Shown here in pieces: positions 1-64,000 of a stretch of 64,000 nt of DNA. The position numbers and the translations under genes are program-made. How positions within the stretch are numbered: the stretch's first letter is position 1; every line of letters begins with the position of its first letter. Below the pieces are notes generated by a model that saw only the letters and a program-made list of their open reading frames with translations, did no database searches and was not told where the DNA came from. The stretch is from an uncultured Gammaproteobacteria bacterium (lineage in GTDB: Bacteria; Patescibacteriota; Microgenomatia; CAZETR01; Amesbacteraceae). The stretch covers positions 14,894 to 78,893 of the forward strand of contig CAYHGA010000002.1 in the NCBI GenBank assembly GCA_964356225.1. Reading direction: 5' to 3'.

Positions 1-1128
1 TAAAAAAGCGGGGATGTCCCAGTCGTCAGCCATAGGTTCGGATAAATCCGGGGGAGTAAATGTTTCCGGTTCGGGTTCCGGCTCGGCTTTGGGTTTCTCG
101 GAAACGATGCCGGCCATTCCTGATGGGGCAACGGGGCGGGAGCGGGTGACCATGCTGGCCAAACGCACCCGGGCTTCATCAAAACCGGTGGCAATGACAG
201 TGATTTTCATCTGATCGATAAGCTTTTCGTCCAGAGTAGAGCCAAAAATGATGTTGGCGTCGGCATCGGCGGCCTCGGAAATAATCCGGGCGGCTTCATC
301 TACTTCGGCCATGGTCATATCCGGACCACCGGTAATGTTGAAGAGAATGCCTTTGGCTCCTTCGATAGAAATTTCCAGAAGCGGCGACGAAACCGCGGCC
401 CGGGCTGCCATCTGGGCCCGATTGTCCCCCACTCCGGTACCGATACCCATGAGAGCCGAACCGGCATTTTTCATAATAGTTTTAACGTCGGCGAAATCGA
501 CATTAATGAGGCCGGGAACGGTGATGATATCGGAAATGCCCTGGACACCTTGAGATAAAACAGAATCTACGACCCGGAAAGCTTCCAGGAGAGTCATTTT
601 CCTATCGATTACATCCATTAACCGCTGATTGGGAATGATGATTAAAGTGTCAACTTTGTCTTTGAGCTGCTCTATTCCTTCTTCAGCATTGACCATGCGC
701 CGGGTGCCTTCAAAAGCAAAAGGTTTGGTGATAATCCCTACAGTCAAGGCGCCAATTTCGCGGGCAACCTCGGCAATTATCGGCGCAGCCCCGCTACCGG
801 TTCCACCCCCCATGCCGGCTGTAAGAAAAACCATATCTGAATCAATGAGATATTCCTTAATCTTTTCGCGAGATTCCTCTGCTGCCTGGCGGCCAATCTC
901 CGGATCCCCGCCGGCACCTAAACCCCGGGTAAGATTTTCTCCTATTTGAAGTTTGATGTTGGCTTGGTTGGTAAGAAGAACCTGGGCATCGGTATTAACG
1001 GCGATAAAATCAACACCCTTAATCGTCCCGGATGAAATCATGGAGTTTAGAGCGTTACCTCCTCCTCCGCCAATTCCACAAACTTTTATCTTGGCGTAGC
1101 GGCCAACGTCAGGTTTGACTAAAGCCAT
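1..1128 (-). CDS. ftsZ: Cell division GTPase FtsZ. The C-terminus is cut by the window edge. Start ATG is at 1128.
   Basis: Manual reverse translation from 1128 gives MALVKPDVGRYAKIKVCGIGGGGGNALNSMI..., which includes the tubulin GGGTG(S/N) signature. The frame stays open to position 1 and ends ...MADDWDIPAFL, matching the conserved FtsZ C-terminal peptide. It is absent from the ORF track because no stop codon lies inside the window. Confidence 0.9.
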   Translation of the reverse strand, partial: MALVKPDVGRYAKIKVCGIGGGGGNALNSMISSGTIKGVDFIAVNTDAQVLLTNQANIKLQIGENLTRGLGAGGDPEIGRQAAEESREKIKEYLIDSDMVFLTAGMGGGTGSGAAPIIAEVAREIGALTVGIITKPFAFEGTRRMVNAEEGIEQLKDKVDTLIIIPNQRLMDVIDRKMTLLEAFRVVDSVLSQGVQGISDIITVPGLINVDFADVKTIMKNAGSALMGIGTGVGDNRAQMAARAAVSSPLLEISIEGAKGILFNITGGPDMTMAEVDEAARIISEAADADANIIFGSTLDEKLIDQMKITVIATGFDEARVRLASMVTRSRPVAPSGMAGIVSEKPKAEPEPEPETFTPPDLSEPMADDWDIPAFL

Positions 1129-1168
1129 ACATAGCGGGCAGGAGTGGGTCTGATTGTATCAGGGCAAT

Positions 1169-2413
1169 TCAAGGTAGTAAAGACTTAAGAGCATTACTGA
1201 CTTTCCCCATTAGTCCAGTGAGAGGAAGTCTGTTCAGAAAATTCTCGGACGGAGATTCTTCTGTGTTGTCGATGGCGCATTTTAGTAATCCGACAGAGGT
1301 GGCAAAAGCTGGGCTTTCAATTTCATCAATTAAACCTGTTAACCCGGAAGGGAAACCAATTCTTACGGGCATGCTAAGAATTCTTTTAGCAGAATCAGTT
1401 AGCCCTACCGTCAGAGCTCCCCCACCGCAAATTACCAAACCGGCTGGAGTGAGTCCGGCCAAATTACTCTTTTTAATTTCAGAAGAAATCATCTGGAATA
1501 ATTCGTTAAGGCGGGGGCGAATAATTCCCTCTACTAATGTCTTGTGGGATATAGATTTCATGTCTTCGGGAAGCCCCAGTGGCGAAAGGTCTATTTCGTC
1601 TTCTTTGTCTTTGTTGCGGTTTTGACTAATAAAGATTTTTATTTTTTCGGCGCTTTCTAAAGATATACGCAGGCCGATTGCTAAATCATTAGTGACATTT
1701 CGGGCGCCTACAGGAAGAACAGATGAATAGGATAAAGCTCCGTCGACATAAATAACGATGTCCGTGGTGCCTCCGCCAATGTCCACACACACCACTCCTA
1801 ATTCTTTTTCGGTGTCGGTGAGAACCGCTAACCCCGAAGCCAATCCCCCAAAGGCCAAGCCTGAAATATCACATCCCACTTCAGAAACGCATTTGGTCAA
1901 ATTTTTAAGAGCAGTGACCGAGCCGGTGACGATATGAGTTTCGACTTCCAAACGGACTCCGGTCATACCAATGGGGTCTTTTACACCCTGCTGGCTGTCT
2001 ACTGAATAAGACCGGGGGACAACATGGATAATTTCAGACGAGGTGGGAAGAGAAATAGCCCGGGCTGCTTCTAACACCCGGCGGACATCCTCATTGGAAA
2101 TTTCTCCGTGGGGATCGGAAACGGCGACTACCCCTTGGCTGTTTTGAGAAGCAATATGAGCCCCGTCTACCGAAACCCAAGCCCGGGCGACGTTGTAGCC
2201 AGCCATGCGTTCGGCGGCTTCTACTGATTCGACAATACTTTCCACTGCTTCGTCAATATTTACTATTTGGCCTTTGCGTATGCCTTTAGAGGGAGAGGAA
2301 GAAGCACCTACAATATGAATTTTGGATGAGTCTTCTTCGCGAATCTGGGCCACTAAAGTAGTTATCTTGGTACTGCCGATGTCTATGGAGCTAATTTGTT
2401 TGCTCTTGGCCAT
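1169..2413 (-). CDS. ftsA: Cell division protein FtsA (actin-like ATPase)
   Basis: 414 aa. Starts SSIDIGSTKITTLVAQ and contains DIGGGTTDIVIY, both actin/Hsp70-fold phosphate motifs. It sits immediately upstream of ftsZ in a dcw cluster. Confidence 0.9.
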   Translation of the reverse strand: MAKSKQISSIDIGSTKITTLVAQIREEDSSKIHIVGASSSPSKGIRKGQIVNIDEAVESIVESVEAAERMAGYNVARAWVSVDGAHIASQNSQGVVAVSDPHGEISNEDVRRVLEAARAISLPTSSEIIHVVPRSYSVDSQQGVKDPIGMTGVRLEVETHIVTGSVTALKNLTKCVSEVGCDISGLAFGGLASGLAVLTDTEKELGVVCVDIGGGTTDIVIYVDGALSYSSVLPVGARNVTNDLAIGLRISLESAEKIKIFISQNRNKDKEDEIDLSPLGLPEDMKSISHKTLVEGIIRPRLNELFQMISSEIKKSNLAGLTPAGLVICGGGALTVGLTDSAKRILSMPVRIGFPSGLTGLIDEIESPAFATSVGLLKCAIDNTEESPSENFLNRLPLTGLMGKVSNALKSLLP

Positions 2414-2506
2414 TTTAATTGCGGTAATTTCCCGTCTATTCTACTTCTGGCGATGAGCTGTTGTAAAGAGGTATACCAGGAATTGGCATAAAGAGCAAAA
2501 AGGGTC

Positions 2507-3592
2507 TCATTGAAATTGCTGTTCGATTAATTGAATTATTCTTTCTGAAGCATCTGTGGGAAGCATTAATTTCTCCGGTTTTAGTCTGAATGCTTGTTTA
2601 ATTGAAGAAATTAGGGCTTGGGGAGACAACCTAGATTCCGGTAAAACGACGGCCTGGTGATTGCGTTCTAAGATTTGGGCGTTGAGGAGCTGTTCGTTGT
2701 GAGATGTCCGGGAGATGGGGATTAAAACACAGGGTAGACCTAAGTATCCTAATTCATAGACAATATGGGCCCCGGCCCGACTGACAACGACAGCCGCCTG
2801 ACTTAATGCAGAAACGGCTTGGGCCGAATCGAAAGCGAAACATTCATATCCGTCTTTTAGATAAGACTGGGCAGTAGAATAATCTAAATTCCCAGTTTGA
2901 TGAATAATTTTATAACTGGCTAATAATTTGGGGAGGGCTGCAAAAACTGCTCTATTTATTGTTTGTGAACCCTGTTTTCCGCCTGTAATATATACCAGTT
3001 TTCGGTTTTCGGTTTTCGGTTTTCGGATTTTTATGATTTCTGAACGGAGAGGTAGACCGATAACTACTGATTTGTGGAGTGGGTAGTGATGGACACTGTC
3101 CGGCCAGGTGATAGCAATCTTCTTAACAAAGAGAGATATAAATTTGTTGGCCCAGCCGGAAACGACGGTTTGTTCATGCGTGATAGAGGGAATTCCCAAC
3201 AGCCAGCCGACTAGTACAGTGGGGACAGCCAAATAACCTCCAAAGGAAACGATGCCAGCTGGTTTTAGTAATAGTAAATAGTAAAAGGTCCGAAAAAATC
3301 CGAAGGGTATTCTAATAAGTTTGAGAGGATGAAAAGTGCGGTAAAATTTACCGGCCCGAAGATCATAAAACTTAATTCCGGCAACTGTGACTTCTGTATA
3401 TTCGGCCGAATCAGATTTATCACCCCACATGGAGTGGCGGTGACCAAACCAAACTATGTCCCAGCCCTTGCCTTTCAGAGCCTTGGCTACCTCCAGCGCA
3501 CTTGTATGATGTCCCCCGGTAAAAACCAGCCTTTTCACACATTCATTATACGATAATTGCACTAGGTTCCTAGCTGGCTTGAAAACAAACAC
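2507..3592 (-). CDS. murG: UDP-GlcNAc:lipid I N-acetylglucosaminyltransferase MurG (GT28)
   Basis: 361 aa. N-terminal FTGGHHTSALEVAKAL resembles the MurG G-loop. Two Rossmann-like halves. Sits between ftsW and ftsA. Confidence 0.85.
   Translation of the reverse strand: MFVFKPARNLVQLSYNECVKRLVFTGGHHTSALEVAKALKGKGWDIVWFGHRHSMWGDKSDSAEYTEVTVAGIKFYDLRAGKFYRTFHPLKLIRIPFGFFRTFYYLLLLKPAGIVSFGGYLAVPTVLVGWLLGIPSITHEQTVVSGWANKFISLFVKKIAITWPDSVHHYPLHKSVVIGLPLRSEIIKIRKPKTENRKLVYITGGKQGSQTINRAVFAALPKLLASYKIIHQTGNLDYSTAQSYLKDGYECFAFDSAQAVSALSQAAVVVSRAGAHIVYELGYLGLPCVLIPISRTSHNEQLLNAQILERNHQAVVLPESRLSPQALISSIKQAFRLKPEKLMLPTDASERIIQLIEQQFQ
2999..3031. repeat. Heptanucleotide microsatellite (TTTTCGG)x4 plus a partial copy, inside the murG coding sequence
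   Basis: Read directly: ttttcgg ttttcgg ttttcgg ttttcgg atttt. On the minus strand it encodes KIRKPKTENRKLVY in the linker between the MurG domains. Confidence 0.8.
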
Positions 3593-3618
3593 TCAATACT
3601 GTAACATCCGGCCTTACT

Positions 3619-4401
3619 ATGTCGCTTATTGAAACCGCGGCCAAAAGATTGCTTCGGCCAAAAAAAGAGGCACTTATTCAAAAACTCCGTGCTAACAAAA
3701 TAGGTAAACGGACAATCCAAGCTTTCCAAGCCGTGGATCGTTACGATTTCACTCCTCCTTTTCTTAAGTACCAAGCATATGAAGACAAAGTACTCCTCCT
3801 TGGAAGACGAGGGTCTACTTTGTCCCAACCGTATGTAGTTGCTCTTATGACAGATCTCCTTGATCCGCAGGAAGGCGACAAAGTGCTAGAGGTGGGTACG
3901 GCGACAGGATTCCAAGCTGCAATATTAGCTGAACTTGTCGGGAATTTCGGACGAGTGATCACTACTGAGATAGATTCCAGTCTTGCCAGATCTGCCAACA
4001 GAAGGCTCAAAAGAGTTGGCGTCAATAACGCCGATGTTGTGCAGGCAGATGGTATATATCACTTCAGTGCTCATGAAGCATTTGATCGGATACTTGTAAC
4101 CGCTTCACTTGTTCCTTCTATCCACTTGCCTCTGTATTTTTCCTTGCGGGAAGGCGGAATATGTGTGGCCCCATTCGGCGGAGATGACGGAGAACCAGGC
4201 AGTTGCCTTATGGCTGTGATGAAAAAAGAGGAAGGAGAAATGAGAGTTGATGCAGTGATCAGGGGTTTTTCGTTTGTTTTAGCACAAGGAATGATGGGCT
4301 GGTCCAAATACGAGGCGGCGATGAGGCGCCTTCGTCTATCTACCTTCATTGGGGATGCAAGGGAGATTGAACTGCATCAACGTGATAAGATTGCGGCGTG
4401 A
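3619..4401 (+). CDS. pcm: Protein-L-isoaspartate O-methyltransferase (PIMT/Pcm)
   Basis: 260 aa. VLEVGTATGFQAAILAELVG is SAM motif I of PIMT, and overall collinearity with Pcm is good. It is the only plus-strand gene in the dcw region. Confidence 0.8.
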   Translation: MSLIETAAKRLLRPKKEALIQKLRANKIGKRTIQAFQAVDRYDFTPPFLKYQAYEDKVLLLGRRGSTLSQPYVVALMTDLLDPQEGDKVLEVGTATGFQAAILAELVGNFGRVITTEIDSSLARSANRRLKRVGVNNADVVQADGIYHFSAHEAFDRILVTASLVPSIHLPLYFSLREGGICVAPFGGDDGEPGSCLMAVMKKEEGEMRVDAVIRGFSFVLAQGMMGWSKYEAAMRRLRLSTFIGDAREIELHQRDKIAA

Positions 4402-4632
4402 GAGTCCATGAAGCCTTTGTGGAAACTGATGATGGTCCAAGCCACATTATTCCGGATGGCCTAATTGCAACACCCGAGTCGATAATCGCTTTAGTTTGGG
4501 CTTCCTCTGTCGTTTGGGGTCCCCTGTTGCTAATCTATATCTCAAAACCCCGAACGTTACAACATGTTATTGCAACAACTGCCCCGCGCCATTGCTATAG
4601 GTCTAGGGCTTTCTCCCCACTAATAGAAACCC

Positions 4633-4660
4633 ATCCCACCTGAAAGGTGGGATTTTTATT
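4633..4660 (+). terminator. Intrinsic terminator between the convergent pcm-side transcript and the APH-like gene
   Basis: Perfect 8-bp stem ATCCCACC-tgaaa-GGTGGGAT at 4633-4653 followed by TTTTATT. The T-run overlaps the stop codon of the convergent minus-strand gene. The minus strand has an A-tract before the same hairpin and a weaker U-tract after it. Confidence 0.7.
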
Positions 4661-5423
4661 CGAAAAGCTGGCGGTTTGTTTCTGTCCACTTAGCCCGTTT
4701 TTCAATTTCCTCTAAATCTCCGTTCGCTACCCAATCAACTTGTGGCTGTAATCCACGTTTAGCCAGATCTGCCTCGTATTGCCCGCATGTGCGCTGCATC
4801 TTGGCAACGTCCCCCACAATGTCTCCTAAATTATTCAACCCATACGCATCTGCAAAAACAGCAATGCGGTGCTTCCTGTCTGGAACTTCTGGGAAATGAT
4901 GCCACTTGAGACAAGCTTCATCATCTCTAAACGGAGCAGAGTACTCGAGGGCATAAAGGATGTCATACCTAGGTTTTGCTGGTACGACAAAATCCCAATC
5001 AACTATACCTACCGGCTCATTATCTTTCCAGACAATGTTCCACACTCCAAAATCACCATGGCACATTATTTTCCCATTTTTAATACCACTCTTGCTATAA
5101 GCCCATTCTGAATTCGGTGGAGGATGATAACCAGCTACGGCGTCATGATATTCCCGCAATAATTTTGCGTATTTACGCAGACCACCATCGCCAACAATCT
5201 TTTCCCACCCGTTTTTTCCAGATTCGCCCTCGATAAAACTAAGTATTTCTCTTCCCTGTTCGTCAAACCCCAACACTCTAGGAGAATACACAAATCCAAC
5301 GGCCTCTAAATATTTCAACAAACTATGAACGGATGGAGTCCACCAACCAGTGGGCCGATGAACAGTATTCCCAATTCGAAGAATAGGATGTTTACTATCT
5401 CCGTTTAAGTTCTCTTCAGACAT
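4656..5423 (-). CDS. Kinase of the phosphotransferase enzyme family (APH / choline-kinase fold)
   Basis: 255 aa. HGDFGVWNIVW...VGIVDWDF matches the HGDxxxxN catalytic loop and D-W-D/E metal motif of APH/ChoK-like kinases. Substrate cannot be told from sequence. Confidence 0.65.
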   Translation of the reverse strand: MSEENLNGDSKHPILRIGNTVHRPTGWWTPSVHSLLKYLEAVGFVYSPRVLGFDEQGREILSFIEGESGKNGWEKIVGDGGLRKYAKLLREYHDAVAGYHPPPNSEWAYSKSGIKNGKIMCHGDFGVWNIVWKDNEPVGIVDWDFVVPAKPRYDILYALEYSAPFRDDEACLKWHHFPEVPDRKHRIAVFADAYGLNNLGDIVGDVAKMQRTCGQYEADLAKRGLQPQVDWVANGDLEEIEKRAKWTETNRQLFE

Positions 5424-5446
5424 AGCACTATGTTATCAGAATAAAA

Positions 5447-6571
5447 TTAAGTCTGGCGGGAGATGTTGACCAGGATACCGGAGGCCAGGAGGACCAGGAC
5501 CAGGGAGGAGCCGCCGTAGGAGATGAAGGGCAGAGGGACGCCGGTGAGGGGAATAATGGCCACCATGGCCCCTAAATTGACCAGGGCCTGGAGGGAAATC
5601 CAGGAAGTGATGGCTAAGCTCAAATTGGCGCCAAATTGGTCAGGGGCAGAACGAACCACGGAAAATCCCTGGCTCATAAAAACGAGAAACGCTAAAATGA
5701 CGGCTAGTCCACCCACCAGGCCAAGCTCCTCGCCGATAACGGCAAAAATGGAATCGGTGGTAGCTTCGGGCAGAAATTCATATTTCTGTTTAGATTGACC
5801 CAGACCCACTCCAAACACGCCGCCGGAACCTAAACTTAATAAGACCTGGCGGATGTGATACGAAGACCCCAGAGGATCGCGGGAATAATCAAAAAAAGTT
5901 TTCAGGCGGTTCAGGCGGTATGGAGATAATAGAATTAACCCTCCTAAAAGCAGAATCAGCAGGGGAATAATCAAACCCAAATAGCGCAACTTTCCACCGC
6001 TGCCGAAATAGGTGAGGAGGCTGCTGCCGGTCAAAATTAAGGTGGTTCCTAAATCCGGTTCCAGCATGATTAAGAAACCTACAAAGCCGAGAATAGAAAT
6101 GAAGGGCCAAAAACGGGAGGTCTTTTTGAGGAAACTGGAAAAATAAATAGCCAAAGTCAACTTCGCCATTTCTGCGGGCTGAAAGCTAAAAAAACCCAGG
6201 TTTAACCACCGCCTGGCACCCAAAAGTTTGGAGCCAAGTCCCGGAATCAGAACTAGAATCAGAAGTAACAGAGTAACAAGCAACAGAGTGACAGAAATCT
6301 TTTCCAGTTTTTGGTAAGGGACACGGGAAACCAGAAAGAAGCCTGCTAAACCCATGAAAGCCCAGCCGGATTGGAGTTTGAGGTAATACCATTTGTCGCT
6401 AAAATCCCGAGCGGCGTCAACAACTGATGAGCTGCCGACCATTAAAAGTCCAAAAAACGTAAGTCCTAAAACCAGGAGAGTGATAGTTAGAGCTGGGCGA
6501 GCCACAGGCCAAAAACGGCTAATATAATACCGGCCAACCAGGCGCGCATGACAATTTTGGGTTCTTCCCAA
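5447..6571 (-). CDS. ftsW: SEDS-family peptidoglycan glycosyltransferase FtsW
   Basis: 374 aa, about 10 transmembrane helices. C-terminal PLPFISYGGSSLVLVLLASGIL is the SEDS signature. Sits in the dcw cluster between mraY and murG. The annotated start overlaps mraY by 85 nt. Confidence 0.85.
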   Translation of the reverse strand: MGRTQNCHARLVGRYYISRFWPVARPALTITLLVLGLTFFGLLMVGSSSVVDAARDFSDKWYYLKLQSGWAFMGLAGFFLVSRVPYQKLEKISVTLLLVTLLLLILVLIPGLGSKLLGARRWLNLGFFSFQPAEMAKLTLAIYFSSFLKKTSRFWPFISILGFVGFLIMLEPDLGTTLILTGSSLLTYFGSGGKLRYLGLIIPLLILLLGGLILLSPYRLNRLKTFFDYSRDPLGSSYHIRQVLLSLGSGGVFGVGLGQSKQKYEFLPEATTDSIFAVIGEELGLVGGLAVILAFLVFMSQGFSVVRSAPDQFGANLSLAITSWISLQALVNLGAMVAIIPLTGVPLPFISYGGSSLVLVLLASGILVNISRQT

Positions 6572-7332
6572 CCAATTTTTTGCAATCTGCGATGAGCGAA
6601 GCTGATTAATTCGATTATAAAAATCCCTCCGATGACCAGGAGAGCCAGGGTTTTCCCTAAAAGCAGGCCCACAACAGCTAGTGAAGCCCCGAAAGACAGG
6701 CTGCCGGATTGACCTAAACGCAGACGGGCCGGATAGACATTAAAATATAAAAAGGCGATCAGAGATCCGATCCAGAGGGCGATAAAAATTGACAAGGGAG
6801 TGTCTAATGAAGATAAAGCCAAAGCCCAAAAAGCCAAGAGGCAAATCAGAAGCAATCCACAGGATAAGCCATCGAGTTCATCGGCGCGTTCGAAGGCCTT
6901 GGTAAAGGCGGTGATCAAAAAGGCCGCCAAGGGAATGTACAGCCATCCTAAATTTAAGACGCCGATGTTGGGGATGTTGACGATATGAACACGCAGGTTA
7001 AAAAAAATCATGCTGGCGATAGTTGTGGAAAGAAGAATTTTGGTAATCAGTTTATAGCCGGTTTTAATGTGGCCCAGCAAGCTGAAGGATATAAAAGTGA
7101 AAAAAATAATATTGAGTTCTTCTTTAATGGGAAATGCCGAAGTGATATATACTCCCAGATGAGTGATGAGGGGAAAAAGTAAGACATAGAGAAGAGTGAC
7201 GAGAGTAACAATAAATATGCCTCCGCCAACTGGAGTGCCCCTTTTTTTACTATATAGAAAATCAATGAAGGGGACGATGGCGACACTGGCAATGATGAAG
7301 GAGAAAATAAGAATTCCTAAATAAAGAGCCAT
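6487..7332 (-). CDS. mraY: Phospho-MurNAc-pentapeptide translocase MraY (polyprenyl-phosphate HexNAc-1-P transferase family)
   Basis: 281 aa, polytopic. KKRGTPVGGGIFIV matches the MraY K-x-x-TPTMGG motif, and a DELDGL aspartate-rich motif is present. Position is between ftsI and ftsW. It appears about 40 aa short at the N-terminus, so the true start may be an upstream non-ATG codon. Confidence 0.75.
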   Translation of the reverse strand: MALYLGILIFSFIIASVAIVPFIDFLYSKKRGTPVGGGIFIVTLVTLLYVLLFPLITHLGVYITSAFPIKEELNIIFFTFISFSLLGHIKTGYKLITKILLSTTIASMIFFNLRVHIVNIPNIGVLNLGWLYIPLAAFLITAFTKAFERADELDGLSCGLLLICLLAFWALALSSLDTPLSIFIALWIGSLIAFLYFNVYPARLRLGQSGSLSFGASLAVVGLLLGKTLALLVIGGIFIIELISFAHRRLQKIGWEEPKIVMRAWLAGIILAVFGLWLAQL

Positions 7333-7685
7333 ATCTTGGGGAGGAAAATGATAGCAGCCACAACTATGGCCCCTAACGCGTAAACGAGCATGGCGGCGGC
7401 GGCGGTATCTTTGGCGATTTTGGCCAAACGGTGATAACGGCGGGTAATCAAATCGACGGTGGATTCGATGGCAGTATTAACCAATTCAATGACTAAGCCT
7501 ATAGCGATAGTCAGGGAAATAATTATCCATTCCAGGCCGGAGATTTTTAGTATAAAACCGGCAAGAATGACCAGCGTGGATAAAAAGAGATGAACCGTAA
7601 AGTTGGGTTGAGTGCTGGTGGCGTGAGACAATCCGTCCCAAGCATGACGGAAAGAAATGGAATGGGAACGAGACATGTGTTTCAT
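7317..7685 (-). CDS. dgkA: Diacylglycerol kinase family (DgkA / undecaprenol kinase-like) small membrane kinase
   Basis: 122 aa, 3 transmembrane helices. A N-terminal amphipathic segment followed by LVIELVNTAIESTVD resembles the prokaryotic DAGK catalytic region. It sits where murE-murF normally lie. Confidence 0.6.
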   Translation of the reverse strand: MKHMSRSHSISFRHAWDGLSHATSTQPNFTVHLFLSTLVILAGFILKISGLEWIIISLTIAIGLVIELVNTAIESTVDLITRRYHRLAKIAKDTAAAAMLVYALGAIVVAAIIFLPKIWLFI

Positions 7686-9319
7686 TTTAGCAAACGAAAG
7701 ATCTCTTTGGAGATATCAAACCACAAGGGAGCGGCGGTTTCACTTCCCCAGGGGGATGATTTAGGCTCGCGCAAAGTAACTAACATGGCAAATTTGGGTT
7801 GGTCGGCGGGAGCAAATCCCACGAAAGAGACAATCGTTTTGTTTGCGTCGTAATGGCCGGAAACGGGAATTTGGGCAGTCCCGGTTTTGCCGGCAATACT
7901 AAAGCCTTTAGGCTTGGCCCATTTGGCTTCTCCCCGGTCTACTGCGTTGACCATCATCAAAGTCATCTGGGCGGCAGTGGCCGGAGAGATGACTTGAGTC
8001 GGGGGAAAAGGAGAAATTATTTTGTCGTTAATTTTATCTACCACTTTTGGTTTTGGCATAAGTCCTTTATTGGCAATTGCTGATACGGCCCTCAACATTT
8101 GCAAAGGTGTGACAGCAATTCCTTGCCCGAATGAGGCAGTAGCTAAATCAATATCTACCCAGGTTGATTCGGGCCGAATTTGGGGAGAACTTTCTTCCTG
8201 TAAATCTATACCGCTTAACTGACCGAGTCCGAATTTCTTTAGATAGCTGATTAATTTGTGCTTTCCCAGGCGGCGGCTGACAAAAACCATACCCACATTG
8301 TCTGAGTGCTGGATGACTTCAGTCATGGTACTTTTGGGATAGTATTTATCATTCCAGGTTTTGATAACGTAGTCGGAAACTGCCACAGGGCCGGTACAGA
8401 TATCACAAATGGTGTCCGGCTGGACAGCCTGGGCATCTAAAGCCGCGGCCATGACTAAAGTTTTAAAAGTCGAACCTGGTTCGAAAAAATCAGAAACGAT
8501 GGGATTTTTGTAGAGTTCTGGTGGAGCTTGGGAGAAGAGGGAAGGGTCATAACTGGGCAGACTGACCATGGCCAAAATCCGACCTGTGGATGGTTCCATA
8601 ATGCTTACAGTGCCCGAAACAGCCCCATATCTGGTCAGAGCAGCCGATAGCTTTTGATAGGCAATAAACTGTAGAGTGCGATCGATTGAAGTAGTGAGAG
8701 TGCTGCCGGGTTGGGGAGATAAATAGTCCTGGATGCCGATTAAAATGGGCCGGTTGAGAGCATCTTTTTCCTGGACTAATTTGCCAGGGACGCCGATGAG
8801 TTGGCGGTTGTAGTATCCTTCCAAACCAAAATAACCTTGGGCGTGGCCGGCAGAGTCCTGGCCCACGAATCCTAAAAGTTGGGCACTAGAACTGGCATCG
8901 GGGTAGAGACGGCTGGGATCCGGCTCAAAACCGACCCCGGGCAAGCGTAAACTGTTAATTTGGTCACGGACGGATGCAGATATGTGGCGGGCGATTAAGT
9001 ACCAACCAAGATTTGGAGGAATATGGGAAAGGCGGGCGCTGGCGGAGGCGGGTAAGAGCTGGCTTAATTTTTCAGAGAGGGTAAACTGGCGGGGATTAAT
9101 ATAAAGTAAATAGGCTTCCCGGTTGGTGACCAGAGGAAAACCGTCTGAACTTAAGATAGATCCCCGGGGGCTGGGAAGCTCCAAAAAACTTTGTCTCTGC
9201 CAAGCCGCTTCAGCGGCTAAATCCGCACCCTTAACGACCTGCCAATATCCTAAACGCAGGACGATACCCAGAGTAAAAAGGATAAAAAATGCCTGGATTA
9301 CCGAAAAGCGCCAGTTCAT
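7682..9319 (-). CDS. ftsI: Class B penicillin-binding protein (FtsI/PBP transpeptidase)
   Basis: 545 aa with an N-terminal transmembrane anchor. All three transpeptidase motifs are present: STFK (EPGSTFKTLV), SDN (HSDNVGM) and KTGT (AGKTGTAQ). Confidence 0.9.
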   Translation of the reverse strand: MNWRFSVIQAFFILFTLGIVLRLGYWQVVKGADLAAEAAWQRQSFLELPSPRGSILSSDGFPLVTNREAYLLYINPRQFTLSEKLSQLLPASASARLSHIPPNLGWYLIARHISASVRDQINSLRLPGVGFEPDPSRLYPDASSSAQLLGFVGQDSAGHAQGYFGLEGYYNRQLIGVPGKLVQEKDALNRPILIGIQDYLSPQPGSTLTTSIDRTLQFIAYQKLSAALTRYGAVSGTVSIMEPSTGRILAMVSLPSYDPSLFSQAPPELYKNPIVSDFFEPGSTFKTLVMAAALDAQAVQPDTICDICTGPVAVSDYVIKTWNDKYYPKSTMTEVIQHSDNVGMVFVSRRLGKHKLISYLKKFGLGQLSGIDLQEESSPQIRPESTWVDIDLATASFGQGIAVTPLQMLRAVSAIANKGLMPKPKVVDKINDKIISPFPPTQVISPATAAQMTLMMVNAVDRGEAKWAKPKGFSIAGKTGTAQIPVSGHYDANKTIVSFVGFAPADQPKFAMLVTLREPKSSPWGSETAAPLWFDISKEIFRLLK

Positions 9320-9561
9320 GGTCGGGCGGCCGCCACGGGAAGAGAAGAGAGGAAATTTATAGAAATGTAGCTAAGGGAAGACGAAGAATAAATGGCTTCC
9401 CGCAGATGTTGATTTTCAGAGGCCAATGCCTGGGCCTGATTTTGCAAGCGGCCTAACTCACCTCCCTGGGTAGCTCTGCCGAACGACAGAACCACCTGCC
9501 CGGAGAGGAGAATAATGTTAATGATGATTAATAGTTTTAACATATGCTCTGAGCTTGGCAC
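9316..9561 (-). CDS. ftsL: FtsL-like small bitopic division protein. The true start is probably the internal Met at about 9543.
   Basis: 81 aa. MLKLLIIINIILLSGQVV is a transmembrane helix, followed by a leucine-rich coiled-coil-like segment (LGRLQNQAQALASENQHLREAIY). It lies between rsmH and ftsI, the canonical ftsL position. The 5' end overlaps rsmH by 44 nt. Confidence 0.45.
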   Translation of the reverse strand: MPSSEHMLKLLIIINIILLSGQVVLSFGRATQGGELGRLQNQAQALASENQHLREAIYSSSSLSYISINFLSSLPVAAARP

Positions 9562-10309
9562 CTTTTTCGCCTACGACCGGTTTGGGAGTTAGAGATTGCA
9601 TATTAGTAAGAGCGTGCTTGACGATTCTGTCTTCCAGGGAATGAAAACTGATAACTACCAGCCTCCCTTCGGGAGCCAGAATTTCTTGTCCTTCGGATAA
9701 AACTTGTTCCAGAGCTCCTAGTTCGTCGTTGACGGCAATGCGCAGGGCTTGGAATGCTTGACGAGACCACTTACCAGTTATGTCAGCAAGTTGATCAGTG
9801 GTAGCCAGTGGCCGGGCGGCGGCAATTTTGACAGCTAGGGTCTTGGCGACCGGTATTTCTCCGTAGTCTTTGAAAAGACTGGTCAATTGGCTAACTGATA
9901 ACTGGTTAACCAGGGTGGCTGCAGTATTAGGCAAGGCAGGATCCATGCGCATGTCTAACGGGCCTGACTCTTGAAAAGAAAAGCCACGATCGGGAGTGTT
10001 AATTTGATGTTCTGACACTCCCAGATCGAGCAGGATTCCTAAGACGGGTTGCCAGTGATGCGCAGAGACAATTTCTGCCAGATGGATAAAATTGGATTGA
10101 ACTTTGGTCAGACCGGCAAGATCAGGGCAGGCTTGCAAGGCTTCTGGATCTTGATCGAGACCTAAAACTAATCCACCCTGGCGGATAATTTCAGCTGCAT
10201 GTCCCCCACCGCCTAACGTGCAGTCAACGTAATGACCGCCTGGTTTTACGGCTAAAAAGTGACAAGCTGATTGTAAAAGTACGGGATTATGATAATGCAT
10301 GCTACGCAT
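9518..10309 (-). CDS. rsmH: 16S rRNA m4C1402 methyltransferase RsmH (MraW)
   Basis: 263 aa. YHNPVLLQSACHFLAVKPGGHYVDCTLGGGGHAAEI is the MraW N-terminal signature. Confidence 0.9.
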   Translation of the reverse strand: MRSMHYHNPVLLQSACHFLAVKPGGHYVDCTLGGGGHAAEIIRQGGLVLGLDQDPEALQACPDLAGLTKVQSNFIHLAEIVSAHHWQPVLGILLDLGVSEHQINTPDRGFSFQESGPLDMRMDPALPNTAATLVNQLSVSQLTSLFKDYGEIPVAKTLAVKIAAARPLATTDQLADITGKWSRQAFQALRIAVNDELGALEQVLSEGQEILAPEGRLVVISFHSLEDRIVKHALTNMQSLTPKPVVGEKGAKLRAYVKTINHH

Positions 10310-10312
10310 GGC

Positions 10313-10735
10313 TTACAGCTCAAGTTTTTCAGCAATTGACTCTCTTTGGGAATTAACTGAAGTCATATAGCTGTCAAACTTGGATTTATCCCAGATTTCC
10401 ACTCTCTCTACGGCTCCGGTCACTAGACAGGTATTTTTCAGGCCGGCGAAACTTTTGAGATAATCCGGAATTAGTATCCGGCCCAGGGAATCGATTTCGA
10501 CCTCTACCGCGCCGTATGACAGGCTACGGGTGAAAGACCGGGCGTCGCCCCTGGTGAGCGGCAACTGGGATAACTTGGAAATGAGCGACTCCCAGGCGGC
10601 CTGGGGATATAAAAATAAACAGCCGTCTAGTCCTTGGGACAGGACGGCGCCTTTGGCCAGTTGGGAACGGAATTTACTTGGGATGGACAGCCGGTTTTTA
10701 GCTTCAAGGTGGTGTTCATACTGACCGATAAACAT
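10313..10735 (-). CDS. mraZ: Transcriptional regulator MraZ
   Basis: 140 aa. Starts MFIGQYEHHLEAKNRLSIPSKFR and has two tandem MraZ/SpoVT-AbrB-like halves. First gene of the dcw operon. Confidence 0.9.
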   Translation of the reverse strand: MFIGQYEHHLEAKNRLSIPSKFRSQLAKGAVLSQGLDGCLFLYPQAAWESLISKLSQLPLTRGDARSFTRSLSYGAVEVEIDSLGRILIPDYLKSFAGLKNTCLVTGAVERVEIWDKSKFDSYMTSVNSQRESIAEKLEL

Positions 10736-10745
10736 GTTTATAATT

Positions 10746-10798
10746 TACCATTTCTTACCACTTTATACCACTATGAACCGATTTTCACGCCGTGTCAA
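10746..10798 (-). promoter_or_regulatory. Candidate dcw promoter (Pmra) and MraZ operator
   Basis: Minus strand reads TTGACA (10798-10793), a 17-nt spacer, CATAGT (10775-10770), then three direct repeats (G)TGGTA at exact 10-bp spacing. On the plus strand these are TACCA at 10746, 10756 and 10766. The ATG of mraZ is at 10735. Confidence 0.5.
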
Positions 10799-10829
10799 GA
10801 CTAATAAAAACCGAAGAAACCTTGTGCGT

Positions 10830-11327
10830 TTACTCTGAGGCAGTAAGTGTAACGGATTTACCAGGGGTGACGGTAAAGGGATAAGAGGCGGTGAAGATGG
10901 AGCGGCCGGAGGCGTCGCGGAGAGTTAATTCCATGACGGCGTTGGCAATTTTTTCGTGATATGTGAACTTGCCGGAGGATTCGGAGCCAAGCAGTTGTTT
11001 TTGAGAAAATGTGGATTTACCGGCAATATTGGCGGTGGAGTTAACGCCGGTCTGAAGCTTGCTGCTTTTAACCATGGCGTCATATATGAGGTTGTATTCT
11101 AATTGGTCAGCGTTTAGATTGGACAGAGATACGGTGACATAGTGGCCGTCTGAAGCGAATTTCAGTTCAACCCGGGGTTGTTTGTCGGCAGCCAGCTGGA
11201 CGGCTGCTTCGGGAGTCGGAGTCGGCGTGGGCAGAGAGGACTTGGGTTTACCTTTGAAATACAAAATTATCCCCGCGCTAATTCCTAGAGCTACAACCGC
11301 TCCTATAATGGGCAACCACTTATTCAT
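10830..11327 (-). CDS. Hypothetical membrane-anchored or secreted protein with a Pro/Thr linker
   Basis: 165 aa. N-terminal hydrophobic helix, a PTPTPTPE linker, then a beta-rich domain. I recognise no family. Confidence 0.4.
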   Translation of the reverse strand: MNKWLPIIGAVVALGISAGIILYFKGKPKSSLPTPTPTPEAAVQLAADKQPRVELKFASDGHYVTVSLSNLNADQLEYNLIYDAMVKSSKLQTGVNSTANIAGKSTFSQKQLLGSESSGKFTYHEKIANAVMELTLRDASGRSIFTASYPFTVTPGKSVTLTASE

Positions 11328-11331
11328 AGGT

Positions 11332-12570
11332 TCACTTTAGCTTTTTTTGAAAATAACTGTCAAGCTGCGAGATGTCCACTCTTTCTTGTTTGGCGGTGTC
11401 TCTGTCCCTGACGGTTGCTGAATCTGACTCGTAATCTATTGTTACGCACCAGGGGGTGCCTATTTCATCCTGGGCGTAATAGCGCTTGCCAATGTTGCCC
11501 CGGTCGTCCCAAACAGTGTTCAGTTTAAGTTTAAGTTCCAGATAAATTTCTCTGGCTTTTTTGACAATATCTTCTTTGTTGACAACGAGGGGGAAAACGG
11601 CTACTTTGTAGGGAGCAAGATGGGGATGGAGTTTAAGTATGACTCTTTTTTCATCTTCAAAATAAGCATCTAATAAAAAGAAGAGAGCGGCCCGATCGAC
11701 CCCGCCTGAAGTTTCAATCACCCAGGGGGTATATCCGTCATGGGTTAACTTGTGGCGGGACAGGTCCCAGTCACCACGATGGTGAACTCCTTCGAATTCT
11801 TTCCAGCCAAACGGGGAATTGTATTCTATGTCTTCAGCTTTCCGGGCGTAATGGGCGCGCTCATTCGGAGCATGTTCTCTAAATCTAAGGTTTTCTCTTT
11901 TTATTCCTAGGTTCAGGTACCAATCTAGACGTTGTTTTTTCCAGTACGCGAACCATTTCTCTCCTTCGGAGTCTTTGGGCTCTACAAAGAACTCTAGTTC
12001 CATTTGTTCAAATTCCCGGCTTCGGAAAGTGAAATTGCCGGGAGTAATTTCGTTTCGGAAAGCTTTGCCTATTTGGGCGATACCAAAAGGAACATCGATG
12101 CGACTTGAATCAATCACGTTTTTAAAATTTACAAAGACTCCTTGGGTAATTTCTCCCCGCAGGTAGGCTTTTTGTTTGGGTTCGGTGACCCCCAGATATA
12201 CTTCGGTGAGCAAGTTAAATTTTTTAGCCTCGGTAAACTGGCCGCCACAGTTTGGACAGCTGTCTTTTACCTGGTCGGCGCGAAAGCGATGGTGACACTT
12301 TTTGCATTCCACGAGAGGATCTGAGAAAGCTTTGGTGTGACCAGAGGCTTCCCAAACTTGGGGATTCATGACAATGGCGGCGTCCAGACCGACAATATTT
12401 TCTCTTTGATAAACCATGGATTTCCACCACTCCCGCTTGATATTATTCTTCAGCTCAACTCCCAACGGGCCGTAATCCCAAAAACCGGTTATCCCGCCAT
12501 AAATTTCTGATCCGGGAAAAACAAATCCCCTTCTCTTACACAGGCTGACAATTTTTTCCATGAGATCCAT
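11332..12570 (-). CDS. glyQS: Glycine--tRNA ligase, dimeric alpha2 type
   Basis: 412 aa. VSLCKRRGFVFPGSEIYGGITGFWDYGPLGVELKNNIKREWW is the conserved N-terminus of class II GlyRS. An anticodon-binding C-domain follows. Confidence 0.9.
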   Translation of the reverse strand: MDLMEKIVSLCKRRGFVFPGSEIYGGITGFWDYGPLGVELKNNIKREWWKSMVYQRENIVGLDAAIVMNPQVWEASGHTKAFSDPLVECKKCHHRFRADQVKDSCPNCGGQFTEAKKFNLLTEVYLGVTEPKQKAYLRGEITQGVFVNFKNVIDSSRIDVPFGIAQIGKAFRNEITPGNFTFRSREFEQMELEFFVEPKDSEGEKWFAYWKKQRLDWYLNLGIKRENLRFREHAPNERAHYARKAEDIEYNSPFGWKEFEGVHHRGDWDLSRHKLTHDGYTPWVIETSGGVDRAALFFLLDAYFEDEKRVILKLHPHLAPYKVAVFPLVVNKEDIVKKAREIYLELKLKLNTVWDDRGNIGKRYYAQDEIGTPWCVTIDYESDSATVRDRDTAKQERVDISQLDSYFQKKLK

Positions 12571-12575
12571 AGTTC

Positions 12576-13121
12576 TTATTTTAACCTATTTAGAAGTTTT
12601 GGGGAATTGAGAGGGCGGTTAATCAAGTTTTCTATAAATTCATCTACTTCCCCAATGAATTCCTTGGCTTGGGGCCAATAACCCAGCTCCACGAGAATTT
12701 TTAATTTTGAATTTTTAATTTTTAATTCCCAGTCGGATCCAAAACCACCAATTTGGGAAAGACTTTCTTTGAGAATTTTAAAGATTTCGGGGTGGGGCTG
12801 GTGGTCTGGGGTGAGTTTGTCCACCACTTCTGCCAGTTGATATGCCAGATTGACCCGGCCGAGGTGCTTCCGCCACCCGGAATGGCTTTCCAGGATCTGC
12901 ACTTCGGCTAAGGTGTCCAGTTCTCCCTTGCCCTTGATGAAAGAGGATTTGACTATATTGAATAACTCTAGAGATCCGGCACGTTTGGAAGTGGGCCTGC
13001 GCAACCCCCGGGCGATGGCAGTAACCTTACCGTGGCGCTGGGTGTAAAAAGTTACCAGTTTGTCTGCTTCGCCTAAATTTAATCTTTTGAGGACGATACC
13101 AACGTCAGAATACGAATTCAT
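12576..13121 (-). CDS. recO: DNA repair protein RecO (short form)
   Basis: 181 aa. GIVLKRLNLGEADKLVTFYTQRHGKVTAIARGLRRPTSKRAGSLE matches the RecO N-terminal OB-fold region. Confidence 0.7.
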   Translation of the reverse strand: MNSYSDVGIVLKRLNLGEADKLVTFYTQRHGKVTAIARGLRRPTSKRAGSLELFNIVKSSFIKGKGELDTLAEVQILESHSGWRKHLGRVNLAYQLAEVVDKLTPDHQPHPEIFKILKESLSQIGGFGSDWELKIKNSKLKILVELGYWPQAKEFIGEVDEFIENLINRPLNSPKLLNRLK

Positions 13122-15033
13122 GATCGGCGGACAGGAGAAATTCGGGATATGCTTTGCCGTTGATTTTGAATGTGTAGTTGAAGTTTTTAGATCCTCCCTG
13201 TTTTTGAATGAGCATTTTGTATGGAGACTTCATTTTCATGGGCAGTTTATAGCGGAGAGTAATAGTCCGGACGTTGAGAGGGGTCACGGTAAAGAAACCT
13301 TCGAAAACGGTTTTACCCAGATCTTCAGATGTTTTCTGGCCGGTTTCAAAACCCTTGGCTTCCAGCAATTCACTGCCTTTGGGCACGTATACCCGCAACC
13401 AATCGCGGAATACCCCATTGAGCTTGAGATTTGTGCCTTTTTCCAGGAAATACTCTTGAGGATTTTTGTACGTCAAAGTTAAAGTCTTGGTGACTGTGCC
13501 ATCGCTTTCAACGTCTATTTTTTGATCCGCGGAGTAGGTGACCCAAACGTTCGTCTTGGCCCCTGCAAAATTGGTGTCTACTACCATGAGATAGTCTCCA
13601 GTTGTTTCACGAACCCGCCCGGCCAGATTGAAGCTTTCGATGGCGCTTTGGATTTTTGGATCGACAAAATATAACTGAATATGCTTGCTGCTGATGGCGG
13701 AAATGGCTGTATTGAAGAGTTCAGATATTTTCTTTTTGGGCTGAGCAAAAACGTTAGTCATGACGGAATGCATCATGGGGCCGATGAAAGATTTGCGGTC
13801 ACCGTAATTTCGAGGAGCAAAAACTATTTTTCCGGAAACCGAATCCCAGACAACGGGCCCTTCTTGGTCAGCAAACTTTTCCAGCTCGTAGAAAACTTGG
13901 GGGCAGTTGCAGCGTTTGTCTATTTCGGCACTGTAATTCCCAAAACCGGAAACTCCAATTGGACCGGTAACCTTAAGCAAGTCTACCAGCAGTTGAGTGT
14001 CTACCGCTATAATGCCGTCGACGACGGGAGATTTGGTCAGGAGATAGTTGGGATAAAAAGTATCCATAGATACTTTGAAATCCGGGGATAGGTTTTGATC
14101 ACGCAGATTCCAATATGGAACATTGGGAAGATATTTCTTGATGGGTTCGGGTGCAGCTATCTTTTTGGGAAATTTGTCGTCCAGAGTGTAGATGTCGTTA
14201 GACTGGATGATGTTGATTTTGCCCTTAGAAACTTCGATTACTGCGTAGGCGGTCATGAATCCGCCGGTGGGACGAAGTTCAGCATCGTTTTGAAAAAGAA
14301 CCAGATATTTGCGGGGCTTATCTTTACCTAAGATATATGGGGCTGATTCTAACAAAGGCTTAGCGTCATTGACCAGACTGGAAGCTTGGTCGATAAGGGC
14401 GATCCCGGAAGCAAGTTGGGATTGGTATTTGGGGTAGCGGGAAGGTTTGATTTTATTTACTTCGGATTTGGCTGTGGCTAATTTTTCCCCGATTTGGGCA
14501 AGTTGGGGCCGGACTTTATCTAGGGTTTCAACCACGAAATTAACCCTATCCTGAGCTGTTTTTGTGCCATCGCCTGTGGTGGCTAAACCTTTAAGTCCAA
14601 CTAAATCGGCGTATGGGGCAATTGCATCAACCGTGATTTTGGTTGCCTCCAAAACTGCAGATCCTGCTTTCAATCCGTGTTGACCGTCGGCATAATACAA
14701 ATTGGCGATTGGGACAATTTTAAGCCAGGCCAAACGGGAGTAATCCTGGTTGAGTTGAGCCAGATCTTTTTCTACTATCTGTAATTGCTGATTGACCGTC
14801 TTGAGATCCTGGGACTTAACAGCCACTGCTACCGCGGCTCCGGAGGCCTTGAGACGGTCCACTGATGCGGTTAATTTCTTGACCGAGGGTAAAAGAATAA
14901 CGGCCAGTATGGCGGCTACCCCTACCAGAGCAACCAGGATAATTAAAATTAACTTGAGAAACGGGGGAAATTTGCGGGATGGTGTGACCAGGGGTTGACC
15001 TTCGAGGGTGTGGACCAGCGTTTCTTCGGGCAT
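13105..15033 (-). CDS. Large N-terminally anchored extracytoplasmic protein (possibly DUF4012-like)
   Basis: 642 aa. One N-terminal transmembrane helix (LKLILIILVALVGVAAILAVILL), a coiled-coil-like stretch, then a 500-aa soluble domain with no C-terminal helix. Lies immediately upstream of the initiating sugar transferase. Confidence 0.4.
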   Translation of the reverse strand: MPEETLVHTLEGQPLVTPSRKFPPFLKLILIILVALVGVAAILAVILLPSVKKLTASVDRLKASGAAVAVAVKSQDLKTVNQQLQIVEKDLAQLNQDYSRLAWLKIVPIANLYYADGQHGLKAGSAVLEATKITVDAIAPYADLVGLKGLATTGDGTKTAQDRVNFVVETLDKVRPQLAQIGEKLATAKSEVNKIKPSRYPKYQSQLASGIALIDQASSLVNDAKPLLESAPYILGKDKPRKYLVLFQNDAELRPTGGFMTAYAVIEVSKGKINIIQSNDIYTLDDKFPKKIAAPEPIKKYLPNVPYWNLRDQNLSPDFKVSMDTFYPNYLLTKSPVVDGIIAVDTQLLVDLLKVTGPIGVSGFGNYSAEIDKRCNCPQVFYELEKFADQEGPVVWDSVSGKIVFAPRNYGDRKSFIGPMMHSVMTNVFAQPKKKISELFNTAISAISSKHIQLYFVDPKIQSAIESFNLAGRVRETTGDYLMVVDTNFAGAKTNVWVTYSADQKIDVESDGTVTKTLTLTYKNPQEYFLEKGTNLKLNGVFRDWLRVYVPKGSELLEAKGFETGQKTSEDLGKTVFEGFFTVTPLNVRTITLRYKLPMKMKSPYKMLIQKQGGSKNFNYTFKINGKAYPEFLLSADHEFVF

Positions 15034-15042
15034 GGCAGGTTT

Positions 15043-15684
15043 TTAGACAGCTCCTTTGCCGGATAACATGACAAAAGGAGTTTTAAACAATATTTTTAGA
15101 TCATAACATAGATTCATGTTCTCGGCATAATGCGAATCCATTTCTATGCGCTTATCAAAATTAATATCGCTTCTGCCGGATACTTGCCATTGGCCGGTAA
15201 TCCCAGGGCGGACAGAGAGAGCTTTTTTTACCAGCTCCTTGGTGTGGGGATATTTTTTCTGCTGTTCTTCAAGTTCGTCTGAAAAATAGGGTCTAGGACC
15301 AATAAGGCTCATATCTCCCCAAAATACGTTGACTAATTGAGGTACTTCATCGAGCGAAAATTTACGGATAAATTTTCCCACTCTGGTCACCCGGGGATCG
15401 GAATTTAACTTGTAGCTGCTTTTTTTATATTCCTCGTAGAGTTTTTTGAATTTGGGATCGGTGCGAAGTTTGAGGTGAGCGTCGGGAATCATAGAACGGA
15501 ACTTGTGCAAATGAAAAAGCCTGCCATGCTTGCCTACACGGTTGGGAATATCGGCAAAAACGGGGCCTTGCGAAGACTCGAGTTTGATGGCTAGAGCGAC
15601 CAGGAGACTTATAGGGAAAAACAGGGTCCCCAAAAATATGGCAAGAAAAATGTCCATTATCCGTTTGAGGGTTTCGTATTTCAT
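15043..15684 (-). CDS. Initiating polyprenyl-phosphate sugar-1-phosphate transferase (small monotopic PglC/WbaP-C-terminal type)
   Basis: 213 aa with a single N-terminal re-entrant helix. PGITGQWQVSGRSDI is the hallmark PGITG motif of PF02397. DEVPQL and GPRP motifs are also present. Confidence 0.85.
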   Translation of the reverse strand: MKYETLKRIMDIFLAIFLGTLFFPISLLVALAIKLESSQGPVFADIPNRVGKHGRLFHLHKFRSMIPDAHLKLRTDPKFKKLYEEYKKSSYKLNSDPRVTRVGKFIRKFSLDEVPQLVNVFWGDMSLIGPRPYFSDELEEQQKKYPHTKELVKKALSVRPGITGQWQVSGRSDINFDKRIEMDSHYAENMNLCYDLKILFKTPFVMLSGKGAV

Positions 15685-15687
15685 GGA

Positions 15688-16845
15688 TTACAGGTATTTT
15701 AGCAGTTTTTGCTCTTTGAGCATTCCATGCAGCTGTTTAACAGACTGGGCGTCATTTTTGGGGCAAATGAGAATTGCATCTGGCGTATCGATTACCACCA
15801 TGTCCGAAAGGCCGACTAAGGAAATAAGCTGTTTGTCTAAAACAAAAAGATTGTTTCGGGAATTGAGACCAACTAGTTCACCTTGCCCACGACTACCAAT
15901 AACCGCATTGCCAGCGGAGTCTTTGGGTAGATTTTGCCAAACTATGTTCCAATCCCCTACGTCAGACCAAGTGAAATGGCCAAGAATACAAATAAAATTG
16001 GTAACTTTTTCGGAGACGGCATAATCTACGGAAATGCTGGGGGCCATTTGGAAAGCCAGTTGAATAGTTTCTTTTTCTTTACCAGTACCAATATCATCTA
16101 TTATTTTGGGTAGAAAAGCATACGATTTGGGAGCGAACTTTTTGAGAAGATCCAAATATAGCTTAGCTTTCCAAACGTACAAATTGGCATTCCACAGATA
16201 ATCTCCCGACGCGGTAAATTTCATGGCCAAATCCAAGGAGGGCTTTTCAACAAACTTCAGACCAATGTTACCCTTAAATTTAATGTGCCCCATTCCAGTA
16301 TGAGGAAATTTTGGTTTAATACCCACAGTGACGAATTTATTTTCCCAGGCGTAGAAAACAGCCTTTTTAATGTCACTCACAAAACCTGTGACTGGAGTGA
16401 TGAGATGGTCAGAGGCTAAATTTACAATTACGGCTTCAGGGTCCTGGAGATAAATGTAGGCGGCTCCTAAACCATGAGCAATGGCTGTATCTTTACGCTG
16501 GGGTTCAGCAATAATATTTTCGCTTTTTACTTTGGGACATTGTTTTTTTATTTCAGCCACATATTTTGCTGACGTAGAGATGTAAATCTGATTGGGAGGA
16601 GTTAATTTTAAAGCTCTATCAACTGTAAGCTGGAGGAGAGATTGTCCACTAAATAGTTTTATAAATTGTTTAGGAGAGTTTTCCCGGGAGAGAGGCCAAA
16701 GACGGGTGCCGCCGCCGCCAGCCAGAATAAGAACGTACAAGTGCTTGCTTAAATTCTCTTTGGAATCGGTCTTTGGCAAACTTTTGGGCATGTGACTTGA
16801 TGAATTCCCGGTCGAATTGAGCGGGATCAAAGTTAAGAATAGCAT
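15688..16845 (-). CDS. manC: Mannose-1-phosphate guanylyltransferase-like sugar nucleotidyltransferase. The likely start is the internal Met near 16791.
   Basis: HLYVLILAGGGGTRLWPLSRENSPKQF is the NDP-sugar pyrophosphorylase G-loop, and the ManC-type C-terminal half is present. The annotated 5' end overlaps the upstream GT4 by 176 nt. Confidence 0.75.
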   Translation of the reverse strand: MLFLTLIPLNSTGNSSSHMPKSLPKTDSKENLSKHLYVLILAGGGGTRLWPLSRENSPKQFIKLFSGQSLLQLTVDRALKLTPPNQIYISTSAKYVAEIKKQCPKVKSENIIAEPQRKDTAIAHGLGAAYIYLQDPEAVIVNLASDHLITPVTGFVSDIKKAVFYAWENKFVTVGIKPKFPHTGMGHIKFKGNIGLKFVEKPSLDLAMKFTASGDYLWNANLYVWKAKLYLDLLKKFAPKSYAFLPKIIDDIGTGKEKETIQLAFQMAPSISVDYAVSEKVTNFICILGHFTWSDVGDWNIVWQNLPKDSAGNAVIGSRGQGELVGLNSRNNLFVLDKQLISLVGLSDMVVIDTPDAILICPKNDAQSVKQLHGMLKEQKLLKYL

Positions 16846-17887
16846 TTTTTAGGTCGGCAACGCTATCTAAGAGCAATCCCGTTTGGCCATGAATTACGGT
16901 TTCTGCGACTCCCCCTTTGTTTATGCCGATAACAGGAGTGCCGGCGGCGTGGGCTTCCAACGGCACTAATCCAAAATCTTCTTCGTGGATAAATAAAACC
17001 GCCCGGGCGTGCTGATAATATGAAATTAAATCTGCTTCGGCCAAATGGCCGAGGAAATGAATGTTGGGATTGGCTGCGGCTTTAAGTTTATTTTCTAAAT
17101 TCCCCGTTCCAATTATAGCCAGGGGCAATTTTAAATCGTTAAAAATTTCTACCAAAACGTCTGCTTGTTTGTAGGCCACTAAACGGCCAACGTATAAAAA
17201 GAAGTTATTAGTTATTAGTTTATGGTTCATAGTAACCGGTTGACTGAAAGAATCCACCTCTACCGGAGGATAAATAACTTGAGAATCCTGACCGTAATAT
17301 TTTTTAATACGATCTTTGACTGTCCGGGAAATGGCAATGTAGGCATCGGGGCGATGGGAAGCGATGAGATCCCAGCGCTTTAAATAATTAAACAGGGGAT
17401 GAAATAGAGGAGACGTTTGGGATTTATAAAAATCTTCGTGACTCCATAAATAGCGGGTAGGAGTGAGACAATAACAAAGGTTAAAAGTGTGGGGCTTAGT
17501 AATAATGCCCTTGGCGTCGGCGGAAGTAACCGAAATGACAATATCGTAATCGTCAAACTTTAAGGTTTCAAAAACGATGGGAGTGAGCCAGGGGTAGAGC
17601 TCATGATTGGATTTGGCCAAGGGGAATTTTTGCAAGAAAGAAGGGATTACGGCGGGAAAAATCTGAGCCCAAGGAGCCCGCTCTTGGTCATAAACGGCGG
17701 TGTACAGCGGAGCATCGGGAAACATTTCATGCAGGACCAGAAGCACTCTCTCCGCCCCGCCCCACTTATTCACCCGGTCGTAAACTAACGCAACGCGGCT
17801 TGGTAAATCTGCCATGTTTGGCTGGCCATGAAGGCCCAGGAGTATTTGGTAACTTGCGATTGGCCTTTGACTATTAGCTTTTGGCAT
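16670..17887 (-). CDS. Glycosyltransferase family 4 (GT-B)
   Basis: 405 aa. The C-terminal domain with GLVPLEAHAAGTPVIGINKGGVAETVIHGQTGLL matches the Glycos_transf_1 E-x7-E region. Confidence 0.75.
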   Translation of the reverse strand: MPKANSQRPIASYQILLGLHGQPNMADLPSRVALVYDRVNKWGGAERVLLVLHEMFPDAPLYTAVYDQERAPWAQIFPAVIPSFLQKFPLAKSNHELYPWLTPIVFETLKFDDYDIVISVTSADAKGIITKPHTFNLCYCLTPTRYLWSHEDFYKSQTSPLFHPLFNYLKRWDLIASHRPDAYIAISRTVKDRIKKYYGQDSQVIYPPVEVDSFSQPVTMNHKLITNNFFLYVGRLVAYKQADVLVEIFNDLKLPLAIIGTGNLENKLKAAANPNIHFLGHLAEADLISYYQHARAVLFIHEEDFGLVPLEAHAAGTPVIGINKGGVAETVIHGQTGLLLDSVADLKNAILNFDPAQFDREFIKSHAQKFAKDRFQREFKQALVRSYSGWRRRHPSLASLPGKLS

Positions 17888-18846
17888 AGTTTTTTATCGA
17901 TGAGTAGGCTCTGGATTTTGTCTGCCAAATCTACTGGGTCGTGAGGATCAAAAAAAAGGGCGGCGTCGCCGTAGATTTCCGGCAGGCAGGAGGCCCGGGC
18001 GGCAATGACTGGCAAACCGGCGGCCATTGCTTCTAACCCCGGCAGGCCAAAACCTTCTATTAATGAGGGAAAAACAAAGGCAAGGGCTCTATGATATAGG
18101 TCAACCAGTTGCTCATCTGTGAGCCGGCCTAAGTATTGTACGCGGGAAGAGATGGGCAGGCGTTTCTCAAAGACTGACCTGGCGCAGACAACCTTTAGGT
18201 CTATTTTAGCCAGCTCTACTGCTCTAATTAACACGGGGATGTTTTTATGCGGGTATAGATTCCCTGTGTAAACTATGAAAGGCTTCGGGATGCTCTTAAA
18301 AGGAGACTCCTTAAAAGAGTCTCCTGTAAATGGTTTGGTTACGCCCTCGTAGGTGACGGAGATTTTAGCTGGGTTGAGATGATATTTTTTTACTAATATA
18401 CTTTTCCAGTATTTGGCAGGGACGATAATATGCCGGGCCCGATGCACAGCCAGCCAGACAATGGCTAAATAACCAAAATATTTCGGCCAATAAAAAATGG
18501 GATTATGAGTAGTGGTGTCCCGGCCTTTGGACATGTGTTTGATCAGGTCGTGGATAGTGACCACCATTTTGCCGGGCCAGAAAACGGGGATGGTAAAGTG
18601 GGGCACGTGCAGAACGTCGGGTCTGATAAAAGATAATATCCACAGCATTTCCAGTTGGGAGAGGAGTGAGTAGGGGTGGAAACGGGCGTAATATTTGGTG
18701 AACTTGGCCAGTTTGAGCTCGTTTTTGAGGTCCGGGGGGACGATTAAAACTGCTTCACCCGGCAAATTATCAATCAAATTCTCTACATATCTGCCGATTC
18801 CGGTATGCTTAATCCCCCACATTCTGGCATCAATACAAATTTTCAT
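17785..18846 (-). CDS. Glycosyltransferase family 4 (GT-B)
   Basis: 353 aa. GFGLPGLEAMAAGLPVIAARASCLPEIYGDAALFFDP is a typical GT4 C-domain. Confidence 0.75.
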   Translation of the reverse strand: MKICIDARMWGIKHTGIGRYVENLIDNLPGEAVLIVPPDLKNELKLAKFTKYYARFHPYSLLSQLEMLWILSFIRPDVLHVPHFTIPVFWPGKMVVTIHDLIKHMSKGRDTTTHNPIFYWPKYFGYLAIVWLAVHRARHIIVPAKYWKSILVKKYHLNPAKISVTYEGVTKPFTGDSFKESPFKSIPKPFIVYTGNLYPHKNIPVLIRAVELAKIDLKVVCARSVFEKRLPISSRVQYLGRLTDEQLVDLYHRALAFVFPSLIEGFGLPGLEAMAAGLPVIAARASCLPEIYGDAALFFDPHDPVDLADKIQSLLIDKKLCQKLIVKGQSQVTKYSWAFMASQTWQIYQAALR

Positions 18847-18849
18847 AAT

Positions 18850-19683
18850 TTACTTAATTGATCTAATTAATCTCATTGATCTAATTATCCAAATACCAAC
18901 GTCGACAGTCCAGTTTATGAAGAAGGGGTATTTAGCGGCCAGGTGCTTAGTGTAAAAAAGGCGCATGGCGTCTGTTGAATTGATGGCCCAGCGGCGGCGG
19001 CCGGAGGCAATGGCCCGGACTGACGACCCTTTAAAATGAGTTATTTTGACGCCGGGAATATATACAACTTTCCAACCTTTTTCTTTTAATTTGTAGCAAA
19101 AATCTATATCTTCGCCGTTAAATTTATAATCTTCGTCCAGCCAACCGACCTGGTCTCCGGCGGTTTTGCGAATCATGGCGAAAGCGCCAACGAGAGAATC
19201 TATTTCATGAATTGAATTGGGGATTTTTTGGTTTGTGTAGGCTGATAAGTGTTTTAGTCCAATGATATGCAAAAAAGAACCTACCGGATCGGGAAAATTG
19301 CGATGGCAGGAGTAATCGAGTGAACCGTCCGGCAATTCCACCCGGCAGGTAGCTGCGCCAATGTCAGGGTGATCCTGCATATATTCGAGGACTGTTTCAA
19401 TGGTTTTAGGATAAACGATGGTGTCCGGATTAAGGAGGAGAATGAATTCTCCTTGCGAGTGGCTAATACCGACGTTGTTTCCGGCCGCAAAGCCGAGATT
19501 AGTATTGTTTTGGATAGTGGCGATCTGGGCGCTGCCGTCCGTGGAGCCGTTGTCGGGAATTATTATTTCCCAATCTTTATGTTTGGGAATAGAAGCCAGA
19601 CAGTCAAGAAGCTGTTTCTTGACGTTATAGCTAAGAATGATGATGGACAAGGTCTTCATATATGCTCTCCAGTTTTTGGGCAA
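18850..19683 (-). CDS. Glycosyltransferase family 2 (GT-A)
   Basis: 277 aa. LSIIILSYNVKKQLLDCLASI...IIPDNGSTDGS is the GT2 N-terminal motif, and DxD-type aspartates follow. Confidence 0.75.
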   Translation of the reverse strand: MPKNWRAYMKTLSIIILSYNVKKQLLDCLASIPKHKDWEIIIPDNGSTDGSAQIATIQNNTNLGFAAGNNVGISHSQGEFILLLNPDTIVYPKTIETVLEYMQDHPDIGAATCRVELPDGSLDYSCHRNFPDPVGSFLHIIGLKHLSAYTNQKIPNSIHEIDSLVGAFAMIRKTAGDQVGWLDEDYKFNGEDIDFCYKLKEKGWKVVYIPGVKITHFKGSSVRAIASGRRRWAINSTDAMRLFYTKHLAAKYPFFINWTVDVGIWIIRSMRLIRSIK

Positions 19684-20830
19684 TGGGTTCCCAGGAAAAG
19701 TTGGTGTCTACCAAATGCCTGGCATTGTTGGCAATTTGGGTATACATCTTTTTGTTTTGTAAAACCCGGATAGATTTATTAGCAATGTCTTCCGGAGTGG
19801 TGCCGATAATAATTGATTCGCCGTCGACCGCCCCATACCCTTCGGCCCCAACGGGGGTAGTAACGACCGGGATCATGGTCGCCATGGCCGCCAGTATTTT
19901 CAGTCTGGTGCCCCCCGGGGCGTACATAGGAGCCACAAACAAACCTGATTCAAGATAAGCATTGACTACTCCCTGGGTGTCGGAGTCTTTGAGCTCTAAA
20001 ATCTCTACGCCTGGTGTTTTGAGAGCTTTGACTTCAGAGGTAGGGAATTGACCGGCGATAATCAGCGAGGCTGTGGGGATAGCTTTCTGTATGAGGGGAA
20101 AGACTTTCCTGGCCAAAAGCTCGGCCGCTTCCCAATTCTGGATCCATTTGTAATTACCCATATACAAAATACGGTGATTATAGTGAGGTTTTTTGGGTAA
20201 ATTGCTGACGTCCTCCCCTACTCCGTTGGGAACAACGTCAACTTTCAGGCCGGGGATTATTTTTTGAATAACCCGGGCATCTTCGGCGGAAACTGTGACT
20301 ACCCGGCTGACCCGCCTCCAGAAATATTGTTCCCAAAAGCGCATTTTGGCTACATCAATCCACATAAACGGGCGGAACCACAGCCGTTTGTCGGTGTTGG
20401 CTTGATGGCCAAAAATCCGGGACATAATGGTTTGTTCGACCAGAATAATGGGGAGGTTATGAGCCGGTAAATAGGGCAAGGTGTACGACATTTCTGCGTG
20501 AATCAAATCGTATTGGCCGCTTTGCAATTCTTCCTGGAGCACCTGTTTTATTTTGGGAGAATAATAAATGGAAACGAGAAAAGGGTAGGGAGAGAAACCG
20601 GTGCGCAGAATGTTGGCTAGAGTCCAGGTTTTCCCCCGCTCAATGACGATGACTTTGCGGCAAAACTGCTTCATATGACTGATTTGTTCCTGGGTATTAT
20701 GCTGGCGGGAGAAACAGACTAGGGTAATAGTGTGTTTTCTGGATAACAGCTTGATAAGTTTGTAGGAACGGACTTGGCCGCCCTCTGACGGAGGATAGGG
20801 CAAATACGGCAAAAGCATGAGGATGTTCAT
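19631..20830 (-). CDS. Glycosyltransferase family 4 (GT-B)
   Basis: 399 aa. MNILMLLPYLPYPPSEGGQVRSYKL is the GT4 N-domain start. The C-domain contains GTRLKILAAMATMIPVVTTPVGAEGY. Confidence 0.7.
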   Translation of the reverse strand: MNILMLLPYLPYPPSEGGQVRSYKLIKLLSRKHTITLVCFSRQHNTQEQISHMKQFCRKVIVIERGKTWTLANILRTGFSPYPFLVSIYYSPKIKQVLQEELQSGQYDLIHAEMSYTLPYLPAHNLPIILVEQTIMSRIFGHQANTDKRLWFRPFMWIDVAKMRFWEQYFWRRVSRVVTVSAEDARVIQKIIPGLKVDVVPNGVGEDVSNLPKKPHYNHRILYMGNYKWIQNWEAAELLARKVFPLIQKAIPTASLIIAGQFPTSEVKALKTPGVEILELKDSDTQGVVNAYLESGLFVAPMYAPGGTRLKILAAMATMIPVVTTPVGAEGYGAVDGESIIIGTTPEDIANKSIRVLQNKKMYTQIANNARHLVDTNFSWEPIAQKLESIYEDLVHHHS

Positions 20831-22167
20831 GGCCGGATGGGTTCAACGAGCTCAACGATGACGTATTCAGGTGTTTGCTCAAGAACGGTGTATTTTTTCA
20901 TAATGGCGTTGGTCTGGTCATCATAATTGACCGATATATAATACTGGGCATTGAAGCGGTCCCGCAGGTCTTTGATGGGTAAAGACAGGTTGGGGAAACC
21001 CCGGCGGTTGGTCTGATATAGAAATGCCGTATCTCCATTGTAGGGGGCGACAACAATAGCATCTTTGGGCAAGAGTTTATCGGCGGCAAGGCCTGCGTGG
21101 ATAATGGACCAGTTGTTGACTTGATAATCCCCTTTAAGGTCGTACCAAGCCAGGCCGATCATGAGCAGCAAACAAAAGGCAATGACGGCTTTTTTGGCCA
21201 GAGTAGTACTAAAGTGGATGGCCCCGAGAGCCACAAGAACGGAAACTATGGGGATGAGAGGAATCTGGTAATAATCGTGTTGAATATTGCCGGTGGCAAA
21301 AACAGCCAGATACAGCAACGCTCCGGCGGCCCAGGAAAGAAAGTACGAATTGGCTTGGAATAGACCCAATAGGAAAGGGAAAACCCCCCATTGCCCCAGA
21401 ATCATGTCCCCCAGCCTTTCGCCAAACAGCCAGCGAAACCAGGCCGGGCGGAAGCGAATGCCGTTGCCGTTTAAGAGCCAGAGGCTGGCGGGGATGCCCT
21501 CCGGAAAACGGTGCTCCCAAATCCGCCACAGGCCAAACGGGGCAAGCAGACTGACGAAAAGCCAAAAATCTTTGAGAAGGGGCAGGAGGAAAAAAATGGC
21601 AGTGGGTTTGACTAAGACTGCCAAGGATCCAAAGATCCAGGTCAGCGGACGCGAAGAAGATTGAGCTAAAAGTGCTGCTAAAACTAAGGTGACCATCAAC
21701 GGGTCCGGTAAAACGACCCGGGTGAAATAAATGTTGTACGGCAAAAAGAGGAAGATGGCAGTGGCCAACCACGCAACCCCCGGGGTGGAATGGCGGCGGA
21801 CGAGTAAGAAGAGAAGGACAGCAGAGACCAGAGTTGCAAGAATTGAAGTTAAACGGCCGACTAATTCCAGTGAGAAGTGAGAAGAGAGAAGAGAGAAGAG
21901 GCTGTAGTGAAGAAGGTTAAAGAGAGGGAATTCGGTAAATCGATAACCTTGAGGATTAAACAGGCCATTGCCGGAAACGTCGGAAAAATCGTCGTAGCGG
22001 GGAGTGAGAATGTTTACGCCGCTTTTTACCCAGTTACGGGTGACGGCGGAAGTATCGGCCTGACGCCAGGAGTGCCAGTCGGCAATGGGGTTACTAATTT
22101 TGTAGAGGCGAACAGCAAAACCGGCTAAAACTAGGATTCCCAAAATAAAATATTGATATTTTTTCAT
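20827..22167 (-). CDS. Polytopic membrane glycosyltransferase, GT-C fold (PMT_2/ArnT-like)
   Basis: 446 aa, about 10 transmembrane helices. A first-loop DWHSWRQADTSAVTRNW motif follows helix 1, which is the usual position of the GT-C catalytic acid. A C-terminal soluble domain follows. Confidence 0.5.
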   Translation of the reverse strand: MKKYQYFILGILVLAGFAVRLYKISNPIADWHSWRQADTSAVTRNWVKSGVNILTPRYDDFSDVSGNGLFNPQGYRFTEFPLFNLLHYSLFSLLSSHFSLELVGRLTSILATLVSAVLLFLLVRRHSTPGVAWLATAIFLFLPYNIYFTRVVLPDPLMVTLVLAALLAQSSSRPLTWIFGSLAVLVKPTAIFFLLPLLKDFWLFVSLLAPFGLWRIWEHRFPEGIPASLWLLNGNGIRFRPAWFRWLFGERLGDMILGQWGVFPFLLGLFQANSYFLSWAAGALLYLAVFATGNIQHDYYQIPLIPIVSVLVALGAIHFSTTLAKKAVIAFCLLLMIGLAWYDLKGDYQVNNWSIIHAGLAADKLLPKDAIVVAPYNGDTAFLYQTNRRGFPNLSLPIKDLRDRFNAQYYISVNYDDQTNAIMKKYTVLEQTPEYVIVELVEPIRP

Positions 22168-23399
22168 AAAGTCTTGGCTTTCTCGGCAGCTCCAAGTAAG
22201 GTCCAGGCTATTATAGCGACTTTTGAAGCTTCAAAAATGTCGATGAATACCGCGTTTAACAATAGACTGACTAACCCCAAAGTTGTGGCTACTATGAAAG
22301 CGTCTGAGGAGGAAGCGGGGGCGCGGAAATACGGTGAACTGGTTTTGAAAATACGCAAGAGAATTAGACCGAAGGCAGCCAGTCCGAAAAAGCCAGTTTC
22401 GGCCAAGACGCGCAGATAGTCATTGTCCACCGCCAAGCCTACCGATGAAAAACCGGTACCTAAAAGAGGATTTTGATAAAAGGCCCGCAGGGCCCGGGGC
22501 CATTCGGCTTTGAGGCGGATGTTTAAAGACCGATCTTCGGGAACGGCCGGGGGTTTGAGCGCATCGGGAATTTCCTCATCTGCTGCCGCCTGAACGTGAT
22601 TAATAAGCAGCTCGCGGTACCGGCCCAAAAGTTGGGGAGAGGCTAAAATGCTGAAAATACCCAAAAGGATTAAGGGGATAAGCCAGAGCTTTTTGCGGAT
22701 AAGCAGCATAAAAAGAGCGGTAGTGATGTAAAAAGCGGCAAAGGTGACCCGCGAAGCGGAGAGAAGCATGGTCCAATAAGCCAGAGAGCCAATGCCGATT
22801 AACAGCCATTTGTGACGGATTTGGGGCAGAGTCAAGAGAGCGATTACCAAAAGTAAGGGAAAGATAGAAAAGGCTGCCAGGTCGTAGTGGCCGGCAAACG
22901 TGGAGTTAATACGGGCTCCTGCACCCAAAGTAAGAGCCAACCCCTTGGAAAATTCACTATTGGTGGTAGAAATGACCGGCCAGCCCAAAAACTGCTGGCC
23001 CAATCCGAAAATAGAGGCTATTAACGCTATCAGTAAAAAGGCTCTAATTAGAAAATGCAGTTGTTGCTTGTTTTGCAGAGCGTGGAAACCCACGGCAAAC
23101 ATCGCCATATATTCTACCCGGCGCAGAGCGTGTAGCAGGCCAAGGTTTAATCCGGCGGTTTTGGTGACAAAAATAGCCGAAAATACCGAAACGAAGCCGA
23201 TTATTAAATATAGAAGTATCGCACGATGAACAGGCAGGTATTTTTGCCGCAGGGCGGTGAGCGCCCAAAAAATAATGGCCGCAGCAACTACAAAATCTTC
23301 CAGACGGACAGCCACAAACGTGCCGGATACTCCCAATAAGGGAAATTTTGGGTAGAGGGCAACAAAAAGCAAAACCAGAACCAGTAAGTATTTAGACAT
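22164..23399 (-). CDS. O-antigen ligase/polymerase-like membrane protein (Wzy_C family)
   Basis: 411 aa, about 10-12 transmembrane helices. A large loop holds conserved Arg/His residues (GHYDLAAF...SASRVTF), typical of WaaL/Wzy. Confidence 0.45.
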   Translation of the reverse strand: MSKYLLVLVLLFVALYPKFPLLGVSGTFVAVRLEDFVVAAAIIFWALTALRQKYLPVHRAILLYLIIGFVSVFSAIFVTKTAGLNLGLLHALRRVEYMAMFAVGFHALQNKQQLHFLIRAFLLIALIASIFGLGQQFLGWPVISTTNSEFSKGLALTLGAGARINSTFAGHYDLAAFSIFPLLLVIALLTLPQIRHKWLLIGIGSLAYWTMLLSASRVTFAAFYITTALFMLLIRKKLWLIPLILLGIFSILASPQLLGRYRELLINHVQAAADEEIPDALKPPAVPEDRSLNIRLKAEWPRALRAFYQNPLLGTGFSSVGLAVDNDYLRVLAETGFFGLAAFGLILLRIFKTSSPYFRAPASSSDAFIVATTLGLVSLLLNAVFIDIFEASKVAIIAWTLLGAAEKAKTL

Positions 23400-23868
23400 G
23401 GGAATATTCTTTAGCTAACCAGAGAAATAATGGACCTGATAAAGCTAGAACTGTAAGGCGGGAAATAGGGTGGGAAGACAGGTAGCGGACAGTAACTTTG
23501 TTGAGATAATGAACACCTTTAATGTTGATTTGCTCAGTAGGTTTGGTGGGCACAAAGGCGTTGACATACAATGACTCCCGCAGAGGGTGAACAATTAGCT
23601 CCAGAAAGCTGCTTTTGGTTTGATCGCGGATAACGGAGTAGGCGTCTTCGGGGGGGAGATTTAAACGATATTGGACCGGGCCACGAAAAGCTTTGTCGTA
23701 ATAATCCATTATTTCTAATCGAGAGAGATTGGTGTAATACGCCCGACGATAGATAGATTCTGTATCCGCCGGTTCTGTTGATTGAATTGAATTTGGCGGA
23801 GGCCCTGGAAATTTCGGGGAAGGCAATGCTAAATAAATACCAATAAATATAGCGATGATTAGCTTCAT
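23392..23868 (-). CDS. Hypothetical exported protein
   Basis: 158 aa. N-terminal signal or anchor (MKLIIAIFIGIYLALP) and a C-terminal hydrophobic segment. No family recognised. Confidence 0.35.
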   Translation of the reverse strand: MKLIIAIFIGIYLALPSPKFPGPPPNSIQSTEPADTESIYRRAYYTNLSRLEIMDYYDKAFRGPVQYRLNLPPEDAYSVIRDQTKSSFLELIVHPLRESLYVNAFVPTKPTEQINIKGVHYLNKVTVRYLSSHPISRLTVLALSGPLFLWLAKEYSHV

Positions 23869-24476
23869 TGAAATAATCTGGCCCGTCCTAGTCTATATTT
23901 TAAATTTTTGTTACTTCTCTCCCCTATTATCTGGGCAGGAACCCCACCAACAACGGCAAAGTCGGGAACGTCTTTGGTAACTACAGCCCCAGCAGCCACG
24001 ACCGCTCCCCGGCCAATCTTGACGCCCGGCAAGATTATCACCCGAGGACCAATAAAGACGTAGTCCTCAATTTTCACCGGCGCAAGAGTAGCTGTGAAAT
24101 CTTCTGCAGTCAGATCATGTTCGGAGTTGTAGATCATAACTTCTGAGGCGATATCTACATGACTGCCGATTTTTAATTTAGCCCGACCGTCGAGAAAAGC
24201 GTGATCTCCGATTATGGTGTCGTTTCCAATCTCGATGTTGGCTGGGTTATAAAATCTGGCCCACATGTGGACGGTGCCACTAATTTTCATTCCGCAAAGT
24301 CTATAAATTATTTTACGGAAGATATGGGAAGGAACCAGGCCTGCAAGAGTGAGGAAATACAGCTCAAGGTCCAAAAAAATATTGAAGATTCTGGCAATCC
24401 CCTTTTGCAAAACCTGGGAAGTGGTTAGTGTTTTGCCGTTGCGGTCTGTAAACATTTTAAAGTTTGGCGGGCGCAT
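23865..24476 (-). CDS. Hexapeptide-repeat (left-handed beta-helix) acyl/acetyltransferase
   Basis: 203 aa. Repeated [LIV]-G-x-x-x-x hexads: IGNDTIIGDHAFLDGRAKLKIGSHVDI ... IGPRVIILPGVKIGRGAVVAAGAVV. Confidence 0.8.
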   Translation of the reverse strand: MRPPNFKMFTDRNGKTLTTSQVLQKGIARIFNIFLDLELYFLTLAGLVPSHIFRKIIYRLCGMKISGTVHMWARFYNPANIEIGNDTIIGDHAFLDGRAKLKIGSHVDIASEVMIYNSEHDLTAEDFTATLAPVKIEDYVFIGPRVIILPGVKIGRGAVVAAGAVVTKDVPDFAVVGGVPAQIIGERSNKNLKYRLGRARLFQ

Positions 24477-25501
24477 TCGGCCCAGCTGAATAATTTTACT
24501 CTTTGTAGGCCCTTTTTAATCCTTCGGCTCCGCTCAGGACCCATGGCCTCTATTATACCTTGAGCAATAGACTTTGGGTCATGGGGATCGACGTAGATGG
24601 CGGCTCTCCCGCCAACTTCCGGCAAGCTGGCTACATTGGATATAACAACCGGCGTGCCGCAAGCCATGGCTTCCAAAACAGTAATGCCAAAACCTTCATG
24701 GAAGCTGGGCAAGACGTAGGCGAAGGCTTCCTGCATAAGGGTCACTTTAGTGGCCTCGTCTACGAAGCCGGTAAACTTAACTCTATCTTCCAGGCCTAGT
24801 TGTTTTACCAGGGTAAATATTTGGTCGTAATGCCAAGCCTTCTTACCCACAATTTTTAATTTTAAATTTTTAATTTTTAATAAATCAAATGCTTTAATTA
24901 GTCCTTCTACATTTTTACTAGGTTTTAGACTGCTTAAAAAGAGAATGTAAGGCTGGGGAGGTTTGTAGCTTGGTTTAAATAGTTTGGTGTTGTAACCCAA
25001 AAGGGTAACGACGATATCCTGCGGGTCGCGGTGATAATTTTTGATAATGTCCTGTTTCGTGTATTGAGAAATGGCGATTATTTTGGCAGCATTTTTGACA
25101 GAATAGGCTGTCCAGCTTTTTAATTGATTAAAGTCGGCGGGAGTGAACTGTTCCGGGGTTTGCAAAAAACCCAGATCCATAATGGCCACAACCGTAGGAA
25201 CGGGCGAAAAACGGGGCGCGTAGTGAGTCATGCTGAAAAATACATCCAGCCGGGGCTGGTGGGTATATAAATCCCACGGCAGACGGGTTTGGGTCCAGAA
25301 TTTGGGGAAGGGAATGACCCGATACTTCCAACCCCACCTTTCAGGTGGAAGTGTTTTTTGGGGCGGGGTTTTCAAATAGATCACAAATTTGTGATCTGAT
25401 TTCAGATTGTAAACGGCCCACAACAAATTAAAGGCATACTCATTTATACCTACTAAGTTGGGGGTTAAATTGGCTTCGTTGGCATCAATTCCGATTAGCA
25501 T
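24425..25501 (-). CDS. Glycosyltransferase family 4 (GT-B)
   Basis: 358 aa. GFGITVLEAMACGTPVVISNVASLPEVGGRAAIYVDP is the GT4 C-domain. It contains the 31-nt AT-rich element shared with recO. Confidence 0.75.
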   Translation of the reverse strand: MLIGIDANEANLTPNLVGINEYAFNLLWAVYNLKSDHKFVIYLKTPPQKTLPPERWGWKYRVIPFPKFWTQTRLPWDLYTHQPRLDVFFSMTHYAPRFSPVPTVVAIMDLGFLQTPEQFTPADFNQLKSWTAYSVKNAAKIIAISQYTKQDIIKNYHRDPQDIVVTLLGYNTKLFKPSYKPPQPYILFLSSLKPSKNVEGLIKAFDLLKIKNLKLKIVGKKAWHYDQIFTLVKQLGLEDRVKFTGFVDEATKVTLMQEAFAYVLPSFHEGFGITVLEAMACGTPVVISNVASLPEVGGRAAIYVDPHDPKSIAQGIIEAMGPERSRRIKKGLQRVKLFSWAECARQTLKCLQTATAKH

Positions 25502-26481
25502 AATGATTTATAAACTCTTAGAGTTTCCTGGGCGACGTTATCCCAACTAAATTTGGCTAACTGCTTTGTGCCGGCGGCGGTTAGCCGGTCGCGGTCTTTA
25601 ATTGCCTGGGTGATACCGGCGGCAATAGATTCGACGGACAAGGGATCAAAATAGGCGGCGGCTTCACCCGCTACTTCGGGCAGACTAGAAGTGTTTGAAC
25701 AAGCGACGGGAACATGATAATAAAAAGCCTCTAAGATCGGTAGACCGAATCCTTCATAAAGACTGGGGTATACAAAAGCCGAGGCCCCGGCCAAATAATT
25801 GACCAGAGCCTGATCGGAAACGTAACCTAAGTCGCTTCCTTCACCGACGACGATCAGTTTTTGCCCCAATTTGGCACAGGCAAGTTTGAGGCGGTCGATG
25901 TTCTTGCGGGGCTGGCGGGCGCCGATGGCAAAAACATAATTGGCGTTTTTGGTAATCTGGGGCTGAAGTGATAAATATTTACCCGGTAGGGCCTCGGGGA
26001 TAACAACCGTCCGGCCGATGGTGCTTGGAAATAATCTGTGCAAGTCAGCGGCGGTTGAATTGGAGACACAAATAATTTTGTCACATTCTTTGACCACCCA
26101 TTTCATGCGGGCGGCGTGGACGGCCACAATTTGGGGATCGGTTTCAGCCGGGTATAAAAATGGGGACAGGTCGTGAACGGTGGTAACCTTTTTGGCCTGG
26201 CTGGGTCCTTGAGTCCAGTCTGATGAATGATAAATGTTAACTTCCCCAATAAATGACTCTACGTTAACTAAATGCAGAACGTTCCATAAATAATGCATGA
26301 CGGTGGGGGGGATTGGGAGGGACACTCCTTTAAGGATTATCCTTTTTAGTTCGGCGAGGCGACGGAGAGAGTAGCCGAAAGGAACCAGAATGTCCTGCGG
26401 CAGATGTTGCAGCAGTTCCAAAGTGTAATTGGAAACTCCTGTGCCGTAAATAATTGATGAAACGTCTAAACCAACTTTCAT
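25495..26481 (-). CDS. Glycosyltransferase family 4 (GT-B)
   Basis: 328 aa. GFGLPILEAFYYHVPVACSNTSSLPEVAGEAAAYFDP. Confidence 0.75.
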   Translation of the reverse strand: MKVGLDVSSIIYGTGVSNYTLELLQHLPQDILVPFGYSLRRLAELKRIILKGVSLPIPPTVMHYLWNVLHLVNVESFIGEVNIYHSSDWTQGPSQAKKVTTVHDLSPFLYPAETDPQIVAVHAARMKWVVKECDKIICVSNSTAADLHRLFPSTIGRTVVIPEALPGKYLSLQPQITKNANYVFAIGARQPRKNIDRLKLACAKLGQKLIVVGEGSDLGYVSDQALVNYLAGASAFVYPSLYEGFGLPILEAFYYHVPVACSNTSSLPEVAGEAAAYFDPLSVESIAAGITQAIKDRDRLTAAGTKQLAKFSWDNVAQETLRVYKSLC

Positions 26482-27797
26482 TTGTGATAATAGTCTATAA
26501 AACCCACTCCTTCAAAATTATACCTTTTTTGCATGGCATAGCCGTCGGCTTGAATCCGGGCGTCAATTTTGTATTGCGGGTCAGTCAGACCGGTGAGATA
26601 TTGAAAAAGGTAAAAATCAGATAAATCTGCACGCAATGATGAGGCAGTAATCACCGGCAGGTCGGGCGCGTACCAGGTCATGGGGGCAAAGGGTCCTGGA
26701 AATTTAACTACCATGGTAGCGGGCCGGGTGCGGATAAATTCCAGAGCTTGGCGCCACTGTTCCCTTTGCAACCTTGGGCGGGTGAAATATGTGTAGTTGC
26801 CGACGATGGCGATATAAATAAGCAAAGTAAAAAATATTTTGAGAAAACGCCTGGTTGTTTCGGCCAAGAGGATGATTAAAGCCGGCAGAGTAAAAATCAG
26901 GCGGAAGGGTTGGGTTTGGGGGATAAAAAATGAAAGGATAATGCTGCCGATAATTGGAGCAAACAACCAGGTATAGAGCAGGCGGCGTTTGCCACGGGCA
27001 AGAAGTAACCCCGCAGCTGTAACGAGGAGGACGAAGGCAATATATACGGCGTATATATATCTAGGAATGAGGTCTATGCGGCCAGCTACAAATTTAAATA
27101 GAATCAAGGGCAAAGATTTGAGCGGAGAAAGGGTTAAGATACTTCGCCACCCCGGTAAATAAGTATCGATGTTGGCTCCCGATTGGAGCTGGTGCTGGAA
27201 TTGGGGAAGCCAGGGCGTGTAAAGTGCAATACTTAATGCGCAATTTATAATACTTAATTTAAGTAATTTTCTGTCGAAAATAAGCGAATATGCCAGTTGG
27301 GAGAAAATGAGAAATACCGCAGCATAGTGGGTATAAAGCATGATAGTGTTGATGAGAAAAAGGGACCAATGTTTTTTATAGAAGGCTGACATGGAGAGAG
27401 TTCCTAATAATGCCAATAAAGAATACATGCGAAATTCCTGGGAATAGTAGACGTGGAAAGGATTAATAGCGAGTAAGAAGGCCGCGGTAAGACCTAATTT
27501 GGGGTTAATGGCGTAAGCTAGATAATAAATTACTGCAATATTTAAAATGCCGAAAGAAATAGGGAGTAGCCGCAGCCAAGTTTCGGATCGGCCGAGTTGC
27601 AGCCAATAGTGAGCCAAAAAATAAAATAATGGCGGGTGGAAATCACCCGGACGATTAGACCAGATCTGGGAAAGAGACATTGAAGAGAGTTGGGCCTGGG
27701 AAGCTTCATCCAACCAGAAACTTTGATCTAATTTAATCAAGCGCAAACCCGACCCCAGAATAAGAATTAAGATCAGGAAGAACTTTTCTTTACCCAT
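26478..27797 (-). CDS. GT-C fold membrane glycosyltransferase (ArnT/PMT-like). Its stop overlaps the start of the GT2 upstream.
   Basis: 439 aa, about 11 transmembrane helices. The first extracytoplasmic loop FWLDEASQAQLSS carries the D-E motif typical of GT39/GT83 enzymes. Confidence 0.55.
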   Translation of the reverse strand: MGKEKFFLILILILGSGLRLIKLDQSFWLDEASQAQLSSMSLSQIWSNRPGDFHPPLFYFLAHYWLQLGRSETWLRLLPISFGILNIAVIYYLAYAINPKLGLTAAFLLAINPFHVYYSQEFRMYSLLALLGTLSMSAFYKKHWSLFLINTIMLYTHYAAVFLIFSQLAYSLIFDRKLLKLSIINCALSIALYTPWLPQFQHQLQSGANIDTYLPGWRSILTLSPLKSLPLILFKFVAGRIDLIPRYIYAVYIAFVLLVTAAGLLLARGKRRLLYTWLFAPIIGSIILSFFIPQTQPFRLIFTLPALIILLAETTRRFLKIFFTLLIYIAIVGNYTYFTRPRLQREQWRQALEFIRTRPATMVVKFPGPFAPMTWYAPDLPVITASSLRADLSDFYLFQYLTGLTDPQYKIDARIQADGYAMQKRYNFEGVGFIDYYHK

Positions 27798-28423
27798 GTT
27801 ACAGTATGATAAATAGCCATTAAATAACTTAAGAATAATCCGTGCCAGCCGTCCAAAAACCCCAGGTGCCAGATATATCGGCGAAAAAAATCAAAAAATG
27901 GGTTCATGCTTCTGGTTTCGCGGGAGGTGTAACCGTTCATTTTATCCATGAATTCTTCGACGGAATGATAACTGTGATGAATTTTTAGCCCCCGTAATTG
28001 GCCTACCGGTCCGGGAGTGACGATCTCTTCGTGAACCGGGTTTTCCCAATGACCGCGAGTTCTGTCGTAAAGCCAGATATGAGTGTCTGCCGGAGGTTCC
28101 CAATTGGTGTGACGCATTGCTTTGCCGAAAATAATATTTAATCTGGGAATTTTATATGCAGTGTATCGTTCCTGGTTCACGGTTCGTAGTTCATGGATAA
28201 GCTGCGGTGACAATTCTTCGTCTGAATCCAAAGACAACACCCAATTATATTTGCATTTACTGGCAGCAAAGTTTTTCTGATCGGCGAAATTTACAAACTT
28301 ATGGTCGGCATTTGTTATTATGACTACATCGTCGGATACTTGCCGAGCACTTTCTAGGCAACTTGGAAGAATAATAGATTTGTCCTTAGCAATTATGGAA
28401 ACAGAGATCATAAAGTTTAGCAA
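27773..28423 (-). CDS. Glycosyltransferase family 2 (small, GT-A)
   Basis: 216 aa. ISVSIIAKDKSIILPSCLES...VVIITNADH...LSLDSDEE carries the DxD region. Confidence 0.6.
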   Translation of the reverse strand: MLNFMISVSIIAKDKSIILPSCLESARQVSDDVVIITNADHKFVNFADQKNFAASKCKYNWVLSLDSDEELSPQLIHELRTVNQERYTAYKIPRLNIIFGKAMRHTNWEPPADTHIWLYDRTRGHWENPVHEEIVTPGPVGQLRGLKIHHSYHSVEEFMDKMNGYTSRETRSMNPFFDFFRRYIWHLGFLDGWHGLFLSYLMAIYHTVTWVKKSSS

Positions 28424-29339
28424 TTGTATCCCAAGAAAATTTTGACGCTTGTTGGCGGGGTTTATCTCCCCAGTTTGTATTCAAGGCTTTTTTTAGAGTT
28501 TGAGCGTACGCTGCGGTGTCTGTAGGATCGACGAAGAGCCCGGCTTCTCCTACTATCTCACGACGGATAGGGTCATCTGTAGCGACCACGGCCAATCCAC
28601 TGGCCATGGCCTCCAGCATGGCGATGCCGAAAGATTCTTGAGGTGACGTAGGATAAGAAAATAAATCGCATGCGGTGTAAACTCTCGGCATATCTTTGTG
28701 GTCAAAAGTCATATTCCCGCCTTTACCGACTAATAAAACCGGATAAGGGCTGGCCTTTAAAAGTAAACCCTGTCTTTTAAAAGAATCCACAACGCCTACA
28801 TTAAGAATTATGTGTTTAGATTTACTGATGGCTAAAGGTTTTACGCGTGGGTTGAATTTATCTAAATCTACGCCGTTGGGAATGGTCACTGTTTTGACCC
28901 AAGGATTAATGTATTTAGCCCACACACATTGAAAATTAGTCAGCCCTATAAATACGTCAGGAAAAACCCAAAGGTTAAGTTTGTCGTCCCAGCCAAATCC
29001 GGACTGGCCGGGAATAATTAACTTGGCTCCATAAACCGTGCACCAAAGTTTAGCTAGTATGGCGTCAAGCCTGCCGTTGGTGGAAATTATAATTTCGGTG
29101 TTGGGGTTGACATGATCCCAAATATTTTTGCGAATACTAACCTGATGCCCCAGATTCTTTAGCCGCCGGGATAACTCATCAACGTAAGTTTCGACCCCCC
29201 TGGTGTTGACCCCCTGCCATTGGCTGAGAAAGGCTATTTTCATGTTACAATTTGCGAATATGAAGCTGACTGTAATTATACCAGCGTACAATGAAGAAAA
29301 GACAGTTGCCCAGGTACTTCGAAAGGTGCAATCAAACAA
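28386..29339 (-). CDS. Glycosyltransferase family 4. The probable true start is Met33 at about 29243 (MKIAFLSQW).
   Basis: GIAMLEAMASGLAVVATDDPIRREIVGEAGLFVDP is the GT4 C-domain. The N-terminal 32 codons overlap the divergent gene. Confidence 0.7.
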   Translation of the reverse strand: MFDCTFRSTWATVFSSLYAGIITVSFIFANCNMKIAFLSQWQGVNTRGVETYVDELSRRLKNLGHQVSIRKNIWDHVNPNTEIIISTNGRLDAILAKLWCTVYGAKLIIPGQSGFGWDDKLNLWVFPDVFIGLTNFQCVWAKYINPWVKTVTIPNGVDLDKFNPRVKPLAISKSKHIILNVGVVDSFKRQGLLLKASPYPVLLVGKGGNMTFDHKDMPRVYTACDLFSYPTSPQESFGIAMLEAMASGLAVVATDDPIRREIVGEAGLFVDPTDTAAYAQTLKKALNTNWGDKPRQQASKFSWDTIAKLYDLCFHNC

Positions 29340-29949
29340 ATTAGTTAAAGAAATAATCGTGGTGAATGACGGATCGACTGACAGAACAAAAGCTCAAATC
29401 TCAAAAGTCAAAGCTCAAAAGTACAGGTTAAAACTTATAGATAAAAAGATAAACGAGGGGAAGGGGGCGGCGGTGAGGGACGCACTGAAAATTGCCACGG
29501 GCGACGTGTTTATTATTCAAGACGCGGATTTGGAATATGATCCTGATGAATACAAATTATTGCTGGAGCCGATTCTAAAGAAAAAAGCAGACGTGGTATT
29601 TGGATCCAGGTTTGTGGGTAATCAACCGCACAGAGTTTTATATTTTTGGCACTATGTGGGGAATAAATTTATCACTCTACTGTCAAATTGTCTGACAAAT
29701 TTGAATTTGACGGATATCGAGACCTGCTACAAAGCTTTTACTAAAGACGTGGCTGATAAGTTGAATTTGCAGGAAAAGAGATTTGGATTTGAACCGGAGT
29801 TTACAATTAAAGCGGCTAAAATGGGAGTACGGATTTATGAAGTGGGGATCAGCTATTCCGGTAGAAGTTACGCAGAAGGGAAAAAGATCAATTGGAAGGA
29901 TGGATTGGTGACATTATGGTGTTTGGTTAAGTATTTTGCGTTTGATTGA
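29203..29949 (+). CDS. GT2 polyprenyl-phosphate hexosyltransferase (DPM1/GtrB-like). The likely start is MKLTVII at about 29260.
   Basis: LTVIIPAYNEEKTVAQVL...VVNDGSTDRT...IIQDADLEYDP is the classic DPM1-like catalytic core. Confidence 0.75.
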   Translation: MLTPCHWLRKAIFMLQFANMKLTVIIPAYNEEKTVAQVLRKVQSNKLVKEIIVVNDGSTDRTKAQISKVKAQKYRLKLIDKKINEGKGAAVRDALKIATGDVFIIQDADLEYDPDEYKLLLEPILKKKADVVFGSRFVGNQPHRVLYFWHYVGNKFITLLSNCLTNLNLTDIETCYKAFTKDVADKLNLQEKRFGFEPEFTIKAAKMGVRIYEVGISYSGRSYAEGKKINWKDGLVTLWCLVKYFAFD

Positions 29950-30768
29950 TTTTAACGGTGTTTGCCAAGTAGCGTTAAGAATAAAAAATAGGCTACGCTG
30001 GTTCCAGGGAGTAGGTACTATTTGTGGTCTCGGAAAGTAAAAACATTTAGGGTATTCAAAGTCAGACAGAAGGGGCTTCCCCAAGTCATATTTAAATTTT
30101 GGACTGCGCCAAAATACTTCTTTATCGTGGGAGCGGGAGGATCTGGCCAGGTGCGTCATATGCAGATACGGGGCGCTTATAAAAGCGATCCCCTGTGGAT
30201 CTCTGTCCTGAATTTTGACACTCTTAGAATCGCAATAACTCTGAAGTTGGCCTGGGGGATTAGAAACTTGTAAGCCCGGGATTTTTTTTAGGTTGATGAA
30301 TCTGAGATTATAATGACCCGTCTTGCCGGCGATCGAATACCGACCTGCGCTAGGGGACGAGATGTGAAAAATATCTCCCACACAATTTAGAGTGGGGACG
30401 ACTATGGAATCGTAAAGATGACCTTGGGTTTTTATAAAATTTACCACTCTTTGAATTGAACTGTCCGGCCAAATTTCGTCTCCGTCTAAAATCATTAACC
30501 AGTCAGCTTGTGTTTCTTCTAACATATGATTACGAGCTTTAGATAGGTCGGACTCGTTTTTGGTGACTTTGATTGCTTTAAATTTAATTCTGGGATTGTT
30601 GACACTTTTTATTATATTAGCCGTCCTGTCAGTGGAGCCAGTGTCCCATATTATTATTTCATCGATATGGTTGATCACCGATGTGAGTGAATACCAAATC
30701 CAATTTTCCTCGTTTCTAACTATGGTGTGTGCGACAATTTTCATATTGCCAGAAACTAGCTGCAGCAA
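29914..30768 (-). CDS. Glycosyltransferase family 2
   Basis: 284 aa. HTIVRNEENWIWYSLTSVINHIDEIIIWDTGSTDRT...LDGDEIW (DxD). Confidence 0.7.
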   Translation of the reverse strand: MLQLVSGNMKIVAHTIVRNEENWIWYSLTSVINHIDEIIIWDTGSTDRTANIIKSVNNPRIKFKAIKVTKNESDLSKARNHMLEETQADWLMILDGDEIWPDSSIQRVVNFIKTQGHLYDSIVVPTLNCVGDIFHISSPSAGRYSIAGKTGHYNLRFINLKKIPGLQVSNPPGQLQSYCDSKSVKIQDRDPQGIAFISAPYLHMTHLARSSRSHDKEVFWRSPKFKYDLGKPLLSDFEYPKCFYFPRPQIVPTPWNQRSLFFILNATWQTPLKSIKRKILNQTP

Positions 30769-31984
30769 AGAATATATGGCTAATTAATACCGCTGCTGCG
30801 GTACCAATGATTCCGAAACGGGGAATAAGCAGTGATCCCATTGTAATAACTATAGCTGCCTGGGTTAGGTTAGCCCAAAAGAAAAATTGGGGGAGGTGAT
30901 AAAAATATAATATGCTATCACGCAGCGGATTAAGCGATGTAAAAAGTGTCAGAGATGCCAAAAGGATAAGAAAAGGGGCGAAAGCTGCAGAAAAATCACG
31001 GCCAGTAAGCCAGAGTACGATAAGGGCCGTGGGAATCATTATCAGGGCCACTATGAGACTTGTACCAAGGGAAAATAATCCGGCTTTTAATAAGTACCTG
31101 CTGGAATAGGTTGAATTGGTAAATGACGCAAATTTGGGAGCGGTAACTGCTCCCAACGCAGAAGCGAATTGGGGTAAAAAGGCTACCATGGTCACCGCCA
31201 AAGAGTAAACTCCGGTATCTGAAAGGGTGAGAAACCGTGCTGTGAGAAGGGTATCAATTCTACCGGAAAGTGATCCTGTGATGGTAAAGGCTGCTGTCCA
31301 TTTATTGAAATGCCAAAACTTCTGAATTTGCTCCCTGGTGATCTTGGCCTTAATTATATTTATTAGTGGCAACCAAATTATGGAAATTAAAAAACCAAAT
31401 AAAGGTGCCGATGCAAAAAGGATAAGACCTAAATATGAATCAATTTTAACCACTGACAACAGTAACCCAAATAGAATGAGACGGAAAAAGTTGGCTCCAA
31501 ATTGAGTACCTCCCCAAAGGATAAATTTTTGTTGACCCTGAAAAATATAGGTTGCTAGCCCAAACAAAAGAATGGCAAAGATGCCAAAACCTACTATCGG
31601 AAGTAGCGGGGCGACTTCCGGTTGATGCAGTACCAGATTTCCAATCGGGTGTGAAAAAATCCATAAAATTACACAAAAAAATGCTCCAATCGCTATTTTT
31701 GTTTGAATAGCTATTTTTGCAAACGGCCAATAGGCATTATTACGGTTATTTTCGGCTACAAATTTAACCAGCCCTTGTCCCATGCCCACATCTGCAAATG
31801 AAACTAGTAAAGTTAGAATGGAGACTGCGACAGAAAATAGTCCAAATTCATGAGAACCTATAGTTCTGGCAAGGAGAAGATAAAATACTGCTCCCAACCC
31901 TGCAGTGCCAAAGGTAGAAACAACTGTAATGACTGACTGGCGGAAAGTGTGGGTCATAATTACACTTTTGATTCGGGAGTACAT
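30716..31984 (-). CDS. Wzx-type oligosaccharide flippase (MOP superfamily, Polysacc_synt)
   Basis: 422 aa, about 12 transmembrane helices. The N-terminal region LLLARTIGSHEFGLFSVAVSILTLLVSFADVGMGQGLVKFVA is characteristic of Wzx. Confidence 0.55.
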   Translation of the reverse strand: MYSRIKSVIMTHTFRQSVITVVSTFGTAGLGAVFYLLLARTIGSHEFGLFSVAVSILTLLVSFADVGMGQGLVKFVAENNRNNAYWPFAKIAIQTKIAIGAFFCVILWIFSHPIGNLVLHQPEVAPLLPIVGFGIFAILLFGLATYIFQGQQKFILWGGTQFGANFFRLILFGLLLSVVKIDSYLGLILFASAPLFGFLISIIWLPLINIIKAKITREQIQKFWHFNKWTAAFTITGSLSGRIDTLLTARFLTLSDTGVYSLAVTMVAFLPQFASALGAVTAPKFASFTNSTYSSRYLLKAGLFSLGTSLIVALIMIPTALIVLWLTGRDFSAAFAPFLILLASLTLFTSLNPLRDSILYFYHLPQFFFWANLTQAAIVITMGSLLIPRFGIIGTAAAVLISHIFFAAASFWQYENCRTHHS

Positions 31985-31991
31985 TTCTGAA

Positions 31992-32723
31992 TTATATCCT
32001 TTTTGGAAATGGCTTCACACTTAAACAATAAACTGAAGTGCCAAATGGCAAGTTTATATGTTGGGCGAATAGGGATTCGAATTTAAGCAATATATATAAA
32101 ACGAAGTTGAATGGTTTCCATATAAGTTGAATATCCGATTTTTTTTTAAAATTTAACTTGCGAAACAAAAACGTTGGCAAGAAAAGACTTGAATTGAAAT
32201 AGGTTATTCTTAGAAGTGAAAAGTTAGCTTCTGTAATAATTTTTTTTAACTGCGGTAAACTGAACCTTCTTGTTCCGTGAACCACTTTGTCATGAGTACC
32301 TTTTAGGAACAGAAAGGCTGGCACTCGAACTAGAAAAATACCCCCGGGGCGGAGAACTCTAAATACTTCATCTACAGTCTTGTGTACATTTACAGCTCTG
32401 TGATACAAAACATCTAAGCTAACAACTAAATCAAATTTTGAGGGTGCAAAGGGGAGATGATTAGAGTCGGCTTGCCGTAAAACTTCAATGGGGTATCGGT
32501 GGGCTAACTTGATTGCTTCATGACTAATATCTATTCCTGTGACTCGACCATACTTTTGCAAGACTACGGTAGTGCCTCCTGTGCCGCAACCTAAATCTAG
32601 GATAGAAATCTGTTTTCGGGGAAGAAATTTGTCAAGAAGGTTCAGAGTGAATTCCCTATTTGCTTTATACCACCAATGATTGTTTTCAAGTCTAGATATA
32701 TTGAGGTATTCACTTTTTTGCAT
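31992..32723 (-). CDS. Class I SAM-dependent methyltransferase
   Basis: 243 aa. ILDLGCGTGGTTVVL is SAM motif I, and RPGGIFLV is the post-II motif. Confidence 0.7.
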   Translation of the reverse strand: MQKSEYLNISRLENNHWWYKANREFTLNLLDKFLPRKQISILDLGCGTGGTTVVLQKYGRVTGIDISHEAIKLAHRYPIEVLRQADSNHLPFAPSKFDLVVSLDVLYHRAVNVHKTVDEVFRVLRPGGIFLVRVPAFLFLKGTHDKVVHGTRRFSLPQLKKIITEANFSLLRITYFNSSLFLPTFLFRKLNFKKKSDIQLIWKPFNFVLYILLKFESLFAQHINLPFGTSVYCLSVKPFPKRI

Positions 32724-35244
32724 ATTTACTTCCTAACCATATTAAAACTAACAAAATGATTGTCGTCAGGGAAATAAATGATCCTGGTAACACATATTTC
32801 TGGGGTTTGTACTTGAGAAGATATTCTCCGGTATTTAACACAAAGTATCCATTCAACATATCGTAGGCTGGAACTGGAGTGATAATCTCTTTTGTTTTTA
32901 AATTTGTTAATTCCCAATTGCTGTCAAAACTTTCAGAAAAGACCAACCACTTGTTGGATTCTGTGATTTGAATTTTGTAGTATGTAGGACTTTCTTGTCG
33001 GTATGAAACTGGCTTAAGACTGGAAACTATAGAATTGGTCTTGAGTTGATTTAATTGGTTTAATACTCTGGTACGAATATTGGCCATTTCGCCGCTGGGC
33101 ACGATGGCGAATGCGTTAAGTATATTAATTTGACCATCGGTTATGATTTTAAACTTGGTTCCTGCTGTATATGGACCAACTCGCACCCAGGCAAAATTAT
33201 TTCTTTGGAGTTGGGTGGGGATACTTGTATTTAAAATTTGGACGTAATTTCCTGAATCGCTTAATAATAAACGGACATATAAATCTCCTGACTTGTCTAG
33301 AGTGATTTCGTTTGACTCCTGGCGTCCTTCTGCTATGGAGTAACCTAATCCTAAATCTACGTCACTAAATTTGACTTGGTGCTGATCAAATAAATAATTT
33401 CTGACGAACAGGAAATCTTCCGTGGTTCTGTTCCACCACTCAGCCCCACTAATTATTGATTTTGCGGGCTTGAGATATTGTTTAGGAACCTGGGTCATGA
33501 TCAAATCTAAAACATTTGCGTCATTAAACATAACTTCGTCCCCATTTTGAGGCGCAAAAGGAATACCGTTTTCTAAGTGAACAACCATTTGCGACCGCAA
33601 GGAAGCGCTTGGGGAAGCAAAGAGTTTTTCATAGGTATTGTGGCTACCCACCACCCATTTTGCATTGTTTACTTCGTATAGCCGGGGGGCATGATTGAGA
33701 GTTTTAAATACTGCTAATTTGTCTGACCAAGAAAGGTCTTTCAGCCAAGTTGATTTGGCAAACCAGTCTCTATACCAGTAATAGTATTCTTTTTCGTCCG
33801 GTTTTAGGACTTTTTTCCTTTCGTCTGGATAAGGATAGACTAGATATTCAACTCCGCTAACATCTAATAGTTGGCTGGCGGCTGGGGCTCGTAGATAATT
33901 GAGCACCTCATAACTGCCATCAACAAGATTTAAAAGGGGAAATTTATTCAGAAAGGACATCGATTCTGTCCAAATTTTTTTGTCGGAAATTGGTCCTAAT
34001 GGGGGTTTGGCGGGTAACCACAACAATCGTCCAAAGCCAGAGTCTGTTTCAAGAAGACTGGTTAATTTCTCATAGTCTTTTTGGAAAGGCTGGGGGGTAA
34101 ATGACCCAGACATTTTTCCTAAAAAGGCTGGGCTGGCAACAATCAAGAAATAAAGGGATAGAATTATACTTATTATCTTTTTTGATCCTACTGCTTGAGC
34201 TATGAGTCCGGCATAGCCGATACTTACTAAAATTAAGAATTTGGAGGGATCTCGAAATACGGCAAATCCCGGGATAGATTTGTACAGCCACTCGTATATT
34301 TGCCCAAAAGGAGGAAGGCTACCTTTGGCCAGAAACAGTCCAATTAGTGTTGAGGCAATGAAAAATTTAGATGGTTTTTTTGCAAAAAGTGAAACTGTCG
34401 CAATTGCGGGGATCAACCACAAATACCAACGCACAGGTTGAACGTCCCCAAACAGATTATTAAACCAATGAGGTTGGGAAAAAGCCAGTAAGTGACCAGT
34501 TGTTGCAAAGCTAAATTGAGATAGCTGGGAAAAGTTGGAGTAACTAAAATTTATAGGTACTTGGCTTTTGACTGCCGGCCAGATCCAAAACATATTCCAC
34601 CCAATCAAGATAATTGATAGTAGTGGTATTACTGCTACTGACCGCTTTAGATTCATTAACGCCAAACAACCAAAAAACAGTGGAATTACTCTAATATCAA
34701 ATGATTGGGAGATGATTAAAAGTAAACTTAGTTTGGCAATATTTTCAAGTTTGAAATTGGCAAGCGTTTCGTATCCTAAATAGAGAAGTAATGGAAATAA
34801 GGAATAGATTCCAGCTACAAATATTAATCCCCCATCAATTAGGGTCAGAAAATAAGTGTTGGAAAAATAAAATAGAGTGGCAACAGTAGTGGCCATTTGA
34901 GACATGCCTAGACGCTTCAGAAACTTATCGAGCCCGATTATTCCGATGATCAGTTCCAAAGCGATAATTATTTTCAGTATTAGGGAAAAAGTAAGTCCCA
35001 ATCTGGCTACTTGGGACAATGTAATTAATAAAGGCTGCATCCACATATTGACAATTTGGTTGTGGCCCAAATCTACTCCCCCTAAGTAACTTTCCCAAGT
35101 TTGGGGAAATAAGGAAATTGATCTTAAAGCCGAGTCGGTTAAATAGTTAGTATCGTTACCCGCATTAACAAACCCTAAAAAAAGTATGGAGTGGAATACT
35201 GCAAATAGTAATAGTAATCTAATGATCATCGAATTAACCTCCAA
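32710..35244 (-). CDS. Large polytopic membrane protein, putative GT-C glycosyltransferase (YfhO/AftD-like). The likely true start is ATG at 35229 (MIIRLL), which overlaps the stop of the small upstream ORF as ATGA.
   Basis: 844 aa. About 12 N-terminal transmembrane helices, a soluble extracytoplasmic domain of about 450 aa, and one C-terminal helix (SFISLTTIILLVLIWLG). The first loop has the motif W-x-S-Y-L-G-x-V-D-L-G-H-N-Q, resembling that of the 1174- and 1031-aa proteins. Confidence 0.5.
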   Translation of the reverse strand: MEVNSMIIRLLLLFAVFHSILFLGFVNAGNDTNYLTDSALRSISLFPQTWESYLGGVDLGHNQIVNMWMQPLLITLSQVARLGLTFSLILKIIIALELIIGIIGLDKFLKRLGMSQMATTVATLFYFSNTYFLTLIDGGLIFVAGIYSLFPLLLYLGYETLANFKLENIAKLSLLLIISQSFDIRVIPLFFGCLALMNLKRSVAVIPLLSIILIGWNMFWIWPAVKSQVPINFSYSNFSQLSQFSFATTGHLLAFSQPHWFNNLFGDVQPVRWYLWLIPAIATVSLFAKKPSKFFIASTLIGLFLAKGSLPPFGQIYEWLYKSIPGFAVFRDPSKFLILVSIGYAGLIAQAVGSKKIISIILSLYFLIVASPAFLGKMSGSFTPQPFQKDYEKLTSLLETDSGFGRLLWLPAKPPLGPISDKKIWTESMSFLNKFPLLNLVDGSYEVLNYLRAPAASQLLDVSGVEYLVYPYPDERKKVLKPDEKEYYYWYRDWFAKSTWLKDLSWSDKLAVFKTLNHAPRLYEVNNAKWVVGSHNTYEKLFASPSASLRSQMVVHLENGIPFAPQNGDEVMFNDANVLDLIMTQVPKQYLKPAKSIISGAEWWNRTTEDFLFVRNYLFDQHQVKFSDVDLGLGYSIAEGRQESNEITLDKSGDLYVRLLLSDSGNYVQILNTSIPTQLQRNNFAWVRVGPYTAGTKFKIITDGQINILNAFAIVPSGEMANIRTRVLNQLNQLKTNSIVSSLKPVSYRQESPTYYKIQITESNKWLVFSESFDSNWELTNLKTKEIITPVPAYDMLNGYFVLNTGEYLLKYKPQKYVLPGSFISLTTIILLVLIWLGSKYAKK

Positions 35245-35381
35245 ACTCCAATTACAAAAAGGACTATGAATATATAGTTAGCTAGCTGATCAGCTCGGCT
35301 GTAATGGCCGGTTAAAAGCAGCCCCGCTTCGATGAGCATGGCGACCCAAAGTACGATTAATAATGCATTTTTACTTGGCAT
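35226..35381 (-). CDS. Small two-helix membrane ORF (51 aa) coupled to the 844-aa GT-C gene. It is not in the ORF track.
   Basis: Manual translation gives MPSKNALLIVLWVAMLIEAGLLLTGHYSRADQLANYIFIVLFVIGVWRLIR. The start overlaps the stop of the upstream gene, and its TGA overlaps the ATG of the 844-aa gene. It resembles the 44-aa ORF at 46396-46530. Confidence 0.4.
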   Translation of the reverse strand: MPSKNALLIVLWVAMLIEAGLLLTGHYSRADQLANYIFIVLFVIGVWRLIR

Positions 35382-36696
35382 ACCACACCTCTACTCCATT
35401 GGTTAAGCTTACTCTTTTACTAAAGTTGTTTTGAAGATATGTGTAAATTAAAGGAGTAAATTCCTGTATTTTTTGACCGTCAATTGAAGCCTGGAGGTCA
35501 ACAAGTACAAATTGGGGCGGATCTGATTTTAATGTAGAAATAATGGTGTCTTCAACACCGGGAACGATATTTCCTCTCAAAAGTTCTATCCATGTTTTTT
35601 GAGGAGGTAGGGTTTGTGTTAAATGGTAAATATTATCGTTTACCCCATAAACGTAGATGGGTCTGCCAAATTTGGCATTTTCCTTTACATAATTAACTGT
35701 ATTTTGGGTACTTTGATCGTAAAAATATATTTTCCCCGGGGTGTCTTTAACCAATACCCTGAATGTAAAGAAAACTCCTAGGGTTAAAAGAACAATTGCT
35801 ACAGACGGAGACAATTTACGTGAGATTGTGTAAATTAGAATTGGAAGAGTAATTTGAGCGTGAATTAGGCCAAATCGGGGAAAAACATAGAAAAGCGAAG
35901 CGAACAGGTAAAAATAATGAAATACATTTTTACTTTTTTGTAATAAAAGCGCCGGAATCACCAGAGACAGAAACCTGGCTAACTCGCCAAAAACCGGCCA
36001 CCGGCCTTCCAGTCTGGTATACCCCTGAAGATTGTGACTGACAGTCCAGAACCAAAAATCTTTAAATACTCCAATTTTATATAACCAAAATAGAATGGTT
36101 GCCATTGGCAATCCTCCACCAATGACAAACCAGGCTAAACGCTGAAGTGATGGTCTCCGGTTTAAGACCCATACCCCCGCGGCCAAACAAAGAAAGATCC
36201 CGTGTTGTTTGAATGTTAATAAAACTCCGAAGATGAGTCCACTAAAGAAGTACGTCAAGTTGTTTTTAAATGTCCATCCAGATTCTAGTACGTAAAATCC
36301 CAAGAGTGAAAGAGTGGCGATAAAGGAATCCACCCACAAAGTATTTCCTTCCCAGGAATATAGAAATAACGAATACAATAATAGACTGGCAAATCTGACG
36401 ACTGAGTTAAAATTTTTTAGTATTTTTGACAAGAGCATGAAATTGGCGATTATCAGGAAAATATGAATAATGCGGAGAATTTCAACTGAGTTTAATGGCA
36501 AGAGCATAAATCCGGGGAAATGCTGGTCGTTGATCTGCGTATATGGGAGCATTCCTGATTTTAGAAAATATATTTCTGTGAGAATTTCAGGATAAGGGAA
36601 GAAGGATGACCGCAAAAGAAGAATTAAAAGTAATGAAAGTGGAATAACAAAGGATATTAGGCTAGATACTCTTGTTTGATGATGAGTTTCCACCAT
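35371..36696 (-). CDS. Polytopic membrane protein, putative GT-C glycosyltransferase
   Basis: 441 aa, about 11 transmembrane helices and a C-terminal soluble domain of about 130 aa. Its start overlaps the stop of an upstream DPM1-like GT2. Confidence 0.4.
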   Translation of the reverse strand: MVETHHQTRVSSLISFVIPLSLLLILLLRSSFFPYPEILTEIYFLKSGMLPYTQINDQHFPGFMLLPLNSVEILRIIHIFLIIANFMLLSKILKNFNSVVRFASLLLYSLFLYSWEGNTLWVDSFIATLSLLGFYVLESGWTFKNNLTYFFSGLIFGVLLTFKQHGIFLCLAAGVWVLNRRPSLQRLAWFVIGGGLPMATILFWLYKIGVFKDFWFWTVSHNLQGYTRLEGRWPVFGELARFLSLVIPALLLQKSKNVFHYFYLFASLFYVFPRFGLIHAQITLPILIYTISRKLSPSVAIVLLTLGVFFTFRVLVKDTPGKIYFYDQSTQNTVNYVKENAKFGRPIYVYGVNDNIYHLTQTLPPQKTWIELLRGNIVPGVEDTIISTLKSDPPQFVLVDLQASIDGQKIQEFTPLIYTYLQNNFSKRVSLTNGVEVWYAK

Positions 36697-37373
36697 AGTT
36701 TTATGATCCCGGTTCCGGTCCGGTATAGCCGAGGCAGGTTAAAGAACTGGCTAAACCCACTCGGCCGGTCATAATGGCTGACCGGGACTTCTTTAATTTT
36801 ATAGCCAAAATGGGATATTTTCTTGACTAGTTCTACACAAATAGTCCCCGACGATTCAAATAATTTAACCTTGTCAAAGACTCTTTTTTCAATTAATCTG
36901 AAGTCACAATCGGTGTCGCGGATTGTTAAGCCAAACATCATTTTAACCGTGTGATGGTAAATTCCTCCCAAAACGGTTCTATACCACGGGTCATGGCGGA
37001 CTTTTTTGTATCCGTTTACTAAGCCGGTACCAGGTCTGTATACTGCGAAAAGTTTAGACAATTCGCGCACGTCGTATTGAGCGTCACCGTCGGTATAAAA
37101 AATTAGCTTGCCCTGTGATTTTTTAAATCCAGACCGTAAAGCACCTCCATAGCCCGTGTTTTTGTTGTGGTGAACGACTCGTAAATTTGGAACCAGTCTT
37201 TTCATTGTTTCCAATGCATCTTTGGACATTTTGTTGCTACCGTCATCAACTACCAGAACTTCGAAACTCTTTTTCAATTTTTTGGCAGTTGATACAGACA
37301 AAAGAATCATACTCCCAACTGTCCCCCAATCATTCAGATATGGAAAGAAAATTGTTAGATCAATTTTTTTCAT
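36657..37373 (-). CDS. GT2 polyprenyl-phosphate glycosyltransferase (DPM1/GtrB-like)
   Basis: 238 aa. EVLVVDDGSNKMSKD...FYTDGDAQYD...GYKKVRHDP...RDTDCDFRL is the DPM1-like core. Confidence 0.75.
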   Translation of the reverse strand: MKKIDLTIFFPYLNDWGTVGSMILLSVSTAKKLKKSFEVLVVDDGSNKMSKDALETMKRLVPNLRVVHHNKNTGYGGALRSGFKKSQGKLIFYTDGDAQYDVRELSKLFAVYRPGTGLVNGYKKVRHDPWYRTVLGGIYHHTVKMMFGLTIRDTDCDFRLIEKRVFDKVKLFESSGTICVELVKKISHFGYKIKEVPVSHYDRPSGFSQFFNLPRLYRTGTGIIKLWWKLIIKQEYLA

Positions 37374-37388
37374 CGGGTTGATTCTACC

Positions 37389-38168
37389 ATGATTCTGTGT
37401 GAGAATAACGCCATGTTGAATAAGGGCAGCGGTTTACACATTAATCCCTGGGAAGGACCTGTTTTAAAAGGAGCTGTCAAGGAAATATTTGAAGTTGCCA
37501 AAAGATATTTAAATAAACCAATTAAGTCCATTTCGGTGTTAGATGTTGGCTCAGGACATGGAGAATATTCAGCCGAAATGGCTAAATTATTTGGGCAAGT
37601 AACTGGGGTTGAGCCTATCCGGGATGTCTATAAAGTGGCCACCCAAAAAAGAATTAGAAAGAATCTGAAATTTTTCAATTCCAAAATTGAAGACTTTAAA
37701 ACTCGCAAAAAATATGACCTCGTCACTCATCTCACCGTGTTTGAACACATGTCGAACCCTAAAGCCGGTTTTGACCGAATTTTTTCTCTCCTTAACAAAA
37801 ACGGAGTTGTTTACTTAACAGCCCCGAACAAATATTGGCTTTTTGAGCAACACTACGGTCTGCCATTTTTGTCCTGGTTACCTTTACCCATTGCGAATAA
37901 ATACCTTGAGCTAACAAGAGGAGCAAAATCCTACGAAGACTGTTCCTATTCTCGGGGATATGGTGGCATGAAAAAGTTTTTCGATCAGTACGATTGCCAT
38001 TATGAATTTATTTTACCTTTTGATGAAAACAGTGCATATATTGGGTGCGGAAGAAGCCAATTGGGATTTACTCTTGTAAAGAAGTTGGGATTAAAACTAA
38101 TTCGTCTTAATCCCTTCTTTTGGAATTTTTCTAAGGGGTTCATAATGATAATTAGAAAAAATACTTAA
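37389..38168 (+). CDS. Class I SAM-dependent methyltransferase
   Basis: 259 aa. ISVLDVGSGHGEYSAEM is SAM motif I. Confidence 0.65.
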   Translation: MILCENNAMLNKGSGLHINPWEGPVLKGAVKEIFEVAKRYLNKPIKSISVLDVGSGHGEYSAEMAKLFGQVTGVEPIRDVYKVATQKRIRKNLKFFNSKIEDFKTRKKYDLVTHLTVFEHMSNPKAGFDRIFSLLNKNGVVYLTAPNKYWLFEQHYGLPFLSWLPLPIANKYLELTRGAKSYEDCSYSRGYGGMKKFFDQYDCHYEFILPFDENSAYIGCGRSQLGFTLVKKLGLKLIRLNPFFWNFSKGFIMIIRKNT

Positions 38169-38169
38169 G

Positions 38170-39114
38170 ATGTCCGTTTGTATTGTTTGTGGAGAAAAAA
38201 GATTTTCCTTCCTTTTTAGGACAAAAGACAGAATGTTTGATATTTCGGGGTCATTTGGTGTCAGAAAATGTCGCCGGTGTGGTCTAGTTTTTTTAGATCC
38301 TCAACCATCACAAAAAATATTAGAAAAACACTATCCTCGTCAACAATATTATTCATACAAAGGAAGTATTAAAGGATTGAGTGGCCTGATAAGACGTTTT
38401 CGTTCATATCTTATTAAAAACTATTACGAACCAACGATTTTAAGTGGCACGTTTTCACTTCTTATTCATGATGTTCCCGGAATACCCAAAAAACCTGATA
38501 AAAAGCCGTGGAAAGTCCTTGATGTGGGTTGCGGATCCGGTGATACATTGATGGCTTTGAAAGAATTAGGATGGGATGTGTACGGACTCGAAATAGACAG
38601 AAATGCAATCAGACTTGCGAAGGAGAGAGGGCTTGTGAATATTAAATTGGGTGGGTATGAAAAAATAGAAAATTTTCCCAATAATTACTTTAACTGCATT
38701 AGGTTATATCATGTGATCGAACATCTACCCAATCCATATCGTTGTCTGCAGCTTATTTACAAAAAACTAAAACCAGGAGGAGAAGTTGTATTAGGAACAC
38801 CAAACGCTGGAAGCATGGTGAGTAAAATCTTTGGCAAATACTGGTATAACCTTGATATACCAAGACATCTTTTTGTTTTTTCTCCTAAAACACTTTCGAG
38901 TCTTATTAAAAAGGCAGGTTTCTCTCAAGTTTCAGCCTCTTTTTGTTCTGGCGACGGTTTAGGTAGAAGTGTTATTTATACAATAAATGAGCTCTTTAAG
39001 AAAAAGATGAATACTAACAAATTTACTTTGCTTTTTTTCATTCTCTATCCAATAGAGTGGATTTTGGATAAATTAAGAGTTGGGGACATTGTGATTCTAC
39101 GGGGAATACGATAA
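38170..39114 (+). CDS. Class I SAM-dependent methyltransferase with an N-terminal Cys4 zinc-ribbon
   Basis: 314 aa. CIVCGEK...CRRCGLVF, then VLDVGCGSGDTLMALKELG (motif I) and KPGGEVVLGTP. Confidence 0.7.
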   Translation: MSVCIVCGEKRFSFLFRTKDRMFDISGSFGVRKCRRCGLVFLDPQPSQKILEKHYPRQQYYSYKGSIKGLSGLIRRFRSYLIKNYYEPTILSGTFSLLIHDVPGIPKKPDKKPWKVLDVGCGSGDTLMALKELGWDVYGLEIDRNAIRLAKERGLVNIKLGGYEKIENFPNNYFNCIRLYHVIEHLPNPYRCLQLIYKKLKPGGEVVLGTPNAGSMVSKIFGKYWYNLDIPRHLFVFSPKTLSSLIKKAGFSQVSASFCSGDGLGRSVIYTINELFKKKMNTNKFTLLFFILYPIEWILDKLRVGDIVILRGIR

Positions 39115-39127
39115 AATAATAGCACAA

Positions 39128-39805
39128 TTGCAAAAAATGAAAAAGTTTTTGAGTGTACTAAAAAAAACTTTTCCGCGTTTTGTCCTAGCCACTTTTGTTG
39201 TGGAGGTTGAAAAACACTTAAAAGGTTGCCAGTCGATCTTGGACGTTGGATGTGGCAATAATTCCCCTATTAGTTTTTTAGAAGAAAAATATACTACTGT
39301 TGGTGTGGATGCATATAAACCTGCAATTGAAGATAGCAAAAAAAGAAAAATACATGATGCTTATATACTTGGAGACATAAAAAAGTTGAACTCATTGGTG
39401 AAAAAAAAATCATTTGATGCCGTGCTAGCACTAGACGTGATAGAACATCTAAAAAAAGATGATGGATATAAACTGCTTGATAGTATGGAGAAAGCCGCAC
39501 GAAAAAAAGTAATTTTGGTCACACCTAATGGTTTTATTCCTCAGTTTGATAAAGACAACAAACTCCAGGCACACCTTTCAGGATGGACTGTTGAAGATTT
39601 TAAAAAAAGAGGATACCATGTAGAGGGTATATATGGCACCAAACTTTGCAATATATTGAGGACTGATGAAGCTGAACTAAGGTGGAAACCTAAATTTTTC
39701 TGGGCATTAGTTTGGGGAGTGTTGGTAGAAATAACTCACCATTTGTATACCAAGAAGAACCCGAAATACTCTATTGGTTTACTTGCAGTTAAAAAAATTA
39801 AGTGA
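39128..39805 (+). CDS. Class I SAM-dependent methyltransferase
   Basis: 225 aa. ILDVGCGNNSPISFL (motif I) ... AVLALDVIEHL (motif II/III). Confidence 0.65.
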   Translation: MQKMKKFLSVLKKTFPRFVLATFVVEVEKHLKGCQSILDVGCGNNSPISFLEEKYTTVGVDAYKPAIEDSKKRKIHDAYILGDIKKLNSLVKKKSFDAVLALDVIEHLKKDDGYKLLDSMEKAARKKVILVTPNGFIPQFDKDNKLQAHLSGWTVEDFKKRGYHVEGIYGTKLCNILRTDEAELRWKPKFFWALVWGVLVEITHHLYTKKNPKYSIGLLAVKKIK

Positions 39806-39807
39806 TC

Positions 39808-40827
39808 TCATTTTTTTAAATTTTCCCTCACTAGTGATAAATGATGTAAATAAAAAGATAAAGGAGGGTTTTTCATTACCCGTTTAAAAATCTCGTTGTC
39901 ATCTAGTTTGCGTCTTTTTTGAATAAAACTTCGTTTTTCTAATGTATCATTTATATTTAATATATTCCACCATATTGCCTTAAGTATCGCTACCGACCCA
40001 TCAGTCTGTCCTGATAAGAAAAAATAAGTTGACAACACTACACAAATTACAATATGAATAGGAAACATCCAAAGCAATGTTGTTAAAGATGTGTTCTTGA
40101 TAATTGTTCTTATTCTGTTTTTAAATGAATGGTAATGGATGAAAGCACTTCTCATGGTTGTGCTTGTTGCTCCCATTTTGTGATATATTATTGATTCAGG
40201 TTCGAAGGCAACGTGATACCCCGTGACCCAAGCACGCCAACACAAATCCGATTCCTCAAAATAACACCAATATTTCTCATCAAAAGCACCTAACTCTAAA
40301 ACCGCTTTCTTAACCATCATACATGCTCCTTTGGCCGCAAATGTTTCTCTAAATTTCTTATATTCAGTTTTATCAGTATCCAAATATCCTATATGAAATA
40401 AGAAACCCATATTCGTCAAATAAGAAACTACATTATCAAGTTGTTCTGGATTGTCCATAATAAATATCTTACTTTGAACTATCCCCAAACTGGGGTCTTT
40501 TTCAAGATCAACTACTAGAGGTTCAATAAAACCAGGAGTTACTAAAGTATCATTGTTCAAAATCAACAAATATTTTCCTTTTGCATGTCTGATCCCAGCA
40601 TTGTTGCCACCAACATAACCAGAATTGTTATTGTTTAAAACTTGTCTGACTTTGGGAAACATCTTTTTAATTACCTCTACGGATTCGTCTTGAGAATTGT
40701 TATCGACAACAATTACCTCATAATTAGGGTAAGTTATTTTCTTCAGCGACTTCAAACAATTTAAAGTAAACTGCTTCTGGTTAAAATTTACAATAATTAT
40801 CGAAACTTTTGGATAAATCATTTCCAA
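39808..40827 (-). CDS. Glycosyltransferase family 2 with C-terminal transmembrane helices
   Basis: 339 aa. VSIIIVNFNQKQFTLNCLKSL...YEVIVVDNNSQDES; hydrophobic C-terminus. Confidence 0.75.
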   Translation of the reverse strand: MEMIYPKVSIIIVNFNQKQFTLNCLKSLKKITYPNYEVIVVDNNSQDESVEVIKKMFPKVRQVLNNNNSGYVGGNNAGIRHAKGKYLLILNNDTLVTPGFIEPLVVDLEKDPSLGIVQSKIFIMDNPEQLDNVVSYLTNMGFLFHIGYLDTDKTEYKKFRETFAAKGACMMVKKAVLELGAFDEKYWCYFEESDLCWRAWVTGYHVAFEPESIIYHKMGATSTTMRSAFIHYHSFKNRIRTIIKNTSLTTLLWMFPIHIVICVVLSTYFFLSGQTDGSVAILKAIWWNILNINDTLEKRSFIQKRRKLDDNEIFKRVMKNPPLSFYLHHLSLVRENLKK

Positions 40828-42554
40828 ATACCGATTTTAATGTCTTCCTTAACAGATAAAAACTTTGTGGAAAACATTCCCGAAAGCCCGGCCAGCGTTT
40901 CCAAAGATTTAACCAAGAAAACACCAATTGTTAAAATAGGGTGAGATAGAAGTTTTCTCCAATTTCTAAAAAATGCAGGTCTAAAAATAATATTTCCGTA
41001 CTTTAATGCGAATGCCGGATTTGCCAACATGAGTATACTTGCTGTTCTTCCGTAAAAAAACTTCTTTTTCATGGAGTTGAATATACTAAAATTTCCTTCA
41101 TTATGATAGATTGGTCCACTTATTCTTCCAATCCTAAAGCCCGACCTCCTTACTCTCAAATCTAAGTCTTTATCTTCAGATAAAACCATTTTTTCGTTAT
41201 GACCCCCGACTAATTTGTAAACGGATGTCTTGAAAAAACGGGCAGATTCTATGGTATCATCTCCAACATACATACTTCTCTCGAATATTTTCACTTTTGC
41301 CCAAAAGCCCCTTCCGTATGAAATTTCAGGAATAACGAGAGCGTCATAATTTTTTATCTTTTTTATGCACTGCTCTAGTACTGAAGAAGCAAGTTTCATG
41401 TCAGCGTCCAAATGCAGTAGATACTCACCCCTGGCTAATTCAGACGCGGATTTTCTTCCTTGGGCCATACTAATATTTTTTTGTAGATGTCTTATCTTAA
41501 TTTTTTTGCTAAATCGTTTTAAAAGATATTTTGTGTCGTCCATTGTTTTTACGTCATCATTAATAATGACTTCAAATTTTTTATTTGTTTGTTTCACAAG
41601 CGAAGGAAGCAAATTTTTCAGATGTTCACCTGCATTTAAAGTGGGGACAATGATCGAGATCAAACCTTCTTCTGTCTTACTTTTTTTCATCGGTTCATAA
41701 TTTTTAAGATTTTCCAGTGTCTTGTCTGTAAATATCACTTGAATTGTATTTATAAAACCCCAAAGAGCGGCAAATGTTTCTAGTGTTTTCATCAAAAACA
41801 TTCCTAGCGATAAAGTAGGGTTTGCCAGTATTTTCTTCCAATGCCTAAAATACGCGGTTCTGAAAATTAAGTTGGCTTGATTGAGAGCCTGTTTGGGGTT
41901 TTCTGCTATATAAACGTGTGCTGTTTTACCGTAGAAAAACTTTTTCTGTAAATTTTTTTTAAGACTCAAATTGCCTTCATTGTGATAAATGGGGGCGTTA
42001 ATTCTTCCTATTTTAAAGCCGGCTTTTCGGATTCTTAAGTCTAAATCTTTATCCTCTGATAACACCATTTTTTCATTATGGCCTCCAATTTTGTTGTAGA
42101 CATCCGTCTTGACAAATCGAGCAGATTCTATAGTTTCGTCACCGATATACATGCTTCTTTCAAACGTTTTTACCTTAGCCCAATATCCTTCCCCATATGA
42201 AATTTCAGGAATAATTAAAGCGTCGTACCCTTTGTTAACCTCTTTGATACATGACTCTAACACCTTTGATGATAAAGACATGTCTGCGTCAAGATGTAAA
42301 AGATATTCTCCCGAAGCTTGCTTAGCTCCTCTTTTCCTCCCTTGAGCCATACTAATGTTCTCCCGTAAATATTTTACTTTAAGCTTTTTGCTAAATTTCC
42401 TTAGCACCACTTTTGTATTATCCGTGGTCATTTTGTCATCATTAATAATCACTTCAAAATTTTTGTACGTTTGATTAACTAGAGATGGCAAAAGATCGTT
42501 TAAATAGCCCGCGGCATTTTTTGTAGGAATTATAATTGAGATTAATTTATTCAT
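40818..42554 (-). CDS. Tandem-duplicated two-domain GT2 glycosyltransferase
   Basis: 578 aa. Residues 1-290 and 291-578 are collinear paralogous GT2 modules about 70% identical, for example ISIIIPTKNAAGYLNDLLPSLVNQT versus ISIIVPTLNAGEHLKNLLPSLVKQT. Each half ends in a hydrophobic segment. Confidence 0.75.
   Translation of the reverse strand: MNKLISIIIPTKNAAGYLNDLLPSLVNQTYKNFEVIINDDKMTTDNTKVVLRKFSKKLKVKYLRENISMAQGRKRGAKQASGEYLLHLDADMSLSSKVLESCIKEVNKGYDALIIPEISYGEGYWAKVKTFERSMYIGDETIESARFVKTDVYNKIGGHNEKMVLSEDKDLDLRIRKAGFKIGRINAPIYHNEGNLSLKKNLQKKFFYGKTAHVYIAENPKQALNQANLIFRTAYFRHWKKILANPTLSLGMFLMKTLETFAALWGFINTIQVIFTDKTLENLKNYEPMKKSKTEEGLISIIVPTLNAGEHLKNLLPSLVKQTNKKFEVIINDDVKTMDDTKYLLKRFSKKIKIRHLQKNISMAQGRKSASELARGEYLLHLDADMKLASSVLEQCIKKIKNYDALVIPEISYGRGFWAKVKIFERSMYVGDDTIESARFFKTSVYKLVGGHNEKMVLSEDKDLDLRVRRSGFRIGRISGPIYHNEGNFSIFNSMKKKFFYGRTASILMLANPAFALKYGNIIFRPAFFRNWRKLLSHPILTIGVFLVKSLETLAGLSGMFSTKFLSVKEDIKIGIWK
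40818..42554. repeat. Intragenic tandem direct repeat, two units of about 870 bp each (about 75-80% nucleotide identity)
   Basis: The duplication is seen both in the protein and in DNA. Compare 41170-41350 with 42040-42220. Confidence 0.7.
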
Positions 42555-42870
42555 TTGGGGGTTTAGTCGCTACTTTTAACAGTCTTAAAAAAGAATAAAA
42601 GACAAATGTGTAAATCATGAATCCGGTTTGTATTCCAAACAGGCTTAGTGGCAGAAGAAATAGAATGCTAAAAATGACTAAAGTTTCCGGGACTTTATAC
42701 ATCGTTACTATTGCCAATGAAAATAAGAGCAACTTAAGCTCCAGGCTTTGTTCTAAAATATAAACTTCGGCTCCGGTCTTTATAAGCTCAGAAAAAATAA
42801 TATAGAAAATCAAAAGTAACATAATTTTTGGCTTTTCCAGATGTATATGCGTAATTATATTAATTTTCAT
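42547..42870 (-). CDS. Small polytopic membrane protein, possible GtrA-like lipid-linked sugar translocase
   Basis: 107 aa with 3-4 predicted transmembrane helices. It lies between a GT2 and a giant GT-C gene with 4-8 nt overlaps. Assignment rests on size, topology and context only. Confidence 0.35.
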   Translation of the reverse strand: MKINIITHIHLEKPKIMLLLIFYIIFSELIKTGAEVYILEQSLELKLLLFSLAIVTMYKVPETLVIFSILFLLPLSLFGIQTGFMIYTFVFYSFLRLLKVATKPPNE

Positions 42871-45800
42871 TTTTTTGAATAAAATAATACTAAATATATT
42901 AACCCCAAACTAAACAACGATATTATACTAACTAAAGAAGTTTTATAGAGAATATTTTGGGGCCGATACTCGATAAGAAATGCCAATTCCTTTTCACTAC
43001 CACTGTCTATTAACCAACCGTTGCCATAAGCATTTAACTTAATATCCGGACTTTTAGCCCCCTCTCCCTTAAACACCAAATCTGATAATAAATGCCTGTC
43101 CTGTCTTTCATATTCGACCACTTTTCCGCCCAAGTATTTTTTCTCTCTGCCTTTAAAATAGGAGTTGGCAAGACTTGTTTCTACTTCCCGCACACTCCAC
43201 TGTTGATCAAACCTAGAATTAAAACCTAAAATAAACGAGTCGCTGATACCGGACACTTTGACAAGATAAGCGGTCTGATTAAGCGCTACAAATTGTAAGT
43301 TGTAGTTTTCTGGCGGAATTAATGGATTTTCTTTTGTTACAAAAGCCAAATAATCGGAATAATTTTCAGTGACTTTTATACCTTTTAATTCAAAGGCAGC
43401 AGGAAAGTCATAAGTACCCTCTACACATATTCTTAAGAGGGCCGTTTCTGCATAAATACTTGGTTTATATTTAATATTTAACCTATAGGAAAATGGGGCA
43501 GAAGAATTTTTATCCGTCTGGGGATAAATAGTTTTTTTATTGCCTTTGGGAAATTGTTGATTTGTCTCCAGAAGTTCAATATCCACTAATCTATCGGAAA
43601 GTGTCAAATATTCCAAGTTGAGATTATAGTCTATTTCAGGATCTACCTCACCAAGATTTATTGATTTGCATTCAGAAGATCTAGCGGTTGCGTTGATTTT
43701 GAAACCGGGATAGGATTTCTCTTTGCGAATTAATTCTGGCAAAACTATTGATTGTCCGCCCTGGTCAAGTCTAATTGATTCTCCAAAATACCATTTATTA
43801 CTTGAGGACGACTTTGCAAGGATGTGAGGGGTATTGTTTACGAATCCAGAAAGAGCTTGTCTATCATTGGGCTTGTAATTATAAACAGCCAGTTTGTAGT
43901 TGCCTGCGTATGGTACGTTTATAGTATATTGTTTTGTGCGTACATCGTAATTAGAAATAGGAACCTCGGGAGAAATGTCCAATTCCTGAACGCTCATGGT
44001 TAACATGTCCTCAAATTTGCCTAGTTGTGCCCGAGTTGATTCTGTAAGTCCAGTCTCCCTCCACTTTTGGATACTGACCAAAAAATTCCAGTAGTAAAAA
44101 TATATTCTGCGAGCGTATTCGTCTTTTTGACTTTGTTGGTCAATATCCTTGAAGAACTGATCAACTAGATAGATATTGTTACTCCACTTTCGAAAAAGAT
44201 ACGAAATCGTATTACTATTTTTGGGATTTATTATTATTCTGTCCATGGCTGATATCTCCTTACTCATTGTTCCCATAGTAAAGTCTATTTTTTCTGTTGG
44301 CAGTTCATACTTTTCACTTTTTTGTTGGTCTATAAATTCAATAAGAAAATAAAATGGATTGCTTGGAAAGATCGGAGGAGGGTTTGATCTCACGACGTCT
44401 ATGTATTTTTTTTCTTGACAATTTAAACACTGTGCTTGAATTGTAATGTTTTGAATATCCTTCTGGTATATGATAGGGTCTATATTGCTTCCCTCGCTAA
44501 TGTGCTTGAATATAAACGCGTCTGCCAAAGAAGGCATCCCTGGCGTTTGACTGATTCGAGAAAGTTGTGAAGTTTCTGCCAAAATATATGAAAAATTTTG
44601 TGGGATATAAATGAGAGGTTTTGTCTCGGGGTCGTTAATAGTAAAAAACTTCCACTTACCAACTTCTTTATATAAAGATGAATTAGGCGCGCGGTAGAGT
44701 GCCTTTTTGATTGAACCCGTAAGATAGTCCATGTCCTCGTCAACTTTAAAATCTTCTTGCACGATAGCTCTATCTACTCCCACGTATTTCAGAAGCGATG
44801 ACTGAGAAGATTTTTCAAGTTGTTGATAAATTGCATTAACTAACCCGGGCTCGTCCCCACTCAAGACGGCGTCATTAAGTAGAACCGGTTTTCTGCTCAA
44901 TATGCTGGGTATACTCGATAGGCTGAAGTATTTCCAATCATAAGCAATATATTTATTGCCGTCGTGAAGTTGGGGTAGCATGAGTGTTCTGGCGGAAAAA
45001 CTATTACTATCAAGCTCCTTCTTTGCCTCTAGGATATAGTCTGGAACTTTAACTCTGGTGGAGTATTTATTAGACCAATTGAAAAACACTCCTGTAAAAA
45101 CCGGGTAGTTATATATGCCCAATAAGACGACAAAGGCAGTGAGGCTAAAAAAAGGCGCTCTCTTTACGGTCAGCTGTTTTAAACCGACCGCTACTAGATA
45201 AGAATAAGCAAACCAAAGGGCCATACCAAATTTATAAAAGGGGGTTCGGAAAATCGGAAAACCGGGGATATATTTTAAGGCCAGGTCATATAAGACACCT
45301 GTTGGAGGGTGGGAACCTGCCGTAAAAGGTATTGCTACCAGCAAAATCGCCAGAAATACGACTTTGTAAACTATGTCAGAGTTGGCTTGACCCTTTTTGT
45401 TAAGCAAGCTGAAAAAGGCTATGGCAGGAAAAACGCTGGCAAGCAGTAAAAAGAAATAATTTGTTAGAAGTGTATTGGCATACGGATGGTTGGGATTATC
45501 ATACCAATCGGGTATGCCTTGGAGTTTAATAAGGTTGGTGAAACTGGCATTTTTACTTATCTCGCGACTCCAGGCGATTGCTCCTTCGCTACCACCTGCG
45601 GCACCGATTCTATGTGTATAGTTATATTGATATGAAGCTATGTAGGGATATATCCAGTAGAAGTTGAGTAGGAGGACAAAAATTAAAGATAAAAGAGAGA
45701 AACTTAAAGTTCTTTTGAATTTATCTACAAATGGTTGTGAAGAAATTAGAAAAGTTATTATCGTTGTAGTTAGAGCAACAATGAATAACCCTCCCCATAA

Positions 45801-46391
45801 CGGAATCCCGGCTCCACCGTTTAGGAAAAAAAGTGTTACTCCTACCAGGATGGCATTTTTAAAAACTGACCCTTCTCTTAAATTAACATTGATTATTGCG
45901 AGAGTTATCAAAGGAAGCGCTGAGACAATAGAAAACTTGGACATCTCGGCAATAATCCAGGCCTGGAGAAGATAATGGTTCAGCATGTAAAACAAAGATC
46001 CGGAAATTCTTAAGACGGAATTTTCTTTTTCTGGGTGAAGCGATTTTAAAAGAACGTACATAGTTATCCCGGGAAGGGTAAACCAGAAAATGAAGTCAAA
46101 CTTTTGAGCAAGCTGTAATGAGCCTGTTAGCGCGTAAAAAAACGCCTGTAGGCCGTGTATAAAAATACCGGGGATGGCATCGGTTTGATTAGAACCAAAA
46201 CTGCCAACTCTATCAGTCCAAACAAATAACCTGTCTAACCAAAAGTCTATTGGGGCTAAAGGATAACTCATATCGTGGCCAGCGGCTAAATAACCACCCT
46301 TAAACCACAAAAGCGGTACTAACCCTACTAGGAGAAGGAATATTATTTCCAACCAATACCGATTAAATTTAGGTAGTTTCAACGGTCCCAT
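42867..46391 (-). CDS. Giant polytopic membrane protein, putative GT-C glycosyltransferase (AftD/YfhO-like)
   Basis: 1174 aa. About 13 N-terminal transmembrane helices, first loop GHDMSYPLAP...WTDRVGSFGSNQ, a soluble domain of about 650 aa, and one C-terminal helix. It is a paralog of the 1031-aa neighbour. Confidence 0.5.
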   Translation of the reverse strand: MGPLKLPKFNRYWLEIIFLLLVGLVPLLWFKGGYLAAGHDMSYPLAPIDFWLDRLFVWTDRVGSFGSNQTDAIPGIFIHGLQAFFYALTGSLQLAQKFDFIFWFTLPGITMYVLLKSLHPEKENSVLRISGSLFYMLNHYLLQAWIIAEMSKFSIVSALPLITLAIINVNLREGSVFKNAILVGVTLFFLNGGAGIPLWGGLFIVALTTTIITFLISSQPFVDKFKRTLSFSLLSLIFVLLLNFYWIYPYIASYQYNYTHRIGAAGGSEGAIAWSREISKNASFTNLIKLQGIPDWYDNPNHPYANTLLTNYFFLLLASVFPAIAFFSLLNKKGQANSDIVYKVVFLAILLVAIPFTAGSHPPTGVLYDLALKYIPGFPIFRTPFYKFGMALWFAYSYLVAVGLKQLTVKRAPFFSLTAFVVLLGIYNYPVFTGVFFNWSNKYSTRVKVPDYILEAKKELDSNSFSARTLMLPQLHDGNKYIAYDWKYFSLSSIPSILSRKPVLLNDAVLSGDEPGLVNAIYQQLEKSSQSSLLKYVGVDRAIVQEDFKVDEDMDYLTGSIKKALYRAPNSSLYKEVGKWKFFTINDPETKPLIYIPQNFSYILAETSQLSRISQTPGMPSLADAFIFKHISEGSNIDPIIYQKDIQNITIQAQCLNCQEKKYIDVVRSNPPPIFPSNPFYFLIEFIDQQKSEKYELPTEKIDFTMGTMSKEISAMDRIIINPKNSNTISYLFRKWSNNIYLVDQFFKDIDQQSQKDEYARRIYFYYWNFLVSIQKWRETGLTESTRAQLGKFEDMLTMSVQELDISPEVPISNYDVRTKQYTINVPYAGNYKLAVYNYKPNDRQALSGFVNNTPHILAKSSSSNKWYFGESIRLDQGGQSIVLPELIRKEKSYPGFKINATARSSECKSINLGEVDPEIDYNLNLEYLTLSDRLVDIELLETNQQFPKGNKKTIYPQTDKNSSAPFSYRLNIKYKPSIYAETALLRICVEGTYDFPAAFELKGIKVTENYSDYLAFVTKENPLIPPENYNLQFVALNQTAYLVKVSGISDSFILGFNSRFDQQWSVREVETSLANSYFKGREKKYLGGKVVEYERQDRHLLSDLVFKGEGAKSPDIKLNAYGNGWLIDSGSEKELAFLIEYRPQNILYKTSLVSIISLFSLGLIYLVLFYSKK

Positions 46392-46395
46392 TTTA

Positions 46396-46530
46396 TCATC
46401 TACTTCTTTCTTTTAGTGAGCTGATTAATATGAGGAATAGAAAACTGTAAACTAAAACCCCAGTTATTTCCCCCAGTTTGTCAAAAAGCAGGAGTAAAAT
46501 AGATGTAAGGATTAAAAATTTACTTGCCAT
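46396..46530 (-). CDS. Small two-helix membrane ORF (44 aa) coupled to the 1174-aa gene. It is not in the ORF track.
   Basis: Manual translation gives MASKFLILTSILLLLFDKLGEITGVLVYSFLFLILISSLKERSR. It starts 2 nt after the stop of the 1031-aa gene and ends 5 nt before the ATG of the 1174-aa gene. It has the same M-x-S-K N-terminus and two-helix layout as the ORF at 35226-35381. Confidence 0.4.
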   Translation of the reverse strand: MASKFLILTSILLLLFDKLGEITGVLVYSFLFLILISSLKERSR

Positions 46531-46532
46531 AT

Positions 46533-49500
46533 CTATAAAAGTAAAAAAAATAAAATAATCAATAAAGAGGCTGTACTTACTCCTACTGCTTTGTAAAAAT
46601 CGTTTTGGTTATTATATTCCAAAAGATAAACATGTTCATTATCCTGGTTACTTTTTTCGGAATTTAAAATCCACCCGGGAGAGAAACCATTTAGTTCAAG
46701 AGTCGGATAAAGTTTTTTGCCGTTGTTTGGGAAAACGATGTCTGATAGCACGTGGGTATCTTGTCTTTCGTACTCAACCACTTTGCCGTTTTGAAAACTT
46801 CTCTTGTCTCCTCTAAAGTATTTGTTTACATCTTGCTCTATTTCTCTTAAACTCCAATTCGGATCAAAACGCGAGTTAAAGCCTAGCAAGAAGCGTTCGC
46901 TGCCTTTAGCTTTGAGTAAATATTTGGTTTGATTTAGGGCTACAAATTCAATATTTGGTGAAACAAACTCGGGAGCATTTTTCATCAATTCTGCAAAAAT
47001 TTTAGGTCTTGTTTCTGAATTTTTCGGTTTTTGTAACTCTAATAAAATCCGTACGTTTTCAAGCGGCACATTGGTAATTTGGTACCAATTTGTGCCGATT
47101 CTTTGAGCGCTAAACGTGCGATTGTTAACCGTCAATTGTATTTGATCACTTAATGTTGACTTATTGTAAAGATAAAGATTATAGCTTCCTGTTTCCGGAA
47201 CTTCGAGGCCGTATTTATATAATTTGTCGTCTACCTTCACCACAGGCTGTCCAAACTGTTCATCAATTTCTGTAATAGCTTTTCTTAATTCAATTTCAAG
47301 ATTAATCAGGTCTGATTTTATCGGGCCTAGTTGAGCAGAAGTTGCCCACTGAGATTCATAAGAAATGAAAAATGACAAGTAAAAACGAAGTTTTCTAAGG
47401 ATTTCTTGTTTTATTTTTGAATCCGAAATTTGATCCAGGTTAAGTTTCATTTCTTTCAAGTTTTTGATTAAATCCATTACTGCTACCCCGATCCCCTTTT
47501 CATCTTTCTTGGCTTGAAGCAAACCCAGGTCTGAAATTAAAGTTGTAGAAGCCGATAAATTGATTTCAATTCTCGCGTTTGGACTACCGGAAAAGTATTT
47601 TCTCGCGTCAGTTATAAACTTACCCAGCTTATAAAACGCTGTTCCGGGTATTAACGCCTTTGATGTGGAGAAATATATTTGATAGTTATCGGCTGAAGGA
47701 CAATCAGTACAATTAGCCTGGATAATAAGTTTAGAAAAAATGTCTACTTTTTTGTTATCTTCTGGAAAATCAGACCACAAAAACGCAGCGCTATCTAAGG
47801 CCCCTGGCAGATTTGCGACTATATCTAAATCTTTTTGATCAGATGAAATGAATGTAACTGCCGGTGGAGAGTAAATTCGAGGAAGGATTTCCCCATTATA
47901 ACCGTAGAAATCCCATCTTCCTATACTTTTCTTAAAAGTAAAATCTTTAGATTTTTTAAATGACTCTTTTATCCCACTTAAGACGTTGCCTTCATAATCT
48001 GGCGAAATAAAGTCATTTTGCACTACGGCTCTGTCAGCCCCTGTAAATTTAACCAAATTAGAATTTCCAAATTTAATATACTCTGATAAAGTGCTGATTA
48101 TCAAATTTGTCTCATTGGGCCTTGCTAACACTCCGTTTACTGTTAAGGATTTTCTTCCCATCATATGTGACAAATCATTTAAGCTAAAATAACCCCAATC
48201 GTAATCAATATACTCAGTTCTTATATCAGCGTTGGGTAAAGATAAAGTTCTGGTAGAGAATTTACTACTATCAAGTTCCTTCTTTGCTTCAAAGATATAA
48301 TCAGGCACTTTTACCATCGTGGATTTCCCTTTAGAATAGTTAAAAAAACTTCCTGTTAAAAATGGATAATTGTATATAAAGAGCGAAACTATAAATGCGC
48401 CAAGTAAAACCTTTGGTTTAATTTTTAACCAGTCTATTACATCTTTGACTCCCACTGCGATTAAATAGGCATAAGCAAACCAAATAATCATCCCAAATTT
48501 AAAAAACCCGGAACGAAACATGCCAAAACCGGGGGCGTTAACCAACAAGTAATCGTAAAATATTCCCAAAGGAGAATGGCTTCCTGCAGAGAGCGGAACT
48601 GCAATAAGTAATAAACTTAAGAAGTAAATTCTCGTTTTAAATAATAAGCCCGATAGTTTTTTAAGATTTAAAAGACCAAACAGAGCTAAAGTCGGAAAAA
48701 GAAGGTTTAGAAATAATAATATGGGATTTTTAAAAAATTCATTTGCAAAAGGATGATTTGGGCTGGCATACCAATCAGGTATTCCCCTAAGTTTAAACAG
48801 GTTTATCCAACTGGTATTTACGCTTATCCCCTGGCTCCAGGAAAGAGTCCCCGCTATTCCCCACGCTTGTTCGAATCTTTGCCCAAAGGTTTGGTTATAA
48901 GACTTAAAATAAGGGTAAAACCAATAACTACTAAGCAGTGTCCAGAATAAAGCAGATAAAAAAGAAAAGATGAGTAATCTTTTTATCTTAGGCCAAAAAC
49001 TTTCGTTTGACAAAAAGAAGAATATTATTGCTGTCGATGCAACTACTACAAACAAGCTAATCAAAAGTGGAATACCCTCTCCACCATTTAAGAAAAATAA
49101 GGTCAGGGCAAAGAGTAGAGAATTTTTTACGGGAGATTCTTTTTTATGTAATGTCTTAATTATTAAAAGTACAACTATAGGTAGAGCTGCGACGATTGAA
49201 AACTTAGTTCTTTCCGCGATAGTCCAGGCCTGAAGAAGATAGTGGTTCATCATGTAAAATAGGCTTCCGAAAATTCTAACCGGATAATCATTTTTCTTAG
49301 GATGTAGATAACAAAGAAGTGCGTACATCATAATTCCCGGAAGAACAAACCAAAAAATGTAAGTTATCTTTTGAACTGCGGATAGCGAGAACCCTATGAA
49401 GGACAGCAAAGCTTCAAGTCCATGTATAAACACGCCCGGCAGAACTTGAACTGAATTAGAGCCAAATGGGCCCAGTCTGTCGGTCCATGTATATAGTCTA

Positions 49501-49628
49501 TCTAAAAAATGAGCTACTGGGGCCAGGGAGAAACCCATATCGTGACCCAATCCTATGTATCCAGGCTTATACCAAAGAAGTGGTGCTAAACCAACGATTA
49601 ACAATAAAAGGATCTCAATTTTTTTCAT
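46533..49628 (-). CDS. Giant polytopic membrane protein, putative GT-C glycosyltransferase (paralog of 42867-46391)
   Basis: 1031 aa. N-terminus LIVGLAPLLWYKPGYIGLGHDMGFSLAPVAHFLDRLYTWTDRLGPFGSNS aligns with the 1174-aa protein. Same topology, ending in a C-terminal helix. Confidence 0.5.
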   Translation of the reverse strand: MKKIEILLLLIVGLAPLLWYKPGYIGLGHDMGFSLAPVAHFLDRLYTWTDRLGPFGSNSVQVLPGVFIHGLEALLSFIGFSLSAVQKITYIFWFVLPGIMMYALLCYLHPKKNDYPVRIFGSLFYMMNHYLLQAWTIAERTKFSIVAALPIVVLLIIKTLHKKESPVKNSLLFALTLFFLNGGEGIPLLISLFVVVASTAIIFFFLSNESFWPKIKRLLIFSFLSALFWTLLSSYWFYPYFKSYNQTFGQRFEQAWGIAGTLSWSQGISVNTSWINLFKLRGIPDWYASPNHPFANEFFKNPILLFLNLLFPTLALFGLLNLKKLSGLLFKTRIYFLSLLLIAVPLSAGSHSPLGIFYDYLLVNAPGFGMFRSGFFKFGMIIWFAYAYLIAVGVKDVIDWLKIKPKVLLGAFIVSLFIYNYPFLTGSFFNYSKGKSTMVKVPDYIFEAKKELDSSKFSTRTLSLPNADIRTEYIDYDWGYFSLNDLSHMMGRKSLTVNGVLARPNETNLIISTLSEYIKFGNSNLVKFTGADRAVVQNDFISPDYEGNVLSGIKESFKKSKDFTFKKSIGRWDFYGYNGEILPRIYSPPAVTFISSDQKDLDIVANLPGALDSAAFLWSDFPEDNKKVDIFSKLIIQANCTDCPSADNYQIYFSTSKALIPGTAFYKLGKFITDARKYFSGSPNARIEINLSASTTLISDLGLLQAKKDEKGIGVAVMDLIKNLKEMKLNLDQISDSKIKQEILRKLRFYLSFFISYESQWATSAQLGPIKSDLINLEIELRKAITEIDEQFGQPVVKVDDKLYKYGLEVPETGSYNLYLYNKSTLSDQIQLTVNNRTFSAQRIGTNWYQITNVPLENVRILLELQKPKNSETRPKIFAELMKNAPEFVSPNIEFVALNQTKYLLKAKGSERFLLGFNSRFDPNWSLREIEQDVNKYFRGDKRSFQNGKVVEYERQDTHVLSDIVFPNNGKKLYPTLELNGFSPGWILNSEKSNQDNEHVYLLEYNNQNDFYKAVGVSTASLLIILFFLLL

Positions 49629-51246
49629 TTGTGATATCCTTTTTTAATTTCTCTCTTATGTTTCCAGAAACGTTTTTAACAGAGTGTTTTTGATAGTCCC
49701 AATAATACGCATGCACATTGTCAGAAGATACGTCTGGATTCTCTTTGAGCGCACTTAATAGTTTGCTATAAGTCATGAAATATCCGTATTTGCCAGTTTT
49801 ATATTGTTTAAGCCCTTCATGGGAGAGGTCCCAAAAATCTGGATCGGTTAAAGCTTCATTTGGAACCTTGCCGGTGTTGTATAACCAAACAGCTAATGTT
49901 TGTCCAAATCCTGACTGAAATTCCCAAAACCCATTATTGTCCGTAAAAAAATAAAAGACATTGTTTCTTTCCAAGTTTGGTTTAATTTGTGATACAGTCT
50001 CAAGCATGGCTTTGCGGTATGCTCCTGTTTTGATATCTAATGCCAAGTCTCGTTTGATATTTGTTACATAATAACCCAAGAGGGGTAACAATATTATTAT
50101 GGATAATGGCAGTTTAATTTTAGGCAAAATTGACATATAAGTGTCGACTGTGAGAGCCAAAATCAGCCCTGCCCAAAGAGCGGGAAAAATATAAAAGCGG
50201 TGCTCTAATGTTGCCGGTTGGTTGGGGAACAAGACAAAAGGCGCACAGGAAAAACCAAAAGTTACTAGCGAGAACAATATTGTTTTTTTTGACCTTTTGG
50301 CTAAAGCTACGGCCCCAAGTACTATTGATAAGACTGTAATTGAACCAATTACTGAAACGGCGTCTCCAATAATGCTTTCTATTACATAACCGTTAGTCAA
50401 ATCTCCATAATGGATCTTGTTAGCTTTGTAAAATAAACTATAAAGTTGTTTTTGGGGGATGAAGACTTGGAAAAGGGTACGGGAAGGAATTAAAAGTGTG
50501 TTGTAGACAATATTTCCGCTCTGGGTAATTTTAGCCGCTTCAGGAACACTAGATGAAACCTCAATATTTTTGAAAAGTAGTTTTGGAAGTGCAATTGTTA
50601 AAAGAATTGGAATTATTAATATACTCCAACTCCATCTAATGCCTTTGGAAAAGACTAGTAATGGAAAAGTAAGTATGTAATATATTCCAGATTCTTTAAA
50701 AAGCAGTGAGATCAACATAAAGAGTGAGCAAAGTAATAAATTTTTTATCCTGCGATTTTTTCGGAAGGTTAATAGATTCCAAAAAGACATCATGAAGAAT
50801 GTAAACGAAAACTGAGACGGCACAATCGAGCTAATCCACGTGATGGCTTGTTGTGAGTATCCGTTTGTTAACCAAAATAGCGTAGTTACGATGGAAATTA
50901 CCCTGGATTCAGTAAGCTTCTCGATGCAAAAGTAAATTAGCAGAGAATTGGCCACTGCCATAAAAAATGCCAAATAACCGTACCATGAAAAATTTAGGCC
51001 GAAGGTGTTGAAAACCACATAATTGGCCAAAGATGTAAGGGGAAGGAATCTGAACAAGCCTCCGGCTGGATGAAATATGTCTATAACGGCTCGGGTTATG
51101 CCACCATTATCCCTTCTACTCATGGCCCCACCCAATCCCAACCACTCATCCTGCTGAAAAAAGATGTTATTTATTCCCCAAAAGGCTAGTAGAGCAACTA
51201 AAATAATTATTGACAAACTAAGAATGTGGGGCCGTATCTTACGCAT
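49615..51246 (-). CDS. Polytopic membrane protein, putative GT-C glycosyltransferase
   Basis: 543 aa, about 13 transmembrane helices. First loop FFQQDEWLGLGGAMS has a D-E motif. A soluble C-terminal domain of about 130 aa follows. Confidence 0.45.
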   Translation of the reverse strand: MRKIRPHILSLSIIILVALLAFWGINNIFFQQDEWLGLGGAMSRRDNGGITRAVIDIFHPAGGLFRFLPLTSLANYVVFNTFGLNFSWYGYLAFFMAVANSLLIYFCIEKLTESRVISIVTTLFWLTNGYSQQAITWISSIVPSQFSFTFFMMSFWNLLTFRKNRRIKNLLLCSLFMLISLLFKESGIYYILTFPLLVFSKGIRWSWSILIIPILLTIALPKLLFKNIEVSSSVPEAAKITQSGNIVYNTLLIPSRTLFQVFIPQKQLYSLFYKANKIHYGDLTNGYVIESIIGDAVSVIGSITVLSIVLGAVALAKRSKKTILFSLVTFGFSCAPFVLFPNQPATLEHRFYIFPALWAGLILALTVDTYMSILPKIKLPLSIIILLPLLGYYVTNIKRDLALDIKTGAYRKAMLETVSQIKPNLERNNVFYFFTDNNGFWEFQSGFGQTLAVWLYNTGKVPNEALTDPDFWDLSHEGLKQYKTGKYGYFMTYSKLLSALKENPDVSSDNVHAYYWDYQKHSVKNVSGNIREKLKKDITNEKN

Positions 51247-51266
51247 GCAGGTTTGATTTTAACTCT

Positions 51267-51959
51267 TTATCTGGTTTTTGAACACTTTAAAAAAGCCGTT
51301 GATAGTCCGGGGGACTGATATTCTATGTCTAGCTGGTGGTTAAAAAAATTCTGAAATAGCGGGCGGCGGCGAAGTACCCATTTGGAAAGATACATGTTCA
51401 AAGCGTATAGAACCTCCCACAACTTTCCCTTAATAAAAAGCTTGTTGACAGTTAGACCTGCCTGTTGGCTAAACTGCCTTAATTTTTCTAATGAGTAATG
51501 TCTGTGTTTAATTAACCACCAGGCGGGATCGAATAACTTTGACGGCCAAGAGGCAAAAGGTGTAGACAAGTAAAAATGGCCACCAGGTTTCAGAACACGG
51601 TAAACTTCACGAAACATTCTTTTTTCAGTCCGGGGCGGGATATGCTCTAAAACCTCCCAACAAACGACTGTGTTAAAACTATTGTTGGCAAACGGCAGTT
51701 TAGTGGCGTCAGCTACCCGAAATTTTACCCGTGAGTTTTTAATGTTAGATTTAATGGTTTCTAGGTCACCTTCGGTAACCTCACTAGCAACAATCGACCC
51801 CGCTCCCCTAGTTAGAAAATTTAATTCGCACCACCCGTAACCGCTGCCAATATCAAGAATAGTTTTATTTTTTACGTCAGAATTGTCGACAAAATCCATG
51901 CTAAACTTAAGCCGGCCATGGATATCGGTTGAGGGCCTTTCTGAAAGAATATTTTTCAT
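51267..51959 (-). CDS. Class I SAM-dependent methyltransferase
   Basis: 230 aa. ILDIGSGYGWCELNFL (motif I) ... VVCWEVLEHI ... KPGGHFYLSTP. Confidence 0.7.
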   Translation of the reverse strand: MKNILSERPSTDIHGRLKFSMDFVDNSDVKNKTILDIGSGYGWCELNFLTRGAGSIVASEVTEGDLETIKSNIKNSRVKFRVADATKLPFANNSFNTVVCWEVLEHIPPRTEKRMFREVYRVLKPGGHFYLSTPFASWPSKLFDPAWWLIKHRHYSLEKLRQFSQQAGLTVNKLFIKGKLWEVLYALNMYLSKWVLRRRPLFQNFFNHQLDIEYQSPGLSTAFLKCSKTR

Positions 51960-53501
51960 TTAAATTTTACGGGCATATATTTCAAGAGAATCAAAAAAAT
52001 TTATGGTTAAAAACGGTTTTCCCTTAAGCGCGGATAACAATTTATATATTGGTGGAAATATATTTTTTAGACGGGTTATCCAGTAATTTAAGCTAAAAGT
52101 CCAACTGTATTTCCCGAGCTTTTCAATTTTATACCCTAAAGACAAAAGAAGTAAAGATAATGTTTCTTCTGTAAAATAATAAATATGATCTGGACGAATG
52201 TGCCACCAATTTTCACCCAATAATTTTGAAATTAGGCTCCCTATATCGGGCGTCACTAGACATAACACCCCGTCTTTATTCAGAATTTTGTGAATGTCTG
52301 CTAAAAGTTTTCTGGGGGAAGATACGTGTTCAATCACGTCCAGGCAAGTTACGGCATCAAATGGCTTCCCCTTGAGCTTAACAGTTTCAAGTGTACCTTG
52401 AATAATATTTAGTCCGAATTTTTCCCTCCCAATTCTAGAAGCCCATTTTGATGGCTCAATTCCGATTGACTCCCACTTATGTCTGTGCGCAATTTCTAAA
52501 AGTGTTCCTGTAGCGCATCCAATATCCAAAAGCTTTCCAGAAAATTTATGTAGATTTTCTATCTTCTTAAATATTCTTTCATGCGTCATTAACCTTGCCG
52601 TTCTTTCATTTTCATAATCAGGGTCTACAAAGCCTGAATATCTTTCTACTAGTTTTTTATCTTTCTCTCTGGGAGAACAGTAAAGTAAATTACAATCCAA
52701 GCATTTAACTATTTGAGAATGGTCACCATATGAATTGTCGGTTATGTAGTACTTATCTTTGGCAATTCCCCTTTTTTGGTAAACAACTCTTGCTTTATCG
52801 TTACTACAAATATCGCAAATATGATTTGATAAACTGTTTATTTGAAATGTTTTTTTCATGAATCTATGATATTTTGTTAAAAGAAAAACCCAGGGAATTA
52901 CCAATGATTTTTTGAATTGTGCTTGAGAAAGATTTTCTAAAAACTCACTTCGACTCGAAAAATTATCCATGCAGATGTAATTTCTACCAAGCTCGTATTT
53001 AGTGTGAGCGTCACTGCCGATACACACAATTTTCCCTATTTTCTTTGCAAACTTTTCTGCTTTTAAATTGTCCCATGGCTTAATTGTTCTACCATTAAAG
53101 ACTTCAATTATGTCTATGTCATCAATATTCAAGGTTAAAGAATTTTCGTTAATGGCGGTTTTCCTTGTGGTGGTGTCAAACGGATGCGGTAAATACACAA
53201 GCCCTCCTTGGTGTTTAATTTCTTTAATTGTTTGCCTCATTGAAAGACCTGAAGGAATGAATTTTTTTAAAAATAAGCCTATTATCTCTCCTTCTTTACT
53301 CAAGATCTCCTCACCCACAATTACTTTAAATGGGGCAATTCTTTGAAGCCGTAGGGCGCCTTCAATTTGATTGTGGTCGGTAACAGCTAAAACATCAATC
53401 TTTTTCTGGATGCATTTATCTATTAAATCTTTGTAAGAGATCGAACAGTCGTACGAATACTTTGTATGAACATGTAATTCAACTTTAATTTTGGCAGACA
53501 T
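51960..53501 (-). CDS. Fusion protein: N-terminal PHP-family phosphoesterase, Cys4 zinc-ribbon, C-terminal class I SAM methyltransferase
   Basis: 513 aa. ELHVHTKYSYDCS...AVTDHN...GSDAHT are the His/Asp metal motifs of a PHP domain. The middle has CDICSND...CLDCNLLYC. The C-terminus has LLDIGCATGTLLEIA...AVTCLDVIEHV...KDGVLCLVTP. Confidence 0.65.
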   Translation of the reverse strand: MSAKIKVELHVHTKYSYDCSISYKDLIDKCIQKKIDVLAVTDHNQIEGALRLQRIAPFKVIVGEEILSKEGEIIGLFLKKFIPSGLSMRQTIKEIKHQGGLVYLPHPFDTTTRKTAINENSLTLNIDDIDIIEVFNGRTIKPWDNLKAEKFAKKIGKIVCIGSDAHTKYELGRNYICMDNFSSRSEFLENLSQAQFKKSLVIPWVFLLTKYHRFMKKTFQINSLSNHICDICSNDKARVVYQKRGIAKDKYYITDNSYGDHSQIVKCLDCNLLYCSPREKDKKLVERYSGFVDPDYENERTARLMTHERIFKKIENLHKFSGKLLDIGCATGTLLEIAHRHKWESIGIEPSKWASRIGREKFGLNIIQGTLETVKLKGKPFDAVTCLDVIEHVSSPRKLLADIHKILNKDGVLCLVTPDIGSLISKLLGENWWHIRPDHIYYFTEETLSLLLLSLGYKIEKLGKYSWTFSLNYWITRLKNIFPPIYKLLSALKGKPFLTINFFDSLEIYARKI

Positions 53502-53504
53502 TGA

Positions 53505-54383
53505 CTATAAGTAGAAAAGTATAAATAAAAGAATAATGACGATGGTATTTAAGATAAACTTATAACTAAAAACGAATGATTCAATATTTCTTGATTTGGC
53601 TTCACCGGATTTTACTTTTTTTACTATCCAAAGAAAATATAACACTATAAACGGAATTCCCATTAAAAATGACCGCTGATATTTATAAATTTCTCTAGCA
53701 ATAAAAATTGTTGATAGAGCTATATAAAAATACATCATGATCAACAGGCTTTTCAGAGAATAGGTATCAAATGTGTTTCTGTATGGAACTAGTTTTTTAC
53801 CATAAAACTTGAGCTCACCGTATCTTTTTGCGGTCATTAAAACTGCTCCTATAGACCAGGTTGATAATAAAATTAAAAGAGGGGGGAATTCTGATTTAAC
53901 TATCACAAACCAACCCAGGAGAAATCTGATAGGATTATTTAATGATTCTGAAATTACGTCTAAATAAGGTATATTTTTTAGTCTTATAGGTCTAATGTTA
54001 TACAAAATTCCGGCGATCCAGAGGGATCCAAGGACGTAAAGGAAATTGACATTATAAAAAATGTTAGCTACGAGCAAACTTCCAAATAATAGAATAAAGG
54101 CTAGTATTTCTGCTCTAAAAATTGTTATTTTGCCTGAAGGAATTGGTCTTGTTTTTTTGTCCGGGTGTCTTTTATCGAATTCTACATCTGCGATCTGGTT
54201 GACAATGTAATTAACCGAAGAAATTAGAGACGCCAGGATAAAAGCTCCAACTGCTTGTATCACAACTTGCGATCCAATGGATTTGCTTTGACTAAGAAAA
54301 ATTGCCGATATTATTCCAGCGATAATAAACAAGTTTTTGAACCAGTGATCAACCCGCATCAGCCTGATGTAACTATAGAACAT
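53505..54383 (-). CDS. UbiA-family polyprenyl-phosphate prenyl/phosphoribosyl-transferase (resembles decaprenyl-phosphate 5-phosphoribosyltransferase)
   Basis: 292 aa, 8-9 transmembrane helices. NQIADVEFDKRHPDKKTRPIPSGKI matches the N-x-x-x-D-x-x-x-D ... R-P-[IL]-[PA]-S-G UbiA active-site motif. N-terminal RVDHWFKNLFIIAG resembles the RPxQWxKN start of DPPR synthases. Confidence 0.7.
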   Translation of the reverse strand: MFYSYIRLMRVDHWFKNLFIIAGIISAIFLSQSKSIGSQVVIQAVGAFILASLISSVNYIVNQIADVEFDKRHPDKKTRPIPSGKITIFRAEILAFILLFGSLLVANIFYNVNFLYVLGSLWIAGILYNIRPIRLKNIPYLDVISESLNNPIRFLLGWFVIVKSEFPPLLILLSTWSIGAVLMTAKRYGELKFYGKKLVPYRNTFDTYSLKSLLIMMYFYIALSTIFIAREIYKYQRSFLMGIPFIVLYFLWIVKKVKSGEAKSRNIESFVFSYKFILNTIVIILLFILFYL

Positions 54384-55668
54384 TACTTTGGCTCAAAAAT
54401 TTCTTAACTTCTTTAAATACTGCATTTTGATCTTGATTTGCGTCAATTATTTGAAGTTTGATAAGTCTAGGCAAGCTTTGATATATTTTTTGCTGCTCAT
54501 AGTAATAATCGGGGGTAAATTCCTGTTCGCGTTTAAAAATAGTTGTTGGTCCTGCTGACATCATAAAGGCTATGTCTGATTTGGGTAATAATTTTACAAA
54601 AAATTTAAATGCCCACACCGGACAGTACCCGTAGTAAAAAAGATTGGCCCAAATGTCAGTGTAAAACCTGTCTGCGATGACAAAATCATTACTGGTAACA
54701 ATTGGGTATATTTTAAAAATATATGCTGCCCAAATATCAATAAAGGCAGGTATGAACCATAATTTAAAAAGAGGGTTTTTATTACGCCTAACTGGACCAG
54801 ACGGTGAACTACCCGTTGTTAATCTCAAAAATCCAATCAATGGCTTAAACAAAAAATACGTAAACATTGATTCGCCTGCGTTGACTCTTTTTCCATGGCT
54901 AATTAAATAATCAGTTAGAAGTTTTACTTGAGTGCTTTTCCCGGTACCATCAATCCCTGTAAACGATATCAAAAATCCCCTTCTTTCATAGGGTAAAGTT
55001 TTATTAACCAGATATCTAACACGGAAAAAGAGATAATAAGCTAAACTCACAAAATCGAACTTCTCTAGGTAAGAATATAGTATTAATTTCACTGGTAAAA
55101 ATAGGGGAAATTTTGGCTTTGGTTGCTGGTTTTTCATCCACTTTATGAAATTTATAAATGTGTTGTTCCAATTATACTGAACGGTCTGTTGTATGAGTTC
55201 TTGAGAATTCTTTATTTTTCTCCATTGGGGGAAAAACATTTCAAAGTCATCCTGTGTGAAATAGGTCTTTTCGAAAATAACGTTTATCATAACTAAAAAG
55301 GCATCCCATGTGGCGTCCACACAGTTTTTGGTTGAATTTAGCCAGATTTTTTTAACATCCAAATATTTTTCCTTGCGCCATGTAAAATCCTGGTGTAAAT
55401 CGATTTTTATTCTCCCGGGCCTGTTTAAATTAACCTGTATTCCCGCAATCCGTCCTCCTAATGCTTGATCGTGTGAAGATTGTTTGTAGCCTAATCTCTC
55501 AAGACTGTAAATCGATCCTTCAAAATCTTTAGACCGAACCAGAATATCAAGATCATCAGGAGCCCCTGTATTGGGATTATACCGCGTTAACAAATAATTT
55601 ATTCCTCGTAAATCCTGTAAAGTCTGCCTCATTTTTTTAATCATATCTTCTTTTTCATGAACAACCAA
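54373..55668 (-). CDS. Two-domain protein: N-terminal nucleotidyltransferase-fold (NTase/LicD-like) domain fused to a thymidylate-kinase-like P-loop kinase domain
   Basis: 431 aa. N-terminus GINYLLTRYNPNTGAPDDLDILV has a Gly...D-x-D NTase-fold signature. C-terminus FLISFTGIDGTGKSTQVKLLTDYL is a Tmk-type Walker A. Confidence 0.5.
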   Translation of the reverse strand: MVVHEKEDMIKKMRQTLQDLRGINYLLTRYNPNTGAPDDLDILVRSKDFEGSIYSLERLGYKQSSHDQALGGRIAGIQVNLNRPGRIKIDLHQDFTWRKEKYLDVKKIWLNSTKNCVDATWDAFLVMINVIFEKTYFTQDDFEMFFPQWRKIKNSQELIQQTVQYNWNNTFINFIKWMKNQQPKPKFPLFLPVKLILYSYLEKFDFVSLAYYLFFRVRYLVNKTLPYERRGFLISFTGIDGTGKSTQVKLLTDYLISHGKRVNAGESMFTYFLFKPLIGFLRLTTGSSPSGPVRRNKNPLFKLWFIPAFIDIWAAYIFKIYPIVTSNDFVIADRFYTDIWANLFYYGYCPVWAFKFFVKLLPKSDIAFMMSAGPTTIFKREQEFTPDYYYEQQKIYQSLPRLIKLQIIDANQDQNAVFKEVKKFLSQSNVL

Positions 55669-57173
55669 CCTTCTGGAGTCTCTTCTACGATTTTGAATTT
55701 TTCAAAGAGGTATCGATCAATTGTTTGATTATAGTTTTGCATTTTCGGTGTTCTCATTTTAGGGCCGTTGTTGGGATCATAAACAACGACTTTGACATTG
55801 TTTTTTTCGATCTTGTCAATAAATTCTAGTTGTTCTTCTTCTGTGGTAATAAACCCGGCCAGGAGATTATTAAACTGGGTAGGACTGGACCTGTGTGACA
55901 GAAAATAAAGACCTGCCATGTAAGGTAAAACCAGCACAGATTCGGTTGAAGTGGAATTTTCTCGTAAGAAAGTTGCTGATCTTTTCAAACTTTCTGCTGA
56001 AGGCTTTGTTGAGTTTGCAGGGTATTTGGAATTGAGATTAAACGTCTGATCAACTATTTGTATCTTATGGTCATTAAAGTGTATCCACCAGACCGATTGG
56101 GATATAGCGGCAACAAACAAGCCAATAATTAAACCATGCAATATAATCCTGGTTTTAAAATTCCGGGTATTTTTAAGAAGAAACACTCCCAAAACAAGAA
56201 ATGGCATTCCCCCTTTTACGAAATGTCCCATATCGCTCCGGCCAAAAACGTAAGGCAGAGCGAGTATTCCTGCAAGAGTAAGAATCGGAATTTCTATATT
56301 GTTTTTGATTATGACAGCTGTTTTTTTTAGAACCAGGAGGATACTAACCAAATATGTAGCTATGATGGCATATCCGTAATAGGCCGTGAATGTGTTACTC
56401 ACAGTGGCTAAATCAAACCGCAAAGGAATTAAATCTAATATGGATGGGAAAGATAAATGGTGAAGTCGGGTAATGGTTATTGCGCCCATAAAGACTTGGT
56501 TTATGAAAGCGCCAAAAATTCCCAAGTTGACCGTCCATAAGACTATAGCCAAAAGCGGTAATCCAAAACCGATTCCCATAAACAGTGAATACACGAACCA
56601 CCTTCTAATCCAGTCTTGGCGGGAAACCAAAAAAAGATGGATCGGCAAAACAACTATGGCAGCTACCCCAAAAGTACCAGGGATGTCTAAACGGAAAAGG
56701 CTAGACAATCCCAGCACCGAACCCGAACAACTAAAGAGCCACTTATTTTTTTGGTCAACGGCTTGAAGAAAAAGATACAAACCCAAAAAAATGAAGGTCA
56801 TCAAAAAAAGACGTTCGATGTTGACATCTAAAAATGTAATCAAAGTAGCTGGAATAGTAGATAATTTCGTTGACGCAAACCTTTTGCAGATGAGGAAAAT
56901 TAAAACTGGCGTAAATGAAAAAATGACGCTGGAAATAATTCTAGGTACTTGTACTGACTCACCGAAAAATTTGAATATTAAAGCATAAAAATAGTTATCC
57001 ATAGGAGGAAATATGGCAAAAAAATCACGATACGGGATGTCTCCAGTTAAAATTCTCCGAGCATTGTGCAGACTCTCCCCTTCGTCCACTAATCCAAAAC
57101 CATAGAACGAGAAAAGAGTAGTTTTAGAAAGAGCTACAAGAAAAATTAGAATTATGATCAGGTTACTTTTCAT
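55641..57173 (-). CDS. GT-C fold membrane glycosyltransferase (ArnT/PMT-like). Its start overlaps the stop of a GtrB-like GT2.
   Basis: 510 aa, about 13 transmembrane helices. First loop LVDEGESLHNARRILTGDIPYRDFF has the D-E-x-x-x-x-x-A motif of GT39/GT83 enzymes. Confidence 0.55.
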   Translation of the reverse strand: MKSNLIIILIFLVALSKTTLFSFYGFGLVDEGESLHNARRILTGDIPYRDFFAIFPPMDNYFYALIFKFFGESVQVPRIISSVIFSFTPVLIFLICKRFASTKLSTIPATLITFLDVNIERLFLMTFIFLGLYLFLQAVDQKNKWLFSCSGSVLGLSSLFRLDIPGTFGVAAIVVLPIHLFLVSRQDWIRRWFVYSLFMGIGFGLPLLAIVLWTVNLGIFGAFINQVFMGAITITRLHHLSFPSILDLIPLRFDLATVSNTFTAYYGYAIIATYLVSILLVLKKTAVIIKNNIEIPILTLAGILALPYVFGRSDMGHFVKGGMPFLVLGVFLLKNTRNFKTRIILHGLIIGLFVAAISQSVWWIHFNDHKIQIVDQTFNLNSKYPANSTKPSAESLKRSATFLRENSTSTESVLVLPYMAGLYFLSHRSSPTQFNNLLAGFITTEEEQLEFIDKIEKNNVKVVVYDPNNGPKMRTPKMQNYNQTIDRYLFEKFKIVEETPEGWLFMKKKI

Positions 57174-58215
57174 GAGCGATCAATGTTGATAATTTGCTCG
57201 GATTGAACAACAGAAGAATAATCAGTAGATCGGTAATCAAAAGGTTAACCACCGGCTCATATAAACCCACCCAGTCTCTGTGTTTGACTGATTTATATAT
57301 GCCCACAAATACGGAAGGGATTATCAAATTGACGTAGACTATCCATATGAATATTTTGAACAGATTTCTTTTGAGATCAATCCAAGTATAGAGATTATTT
57401 TGAAGATGAGAAAAATATACTTTAGTGAGATTATATTTTCGTTTACGGAGTAACTCTTTTAAGCTTGTTACGTGATGGTGATACAGGACGGCTTGAGGAA
57501 CAAAGGCAAATTGTTGATGACCATGAAGCACTAAAAGCTTTAAAAAATCCAATTCTAGAAACATCTCAAAGTTTTTGGTTAACTCCCATAATTGTTTACG
57601 TCTATATAGGCACCGCCCGGATGGCGGGATTCTATCGGTTTCATATTTGCATAAAAAATAACTAGTAAGAGATTTAATAATCGTTGATTCAACTGATGGA
57701 GTAAGCCATTGATATAATCCGTCCCGTTGGAGAACGTCAAAAGATAAATATCGTTCGATAGGAGCAGAATTCGGACCAGCTCCTTCTTTGGTAAAGCTAG
57801 CAACTATTCTAATATCTTGTTCCAAAGGAGTAACTAGTTGTTTAAAAAAATCTTTACTTATTAGTTCTACGTCTGCATCCAGATACATGAAGTACTTACC
57901 CGTTGCCGCCCTAAATCCGATCATTTTACCGATTTCACCGTGTTTTTGGCCGTTTCGTAAAAGCAGTACTGGATATTTTTTGGCAATTTTTAAGGTGTGA
58001 TCTGTAGAATCATCATCTACTACCAATACTTCTAATTTGTCTTTAGGATAATCCTGACCAAAAATTGAGTCTAAACATTTCTTGATATTTTTTCCCTCGT
58101 TAAAGGTTGGGGCAACGACTGAGATTTTTGGCCAGATCATTTTTCTAAATATTTTGTAAACAACAGTCCTTTTGCAAAGGTGTAAGCATAACTTAAATGT
58201 GATAAATAAATGCAC
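57163..58215 (-). CDS. GT2 glycosyltransferase with C-terminal transmembrane helices (GtrB/DPM1-like)
   Basis: 350 aa. ISVVAPTFNEGKNIKKCLDSI...LEVLVVDDDSTDHT...YLDADVEL, plus two C-terminal helices. Confidence 0.7.
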   Translation of the reverse strand: MHLFITFKLCLHLCKRTVVYKIFRKMIWPKISVVAPTFNEGKNIKKCLDSIFGQDYPKDKLEVLVVDDDSTDHTLKIAKKYPVLLLRNGQKHGEIGKMIGFRAATGKYFMYLDADVELISKDFFKQLVTPLEQDIRIVASFTKEGAGPNSAPIERYLSFDVLQRDGLYQWLTPSVESTIIKSLTSYFLCKYETDRIPPSGRCLYRRKQLWELTKNFEMFLELDFLKLLVLHGHQQFAFVPQAVLYHHHVTSLKELLRKRKYNLTKVYFSHLQNNLYTWIDLKRNLFKIFIWIVYVNLIIPSVFVGIYKSVKHRDWVGLYEPVVNLLITDLLIILLLFNPSKLSTLIAHEK

Positions 58216-59144
58216 AAAGGTAGAATTAGGGCGACTTTCCAGTCAGCTATTCTTAAGGCATCGATCATGCCAATTATGTATAAAATGATTCCCAACATTA
58301 ATACCTGCGGAAAAACGATTGAGGTTAACATTAAAATTATGGTTATAATAATGCCAAGTAAGGGCATGAAGTAACTGGGACGAAGTGATGTTTGGGGATA
58401 TTTTTTAACAAAATATCCTCTGTGCAGACCCACATTGCCAACTTGGGCTAGATATCCTTCTGGAAAATGTCTCCGGTGGTGGTAAACCACTATTTCGGGA
58501 TGGTATAAAATTTTTTTCCCGGAATTAATTAGTTTGAGACATAAAGCAGTATCTTCACCTCCGTAAAATTTATTGCCGAAGCCGCCGATGGAGAGTAAGT
58601 CTTTACGTTTAGCTATTAAGTTATATGCGGGGTAGTCGTCTACCAGCCGGGGTGACTTCTGAATAAATCTGTAGGCATATGGACCCGTGCCCCAAAAGGT
58701 GGAGAGAATGGCTCCAGTGATTTGCTGGCGGAATCCGTCCATGGGGGGAGTTAAACCAGGACCGCCAATGGCGGAAATATCGGGGTGTTGATTAAATATT
58801 TTTATTGCTTGCTTGAGCCAATCCCGCCGGGGGTAAGAATCATCGTCTAAAAAGGCTATATATTCAGCTTTTGATTTAATGATACCAATGTCTCTTTTTT
58901 CAGCCGGACCAGTGCGCGACTGTCCCGTTTCCAAAACACGTATCCGAGGGTTTTTGAAATTTAGCTTCACTCCCTTATCTACTCCTATTAGAATTTCAAA
59001 ATTAGGATATTCCAATTGTAAAGATTGAGCTACTGCTTCATAAAAATATGCTGTTTCTTTATAGAGAGCAATGATAATTGAAATTTTGGGGTATTTTTTC
59101 ATATGTGTGTTATTTTTTTTGAACTTGATAAAATTTGTTTCCAA
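58137..59144 (-). CDS. GT2 glycosyltransferase with C-terminal transmembrane helices
   Basis: 335 aa. ISIIIALYKETAYFYEAVAQSL...FLDDDSYP (DxD); hydrophobic C-terminal 90 aa. Confidence 0.7.
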   Translation of the reverse strand: METNFIKFKKNNTHMKKYPKISIIIALYKETAYFYEAVAQSLQLEYPNFEILIGVDKGVKLNFKNPRIRVLETGQSRTGPAEKRDIGIIKSKAEYIAFLDDDSYPRRDWLKQAIKIFNQHPDISAIGGPGLTPPMDGFRQQITGAILSTFWGTGPYAYRFIQKSPRLVDDYPAYNLIAKRKDLLSIGGFGNKFYGGEDTALCLKLINSGKKILYHPEIVVYHHRRHFPEGYLAQVGNVGLHRGYFVKKYPQTSLRPSYFMPLLGIIITIILMLTSIVFPQVLMLGIILYIIGMIDALRIADWKVALILPLCIYLSHLSYAYTFAKGLLFTKYLEK

Positions 59145-60220
59145 TTGTATCTTCGACTCATTCTCGATGTGTTGCCAGCTAATATCATATATTCTTTATT
59201 ACCAAAATATTTTAAGAAAAGCGTGGCAATTTGTCTGTCATCGTCAAATAATAATCCTGTCTCATCATTTACTATCAGTTCGTCCATACTACTCCCCTTT
59301 TTGGCAATCGTTGGAGTACCAGAAGCGGCTGCTTCCAAAACTGTTAATCCAAATCCTTCCTTAAATGACGAGTGAATTAAAAAATGAGATTTGGCATATA
59401 GAGTGTTTCGTTGTTGATCAGAAACTTTCCCAAGAAACTCTACATTTTTTTGTAAATGGTTTGAGTTCACATAATCTTTAAGTTCCTGAACATAGCCTAA
59501 ATCTCCATCTCCAACTACAAATAATTTAAATTTTGGAAGATTTTTTGATATCTCTCTGGCGGCTCTAAGTGCAGACTCAATACCCTTCATTTTAACAAGC
59601 CTGGCTACGAATAAGGCTGATGGGAAATTAAACTTTGTGGCGGGCTTAAATTTTGATATATCAATTCCCAAAGGAATAATTTTTATTTTCAAATTTGGGT
59701 TTATTTTGAGGATGTCTCTTTTTGTACTTTCTGATATCGCCCAAATTTCGCAGTTTCGATAAACAAGATATACGATTCTTTCTAGAAATTTTCCTATGTG
59801 GTTAATTGGAAAGGGATACATTTTGTCCCAAATTGTACCCGCGACCTCACATACCCATAATACTTTTCGGCCTCTTGCGTAGAGAGGTGAAAATAAAGGT
59901 AGTCCATGAATTGCGTCCACAACTAAGTCGATTTTTTTGTTTCTGATAATTCCCCAACCGATCCAGATGTTATTTAATAAAAATATTGGGTAGGTAAGAA
60001 GCATGGTTAATGTGTTGTAAAACTTCAATTCTGGGCCAACTCTATGAATGGTTAATCCGTGCGTACTTTCGTCTATAGGTAAGTTTCCATAACGGCTCCC
60101 TAACCAAAAAACTTTGTGTCCGGCATCAGTCCAATGTGTGACATATTTCAACATCACTTGCTCTGCTCCTCCACTCCTGGGATTGGACGGATCCCGCCAC
60201 GACAAAATCAAAATGTTCAT
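59099..60220 (-). CDS. Glycosyltransferase family 4 (GT-B)
   Basis: 373 aa. MNILILSWRDPSNPRSGGAEQV (N-domain) ... GFGLTVLEAAASGTPTIAKKGSSMDELIVNDETGLLFDD. Confidence 0.75.
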   Translation of the reverse strand: MNILILSWRDPSNPRSGGAEQVMLKYVTHWTDAGHKVFWLGSRYGNLPIDESTHGLTIHRVGPELKFYNTLTMLLTYPIFLLNNIWIGWGIIRNKKIDLVVDAIHGLPLFSPLYARGRKVLWVCEVAGTIWDKMYPFPINHIGKFLERIVYLVYRNCEIWAISESTKRDILKINPNLKIKIIPLGIDISKFKPATKFNFPSALFVARLVKMKGIESALRAAREISKNLPKFKLFVVGDGDLGYVQELKDYVNSNHLQKNVEFLGKVSDQQRNTLYAKSHFLIHSSFKEGFGLTVLEAAASGTPTIAKKGSSMDELIVNDETGLLFDDDRQIATLFLKYFGNKEYMILAGNTSRMSRRYNWKQILSSSKKITHI

Positions 60221-60224
60221 GAAG

Positions 60225-61994
60225 CTATTTTACTACTTTCCAAATTTGAACGACAGCGTTCTCAAATATTTTCTCGATACCATAATCGCCGGGAGAAAAT
60301 CTCAACAGTTCGGCTGTATGCGCGTATTTACTTACATAAATATAACCGGCACCTGTAGATTTTACTTTGGCTTTCAGCCCGTCCTGGGATTTTGCGGCAA
60401 AAACCCCGCTGTTATAAATTATGGCTTTTCCGGAATATTTCTGAACATAGTTTCTGGCGTTGGCAAAGGCTGCCGGACGGTATTTGCCAAAATACTCGCA
60501 CTGCAAACATTCGCTGTCATAGACCAGCACTTTACCTGGCGGTAATTGCCTCAACTTATCTAATCCAATAATTTCTTCCGGAGAAATCCAATATTTTTCT
60601 TTTTTGAATTTATCCCAATCGAAAGAAATAACAGCCCTGATGAGACTTTTGGGGGCCTTGAGTAAGTGTTTTGTGGTCAGGCCCCAGTCGCTAAAAACGA
60701 TCCCGTCTTGTAAATTTTCTGTTCCAGTATTTAATTCTATCCGCCAATTATTGTTAATTTTGGTGATTTTAATTAATTTTGACTTGAAAAATTCTTTAGG
60801 AGGTTTGTTTATTGATTCAAAATACTTGGGCATGGTTTTGATATTTAGATCAGTGATTTTCCAAACTTCAGAAGGATTTTGGATAGAATCAATTAAAGAC
60901 GGAATGTTGATGCGCAAGTCTTTTTCCCGGTTTGGCCAGAGATAATATGGCTCACGCAAATTCGGCGGATAGACTCTGAAATCAATAATTTTACCGTTTG
61001 TCTGGTCTATGCCCAATCGGTAAAAAGGCGATTGATACCAAATCATGCCGTCAAAATTAATCTTTTGTTCAGGCGATATATTAGAAAATTTATCTGTGTA
61101 CCATTTGGCAAAGTCTTTCATGGTCATTTTGGCTGCGGTTTTTTGGGCTATAGTCTGCATTTGTTTAGCATATTCGCCTTGGTAAGCGTCAGGGCTAAAA
61201 TCGCTTTCCAAGCCTACAGTAACTTGAGAAAATAGATCGGTAAGCTGGGAGAAATAATTGATAGCAAGCTTTGGAGTGGTGAAATAGTCCTGGGTGCTGT
61301 ATAGACTGTTGTAGTAACCCCGGCGGGGCTCGCGCGGAGCCCACTGGAAAGTGATTACTCCTATTTTATTGTCTGGGCTGGCCGCCGGAATACCGGCATG
61401 AAGTTTACTGGGGTAATACGGGGTAGACCAATAAGTACCCCATACCTGATAATTATCAGTCGAGTACTGATCCGCCACTCCCAAATTGGCAATGATCCCG
61501 TATTTGTCGCGCATATACTGCAGCGAGAAACTCTCCACCCACCAGGCCCCAACGGAAACCGGGTAGTAATCAAACTGCTCTTTAAACTTAGCAAACACCG
61601 TATCTATAAACTTGATTCTTTCTTCTTGGGTGTAACCCGATAAAAAAACGGCGTTGGCAAAATGCCAAGAACCGGTGTTGTGATACGAGACTCCCGCAGC
61701 TTTACTAAATTCAGGAGTAATCTCCAAGAAAATTCCGAGTTCTTGACTGGATGAAAATTTTTTAAATTCGGTGACTATTTCTGGTTGATTCAGTACATCG
61801 TAAGTCAGTAACCAAGTTGCTGGTAACTGATATTGGGAAATGATGCTGTGCTGAGCCCGAAGGCTAGCTAAATGGTTGATATTGTATTGAGAAATCCGAA
61901 CTGGATTAACAACTGTAATAAATTGATCGGAGGCCAGGACTGGTGAAGTTATAGAAAAAAAAGCAAGAACTAATAACAAGATTAATTTATCCAT
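60225..61994 (-). CDS. Secreted hypothetical protein (possible glycan-processing enzyme)
   Basis: 589 aa with a cleavable-looking signal peptide (MDKLILLLVLAFFSITSPVLA). Rich in aromatic residues. No family recognised. Confidence 0.4.
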   Translation of the reverse strand: MDKLILLLVLAFFSITSPVLASDQFITVVNPVRISQYNINHLASLRAQHSIISQYQLPATWLLTYDVLNQPEIVTEFKKFSSSQELGIFLEITPEFSKAAGVSYHNTGSWHFANAVFLSGYTQEERIKFIDTVFAKFKEQFDYYPVSVGAWWVESFSLQYMRDKYGIIANLGVADQYSTDNYQVWGTYWSTPYYPSKLHAGIPAASPDNKIGVITFQWAPREPRRGYYNSLYSTQDYFTTPKLAINYFSQLTDLFSQVTVGLESDFSPDAYQGEYAKQMQTIAQKTAAKMTMKDFAKWYTDKFSNISPEQKINFDGMIWYQSPFYRLGIDQTNGKIIDFRVYPPNLREPYYLWPNREKDLRINIPSLIDSIQNPSEVWKITDLNIKTMPKYFESINKPPKEFFKSKLIKITKINNNWRIELNTGTENLQDGIVFSDWGLTTKHLLKAPKSLIRAVISFDWDKFKKEKYWISPEEIIGLDKLRQLPPGKVLVYDSECLQCEYFGKYRPAAFANARNYVQKYSGKAIIYNSGVFAAKSQDGLKAKVKSTGAGYIYVSKYAHTAELLRFSPGDYGIEKIFENAVVQIWKVVK

Positions 61995-62787
61995 CTAGGT
62001 ATGTGTCGGGGAGCCAGTTTTTGCGATTGGAGTCGTCGTAATAGTGAAGAATTTTTAGTCTGTAGAAAACGGCAGCTGAATCCCAAGCCATGTTGAAAGC
62101 GGTTTTGATAAAACCCGTGTTGAATATGGAAGAGGTATGTAGAAATTTCATGGAAAGTTTAACAGGGGCTTCGTATATCTTTGTGAAACCCAAACAATGG
62201 GCTACTGCAAGAATTTCTATATCAAAAGCAAACTTTTTTACGAGAAGCCGAGGAAGAACTGCTTTAATCAGTTCTTTTCTGTAGAGCTTCATGCCTACCT
62301 GAGTATCTCGAACATTTAATCCAAATAACAATTTAACGCCTATCTGGTACCCCCACGACAAAATCTTTCTTTGCCAAGGATAAGTAACCTGGGAAACTGG
62401 ATGGCGCTTTGAAGCTATAATGGCATCTGCTTTGTACCAGTTAAAATGTTCCAGCATCATGGGAATCATGCCGTAATCCAACTCTCCTGAGTCTACAAAG
62501 CCGATTATACGTCCAGTGGAATGAGCCATGCCGTATCGGACGGCAAATCCCTTGCCAGAATTATTTGGGTATCCTATTACTTTAATATTGTTAGTGGAAA
62601 TGGATTTAGTTTTTTCAAAAGTTTTGTCTAAAAATCCATCAACTACACAAATAATTTCATATGGTTTATTGAGACTTTTAAGCACTGTTTCAAGCCGGTG
62701 AAGGGTTTTGATTATGGTTTTTTCCTGCTTATATGCCGGGACAATAATAGAAATATAGGGGTCATTCAAAGTTTTGGCGGGTGGCAT
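61987..62787 (-). CDS. GT2 polyprenyl-phosphate glycosyltransferase (DPM1-like)
   Basis: 266 aa. ISIIVPAYKQEKTIIKTLHRLETVL...IICVVDGFLDKT...GKGFAVRYGMAHSTGRIIGFVDSGELDY. Confidence 0.7.
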   Translation of the reverse strand: MPPAKTLNDPYISIIVPAYKQEKTIIKTLHRLETVLKSLNKPYEIICVVDGFLDKTFEKTKSISTNNIKVIGYPNNSGKGFAVRYGMAHSTGRIIGFVDSGELDYGMIPMMLEHFNWYKADAIIASKRHPVSQVTYPWQRKILSWGYQIGVKLLFGLNVRDTQVGMKLYRKELIKAVLPRLLVKKFAFDIEILAVAHCLGFTKIYEAPVKLSMKFLHTSSIFNTGFIKTAFNMAWDSAAVFYRLKILHYYDDSNRKNWLPDTYLDG

Positions 62788-63988
62788 AGAAACTATAAAT
62801 TATTAAAACTGCCGCAAGTATACCAAAAACAACACTTAAAGAGAAAACCACTTGAGTCAAATTGGCATGAAAGAAATAAATCCCTGCAGCTTCTAACCCC
62901 AGTCCTATAAGTGAAATCCAAGCTGCCTTAATTTTGTTTAAGGCTAATAGAAATCCTGCGCAGGTATTGGCTAACGAATAGCCTAAAATAGCTAACCCCA
63001 TCCAGGCTATTAAAGGAGCAGCCGCTATAAATTTGCTTGAAAAAACGGATGTTATTAATACCTGGGCAGTCAAATGATAGAAACCCACTATTAAAGCCCC
63101 TATTGTTCCCGACACTCCTAATAGTAACCATAAATCACTTCTGGCGCGTCCGGGGTGATGAGATTTTCGAGCCACAACTGGAACCATCGCCGACCCGAGA
63201 GGTGCTTGGGCAAAATATACTACTTTGCCAGCAGTAACAAGAACCGCATAAATTCCTGTCCAATAATCATTAAAGAAATGTTTAACCAGCAAAATATCTA
63301 TCGAGTACATTAGAGTATAGGAAAGCGACAATAACAACCCCCCAAGCCCTAAAGATTTAATAGGCCATTTATGGTGCTCAAATTTGCTGGTTGGCACTTT
63401 AAATATCTCGCGGGCTTGAAATAAATTAATGAACAGAACAACTATTGAGGCTAAAATGACTCCAACCAGCCCCCATCCATACCACTGCGAAATTGAATAA
63501 ACCAGGACTACTGAAAAAATAAGCCTAATTGCCATTTCCACTATTTGATTTGAGACAAGAGCTGTAAACCTAAACCATGCTTTCAGAACTGAACGTAAAA
63601 CTGTAATTATCAATGACAAATAAATAAATACCCAGATTGTGACTACTGGTCCTACTTCCGGGAGATTTAAAAAATGCTGCACGGATTTGGAAAAGAGCAA
63701 TAAGACCGGCAGCATAAACAACGATATTAAGCCTACGCGTTGACCCAGATAAACCAGCAAGCCACGGGTATGAGAAATCATCTTGCCAGGTTCAAAGCTA
63801 GATATTAGTTTCGTTACCAGGAAGTCTAAGGCATTCATCGGCACTCCTACTACATACAGCAAACCGAAGAGTGCTGCTAGAATGCCATATTGTTGTGGCC
63901 CTAATAGCCGAGCCAAAACGAAGTGATAGGCAAAGGCTAGGCCACTAACTACGACGTTTCCAATTAAAAAAATAGAGGTACCTCTCAA
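62762..63988 (-). CDS. Wzx/MurJ-like polysaccharide flippase (MOP superfamily)
   Basis: 408 aa, about 12 transmembrane helices. N-terminus VVVSGLAFAYHFVLARLLGPQQYGILAALFGLLYVVGVPMNALDFLVTKLIS is typical of Polysacc_synt. Confidence 0.55.
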   Translation of the reverse strand: MRGTSIFLIGNVVVSGLAFAYHFVLARLLGPQQYGILAALFGLLYVVGVPMNALDFLVTKLISSFEPGKMISHTRGLLVYLGQRVGLISLFMLPVLLLFSKSVQHFLNLPEVGPVVTIWVFIYLSLIITVLRSVLKAWFRFTALVSNQIVEMAIRLIFSVVLVYSISQWYGWGLVGVILASIVVLFINLFQAREIFKVPTSKFEHHKWPIKSLGLGGLLLSLSYTLMYSIDILLVKHFFNDYWTGIYAVLVTAGKVVYFAQAPLGSAMVPVVARKSHHPGRARSDLWLLLGVSGTIGALIVGFYHLTAQVLITSVFSSKFIAAAPLIAWMGLAILGYSLANTCAGFLLALNKIKAAWISLIGLGLEAAGIYFFHANLTQVVFSLSVVFGILAAVLIIYSFYATRQNFE

Positions 63989-64000
63989 TATCTGGTTACC

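Follow-up and report, generated by a model that had tools for sequence, protein, structure and literature searches.

AftD-type enzymes make the arabinan of the tuberculosis cell wall, and DPPRS is the decaprenyl-phosphate phosphoribosyltransferase of mycobacteria. A set consisting of PPPRS, a phosphatase, a flippase and a GT-C protein provides a precedent, and alanine in place of the Asp of the N-D motif nearly abolished the activity of C. youngae ORF15 (PMC11127046). The DUF4012 family is enriched in the CPR and is present in a Bifidobacterium CPS/EPS cluster (PMC6744442).

The window analysed here, a stretch of 64,000 nucleotides, contained AftD-like, DPPRS-like and DUF4012 genes. Its host is an uncultivated, ultra-small groundwater bacterium of the Patescibacteria (CPR) with a tiny genome, as indicated by the origin of the contigs in 0.2-um filtrate metagenomes of Hainich groundwater, by the related genome loci, which in a search adapted to this AftD-like subfamily came from CPR MAGs in all 66 cases, and by a dcw cluster upstream and the DUF4012 gene, both of which fit the CPR.

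The sequence-only reading of the window had proposed a near-contiguous glycan locus of about 49 kb, and this was borne out. Of the 42 ORFs at 15043-63988, 38 were assigned to a glycan-synthesis family with Pfam and NCBIfam and 38 were located on the minus strand, and the coding share was 99.3% for maximal ORFs, the widest intergenic gaps being 126 and 141 nt. The maximal ORFs overlapped by 4 to 176 nt; the bigger overlaps probably reflect upstream alternative start codons, since the Pfam match of the ManC protein, for example, begins only at residue 38. The set comprised 1 PglC-type initiating transferase, 1 ManC, 7 GT4, 10 GT2 (1 weak), 2 Wzx, 1 Wzy_C, 1 acetyltransferase, 6 methyltransferases, 1 UbiA and 8 polytopic GT-C proteins. 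The GT-A/GT-B enzymes, estimated earlier at about 19, amounted to 17 ORFs with 18 domains. Genes for Wzz/Wzc, ABC transporters and sugar-nucleotide epimerases or dehydratases were absent from the window, as previously stated.

The locus was adjoined on the left by the following gene.

13105-15033, minus: DUF4012 protein, one N-terminal TM helix (Pfam DUF4012, E 3e-25)

This gene, located 9 nt from the initiating transferase, probably has an auxiliary role and marks the left end of the locus; to the left of it were RecO and housekeeping genes. On the right, the locus reached the window edge as proposed, but it continued for at least 8267 nt beyond: the overlapping contig L008, 100% identical across 2762 nt, extended it by 8267 nt that contain one GT4, one GT2, four GT-C genes (one PIG-V-type, three PMT_2-type) and part of another polytopic ORF. 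This adds at least 4 GT-C genes and brings the total cluster to at least 57 kb, of which 49 kb are inside the window. The extension and the DUF4012 gene had been overlooked in the sequence-only reading, as had the NTP_transf_5/P-loop fusion listed further below.

The initiating transferase and the ManC-like gene at the start of the locus were recovered by both Pfam and NCBIfam, in agreement with their earlier description. They were followed by glycosyltransferases, flippases and associated genes.

15043-15684, minus: small PglC-type polyprenyl-phosphate sugar-1-phosphate transferase (initiating), one TM helix (Pfam Bac_transf, E 5e-59)
15688-16845, minus: ManC-like mannose-1-phosphate guanylyltransferase, GDP-mannose supply (Pfam NTP_transferase and ManC_GMP_beta-helix; NCBIfam GMP_PMI, E 7.5e-78)
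16670-20830, minus: cytoplasmic Leloir block of GT4 (16670-17887), GT4 (17785-18846), GT2 (18850-19683) and GT4 (19631-20830) (Pfam)
22164-23399, minus: Wzy_C-domain protein, at least 9 TM helices (Pfam Wzy_C 51.2 bits, cutoff 31.7)
23392-23868, minus: 158-aa protein with a predicted N-terminal TM helix, no Pfam or NCBIfam match
23865-24476, minus: hexapeptide-repeat acyl/acetyltransferase (Pfam Hexapep, E 1.4e-15)
24425-26481, minus: two GT4, 24425-25501 and 25495-26481 (Pfam Glycos_transf_1, E 4e-36 and 3e-21)
27773-28423, minus: weak GT2, 216 aa (Pfam 21.5 bits, under the 23.3 cutoff)
28386-29339, minus: GT4 (Pfam)
29203-29949, plus: GT2 on the opposite strand (Pfam)
29914-30768, minus: GT2 (Pfam)
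30716-31984, minus: first Wzx-type flippase (MOP superfamily), 10 TM helices (Pfam Polysacc_synt, E 5e-20)
36657-37373, minus: GT2 (Pfam Glycos_transf_2, E 8e-18)
39808-40827, minus: GT2 (Pfam), one predicted C-terminal TM helix
40818-42554, minus: 578-aa protein with two GT2 domains (Pfam)
57163-59144, minus: two membrane-anchored GT2 (Pfam), of 350 aa with 2 C-terminal TM helices and 335 aa with 1 (TM prediction)
59099-60220, minus: GT4 (Pfam Glycos_transf_1, E 1.5e-30)
60225-61994, minus: 589-aa protein with a predicted N-terminal signal/anchor helix followed by a large extracytoplasmic portion; sequence searches of Pfam, NCBIfam and PDB gave no match
61987-62787, minus: GT2 (Pfam Glycos_transf_2, E 3e-19)
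62762-64000, minus: second Wzx-type flippase, split by the window edge, 421 aa when complete (Pfam Polysacc_synt_3)

The initiating transferase, the only one within the window, also matched the NCBIfam EPS_sugtrans/WbaP C-terminal domain (E 2e-71), and every Glycos_transf_1/Glyco_transf_4 and Glycos_transf_2 match in the Leloir block was above the Pfam cutoff. The Wzy_C protein may act as polymerase, ligase or O-oligosaccharyltransferase, and 20 of 66 CPR loci had a relative of it no further than 10 kb from AftD-like genes; for GT2_339-like genes the corresponding number was 44 of 66. The gene order at 27773-30768, including the GT2 on the opposite strand, was also seen in the relative L078, where the first flippase was missing from the equivalent position. 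Both flippases named earlier are present here. The membrane mannosyltransferase 6yv7 and the Dol-P-Man synthase 5mlz are among the PDB relatives of the two GT2 enzymes at 57163-59144, which are candidate polyprenyl-phosphate sugar synthases, a function suggested by their membrane anchors only.

Exactly six SAM methyltransferase domains were identified, the number previously counted, one of which was fused to a PHP domain and is listed below with the UbiA gene. The plus-strand triplet recurred in the relatives L001, L002 and L004.

31992-32723, minus: SAM methyltransferase (Pfam Methyltransf_11, E 4e-22)
37389-39805, plus: three tandem SAM methyltransferases, 37389-38168, 38170-39114 and 39128-39805 (Pfam Methyltransf_23/11/25)
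51267-51959, minus: SAM methyltransferase (Pfam Methyltransf_25/11, E 1e-20)

At least eight GT-C proteins had been predicted, and eight polytopic candidates were located at the expected places, 7 of which are firm and 1 divergent. Three belong to the AftD family.

42867-46391, minus: AftD-family GT-C, 1174 aa (homolog profile; Pfam GT-C_AftD in homologs)
46533-49628, minus: AftD-family GT-C paralog, 1031 aa (BLAST; included in alignment A1)
32710-35244, minus: AftD-family GT-C paralog, 844 aa (hhalign against the AftD-like profile A1: 98.9%, E 2.6e-17, 501 columns)
42547-42870, minus: 107-aa small membrane protein, about four hydrophobic segments, no Pfam or NCBIfam match

The 1174-aa protein began with a membrane domain of about 11 TM helices, which carried an invariant G-H-D motif, and continued with an extracytoplasmic region of about 700 aa made up of an alpha/beta domain, a helical bundle and beta-sandwiches, and one C-terminal TM helix. 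The 1031-aa protein was 41% identical to it across 828 residues, and such genes occurred as tandem pairs at 47 of the 66 CPR loci. The 844-aa protein ended in a TM helix after an N-terminal polytopic domain with a G-N-D motif and an extracytoplasmic domain; it had BLAST matches to both of the longer proteins and a weak match to NCBIfam MmpA. Pfam GT-C_AftD was matched by 20 of 26 homologs, with no direct match from the window's own AftD-like proteins, and whereas AftD has a C-terminal four-helix bundle, the proteins in the window were without it. The 107-aa ORF, which overlapped the AftD-like gene by 4 nt, encodes a conserved partner: a small-membrane ORF came straight after 47 of 66 AftD-like ORFs as compared to 14 of 473 control ORFs, and in a jackhmmer search 55 of 78 loci had a member of the 107-aa family immediately behind the AftD-like gene. 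The three AftD-family proteins, the small membrane partner, the DPPRS-like UbiA and the PHP phosphoesterase had not been recognized in the sequence-only reading.

The other five GT-C proteins were PMT_2-like.

49615-51246, minus: GT-C, 543 aa, small C-terminal alpha/beta domain (AF2 model, pLDDT 87.5, pTM 0.88; Foldseek)
55641-57173, minus: GT-C, 510 aa, PMT_2 type with V-D-E-G-E in the first loop (30.7 bits to Pfam PMT_2, cutoff 26.1)
20827-22167, minus: GT-C candidate, 446 aa, at least 6 TM helices, PMT_2-like (Pfam PMT_2 20.5 bits, under the 26.1 cutoff)
26478-27797, minus: GT-C candidate, 439 aa, with W-L-D-E-A in the first loop as read from the sequence (NCBIfam Agl23 N-terminal region, E 1.4e-11)
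35371-36696, minus: divergent GT-C-like protein, 441 aa, first-loop P-E in place of D-E (family and profile comparison)

The best 19 Foldseek PDB matches of the 543-aa model were GT-C enzymes throughout, including PglB (E 2.9e-5), STT3, DPY19, Pmt4 and AglB, and both modelled candidates, the AftD-like and the 543-aa protein, folded as GT-C enzymes and not as transporters. The first-loop acidic motif expected from the earlier reading was found as an invariant D40 in the AftD-like family and an invariant Q-D-E-W in the 543-aa family, but the 441-aa protein has P-E. At 45 of 66 loci, a member of the 543-aa family was encoded no more than 10 kb from AftD-like genes, and the family profile recovered both the 510-aa (E 1.7e-31) and the 446-aa protein (E 2.6e-18). 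Local jackhmmer searches tied two of the candidates to proteins of the same genome encoded on L008, the 446-aa one to three of PMT/PMT_2 type (E 1e-30 to 5e-20) and the 439-aa one to PMT_2 proteins (E 6e-56 to 2e-44). The 441-aa family is narrow (27 proteins, with PMT_2 on one distant member); in the profile-profile comparison with the 543-aa family (84.9%, E 6e-6) its FFPYPE aligned with FFQQDEW, and BLAST gave a match to the 510-aa GT-C (E 3e-4), which suggests that it is a probable divergent member of the GT-C group.

The gene for the 510-aa protein was part of a cassette with the first two of the following genes.

53505-54383, minus: UbiA-superfamily enzyme, DPPRS-like clade (NCBIfam, PDB sequence search, motif)
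51960-53501, minus: metal-dependent phosphoesterase of the PHP type in fusion with a zinc-ribbon SAM methyltransferase (Pfam PHP, PHP_C, Methyltransf_23)
54373-55668, minus: nucleotidyltransferase-like NTP_transf_5 domain fused to a P-loop domain resembling dTMP kinase (weak Pfam and NCBIfam matches)

In NCBIfam, the UbiA protein scored best against three DPPRS models, at 97.6 bits, far under their cutoff of 234, and against PRK08238, a HAD-UbiA model; its only PDB sequence matches were DPPRS 8j8j/8j8k (E 7e-12), and the 40 nearest relatives sampled, some of them fused to GT2 or methyltransferase domains, all had the DPPRS models and PRK08238 as their best ones. Its motif reads N-Q-x-x-D-x-x-x-D, whereas DPPRS and PPPRS have N-D-x-x-D-x-x-x-D. 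Sequence comparison makes it a candidate polyprenyl-phosphate 5-phosphoribosyltransferase. The PHP-methyltransferase fusion, in which the metal-ligand motifs of PHP enzymes were visible, H-x-H and D-H among them, and which matched the NCBIfam CehA/McbA metallohydrolase (E 2e-14), is a candidate 5-phosphatase (and modifier) of a lipid-linked sugar; in L004, L013 and L015 its gene was always next to that for UbiA. The three genes for UbiA, the PHP fusion and the 510-aa GT-C were found together in L004/L005, L013 and L015, and clear orthologs of the 510-aa protein were confined to these UbiA-bearing loci. The halves of the NTP_transf_5/P-loop fusion were separate genes in L004, and the kinase was fused to a GT4 in Woesebacteria L006. 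The AftD-like enzymes themselves are probably independent of UbiA, because no UbiA gene was present near AftD-like genes in 64 of the 66 CPR species' loci scanned, and their donors may be hexose.

The gene order was retained in a relative whose AftD-like protein was 47% identical, in a run from the PMT_2 GT-C, UbiA, PHP-methyltransferase, 543-aa GT-C, AftD pair, small ORF and GT2s through the methyltransferases and the 441- and 844-aa proteins into the GT4/GT2/acetyltransferase block. This conserved order, the high coding density, the co-directional ORFs and the single initiating transferase in the window support the view that the locus is a single conserved glycan gene cluster. The GC content of the central block was about 9 points below that of the flanks, and the cluster may accordingly be a mosaic and not an ancient unit.

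What was observed directly is the assignment of families and folds, the order of the genes, their conservation and their co-occurrence; all substrates, the step order and the acceptor (candidates are a polysaccharide, a lipoglycan or a protein) are what we infer from here on. On balance, we favor the interpretation that this single cluster makes one cell-surface glycoconjugate in two layers. The first, at about 15-32 kb plus the right-end genes, would begin with the PglC-type phosphoglycosyltransferase starting a glycan on polyprenyl phosphate; with GDP-mannose from ManC, the GT4 and GT2 Leloir enzymes and the acetyltransferase would assemble an oligosaccharide at the cytoplasmic face, which Wzx would flip across the membrane and the Wzy_C protein would polymerize or ligate to the final acceptor. 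In the second, which spans about 32-57 kb and goes on past the window edge, many GT-Cs (three AftD-family proteins with large carbohydrate-binding-type ectodomains, five PMT_2-like proteins and at least 4 past the edge) would extend and branch the glycan at the outer face, using polyprenyl-monophosphate sugars supplied by the membrane-anchored GT2 synthases. Within this layer, the DPPRS-like UbiA of the lineage-specific cassette would move phosphoribose from PRPP to the lipid, the adjoining PHP phosphoesterase would strip the 5-phosphate, and the co-occurring 510-aa GT-C would transfer the resultant pentofuranose. The pentose would be ribofuranose and not arabinofuranose, because no DprE1/DprE2 or other epimerase was encoded in the window, and the polyprenyl-phosphate sugar donors possibly include a ribofuranose-type pentose. 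The six methyltransferases would O-methylate the sugars. The earlier proposal of a complex, methylated surface glycan built mostly from lipid-linked donors fits these results as regards the glycan and its partly external assembly, but "mostly" is unsupported given 17 Leloir-type ORFs versus 8 GT-C proteins.

Each of the enzyme families is already known, and what is new is their combination, their scale and the host lineage: a tiny CPR genome spends at least 57 kb on one cluster for a predicted methylated surface sugar.

The window is divided into two parts, with housekeeping genes on the left and a cluster of genes for glycan synthesis that starts at position 15043 and runs to the right edge. 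The features referred to here are located at the following window positions:

1-15033, minus strand: housekeeping genes (reduced dcw cluster, class II tRNA synthetase, RecO, and a DUF4012 protein)
15043 to right edge, 38 of 42 ORFs on the minus strand: glycan-synthesis cluster
20827-22167: GT-C candidate of 446 aa
26478-27797: GT-C candidate of 439 aa
30716-31984: first Wzx flippase
32710-35244: AftD-like GT-C of 844 aa
35371-36696: GT-C candidate of 441 aa
42547-42870: small membrane ORF of 107 aa
42867-46391: AftD-like GT-C of 1174 aa
46533-49628: AftD-like GT-C of 1031 aa
49615-51246: GT-C of 543 aa
51960-53501: fusion of PHP phosphoesterase and methyltransferase (PHP-MTase)
53505-54383: UbiA-superfamily protein
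54373-55668: fusion of NTP_transf_5-like and dTMP-kinase-like P-loop domains, 431 aa
55641-57173: GT-C of 510 aa
60225-61994: protein of 589 aa
62762-63988: second Wzx flippase

The reduced dcw cluster (1169-10735) encodes FtsA, MurG, FtsW, MraY, a diacylglycerol kinase, a class B PBP, MraW, and MraZ. It was noted that murE, murF, murD, and murC are missing between the PBP gene and mraY/ftsW, that the diacylglycerol kinase gene is located between the genes for the PBP and MraY, and that genes for an APH-family phosphotransferase and a PCMT methyltransferase are located between ftsW and murG.

The maximal ORFs of the glycan cluster cover 99.3% of the stretch, and the two largest intergenic gaps are 126 and 141 nt. 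A promoter and terminator scan of the region at 28-47 kb returned 67 and 22 hits, respectively, which did not differ from the 56.5 +/- 7.7 and 17.1 +/- 4.4 hits in shuffled sequences, and no operon boundaries could therefore be drawn. No tRNA genes were identified in the window, so that the signature of a tRNA-flanked island was absent. The DUF4012 gene is located 9 nt from the gene for the initiating transferase, and because its family is enriched in the CPR and has also been found in a Bifidobacterium EPS cluster, this gene is probably part of the locus.

Every ORF in the cluster was searched with Pfam and NCBIfam. A small PglC-type phosphoglycosyltransferase was identified (Bac_transf, 199 bits; EPS_sugtrans, E = 2e-71), along with a ManC-like GDP-mannose pyrophosphorylase, one hexapeptide acetyltransferase, one UbiA-superfamily protein, and one protein with a Wzy_C domain (51 bits), a domain that is common to polymerases, ligases, and O-oligosaccharyltransferases and does not discriminate among them. 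The glycosyltransferases comprised 7 GT4 and 10 GT2 ORFs, one of the latter with two GT2 domains and one just under the cutoff, which makes 17 GT-A/GT-B ORFs, and the estimate of about 19 GT-A/GT-B enzymes in the sequence-only reading was thus nearly right. Its counts of 2 Wzx flippases and 6 methyltransferases were recovered exactly: both flippases scored above the cutoff for Polysacc_synt / Polysacc_synt_3 and had 10 to 11 TM helices, and 5 SAM methyltransferases were free-standing, with a sixth fused to the PHP phosphoesterase. As that reading had also proposed, no ABC transporter and no sugar-nucleotide epimerase or dehydratase was found in the window with these models, and no window ORF matched a Pfam family of chain-length regulators (Wzz/Wzc/PCP).

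Eight polytopic membrane ORFs showed little or no Pfam signal, and another 4 ORFs in the cluster had no role assigned by family, namely those for the proteins of 158, 107, and 589 aa and the 431-aa fusion. The 589-aa protein starts with a signal or anchor helix at its N terminus, and a large portion of it is extracytoplasmic; it had no Pfam, NCBIfam, or PDB sequence match, and weak relatives were found in only 2 of 66 CPR loci. The 2 domains of the 431-aa fusion are encoded by separate genes in a related contig (L004, 1510-2785), and in a Woesebacteria locus (L006, 5812-6807 and 8105-10000) the P-loop kinase is instead fused to a GT4 domain. This NTP_transf_5/P-loop pair stays with the AftD-like genes even in loci without UbiA (L014, L017).

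The sequence-only reading had described a locus of about 49 kb, which holds within the window; the locus, however, continues past its edge. A contig from a metagenome of the same population (L008) was 100% identical to the window over an overlap of 2762 nt and extends 8267 nt past position 64000. This contig encodes the full 421-aa Wzx protein, and at its positions 1-9506, equivalent to about 64000-72270 of the window, there are genes for a PIG-V-type GT-C (Mannosyl_trans2), one GT4, and one GT2. It also contains genes for three tandem PMT_2-type GT-Cs, each with the first-loop motif [WA]-D-E-[AV]-x-L-G-Y-N-A-Y-S-L, and another partial polytopic ORF begins at the contig end. One of the GT-Cs past the edge matched Pfam PMT and, weakly, STT3. 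With this extension, the cluster is at least 57 kb long and contains at least 12 GT-C genes.

The 1174-aa and 1031-aa proteins are paralogs with 41% identity over 828 residues, and each shows distant similarity to the 844-aa protein. None of the three matched any Pfam family at E <= 0.01, including PF11847 (GT-C_AftD, formerly DUF3367). In a database search, 186 relatives of the 1174-aa protein were found, the named ones all being Patescibacteria; many of these had a precomputed match to PF11847, and one was annotated as an 'alpha-(1->3)-arabinofuranosyltransferase family protein'. PF11847 was matched by 20 of 26 aligned homologs (25% to 73% identical), with a best E-value of 1.5e-15, and the 844-aa protein aligned to the profile of the AftD-like family (A1) with 98.9% probability over 501 columns. 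Single-sequence searches of the PDB with the 1174-, 844-, 510-, and 589-aa proteins yielded nothing meaningful, and the profile recovered AftD among the PDB sequences only at E-values of 0.11 to 0.17, amid coiled-coil noise from the helical ectodomain, so that a comparison of folds was needed. An AlphaFold model of the 1174-aa protein, built on the 26-sequence alignment (pLDDT 83.9, pTM 0.79), had mycobacterial AftD (6w98) as its top Foldseek match in the PDB (E = 2.8e-15), followed by PglB, DPY19, ArnT, and AftA, and the match to AftD extended beyond the generic GT-C core. Taken together, the PF11847 matches of the homologs, the fold match, and the profile alignment of the 844-aa protein identify the three ORFs as AftD-family GT-Cs.

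The layout is shared with mycobacterial AftD and consists of an N-terminal GT-C membrane domain, a very large beta-sandwich ectodomain, and a return to the membrane, although the window proteins are only about 10% identical to AftD (6W98) and were missed by PF11847 in direct searches. AftD has 16 TM helices, with the 11 GT-C helices, TM12, and a separate four-helix bundle of TM13-16, and with soluble domains in between; the bundle binds the acyl carrier protein and is required for function. In the 1174-aa protein, both the model and the hydropathy profile placed a single C-terminal helix at residues 1143-1171, in the place of TM12 plus the TM13-16 bundle. The first-loop motif G-[HN]-D was invariant in all members of the AftD-like family, whose invariant positions comprise G38-H39-D40 as well as E149, K152, R382, and K387. 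The essential residues of Mycobacterium abscessus AftD are K39, D41, E251, K361, and D474, and a weak sequence alignment to AftD (E = 0.17) set D40 against K39 rather than D41. It was also noted that residues ~680-805 of the 1174-aa ectodomain form a long helical bundle, which matches Pfam DUF5667 in 11 of the 26 family members and gives spurious coiled-coil matches in PDB sequence searches. Mycobacterial AftD has not been described with a DUF5667-type domain.

A separate small membrane protein is encoded next to the 1174-aa protein. The 107-aa ORF is located directly 3' of the 1174-aa gene with a 4-nt overlap and has about four short hydrophobic segments. A small membrane ORF was located immediately 3' of 47 of the 66 full-length AftD-like ORFs, as compared with 14 of 473 other ORFs of at least 300 aa (3%). 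These partner proteins are ~100-130 aa long, with equivalents at 13515-13829 in L004, 13527-13826 in L006, and in most of the related loci L012 to L075. An iterative search from the 107-aa ORF recovered 59 ORFs in 55 of 78 loci, all in one sequence family, and nearly all partner-family ORFs in the AftD-centred loci begin right after an AftD-like gene. The partner may be a split-off equivalent of the ACP-binding TM13-16 bundle of AftD, or it may be a small flippase for the donor lipid.

Five smaller GT-C candidates have 6 to 8 predicted TM helices each. The GT-C fold was modelled directly for one of them, the 543-aa protein, whose model (pLDDT 87.5, pTM 0.88) shows a GT-C fold, the best 19 PDB matches all being GT-Cs (PglB, STT3, DPY19, Pmt4, AglB). 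This protein had 81 relatives, a few of which match PMT_2 and the distant ones of which have a C-terminal discoidin domain; the motif Q-D-E-W after TM1 was invariant in 28 sequences of the family. The 510-aa protein scored above the Pfam cutoff for PMT_2, and local iterative searches with jackhmmer connected it and the 446-aa protein to the 543 family. By these searches, the 446- and 439-aa proteins were also related to three proteins of PMT/PMT_2 type in the same genome. Acidic motifs were found in the first loop of the 439-aa (WLDEA), 510-aa (VDEGE), and 446-aa (D30/D38) proteins. The 441-aa protein belongs to a family of 27, only one distant member of which matched PMT_2; it aligned to the 543 family profile with 84.9% probability and has P-E at the position of the D-E motif. 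Alignments with hhalign of the single 543-, 441-, 446-, and 439-aa sequences to the profiles A1 and A2 were uninformative (0.4% to 2.7% probability), links for these proteins coming only from the profile-against-profile comparison and the jackhmmer searches, and the profiles of the 543 and 441 families found nothing useful among the PDB sequences. Of the eight GT-C proteins that had been proposed from the sequence, seven are thus firm, and the 441-aa protein, the weakest case, is probably a divergent member.

Proteins identical to those of the window were found on metagenome contigs from the 0.2-um filtrate of Hainich groundwater and on a 192-kb MAG contig at NCBI. To study the distribution of the AftD-like genes, one genome per GTDB species was scanned with patterns derived from the alignment, which identified 66 loci, all of them in CPR MAGs; because the patterns are specific to the subfamily, the scan was unable to find actinobacterial AftD. 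The hosts were Woese-, Levy-, Davies-, Roizman-, Gottesman-, and Dojkabacteria as well as Parcubacteria, and many of the loci came from TPA records with the title 'uncultured Gammaproteobacteria'. We noted that the records with this title (L013, L015, L020, and ~30 more), and one titled 'archaeon', carry CPR-type AftD-like loci, and these titles are probably placeholders or mislabels. Homologs of AftD have previously been described only across Actinobacteria (bioRxiv 10.1101/2019.12.22.885152). The 10-kb neighbourhood of the AftD-like gene contained two AftD-like genes in 47 of the 66 loci and three in 4, a GT-C of the 543 family in 45, a relative of the 339-aa GT2 in 44, a Wzy_C protein in 20, and a PglC homolog in none.

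The gene order of the window was retained over ~40 kb in a relative with an AftD-like protein of 47% identity (contigs L004, L005, and L078). The shared order begins with the genes for a PMT_2 GT-C, NTP_transf_5, the P-loop kinase, UbiA, the PHP-MTase, a 543-type GT-C, and the AftD pair, continues with the small ORF, a double GT2, a GT2, methyltransferases, the 441-type and 844-type proteins, a methyltransferase, and a GT2, and ends with a GT2 on the opposite strand, a GT4, a 214-aa ORF, a 439-type GT-C, two GT4s, and the acetyltransferase. The GC content is 0.469 in the housekeeping region, 0.449 at 15043-31984, 0.365 at 31992-60220, and 0.40 to 0.46 at and beyond the right edge, and relatives with the same block have a GC content of 0.32 to 0.39 throughout. 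The sequence identity to another relative (L015) varies from gene to gene between 46% and 87%. This unevenness and the GC shift suggest lateral exchange or a mosaic origin.

Another interpretation would be that two or more independent loci lie side by side and make products of their own, with a Wzx/Wzy locus at 15-32 kb and a GT-C/UbiA island at 32-60 kb that was gained by lateral transfer. The drop in GC content at ~32 kb, the uneven identity to L015, and the presence of two Wzx genes would fit such an arrangement, as would the finding that the AftD pair, the 543-family GT-C, and the small partner are widespread in the CPR without the left-hand genes, including PglC. However, collinearity with the 47%-identity relative crosses the GC boundary, from the 844-aa gene through the methyltransferase and GT2 genes to the GT4 and acetyltransferase genes. 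Overlapping stops and starts pack the genes across the boundary, only one initiating transferase is present, and the left half also contains GT-C genes, those for the 446- and 439-aa proteins. We consider independent loci quite improbable, and the conservation across both halves is our main argument for a single functional unit.

The sequence-only reading had not mentioned the UbiA protein, which points to a possible route to a lipid-linked pentofuranose. The top three of its four NCBIfam matches were models for decaprenyl-phosphate phosphoribosyltransferase (DPPRS), and the HAD-UbiA fusion model PRK08238 was also matched, although the scores were far below the curated DPPRS cutoffs (NF008977, 97.6 bits against 234; NF008978, 76.5 against 207). 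In a search of 177,635 distinct PDB sequences, DPPRS (8j8j/8j8k) was the only match (E = 7e-12, residues 5-247), and the segment H-P-x-K-x-x-R-P-I aligned with DPPRS. HMMER searches over 1.8 billion representatives returned 188 relatives at E <= 1e-30, and all of the 40 nearest relatives sampled scored best on the DPPRS and PRK08238 models, not on those for UbiA, MenA, heme O, or chlorophyll synthase; some were fused to GT2 or methyltransferase domains, and some had N-terminal extensions of ~330 aa. The first Asp-rich motif reads N-Q-I-[AT]-D-x-x-x-D in the window and three orthologs and N-E-x-x-D-x-x-x-D in the wider family (A5). Loop II of characterised DPPRS/PPPRS enzymes reads N-D-x-x-D-x-x-x-D, which corresponds to N247, D248, D251, and D255 in ORF15 of Citrobacter youngae (PMC11127046), so that only the D at the second position is replaced here, the N and both later D residues being conserved. 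Replacement of this D by A almost abolished the activity of ORF15 (PMC11127046).

The PHP-MTase, in which the metal-ligand motifs of the PHP phosphoesterase are intact, adjoins UbiA in all four UbiA-bearing loci, and UbiA, the PHP-MTase, and the 510-aa GT-C co-occur in L004/L005, L013, and L015. In the system of Kelly et al. 2024 (PMC11127046), polyprenyl-P-ribose-5-P is made from PRPP by PPPRS and then dephosphorylated by a phosphatase; the resulting lipid is exported by a flippase, its pentofuranose is transferred by a GT-C, and optional epimerases alter the sugar. Similar to this three-component system, the DPPRS-like UbiA is encoded beside a phosphoesterase, with a GT-C that is found only where the pair occurs, and flippases of the MOP superfamily are present in the cluster. 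The GT-C of that system belongs to family GT136, and the candidate here, the 510-aa GT-C, is of PMT_2 type. Unlike in that system (HAD phosphatase, MATE flippase), the candidate phosphatase is a PHP protein fused to a methyltransferase, the candidate flippases are the two Wzx proteins or the 107-aa membrane protein, with no Pfam match to MATE or SMR/GtrA in the window, and the cassette is located within a much larger GT-C-rich cluster rather than being an add-on for O-antigen side chains. Neither a HAD PRP domain nor a PAP2 phosphatase nor DprE1/DprE2 was found in the window. On these comparisons, we consider a route to a lipid-linked pentofuranose in the cluster to have a chance just short of even. 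Should such a route exist, ribofuranose would be the expected sugar, since neither DprE1/DprE2 nor an SDR epimerase is encoded in the window. The collinear relative, which lacks the first Wzx gene, has an extra methyltransferase gene and an SDR epimerase/dehydratase gene inside the methyltransferase block (L004 17227-18234, L078 6273-7280). Accessory differences of this sort would alter the sugar that is made, paralleling the auxiliary epimerases in PMC11127046, and the relative might make a different pentose.

We also considered that UbiA may instead be an ordinary prenyltransferase whose acceptor is a lipid or an aromatic compound, or may use another phospho-sugar diphosphate, in which case there would be no pentofuranose pathway and the PHP protein could be, for example, a CpsB-like regulator. 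The scores below all DPPRS cutoffs are compatible with such a role, as are the Q, or E in the wider family, in place of D at the second motif residue and the absence from the window of the HAD, PAP2, and DprE1/E2 proteins; the PHP superfamily also includes the capsule tyrosine phosphatase CpsB. On the other hand, DPPRS is the only PDB match and shares the aligned segment, the 40 near relatives all score best on DPPRS/HAD-UbiA models, and their fusions to GT2 and methyltransferase domains point to work on glycans. Furthermore, the PHP domain matches general PHP and CehA/McbA models, and the neighbouring P-loop protein resembles dTMP kinase or MeaB rather than AAA_31/CbiA (BY-kinase), which led us to reject the PHP and P-loop proteins as a CpsB/CpsD-like phosphatase and tyrosine-kinase pair. 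This alternative for UbiA is in our view rather doubtful.

Even by iterative search, UbiA was found within 10 kb in only 2 of the 66 species-level AftD-like loci and was absent from the other 64, and we therefore rejected UbiA as a general source of donors for AftD-like enzymes in the CPR, which are probably independent of it. Their donors are more likely to be polyprenyl-P-hexoses made by membrane-anchored GT2s, judging only from the membrane anchors of these GT2s and their distant similarity to Dol-P-Man synthase and a membrane mannosyltransferase.

Set beside the observed families, folds, motifs, gene order, co-occurrence, and host lineage, the scheme that we favour, with some reservation, is a Wzx/Wzy-type oligosaccharide that is extended outside the cell by GT-Cs using polyprenyl-P-sugars. 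The PglC-type enzyme would start a polyprenyl-PP-linked oligosaccharide, which the GT4 and GT2 enzymes and the acetyltransferase would build, with GDP-mannose and with other nucleotide sugars made elsewhere in the genome. Wzx would then flip the oligosaccharide, and the Wzy_C protein would polymerise or ligate it. At the outer face, the AftD-type and PMT_2-type GT-Cs would add residues or branches from polyprenyl-P-sugars, and the donors in this lineage may include a PRPP-derived pentofuranose. The six methyltransferases would account for O-methyl sugars, and the final acceptor could be a wall polymer, a lipoglycan, or a pilin or S-layer protein.

The last of these acceptors leads to another reading, in which the cluster serves mainly protein O-glycosylation, with the Wzy_C protein as a PglL/PilO-type O-oligosaccharyltransferase acting on pilins or the S-layer and with the PMT_2-like GT-Cs as protein O-mannosyltransferases. 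Such a function would be in line with the Wzy_C domain, which WaaL ligases share with O-oligosaccharyltransferases, with the lack of Wzz/Wzc, and with the PMT and weak STT3 matches of the GT-C past the edge and the PMT_2-like character of several window GT-Cs. It is less easily reconciled with the ~700-aa ectodomains of the AftD-like proteins, whose beta-sandwich modules resemble glycan-acting enzymes, AftD itself binding complex arabinans. In addition, no acceptor protein could be identified in the window, and ~30 transferases are far above the need of known general O-glycosylation systems. We consider this reading unlikely, but it is compatible with the favoured scheme and differs from it in the final acceptor only.

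The scheme of a Wzx/Wzy-type oligosaccharide extended by GT-Cs was compared with known systems. As in Wzx/Wzy loci for O-antigen, capsule, or EPS, the cluster contains a PglC-type initiator, sugar-nucleotide supply, GT2s and GT4s, an acetyltransferase, Wzx, and Wzy_C, all tightly packed on one strand. In contrast to such loci, there are no genes for Wzz/Wzc/PCP, outer-membrane export, or modification of sugar nucleotides, the size is at least 57 kb, and the 12 or more GT-C genes and 6 methyltransferases are far above the usual content. In common with the mycobacterial and corynebacterial arabinan pathway (DPPRS Rv3806c, phosphatase Rv3807c, DprE1/DprE2, flippase Rv3789, EmbA/B/C, AftA-D), the only solved relatives of UbiA are DPPRS proteins and several GT-Cs are clustered with genes for donor synthesis, in addition to the AftD layout. 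The cluster differs from this pathway in that the absence of DprE1/DprE2 leaves no arabinofuranose route in the window, the candidate phosphatase is a PHP rather than a PAP2 protein, the UbiA motif is N-Q rather than N-D, the AftD-like proteins have a single C-terminal TM helix instead of TM12 and the ACP-binding bundle, with a separate 107-aa membrane protein encoded next to them, and include a DUF5667-type bundle in the ectodomain, and the host belongs to the CPR rather than the Actinobacteria. Most AftD-like loci of the CPR, moreover, have no UbiA nearby. The combination of anchored GT2s, a small multi-TM protein, and GT-Cs resembles the Gram-positive systems of a GtrB/CsbB-type GT2, a small flippase, and a YfhO-type GT-C (PMC8035078), a likeness that fits the decoration of wall polymers from polyprenyl-P-sugars in a single-membrane bacterium. 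The GT2s were not best on the GtrB/ArnC models, however, there was no Pfam match to GtrA/YfhO, and the number of GT-Cs is an order of magnitude higher.

Joining these likenesses gives a more specific picture, to which we assign a low probability as a whole. The cluster would make a major envelope polymer of the CPR by an arabinan-like logic so far regarded as particular to the Actinobacteria, in which tandem AftD-type polymerases, each with its small partner as a possible split-off counterpart of the ACP-binding bundle, extend a heavily methylated, lipid- or wall-anchored glycan on the outside of the cell with sugars from polyprenyl phosphates. The donors in this lineage would include a PRPP-derived pentofuranose made through the UbiA protein with the N-[EQ]-x-x-D motif and the PHP protein, and the polymer would be the missing surface structure by which these ultra-small episymbionts attach to their hosts.

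Every enzyme family described here is already known, and database annotation already labels some of the homologs as DUF3367 or AftD-family proteins. Literature searches that combined CPR/Patescibacteria with GT-C or arabinofuranosyltransferase yielded no work on these genes. What is new is the scale, with 12 or more GT-C genes packed into a single cluster of at least 57 kb within a very small genome, the occurrence of the AftD family across the CPR, mostly in tandem pairs accompanied by a 543-type GT-C and the small membrane partner, and the putative clade of DPPRS-like UbiA proteins with an N-[EQ] motif that is associated with a PHP phosphoesterase, not a HAD or PAP2 protein.

The CPR, which account for a large part of bacterial diversity, have genomes of ~1 Mb, and most of them live on other cells to which they are attached; to our knowledge, the chemistry of their envelopes is essentially unknown. 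The dozen or more GT-Cs in this cluster are about as many as in the whole genome of Mycobacterium tuberculosis, in which AftD is an essential cell-wall enzyme. The family of this enzyme is widespread in the CPR, as represented by 66 species-level genomes, usually with tandem pairs and a conserved small partner gene, and its shorter members without the C-terminal helix bundle can be used for comparative structural study. The UbiA and PHP proteins are candidates for extending the route from PRPP to lipid-linked pentofuranose to a new UbiA clade and a new type of phosphatase. Together, the results provide concrete genes with which the surface composition of CPR bacteria can be tested.

Follow-up and report, generated by a model that had tools for sequence, protein, structure and literature searches.

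Gtr (GtrA/GtrB/GtrC), ArnC/ArnT, CsbB/YfhO and GacI/GacL are multi-component transmembrane glycosylation systems (PMC8035078), and loci with more than one synthase/transferase pair have already been characterised. Specifically, the side chain of the S. mutans SCC relies on SccN/SccM and SccP/SccQ; biochemical work has established Glc-P-Und as the product of both synthases, alpha-Glc-P-Und in the case of SccP (PMC11754754). Moreover, the three-component addition of pentofuranose, exemplified by ORF15/14/12 of Citrobacter youngae, combines a PPPRS, a flippase of the MATE or SMR type and a GT-C of family GT136 (PMC11127046).

The window, that is, the whole 64,000-nucleotide stretch of DNA analysed here, contains a glycan supercluster that spans 50 kb or more, and its host is a groundwater member of the Microgenomates (CPR/Patescibacteria). 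The initial annotation had proposed at least three modules in which a GT2 gene precedes a GT-C gene, the logic of the S. mutans locus, where one polysaccharide locus holds more than one GT-A polyprenyl-P-hexose synthase, each with its outside GT-C. Three neighbour pairs are conserved, but a single one of their upstream GT2s resembles a synthase in sequence; the window differs from S. mutans also in its CPR host and in GT-Cs of PMT_2-like families. Because just one pair looks like an inside-make/outside-attach module, the locus follows a known strategy and is a rather ordinary case of it. The six ORFs lie exactly where they had been annotated:

26478-27797, minus strand: GT-C no. 1, PMT_2/GT39-like, 439 aa, overlapping GT2 no. 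1 by 25 nt
27773-28423, minus strand: GT2 no. 1, SunS/GmaR-like, soluble, short form, not DPM1-like
35371-36696, minus strand: GT-C no. 2, polytopic GT-C fold enzyme, 441 aa, overlapping GT2 no. 2 by 40 nt
36657-37373, minus strand: GT2 no. 2, candidate polyprenyl-phosphate sugar synthase, DPM1/ArnC/GtrB-like, 238 aa
55641-57173, minus strand: GT-C no. 3, PMT_2 family, 510 aa, overlapping GT2 no. 3 by 11 nt
57163-58215, minus strand: GT2 no. 3, membrane-anchored Glyco_tranf_2_3 type, not DPM1-like

The explanation that on balance appears probable is a cytoplasmic lipid-linked assembly followed by GT-C additions, with one true pair module and the other pairs as operon neighbours. In the first stage, a lipid-linked glycan would be assembled in the cytoplasm by a Bac_transf initiator, GDP-mannose supply, GT4s, GT2s, methyltransferases and an acetyltransferase, together with two MOP flippases and a Wzy_C protein. 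In the second stage, at least four GT-C enzymes would add sugars extracytoplasmically, putatively using lipid-phosphate-linked donors at the outer face. These monosaccharide donors would most likely come from the three DPM1-like GT2s (29203-29949, 36657-37373 and 61987-62787) and from the UbiA-type protein, with the PHP-domain protein beside the latter helping donor formation. For GT2s no. 1 and no. 3, conversely, the likeliest acceptor would be lipid-linked or bound to the membrane, not bare polyprenyl phosphate, with the reaction taking place at the cytoplasmic face. We infer the assignment of donors to GT-Cs, the phosphatase role of the PHP protein and all substrates. The genes concerned, beyond the three pairs, are as follows:

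15043-16845, minus strand: initiating phosphoglycosyl transferase (Bac_transf) plus mannose-1-P guanylyltransferase, left end of the glycan locus (PF02397 match at 5e-59; NTP_transferase and ManC beta-helix domains also matched)
20827-22167, minus strand: fourth GT-C, PMT_2-like; the gene ahead of it is Wzy_C, not a GT2
29203-29949, plus strand: strongest DPM1-like GT2 of the window, which may make the donor of GT-C no. 1 or of other GT-Cs
30716-31984, minus strand: MOP/Wzx-type flippase (Polysacc_synt, Polysacc_synt_3)
51960-53501, minus strand: PHP phosphoesterase domain fused to a SAM methyltransferase (PF02811, PF13263, Methyltransf_23)
53505-54383, minus strand: UbiA-family polyprenyl-phosphate 5-phosphoribosyltransferase homologue
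61987-62787, minus strand: third DPM1-like GT2, followed by a 589-aa single-TM protein that is not a GT-C
62762-63988: second copy of the MOP/Wzx-type flippase

At the level of the locus, the proposed use of lipid-linked donors by extracytoplasmic GT-Cs agrees with the presence of three DPM1-like GT2s, a UbiA homologue and four GT-Cs. The GT-C-like nature of the membrane partners is likewise backed for all three, which have 7-9 TM helices by crude hydropathy counts (about nine in GT-C no. 3), against the 7-13 expected of GT-C enzymes, and the three-dimensional GT-C fold was found for one of them. The N-terminus of GT-C no. 1 matches Agl23 (TIGR03663, 1.4e-11), its L012 orthologue matches PMT_2 with 50.5 bits, and PF13231 occurs in many of its homologues, some of which are named "glycosyl transferase family 39" by their sources; GT-C no. 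3 matches PF13231 with 30.7 bits, over the 26.1 cut-off. The fourth GT-C matches PMT_2 in Pfam at E 6e-4, and its orthologues in the related loci L018 and L061 are annotated as PMT/PMT_2 and also come after Wzy_C. The acidic loop-1 motif expected of GT-Cs is present as conserved acidic residues after TM1 in all three families: W28-L29-D30-E31 is invariant in the family of GT-C no. 1; in that of GT-C no. 2, PE(37)..E41 is nearly invariant and D57 invariant, the PE aligning with the DE of GT-C no. 3, whose D30, in "GLVDEGES", is invariant.

GT2 subtypes were separated by their top NCBIfam and PDB matches, BLAST paralogy groups and motif alignments, and a protein was placed in the ArnC/GtrB/DPMS/PpgS/AglJ clade when its top characterised matches were polyprenyl-P sugar synthases aligned across the whole catalytic domain. 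GT2 no. 2 and 29203-29949 belong there. The former matches PF00535 with 65 bits, covering positions 12-166 of the 168 in the profile, has ArnC (5.8e-18) and PgfS (4.4e-16) as its top two NCBIfam matches, and has ArnC 9hwj (2.7e-16, residues 7-211), GtrB 5ekp and DPMS 5mlz as top PDB matches. The latter, whose start likely lies at 29260, matches AglJ (6.9e-37) and PpgS (3.1e-23) in NCBIfam and DPMS 5mlz (8e-21, residues 15-228) as its top PDB entry. The 61987-62787 protein belongs to the clade weakly, with PgfS as top NCBIfam match, and is related by BLAST to 36657-37373 (E about 5e-14) and 29203-29949 (2.5e-13). Common to these three GT2s is a signature made of NxGxGxA after the first Asp motif and D-(T/I)-x-x-x-(F/Y/M)-(R/K) after the DxD, in which N72, G74, G76, A78 and D153 are invariant across the three proteins and their orthologues; a signature of the NxGxGxA plus DTxxxFR type also occurs in human DPM1.

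From these comparisons, only 36657-37373/35371-36696 looks like a synthase-plus-GT-C module in the sense of Gtr, ArnC-ArnT or SccN-SccM, so that the role of each upstream GT2 as polyprenyl-P-sugar synthase for the downstream GT-C is retained for this pair and lost for the other two, which are off-clade. In keeping with these systems, GT2 no. 2 aligns with ArnC and GtrB over the whole catalytic domain and its gene overlaps that of a GT-C fold enzyme, but GtrB and ArnC have a C-terminal TM hairpin, whereas no TM helix is predicted in GT2 no. 2, which in this respect resembles the soluble DPM1/PpgS-type enzymes. The earlier view that two of the GT2s are DPM1/GtrB-like with C-terminal helices is thus contradicted, as the DPM1-like one is TM-less and the helix-bearing 57163-58215 is not DPM1-like. 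A further difference is that GT-C no. 2 is not an orthologue of GtrC, YfhO or ArnT by sequence. The GtrA-family flippase (PF04138) had no match in any protein scanned, and the sole small polytopic membrane protein, of 107 aa at 42547-42870, gave no Pfam match at E up to 10.

As candidate members of the ArnC/GtrB/DPMS clade, 27773-28423 and 57163-58215 were rejected, both lying outside it by every sequence test run. GT2 no. 1, which probably starts downstream of the listed position (MISVS, about 28411), scores 21.5 bits against PF00535, under the 23.3 cut-off, returned nothing in the NCBIfam search and has GmaR 22ao as top PDB match (2.5e-6), while its full-length orthologues are bona fide PF00535 proteins with TIGR04283 and SunS as top NCBIfam matches. 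GT2 no. 3, probably starting at MIWPK (58140; the gene call on an identical contig has 325 aa), matches PF00535 with 93 bits, over profile positions 1-132 only, and PF13641; its top NCBIfam matches are MftF, PRK10073 and HpnB, ArnC and PgfS reaching merely 23-24 bits, and BLAST groups it with its paralogues in the window at 39808-40827 (1e-15) and 58137-59144. Its top PDB match, in a list from which GtrB and ArnC are missing, is PcManGT 6yv7 (4.9e-14), reportedly described by Gandini et al. in 2020 as dolichyl-phosphate dependent. Among solved or curated proteins, SunS and GmaR are nearest to GT2 no. 1 and PcManGT is nearest to GT2 no. 3, with 25-30% identity and in the GT-A domain only. A processive GT2 synthase would have told against the original proposal, but no GT2 here resembles one.

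That each of the three GT2s nonetheless makes a polyprenyl-P monosaccharide for its own GT-C, giving at least three Gtr-like modules of which two would have non-canonical synthases, is unlikely. Neither GT2 no. 1 nor no. 3 matches characterised polyprenyl-P synthases preferentially, and the alignments of both lack the NxGxGxA and DTxxxFR signature; DPMS aligns only to residues 30-148 of GT2 no. 3, the generic nucleotide-binding half, and the copies of GT2 no. 1 in the window and in L016 have lost a 17-aa segment that includes the nucleotide-binding motif "VDSGSTD". The same reading draws some support from architecture, as GT2 no. 3 resembles GtrB in joining a GT-A domain to two predicted C-terminal TM helices and a hydrophobic helix is conserved at the C-terminus of GT2 no. 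1, and from the existence of non-canonical Und-P-sugar synthases such as SccP. Placement outside the DPM1 clade does not prove that a GT2 is unable to glycosylate polyprenyl phosphate, a point that counts against the two-stage explanation and is illustrated by SccP and by the dolichyl-phosphate dependence reported for PcManGT. It is further favoured by adjacencies that persist at 40-60% identity, in 5/7 loci for pair 1, 3/5 for pair 2 and 11/16 for pair 3. The co-occurrence of the pairs elsewhere, proposed as a check at the outset, does extend to related Microgenomates genomes, but the surrounding operons are equally conserved; because whole operons are syntenic, conserved adjacency is non-specific evidence. 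GT4 neighbours are conserved as well as the GT2/GT-C adjacencies.

Within pair 1, GT2 no. 1 is at most one gene away from GT-C no. 1 in all seven loci, and orthologues of 29203-29949 precede the pair by 2-3 genes in L012, L016 and L017, occurring in the flank of GT-C no. 1 in only 4/7 loci. The more consistent link of GT-C no. 1 with GT2 no. 1 than with the DPM1-like orthologue is an observation that runs against the two-stage explanation. In pair 3, GT2 no. 3 is in the flank of GT-C no. 3 in 15/16 loci, a link at least as tight as that with UbiA, which runs against that explanation too.

It is similarly improbable that there is no specific pairing at all, GT2 and GT-C genes being merely densely packed and the product of 36657-37373 entering a common pool open to any GT-C. 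Overlaps of 20-40 nt had been ascribed to all three pairs, which holds for the first two but not for the third; the annotated GT-C starts are backed by full-length homologue coverage, and such overlaps are found again in orthologous loci, with 40 nt in L004, 31-34 nt in L016-L018 and 4-8 nt in L013/L014. Stop/start overlap is, however, the norm here, being found at 27/33 co-directional junctions of the locus, and is therefore no special mark of GT2/GT-C pairs, as expected without pairing. In the same direction, GT-C no. 2 is intact in L008/L009, where only decayed remnants of GT2 no. 2 are left, and in L007, where that GT2 has been replaced and relocated, distant paralogues of GT-C no. 2 come after GT-C no. 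1 with no GT2 ahead, and the DPM1-like genes 29203-29949 and 61987-62787 adjoin no GT-C. Against a lack of pairing stands the 40-nt overlap of the DPM1-like GT2 with GT-C no. 2, identical in L004/L010 and L011 at 49-54% protein identity. Permutation tests on a locus of 40 genes, 10 of them GT2s, place GT2/GT-C adjacency only marginally above chance and can be read both ways: the three co-directional adjacencies compare with 0.90 expected if the GT-Cs are restricted to the four with sequence support (P=0.03), which disfavours the absence of pairing, and with 1.8 expected if they include all eight polytopic candidates (P=0.24), which favours it. The unproven candidates are the following:

32710-35244, minus strand: 844-aa polytopic protein, candidate GT-C, always downstream of GT-C no. 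2
42867-51246, minus strand: three polytopic proteins of 543, 1031 and 1174 aa (49615-51246, 46533-49628 and 42867-46391), candidate GT-Cs downstream of the UbiA cassette

Pfam, NCBIfam and PDB-sequence searches with these four proteins were empty except for a weak MmpA match (9e-9) of 32710-35244, in which about 10 TM helices are predicted and whose position next to GT-C no. 2 is kept in L004, L007, L008 and L011. The two giants of the second group share 41% identity, and the trio is kept after the UbiA cassette in related loci; the AF2 model of an N-terminal domain from this group, built from 3 sequences, reached a pLDDT of only 37.9 and is unusable.

Least probable of all is that the GT-Cs are PMT-like protein O-glycosyltransferases that would move polyprenyl-P-mannose onto S-layer, pilin or other envelope proteins and would not be polysaccharide side-chain transferases.

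Returning to the two-stage explanation, its UbiA-type donor branch would have a precedent in the pentofuranose system of C. youngae and would also parallel the mycobacterial DPPRS/Rv3807c/Aft-Emb system, as a DPPRS homologue, GT-C no. 3 and further polytopic proteins share a conserved cassette, and MOP flippases occur in the locus, though outside this cassette. The UbiA protein matches PF01040 with 83.5 bits; its top NCBIfam match is decaprenyl-phosphate phosphoribosyltransferase (DPPRS; 8.4e-28, 97.6 bits, below the curated cut-off of 234), and its sole PDB match is DPPRS 8j8j (6.9e-12), with the Asp-rich motif aligned, NQIADVEFDKRHPDKKTRPIPSG against NDVRDVEADREHPTKRFRPIAAG. In this motif, N-Q-I-A-D-V-E-F-D, Q replaces the second-position D of the characterised N-D-x-x-D-x-x-x-D, which is a difference from the published systems, as is the PMT_2-like GT-C no. 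3. The sub-threshold score and this Q are observations that weigh against the explanation. The PHP-methyltransferase fusion accompanies UbiA in 11/11 UbiA-bearing loci, directly downstream in 10, and both accompany GT-C no. 3 in 11/13 informative loci; two loci keep GT-C no. 3 with no UbiA within 6 kb, a further point against the explanation. The fusion protein may be the 5-phosphate phosphatase of a pentose-lipid pathway, in place of the HAD PRP domain or Rv3807c-type enzyme of the published systems; a HAD or PAP2 protein was not found in the UbiA cassette, nor a DprE1/E2 or ORF13-like epimerase in the window.

Two further genes flank pair 3:

54373-55668, minus strand: NTP_transf_5-like plus P-loop (thymidylate-kinase-like) protein, adjoining GT-C no. 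3, with weak Pfam matches only
58137-59144, minus strand: paralogous membrane-anchored GT2 (PF00535 and PF13641; top NCBIfam match MftF, 2.7e-21)

In most related loci the latter gene immediately precedes GT2 no. 3. Setting aside L030 and L034, which end at its position, the counterpart of 54373-55668, as one or two genes, is beside GT-C no. 3 in all related loci that extend past the gene.

The glycan locus starts near 15 kb and takes up the rest of the window, with a dcw cluster (FtsA, MurG, PBP, MraW) on its left side, and all three proposed pairs of a GT2 and a GT-C-like membrane protein lie within it. The six ORFs are present exactly where the initial annotation had placed them, all on the minus strand:

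26478-27797, minus strand: GT-C no. 1 (pair 1)
27773-28423, minus strand: GT2 no. 1 (pair 1)
35371-36696, minus strand: GT-C no. 2 (pair 2)
36657-37373, minus strand: GT2 no. 2 (pair 2)
55641-57173, minus strand: GT-C no. 3 (pair 3)
57163-58215, minus strand: GT2 no. 3 (pair 3)

The locus further codes for a Bac_transf initiating transferase and a mannose-1-P guanylyltransferase, and holds about eight GT4s, ten GT2s, seven methyltransferases, one acetyltransferase, two MOP flippases, one Wzy_C protein and one UbiA protein, together with four GT-Cs supported by sequence and four large polytopic proteins that match no family. Contigs identical to the window derive from 0.1-µm-filtered Hainich groundwater metagenomes, and the homologues are labelled Amesbacteria, Woesebacteria, Daviesbacteria or "Patescibacteria group". 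From these, the source is a Microgenomates-type CPR bacterium. The G+C content is about 0.44-0.49 at 1-30 kb, the part that holds pair 1, and 0.33-0.39 at 32-60 kb, the part that holds pairs 2 and 3; from this drop, the right-hand half of the locus may have a different origin.

The initial observation of recurrent pairs was partly confirmed, and its interpretation partly supported. In all three pairs, the upstream GT2 runs into the gene of its membrane partner, by 25 nt in pair 1 and 40 nt in pair 2, within the claimed 20-40 nt, whereas the claim is wrong for pair 3, in which the measured overlap is 11 nt. The GT-C start codons are backed by homologues covering 100% of each query, and two of the GT2 ORFs are likely shorter than the longest ORF, starting with MISVS near 28411 and with MIWPK at 58140; for the latter, the gene caller on an identical contig gives 325 aa. 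Since stop and start overlap in 27 of the 33 co-directional junctions, overlapping characterises the locus as a whole rather than these pairs. When the order of 40 genes, including 10 GT2s, was shuffled, the three co-directional GT2-to-GT-C adjacencies compared with 0.90 expected if four GT-Cs are counted (P=0.03) and with 1.8 expected if eight polytopic candidates are counted (P=0.24), and the adjacency statistics within the window are marginal.

The membrane partners are GT-C enzymes in all three cases, as the initial annotation had proposed, and each family keeps acidic residues in the loop after TM1: an invariant WLDE in GT-C no. 1, a nearly invariant PE..E and an invariant D57 in GT-C no. 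2, and the invariant D of VDEGE in GT-C no. 3. The first ground for refutation named in the initial annotation, membrane partners without the GT-C loop-1 motif and fold, therefore does not apply. Specifically, GT-C no. 3 passes the Pfam PMT_2 model (30.7 bits against a cut-off of 26.1). The Pfam search of the GT-C no. 1 protein itself gave no match; its family is large, many members carry PF13231 and some are named GT39 by their sources, its orthologue in L012 (L numbers denote homologous loci in related genomes) reaches 50.5 bits on PMT_2, and its N-terminus matches Agl23. Searches of PDB sequences by hmmsearch profile and by single sequence returned nothing useful for the GT-C families A1, A4 and A5, for family A2 of the 844-aa polytopic protein (32710-35244) or for the giant polytopic protein at 46533-49628, and fold comparison was the only approach that worked.

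The three GT2s are of three kinds, and by sequence only GT2 no. 2 groups with the polyprenyl-phosphate sugar synthases. Its best real solved relatives are ArnC (2.7e-16, residues 7-211 of 238), GtrB and DPMS, and its top two NCBIfam matches are ArnC and PgfS, while matches to TAL-effector structures are compositional artefacts with zero significant stretches. Moreover, it forms one BLAST group (E about 1e-13) with 29203-29949 and 61987-62787, and the N-x-G-x-G-x-A and D-T-x-x-x-F-R positions are invariant and common to this DPM1-like trio. TM prediction found no TM helix in GT2 no. 2, an architecture that is like that of soluble DPM1/PpgS-type enzymes and unlike that of GtrB.

GT2 no. 1 falls below the Pfam GT2 cut-off and has GmaR as its best solved relative; among curated families, its full-length orthologues, which are bona fide PF00535 proteins, match the TIGR04283 arsenosugar GT and the SunS peptide S-glycosyltransferase best. 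Both this protein and its 62% identical counterpart L016:4384-5031 are without 17 residues, including the "VDSGSTD" nucleotide-binding segment kept in orthologues of 250-260 aa. Conservation at this level in another genome indicates that the short form is probably not a pseudogene, but its catalysis may be altered or lost. GT2 no. 3, paralogous to 39808-40827 and 58137-59144, has two predicted C-terminal TM helices and matches PF00535 over the first 132 profile positions only, in addition to Glyco_tranf_2_3. Its best curated matches are MftF, PRK10073 and HpnB, with ArnC and PgfS at just 23-24 bits, and its best solved relative is PcManGT (6yv7); the alignment with DPMS is confined to the generic N-terminal half, and its PDB matches include neither GtrB nor ArnC. 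Hence, the two features that had been assigned jointly to two of the GT2s, a DPM1/GtrB-like domain and C-terminal helices, are found on different proteins, GT2 no. 2 being DPM1-like with no TM helix and GT2 no. 3 having two TM helices and not being DPM1-like. An argument from the catalytic base, separating hydroxyl-acceptor from phosphate-acceptor GT2s, was abandoned, as an Asp is conserved at the same position in the DPM1-like group too.

Conservation across loci is a stronger signal than the statistics within the window. The genes of pair 1 are adjacent in five of seven distinct loci, with overlaps of 31-34 nt in L016, L017, L018 and L060; in L012 a 276-aa ORF separates them, and in L061 an epimerase gene on the opposite strand does so. 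Pair 2 is adjacent with the same 40-nt overlap in three of five lineages (the window, the L004 group and L011), a sample limited to five because a profile scan of the genome contigs with A1 gave only three loci. In L007, a different GT2 lies upstream of GT-C no. 2 and the 36657-like gene is about 6 kb off on the other strand, while in L008 and L009 (5764-5980 in both) the DPM1-like GT2 has decayed to three short tblastn remnants of about 215 nt before an intact GT-C ORF, a natural "knock-out" of the synthase half of the pair. Lastly, of the 16 loci informative for pair 3, 11 have the two genes adjacent and 15 have the GT2 within the flank. However, the whole operon is syntenic in every case and the neighbouring GT4 genes are equally conserved, so that conserved adjacency speaks for operon membership and not for a specific donor-acceptor relationship.

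Pair 2 is most likely a genuine synthase-plus-GT-C module: as expected from family membership, the soluble DPM1-like enzyme would attach a hexose to polyprenyl phosphate and, after flipping, the overlapping GT-C would move it to an extracytoplasmic acceptor. Pairs 1 and 3 are conserved operon neighbours, in which the GT2 most likely acts on the cytoplasmic side on a lipid-linked glycan or another membrane-bound acceptor, and the GT-C would receive its donor from a DPM1-like enzyme or the UbiA pathway. This mechanism as a whole is held with moderate confidence, its main weakness being that GT2 no. 1 and no. 3 are linked to their GT-Cs at least as tightly as the candidate donor genes are. Such linkage, together with the existence of non-canonical polyprenyl-P-sugar synthases such as SccP, which makes alpha-Glc-P-Und (PMC11754754), is the reason for retaining as an unlikely alternative the full model of the initial annotation, in which each upstream GT2 makes the polyprenyl-P sugar for its GT-C; it suits GT2 no. 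2, but the best matches of the other two lie elsewhere. Little probability is likewise attached to a joint reading in which the SunS/GmaR-like GT2 family, with its short form missing part of the nucleotide-binding motif, and the Glyco_tranf_2_3-type family with two C-terminal TM helices would each serve the neighbouring GT-C exclusively, as unrecognised polyprenyl-phosphate sugar synthases or as obligatory partners that are not catalytic, and the UbiA/PHP-methyltransferase/giant-polytopic cassette would build an arabinan- or ribofuranan-like (pentofuranose) polymer on the CPR envelope; if the GT2s were so dedicated, the tight and widespread GT2-to-GT-C coupling conserved in Microgenomates would mark new classes of transmembrane glycosylation module. 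A processive-synthase reading is dismissed, as none of the three GT2s looks processive: there is no multi-TM channel and no QxxRW motif, and the closest matches are non-processive.

Under the favoured mechanism, the donors of GT-C no. 1 and no. 3 would come from other genes. Among the genes of the window, 29203-29949 (plus strand) is the most strongly DPM1-like: it matches AglJ (6.9e-37), PpgS (3.1e-23) and, over the whole catalytic domain, DPMS 5mlz (8e-21), and its orthologue lies two to three genes upstream of pair 1 in L012, L016 and L017. Its role as dedicated donor synthase of GT-C no. 1 was downgraded, since the orthologue is absent from the pair 1 flanks in three of seven loci (L018, L060 and L061). 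The UbiA gene (53505-54383) lies two genes downstream of GT-C no. 3, within a conserved cassette that includes two giant paralogues:

42867-59144, minus strand: conserved cassette, also in L013, L014, L020, L021, L024, L026, L028 and L031; gene order GT2 (58137), GT2 (57163), GT-C (55641), NTP_transf_5/P-loop kinase, UbiA (DPPRS-like), PHP plus methyltransferase, methyltransferase, 543-aa polytopic protein, giant polytopic proteins
42867-46391 and 46533-49628: giant paralogues of 1174 and 1031 aa, 41% identical over about 830 aa

The only solved relative of the UbiA protein is the mycobacterial decaprenyl-phosphate phosphoribosyltransferase 8j8j (6.9e-12), to whose segment NDVRDVEADREHPTKRFRPIAAG its segment NQIADVEFDKRHPDKKTRPIPSG aligns. 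The PHP-phosphoesterase/methyltransferase fusion (51960-53501) follows, and both genes accompany GT-C no. 3 in 11 of the 13 loci with enough downstream sequence, with the 543-aa and giant polytopic proteins further downstream. In each giant, a polytopic domain at the N-terminus is followed by a large extracytoplasmic region, with a TM anchor at the C-terminus, and neither has a Pfam, NCBIfam or PDB match; an AF2 model of the first 460 aa of 46533-49628, built with two paralogues from the window (three sequences), was discarded at a pLDDT of 37.9. The N-termini of the four large polytopic proteins may resemble the AftD/DUF3367 motif, a resemblance that found no support from Pfam. Three-component pentofuranose systems (PPPRS, flippase and GT-C) are described in Citrobacter and compared with the mycobacterial arabinan pathway (PMC11127046), and the cassette looks like a variant of them. 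It differs in that the candidate phosphatase is of another family (a PHP domain), no epimerase is in view, and one position of the UbiA motif is different. In L015, an IS1595-family transposase gene (2987-3769) separates the GT2 no. 3 orthologue from the remainder of the cassette, the 6 kb examined contain no UbiA/PHP genes, and the opposite strand carries a DPM1-like GT2.

That a GT-A synthase works together with a flippase and a GT-C is a well-established logic, known from Gtr, ArnC/ArnT, CsbB/YfhO, GacI/GacL and the Ppm/PMT systems of mycobacteria. Moreover, a locus of S. mutans has two experimentally proven pairs, SccN/SccM and SccP/SccQ (PMC11754754). Since streptococci, enterobacteria and mycobacteria already provide characterised examples of this logic and of multi-pair loci, no new principle is involved; a full-text literature search returned no paper combining Patescibacteria with GT-C, so that the CPR setting appears undescribed, yet not surprising. 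If the favoured mechanism is right, more than 50 kb of the genome of an uncultivated, host-dependent CPR bacterium is devoted to a surface glycan. Several GT-C enzymes would complete this glycan outside the membrane, drawing on at least two lipid-linked donor pathways of different chemistry, one for hexose (DPM1-like GT2s) and one for pentose (UbiA). The results could serve CPR envelope annotation and provide candidate gene sets for heterologous reconstitution; for annotation, "GT2 next to GT-C" is insufficient to call a Gtr-like module, and the GT2 subfamily needs checking.

Other arrangements occur in and around the locus. A Wzy_C gene of the O-antigen ligase/polymerase-like type, not a GT2, directly precedes the fourth, PMT_2-like GT-C at 20827-22167 (window 20827-23399, minus strand), an order kept in the related L018 and L061. 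In more distant relatives, a GT-C no. 2 paralogue (28-32% identity) directly or almost directly follows the GT-C no. 1 orthologue, so that the two GT-C genes stand in tandem and the second is not preceded by a GT2 (L012:5983-7344, L016:7395-8684 and L017:6356-7627). The 578-aa ORF at 40818-42554 (minus strand) consists of two tandem, clearly similar GT2 domains, and a single-domain relative of it stands in for the DPM1-like GT2 before GT-C no. 2 in L007. Lastly, the third DPM1-like GT2 (61987-62787) overlaps by 8 nt with the gene that follows it, whose 589-aa product has a single TM helix at its N-terminus and matches no family (window 60225-62787, minus strand); this arrangement recurs in L023 and L028, and it could be a synthase coupled to a non-GT-C extracytoplasmic enzyme.
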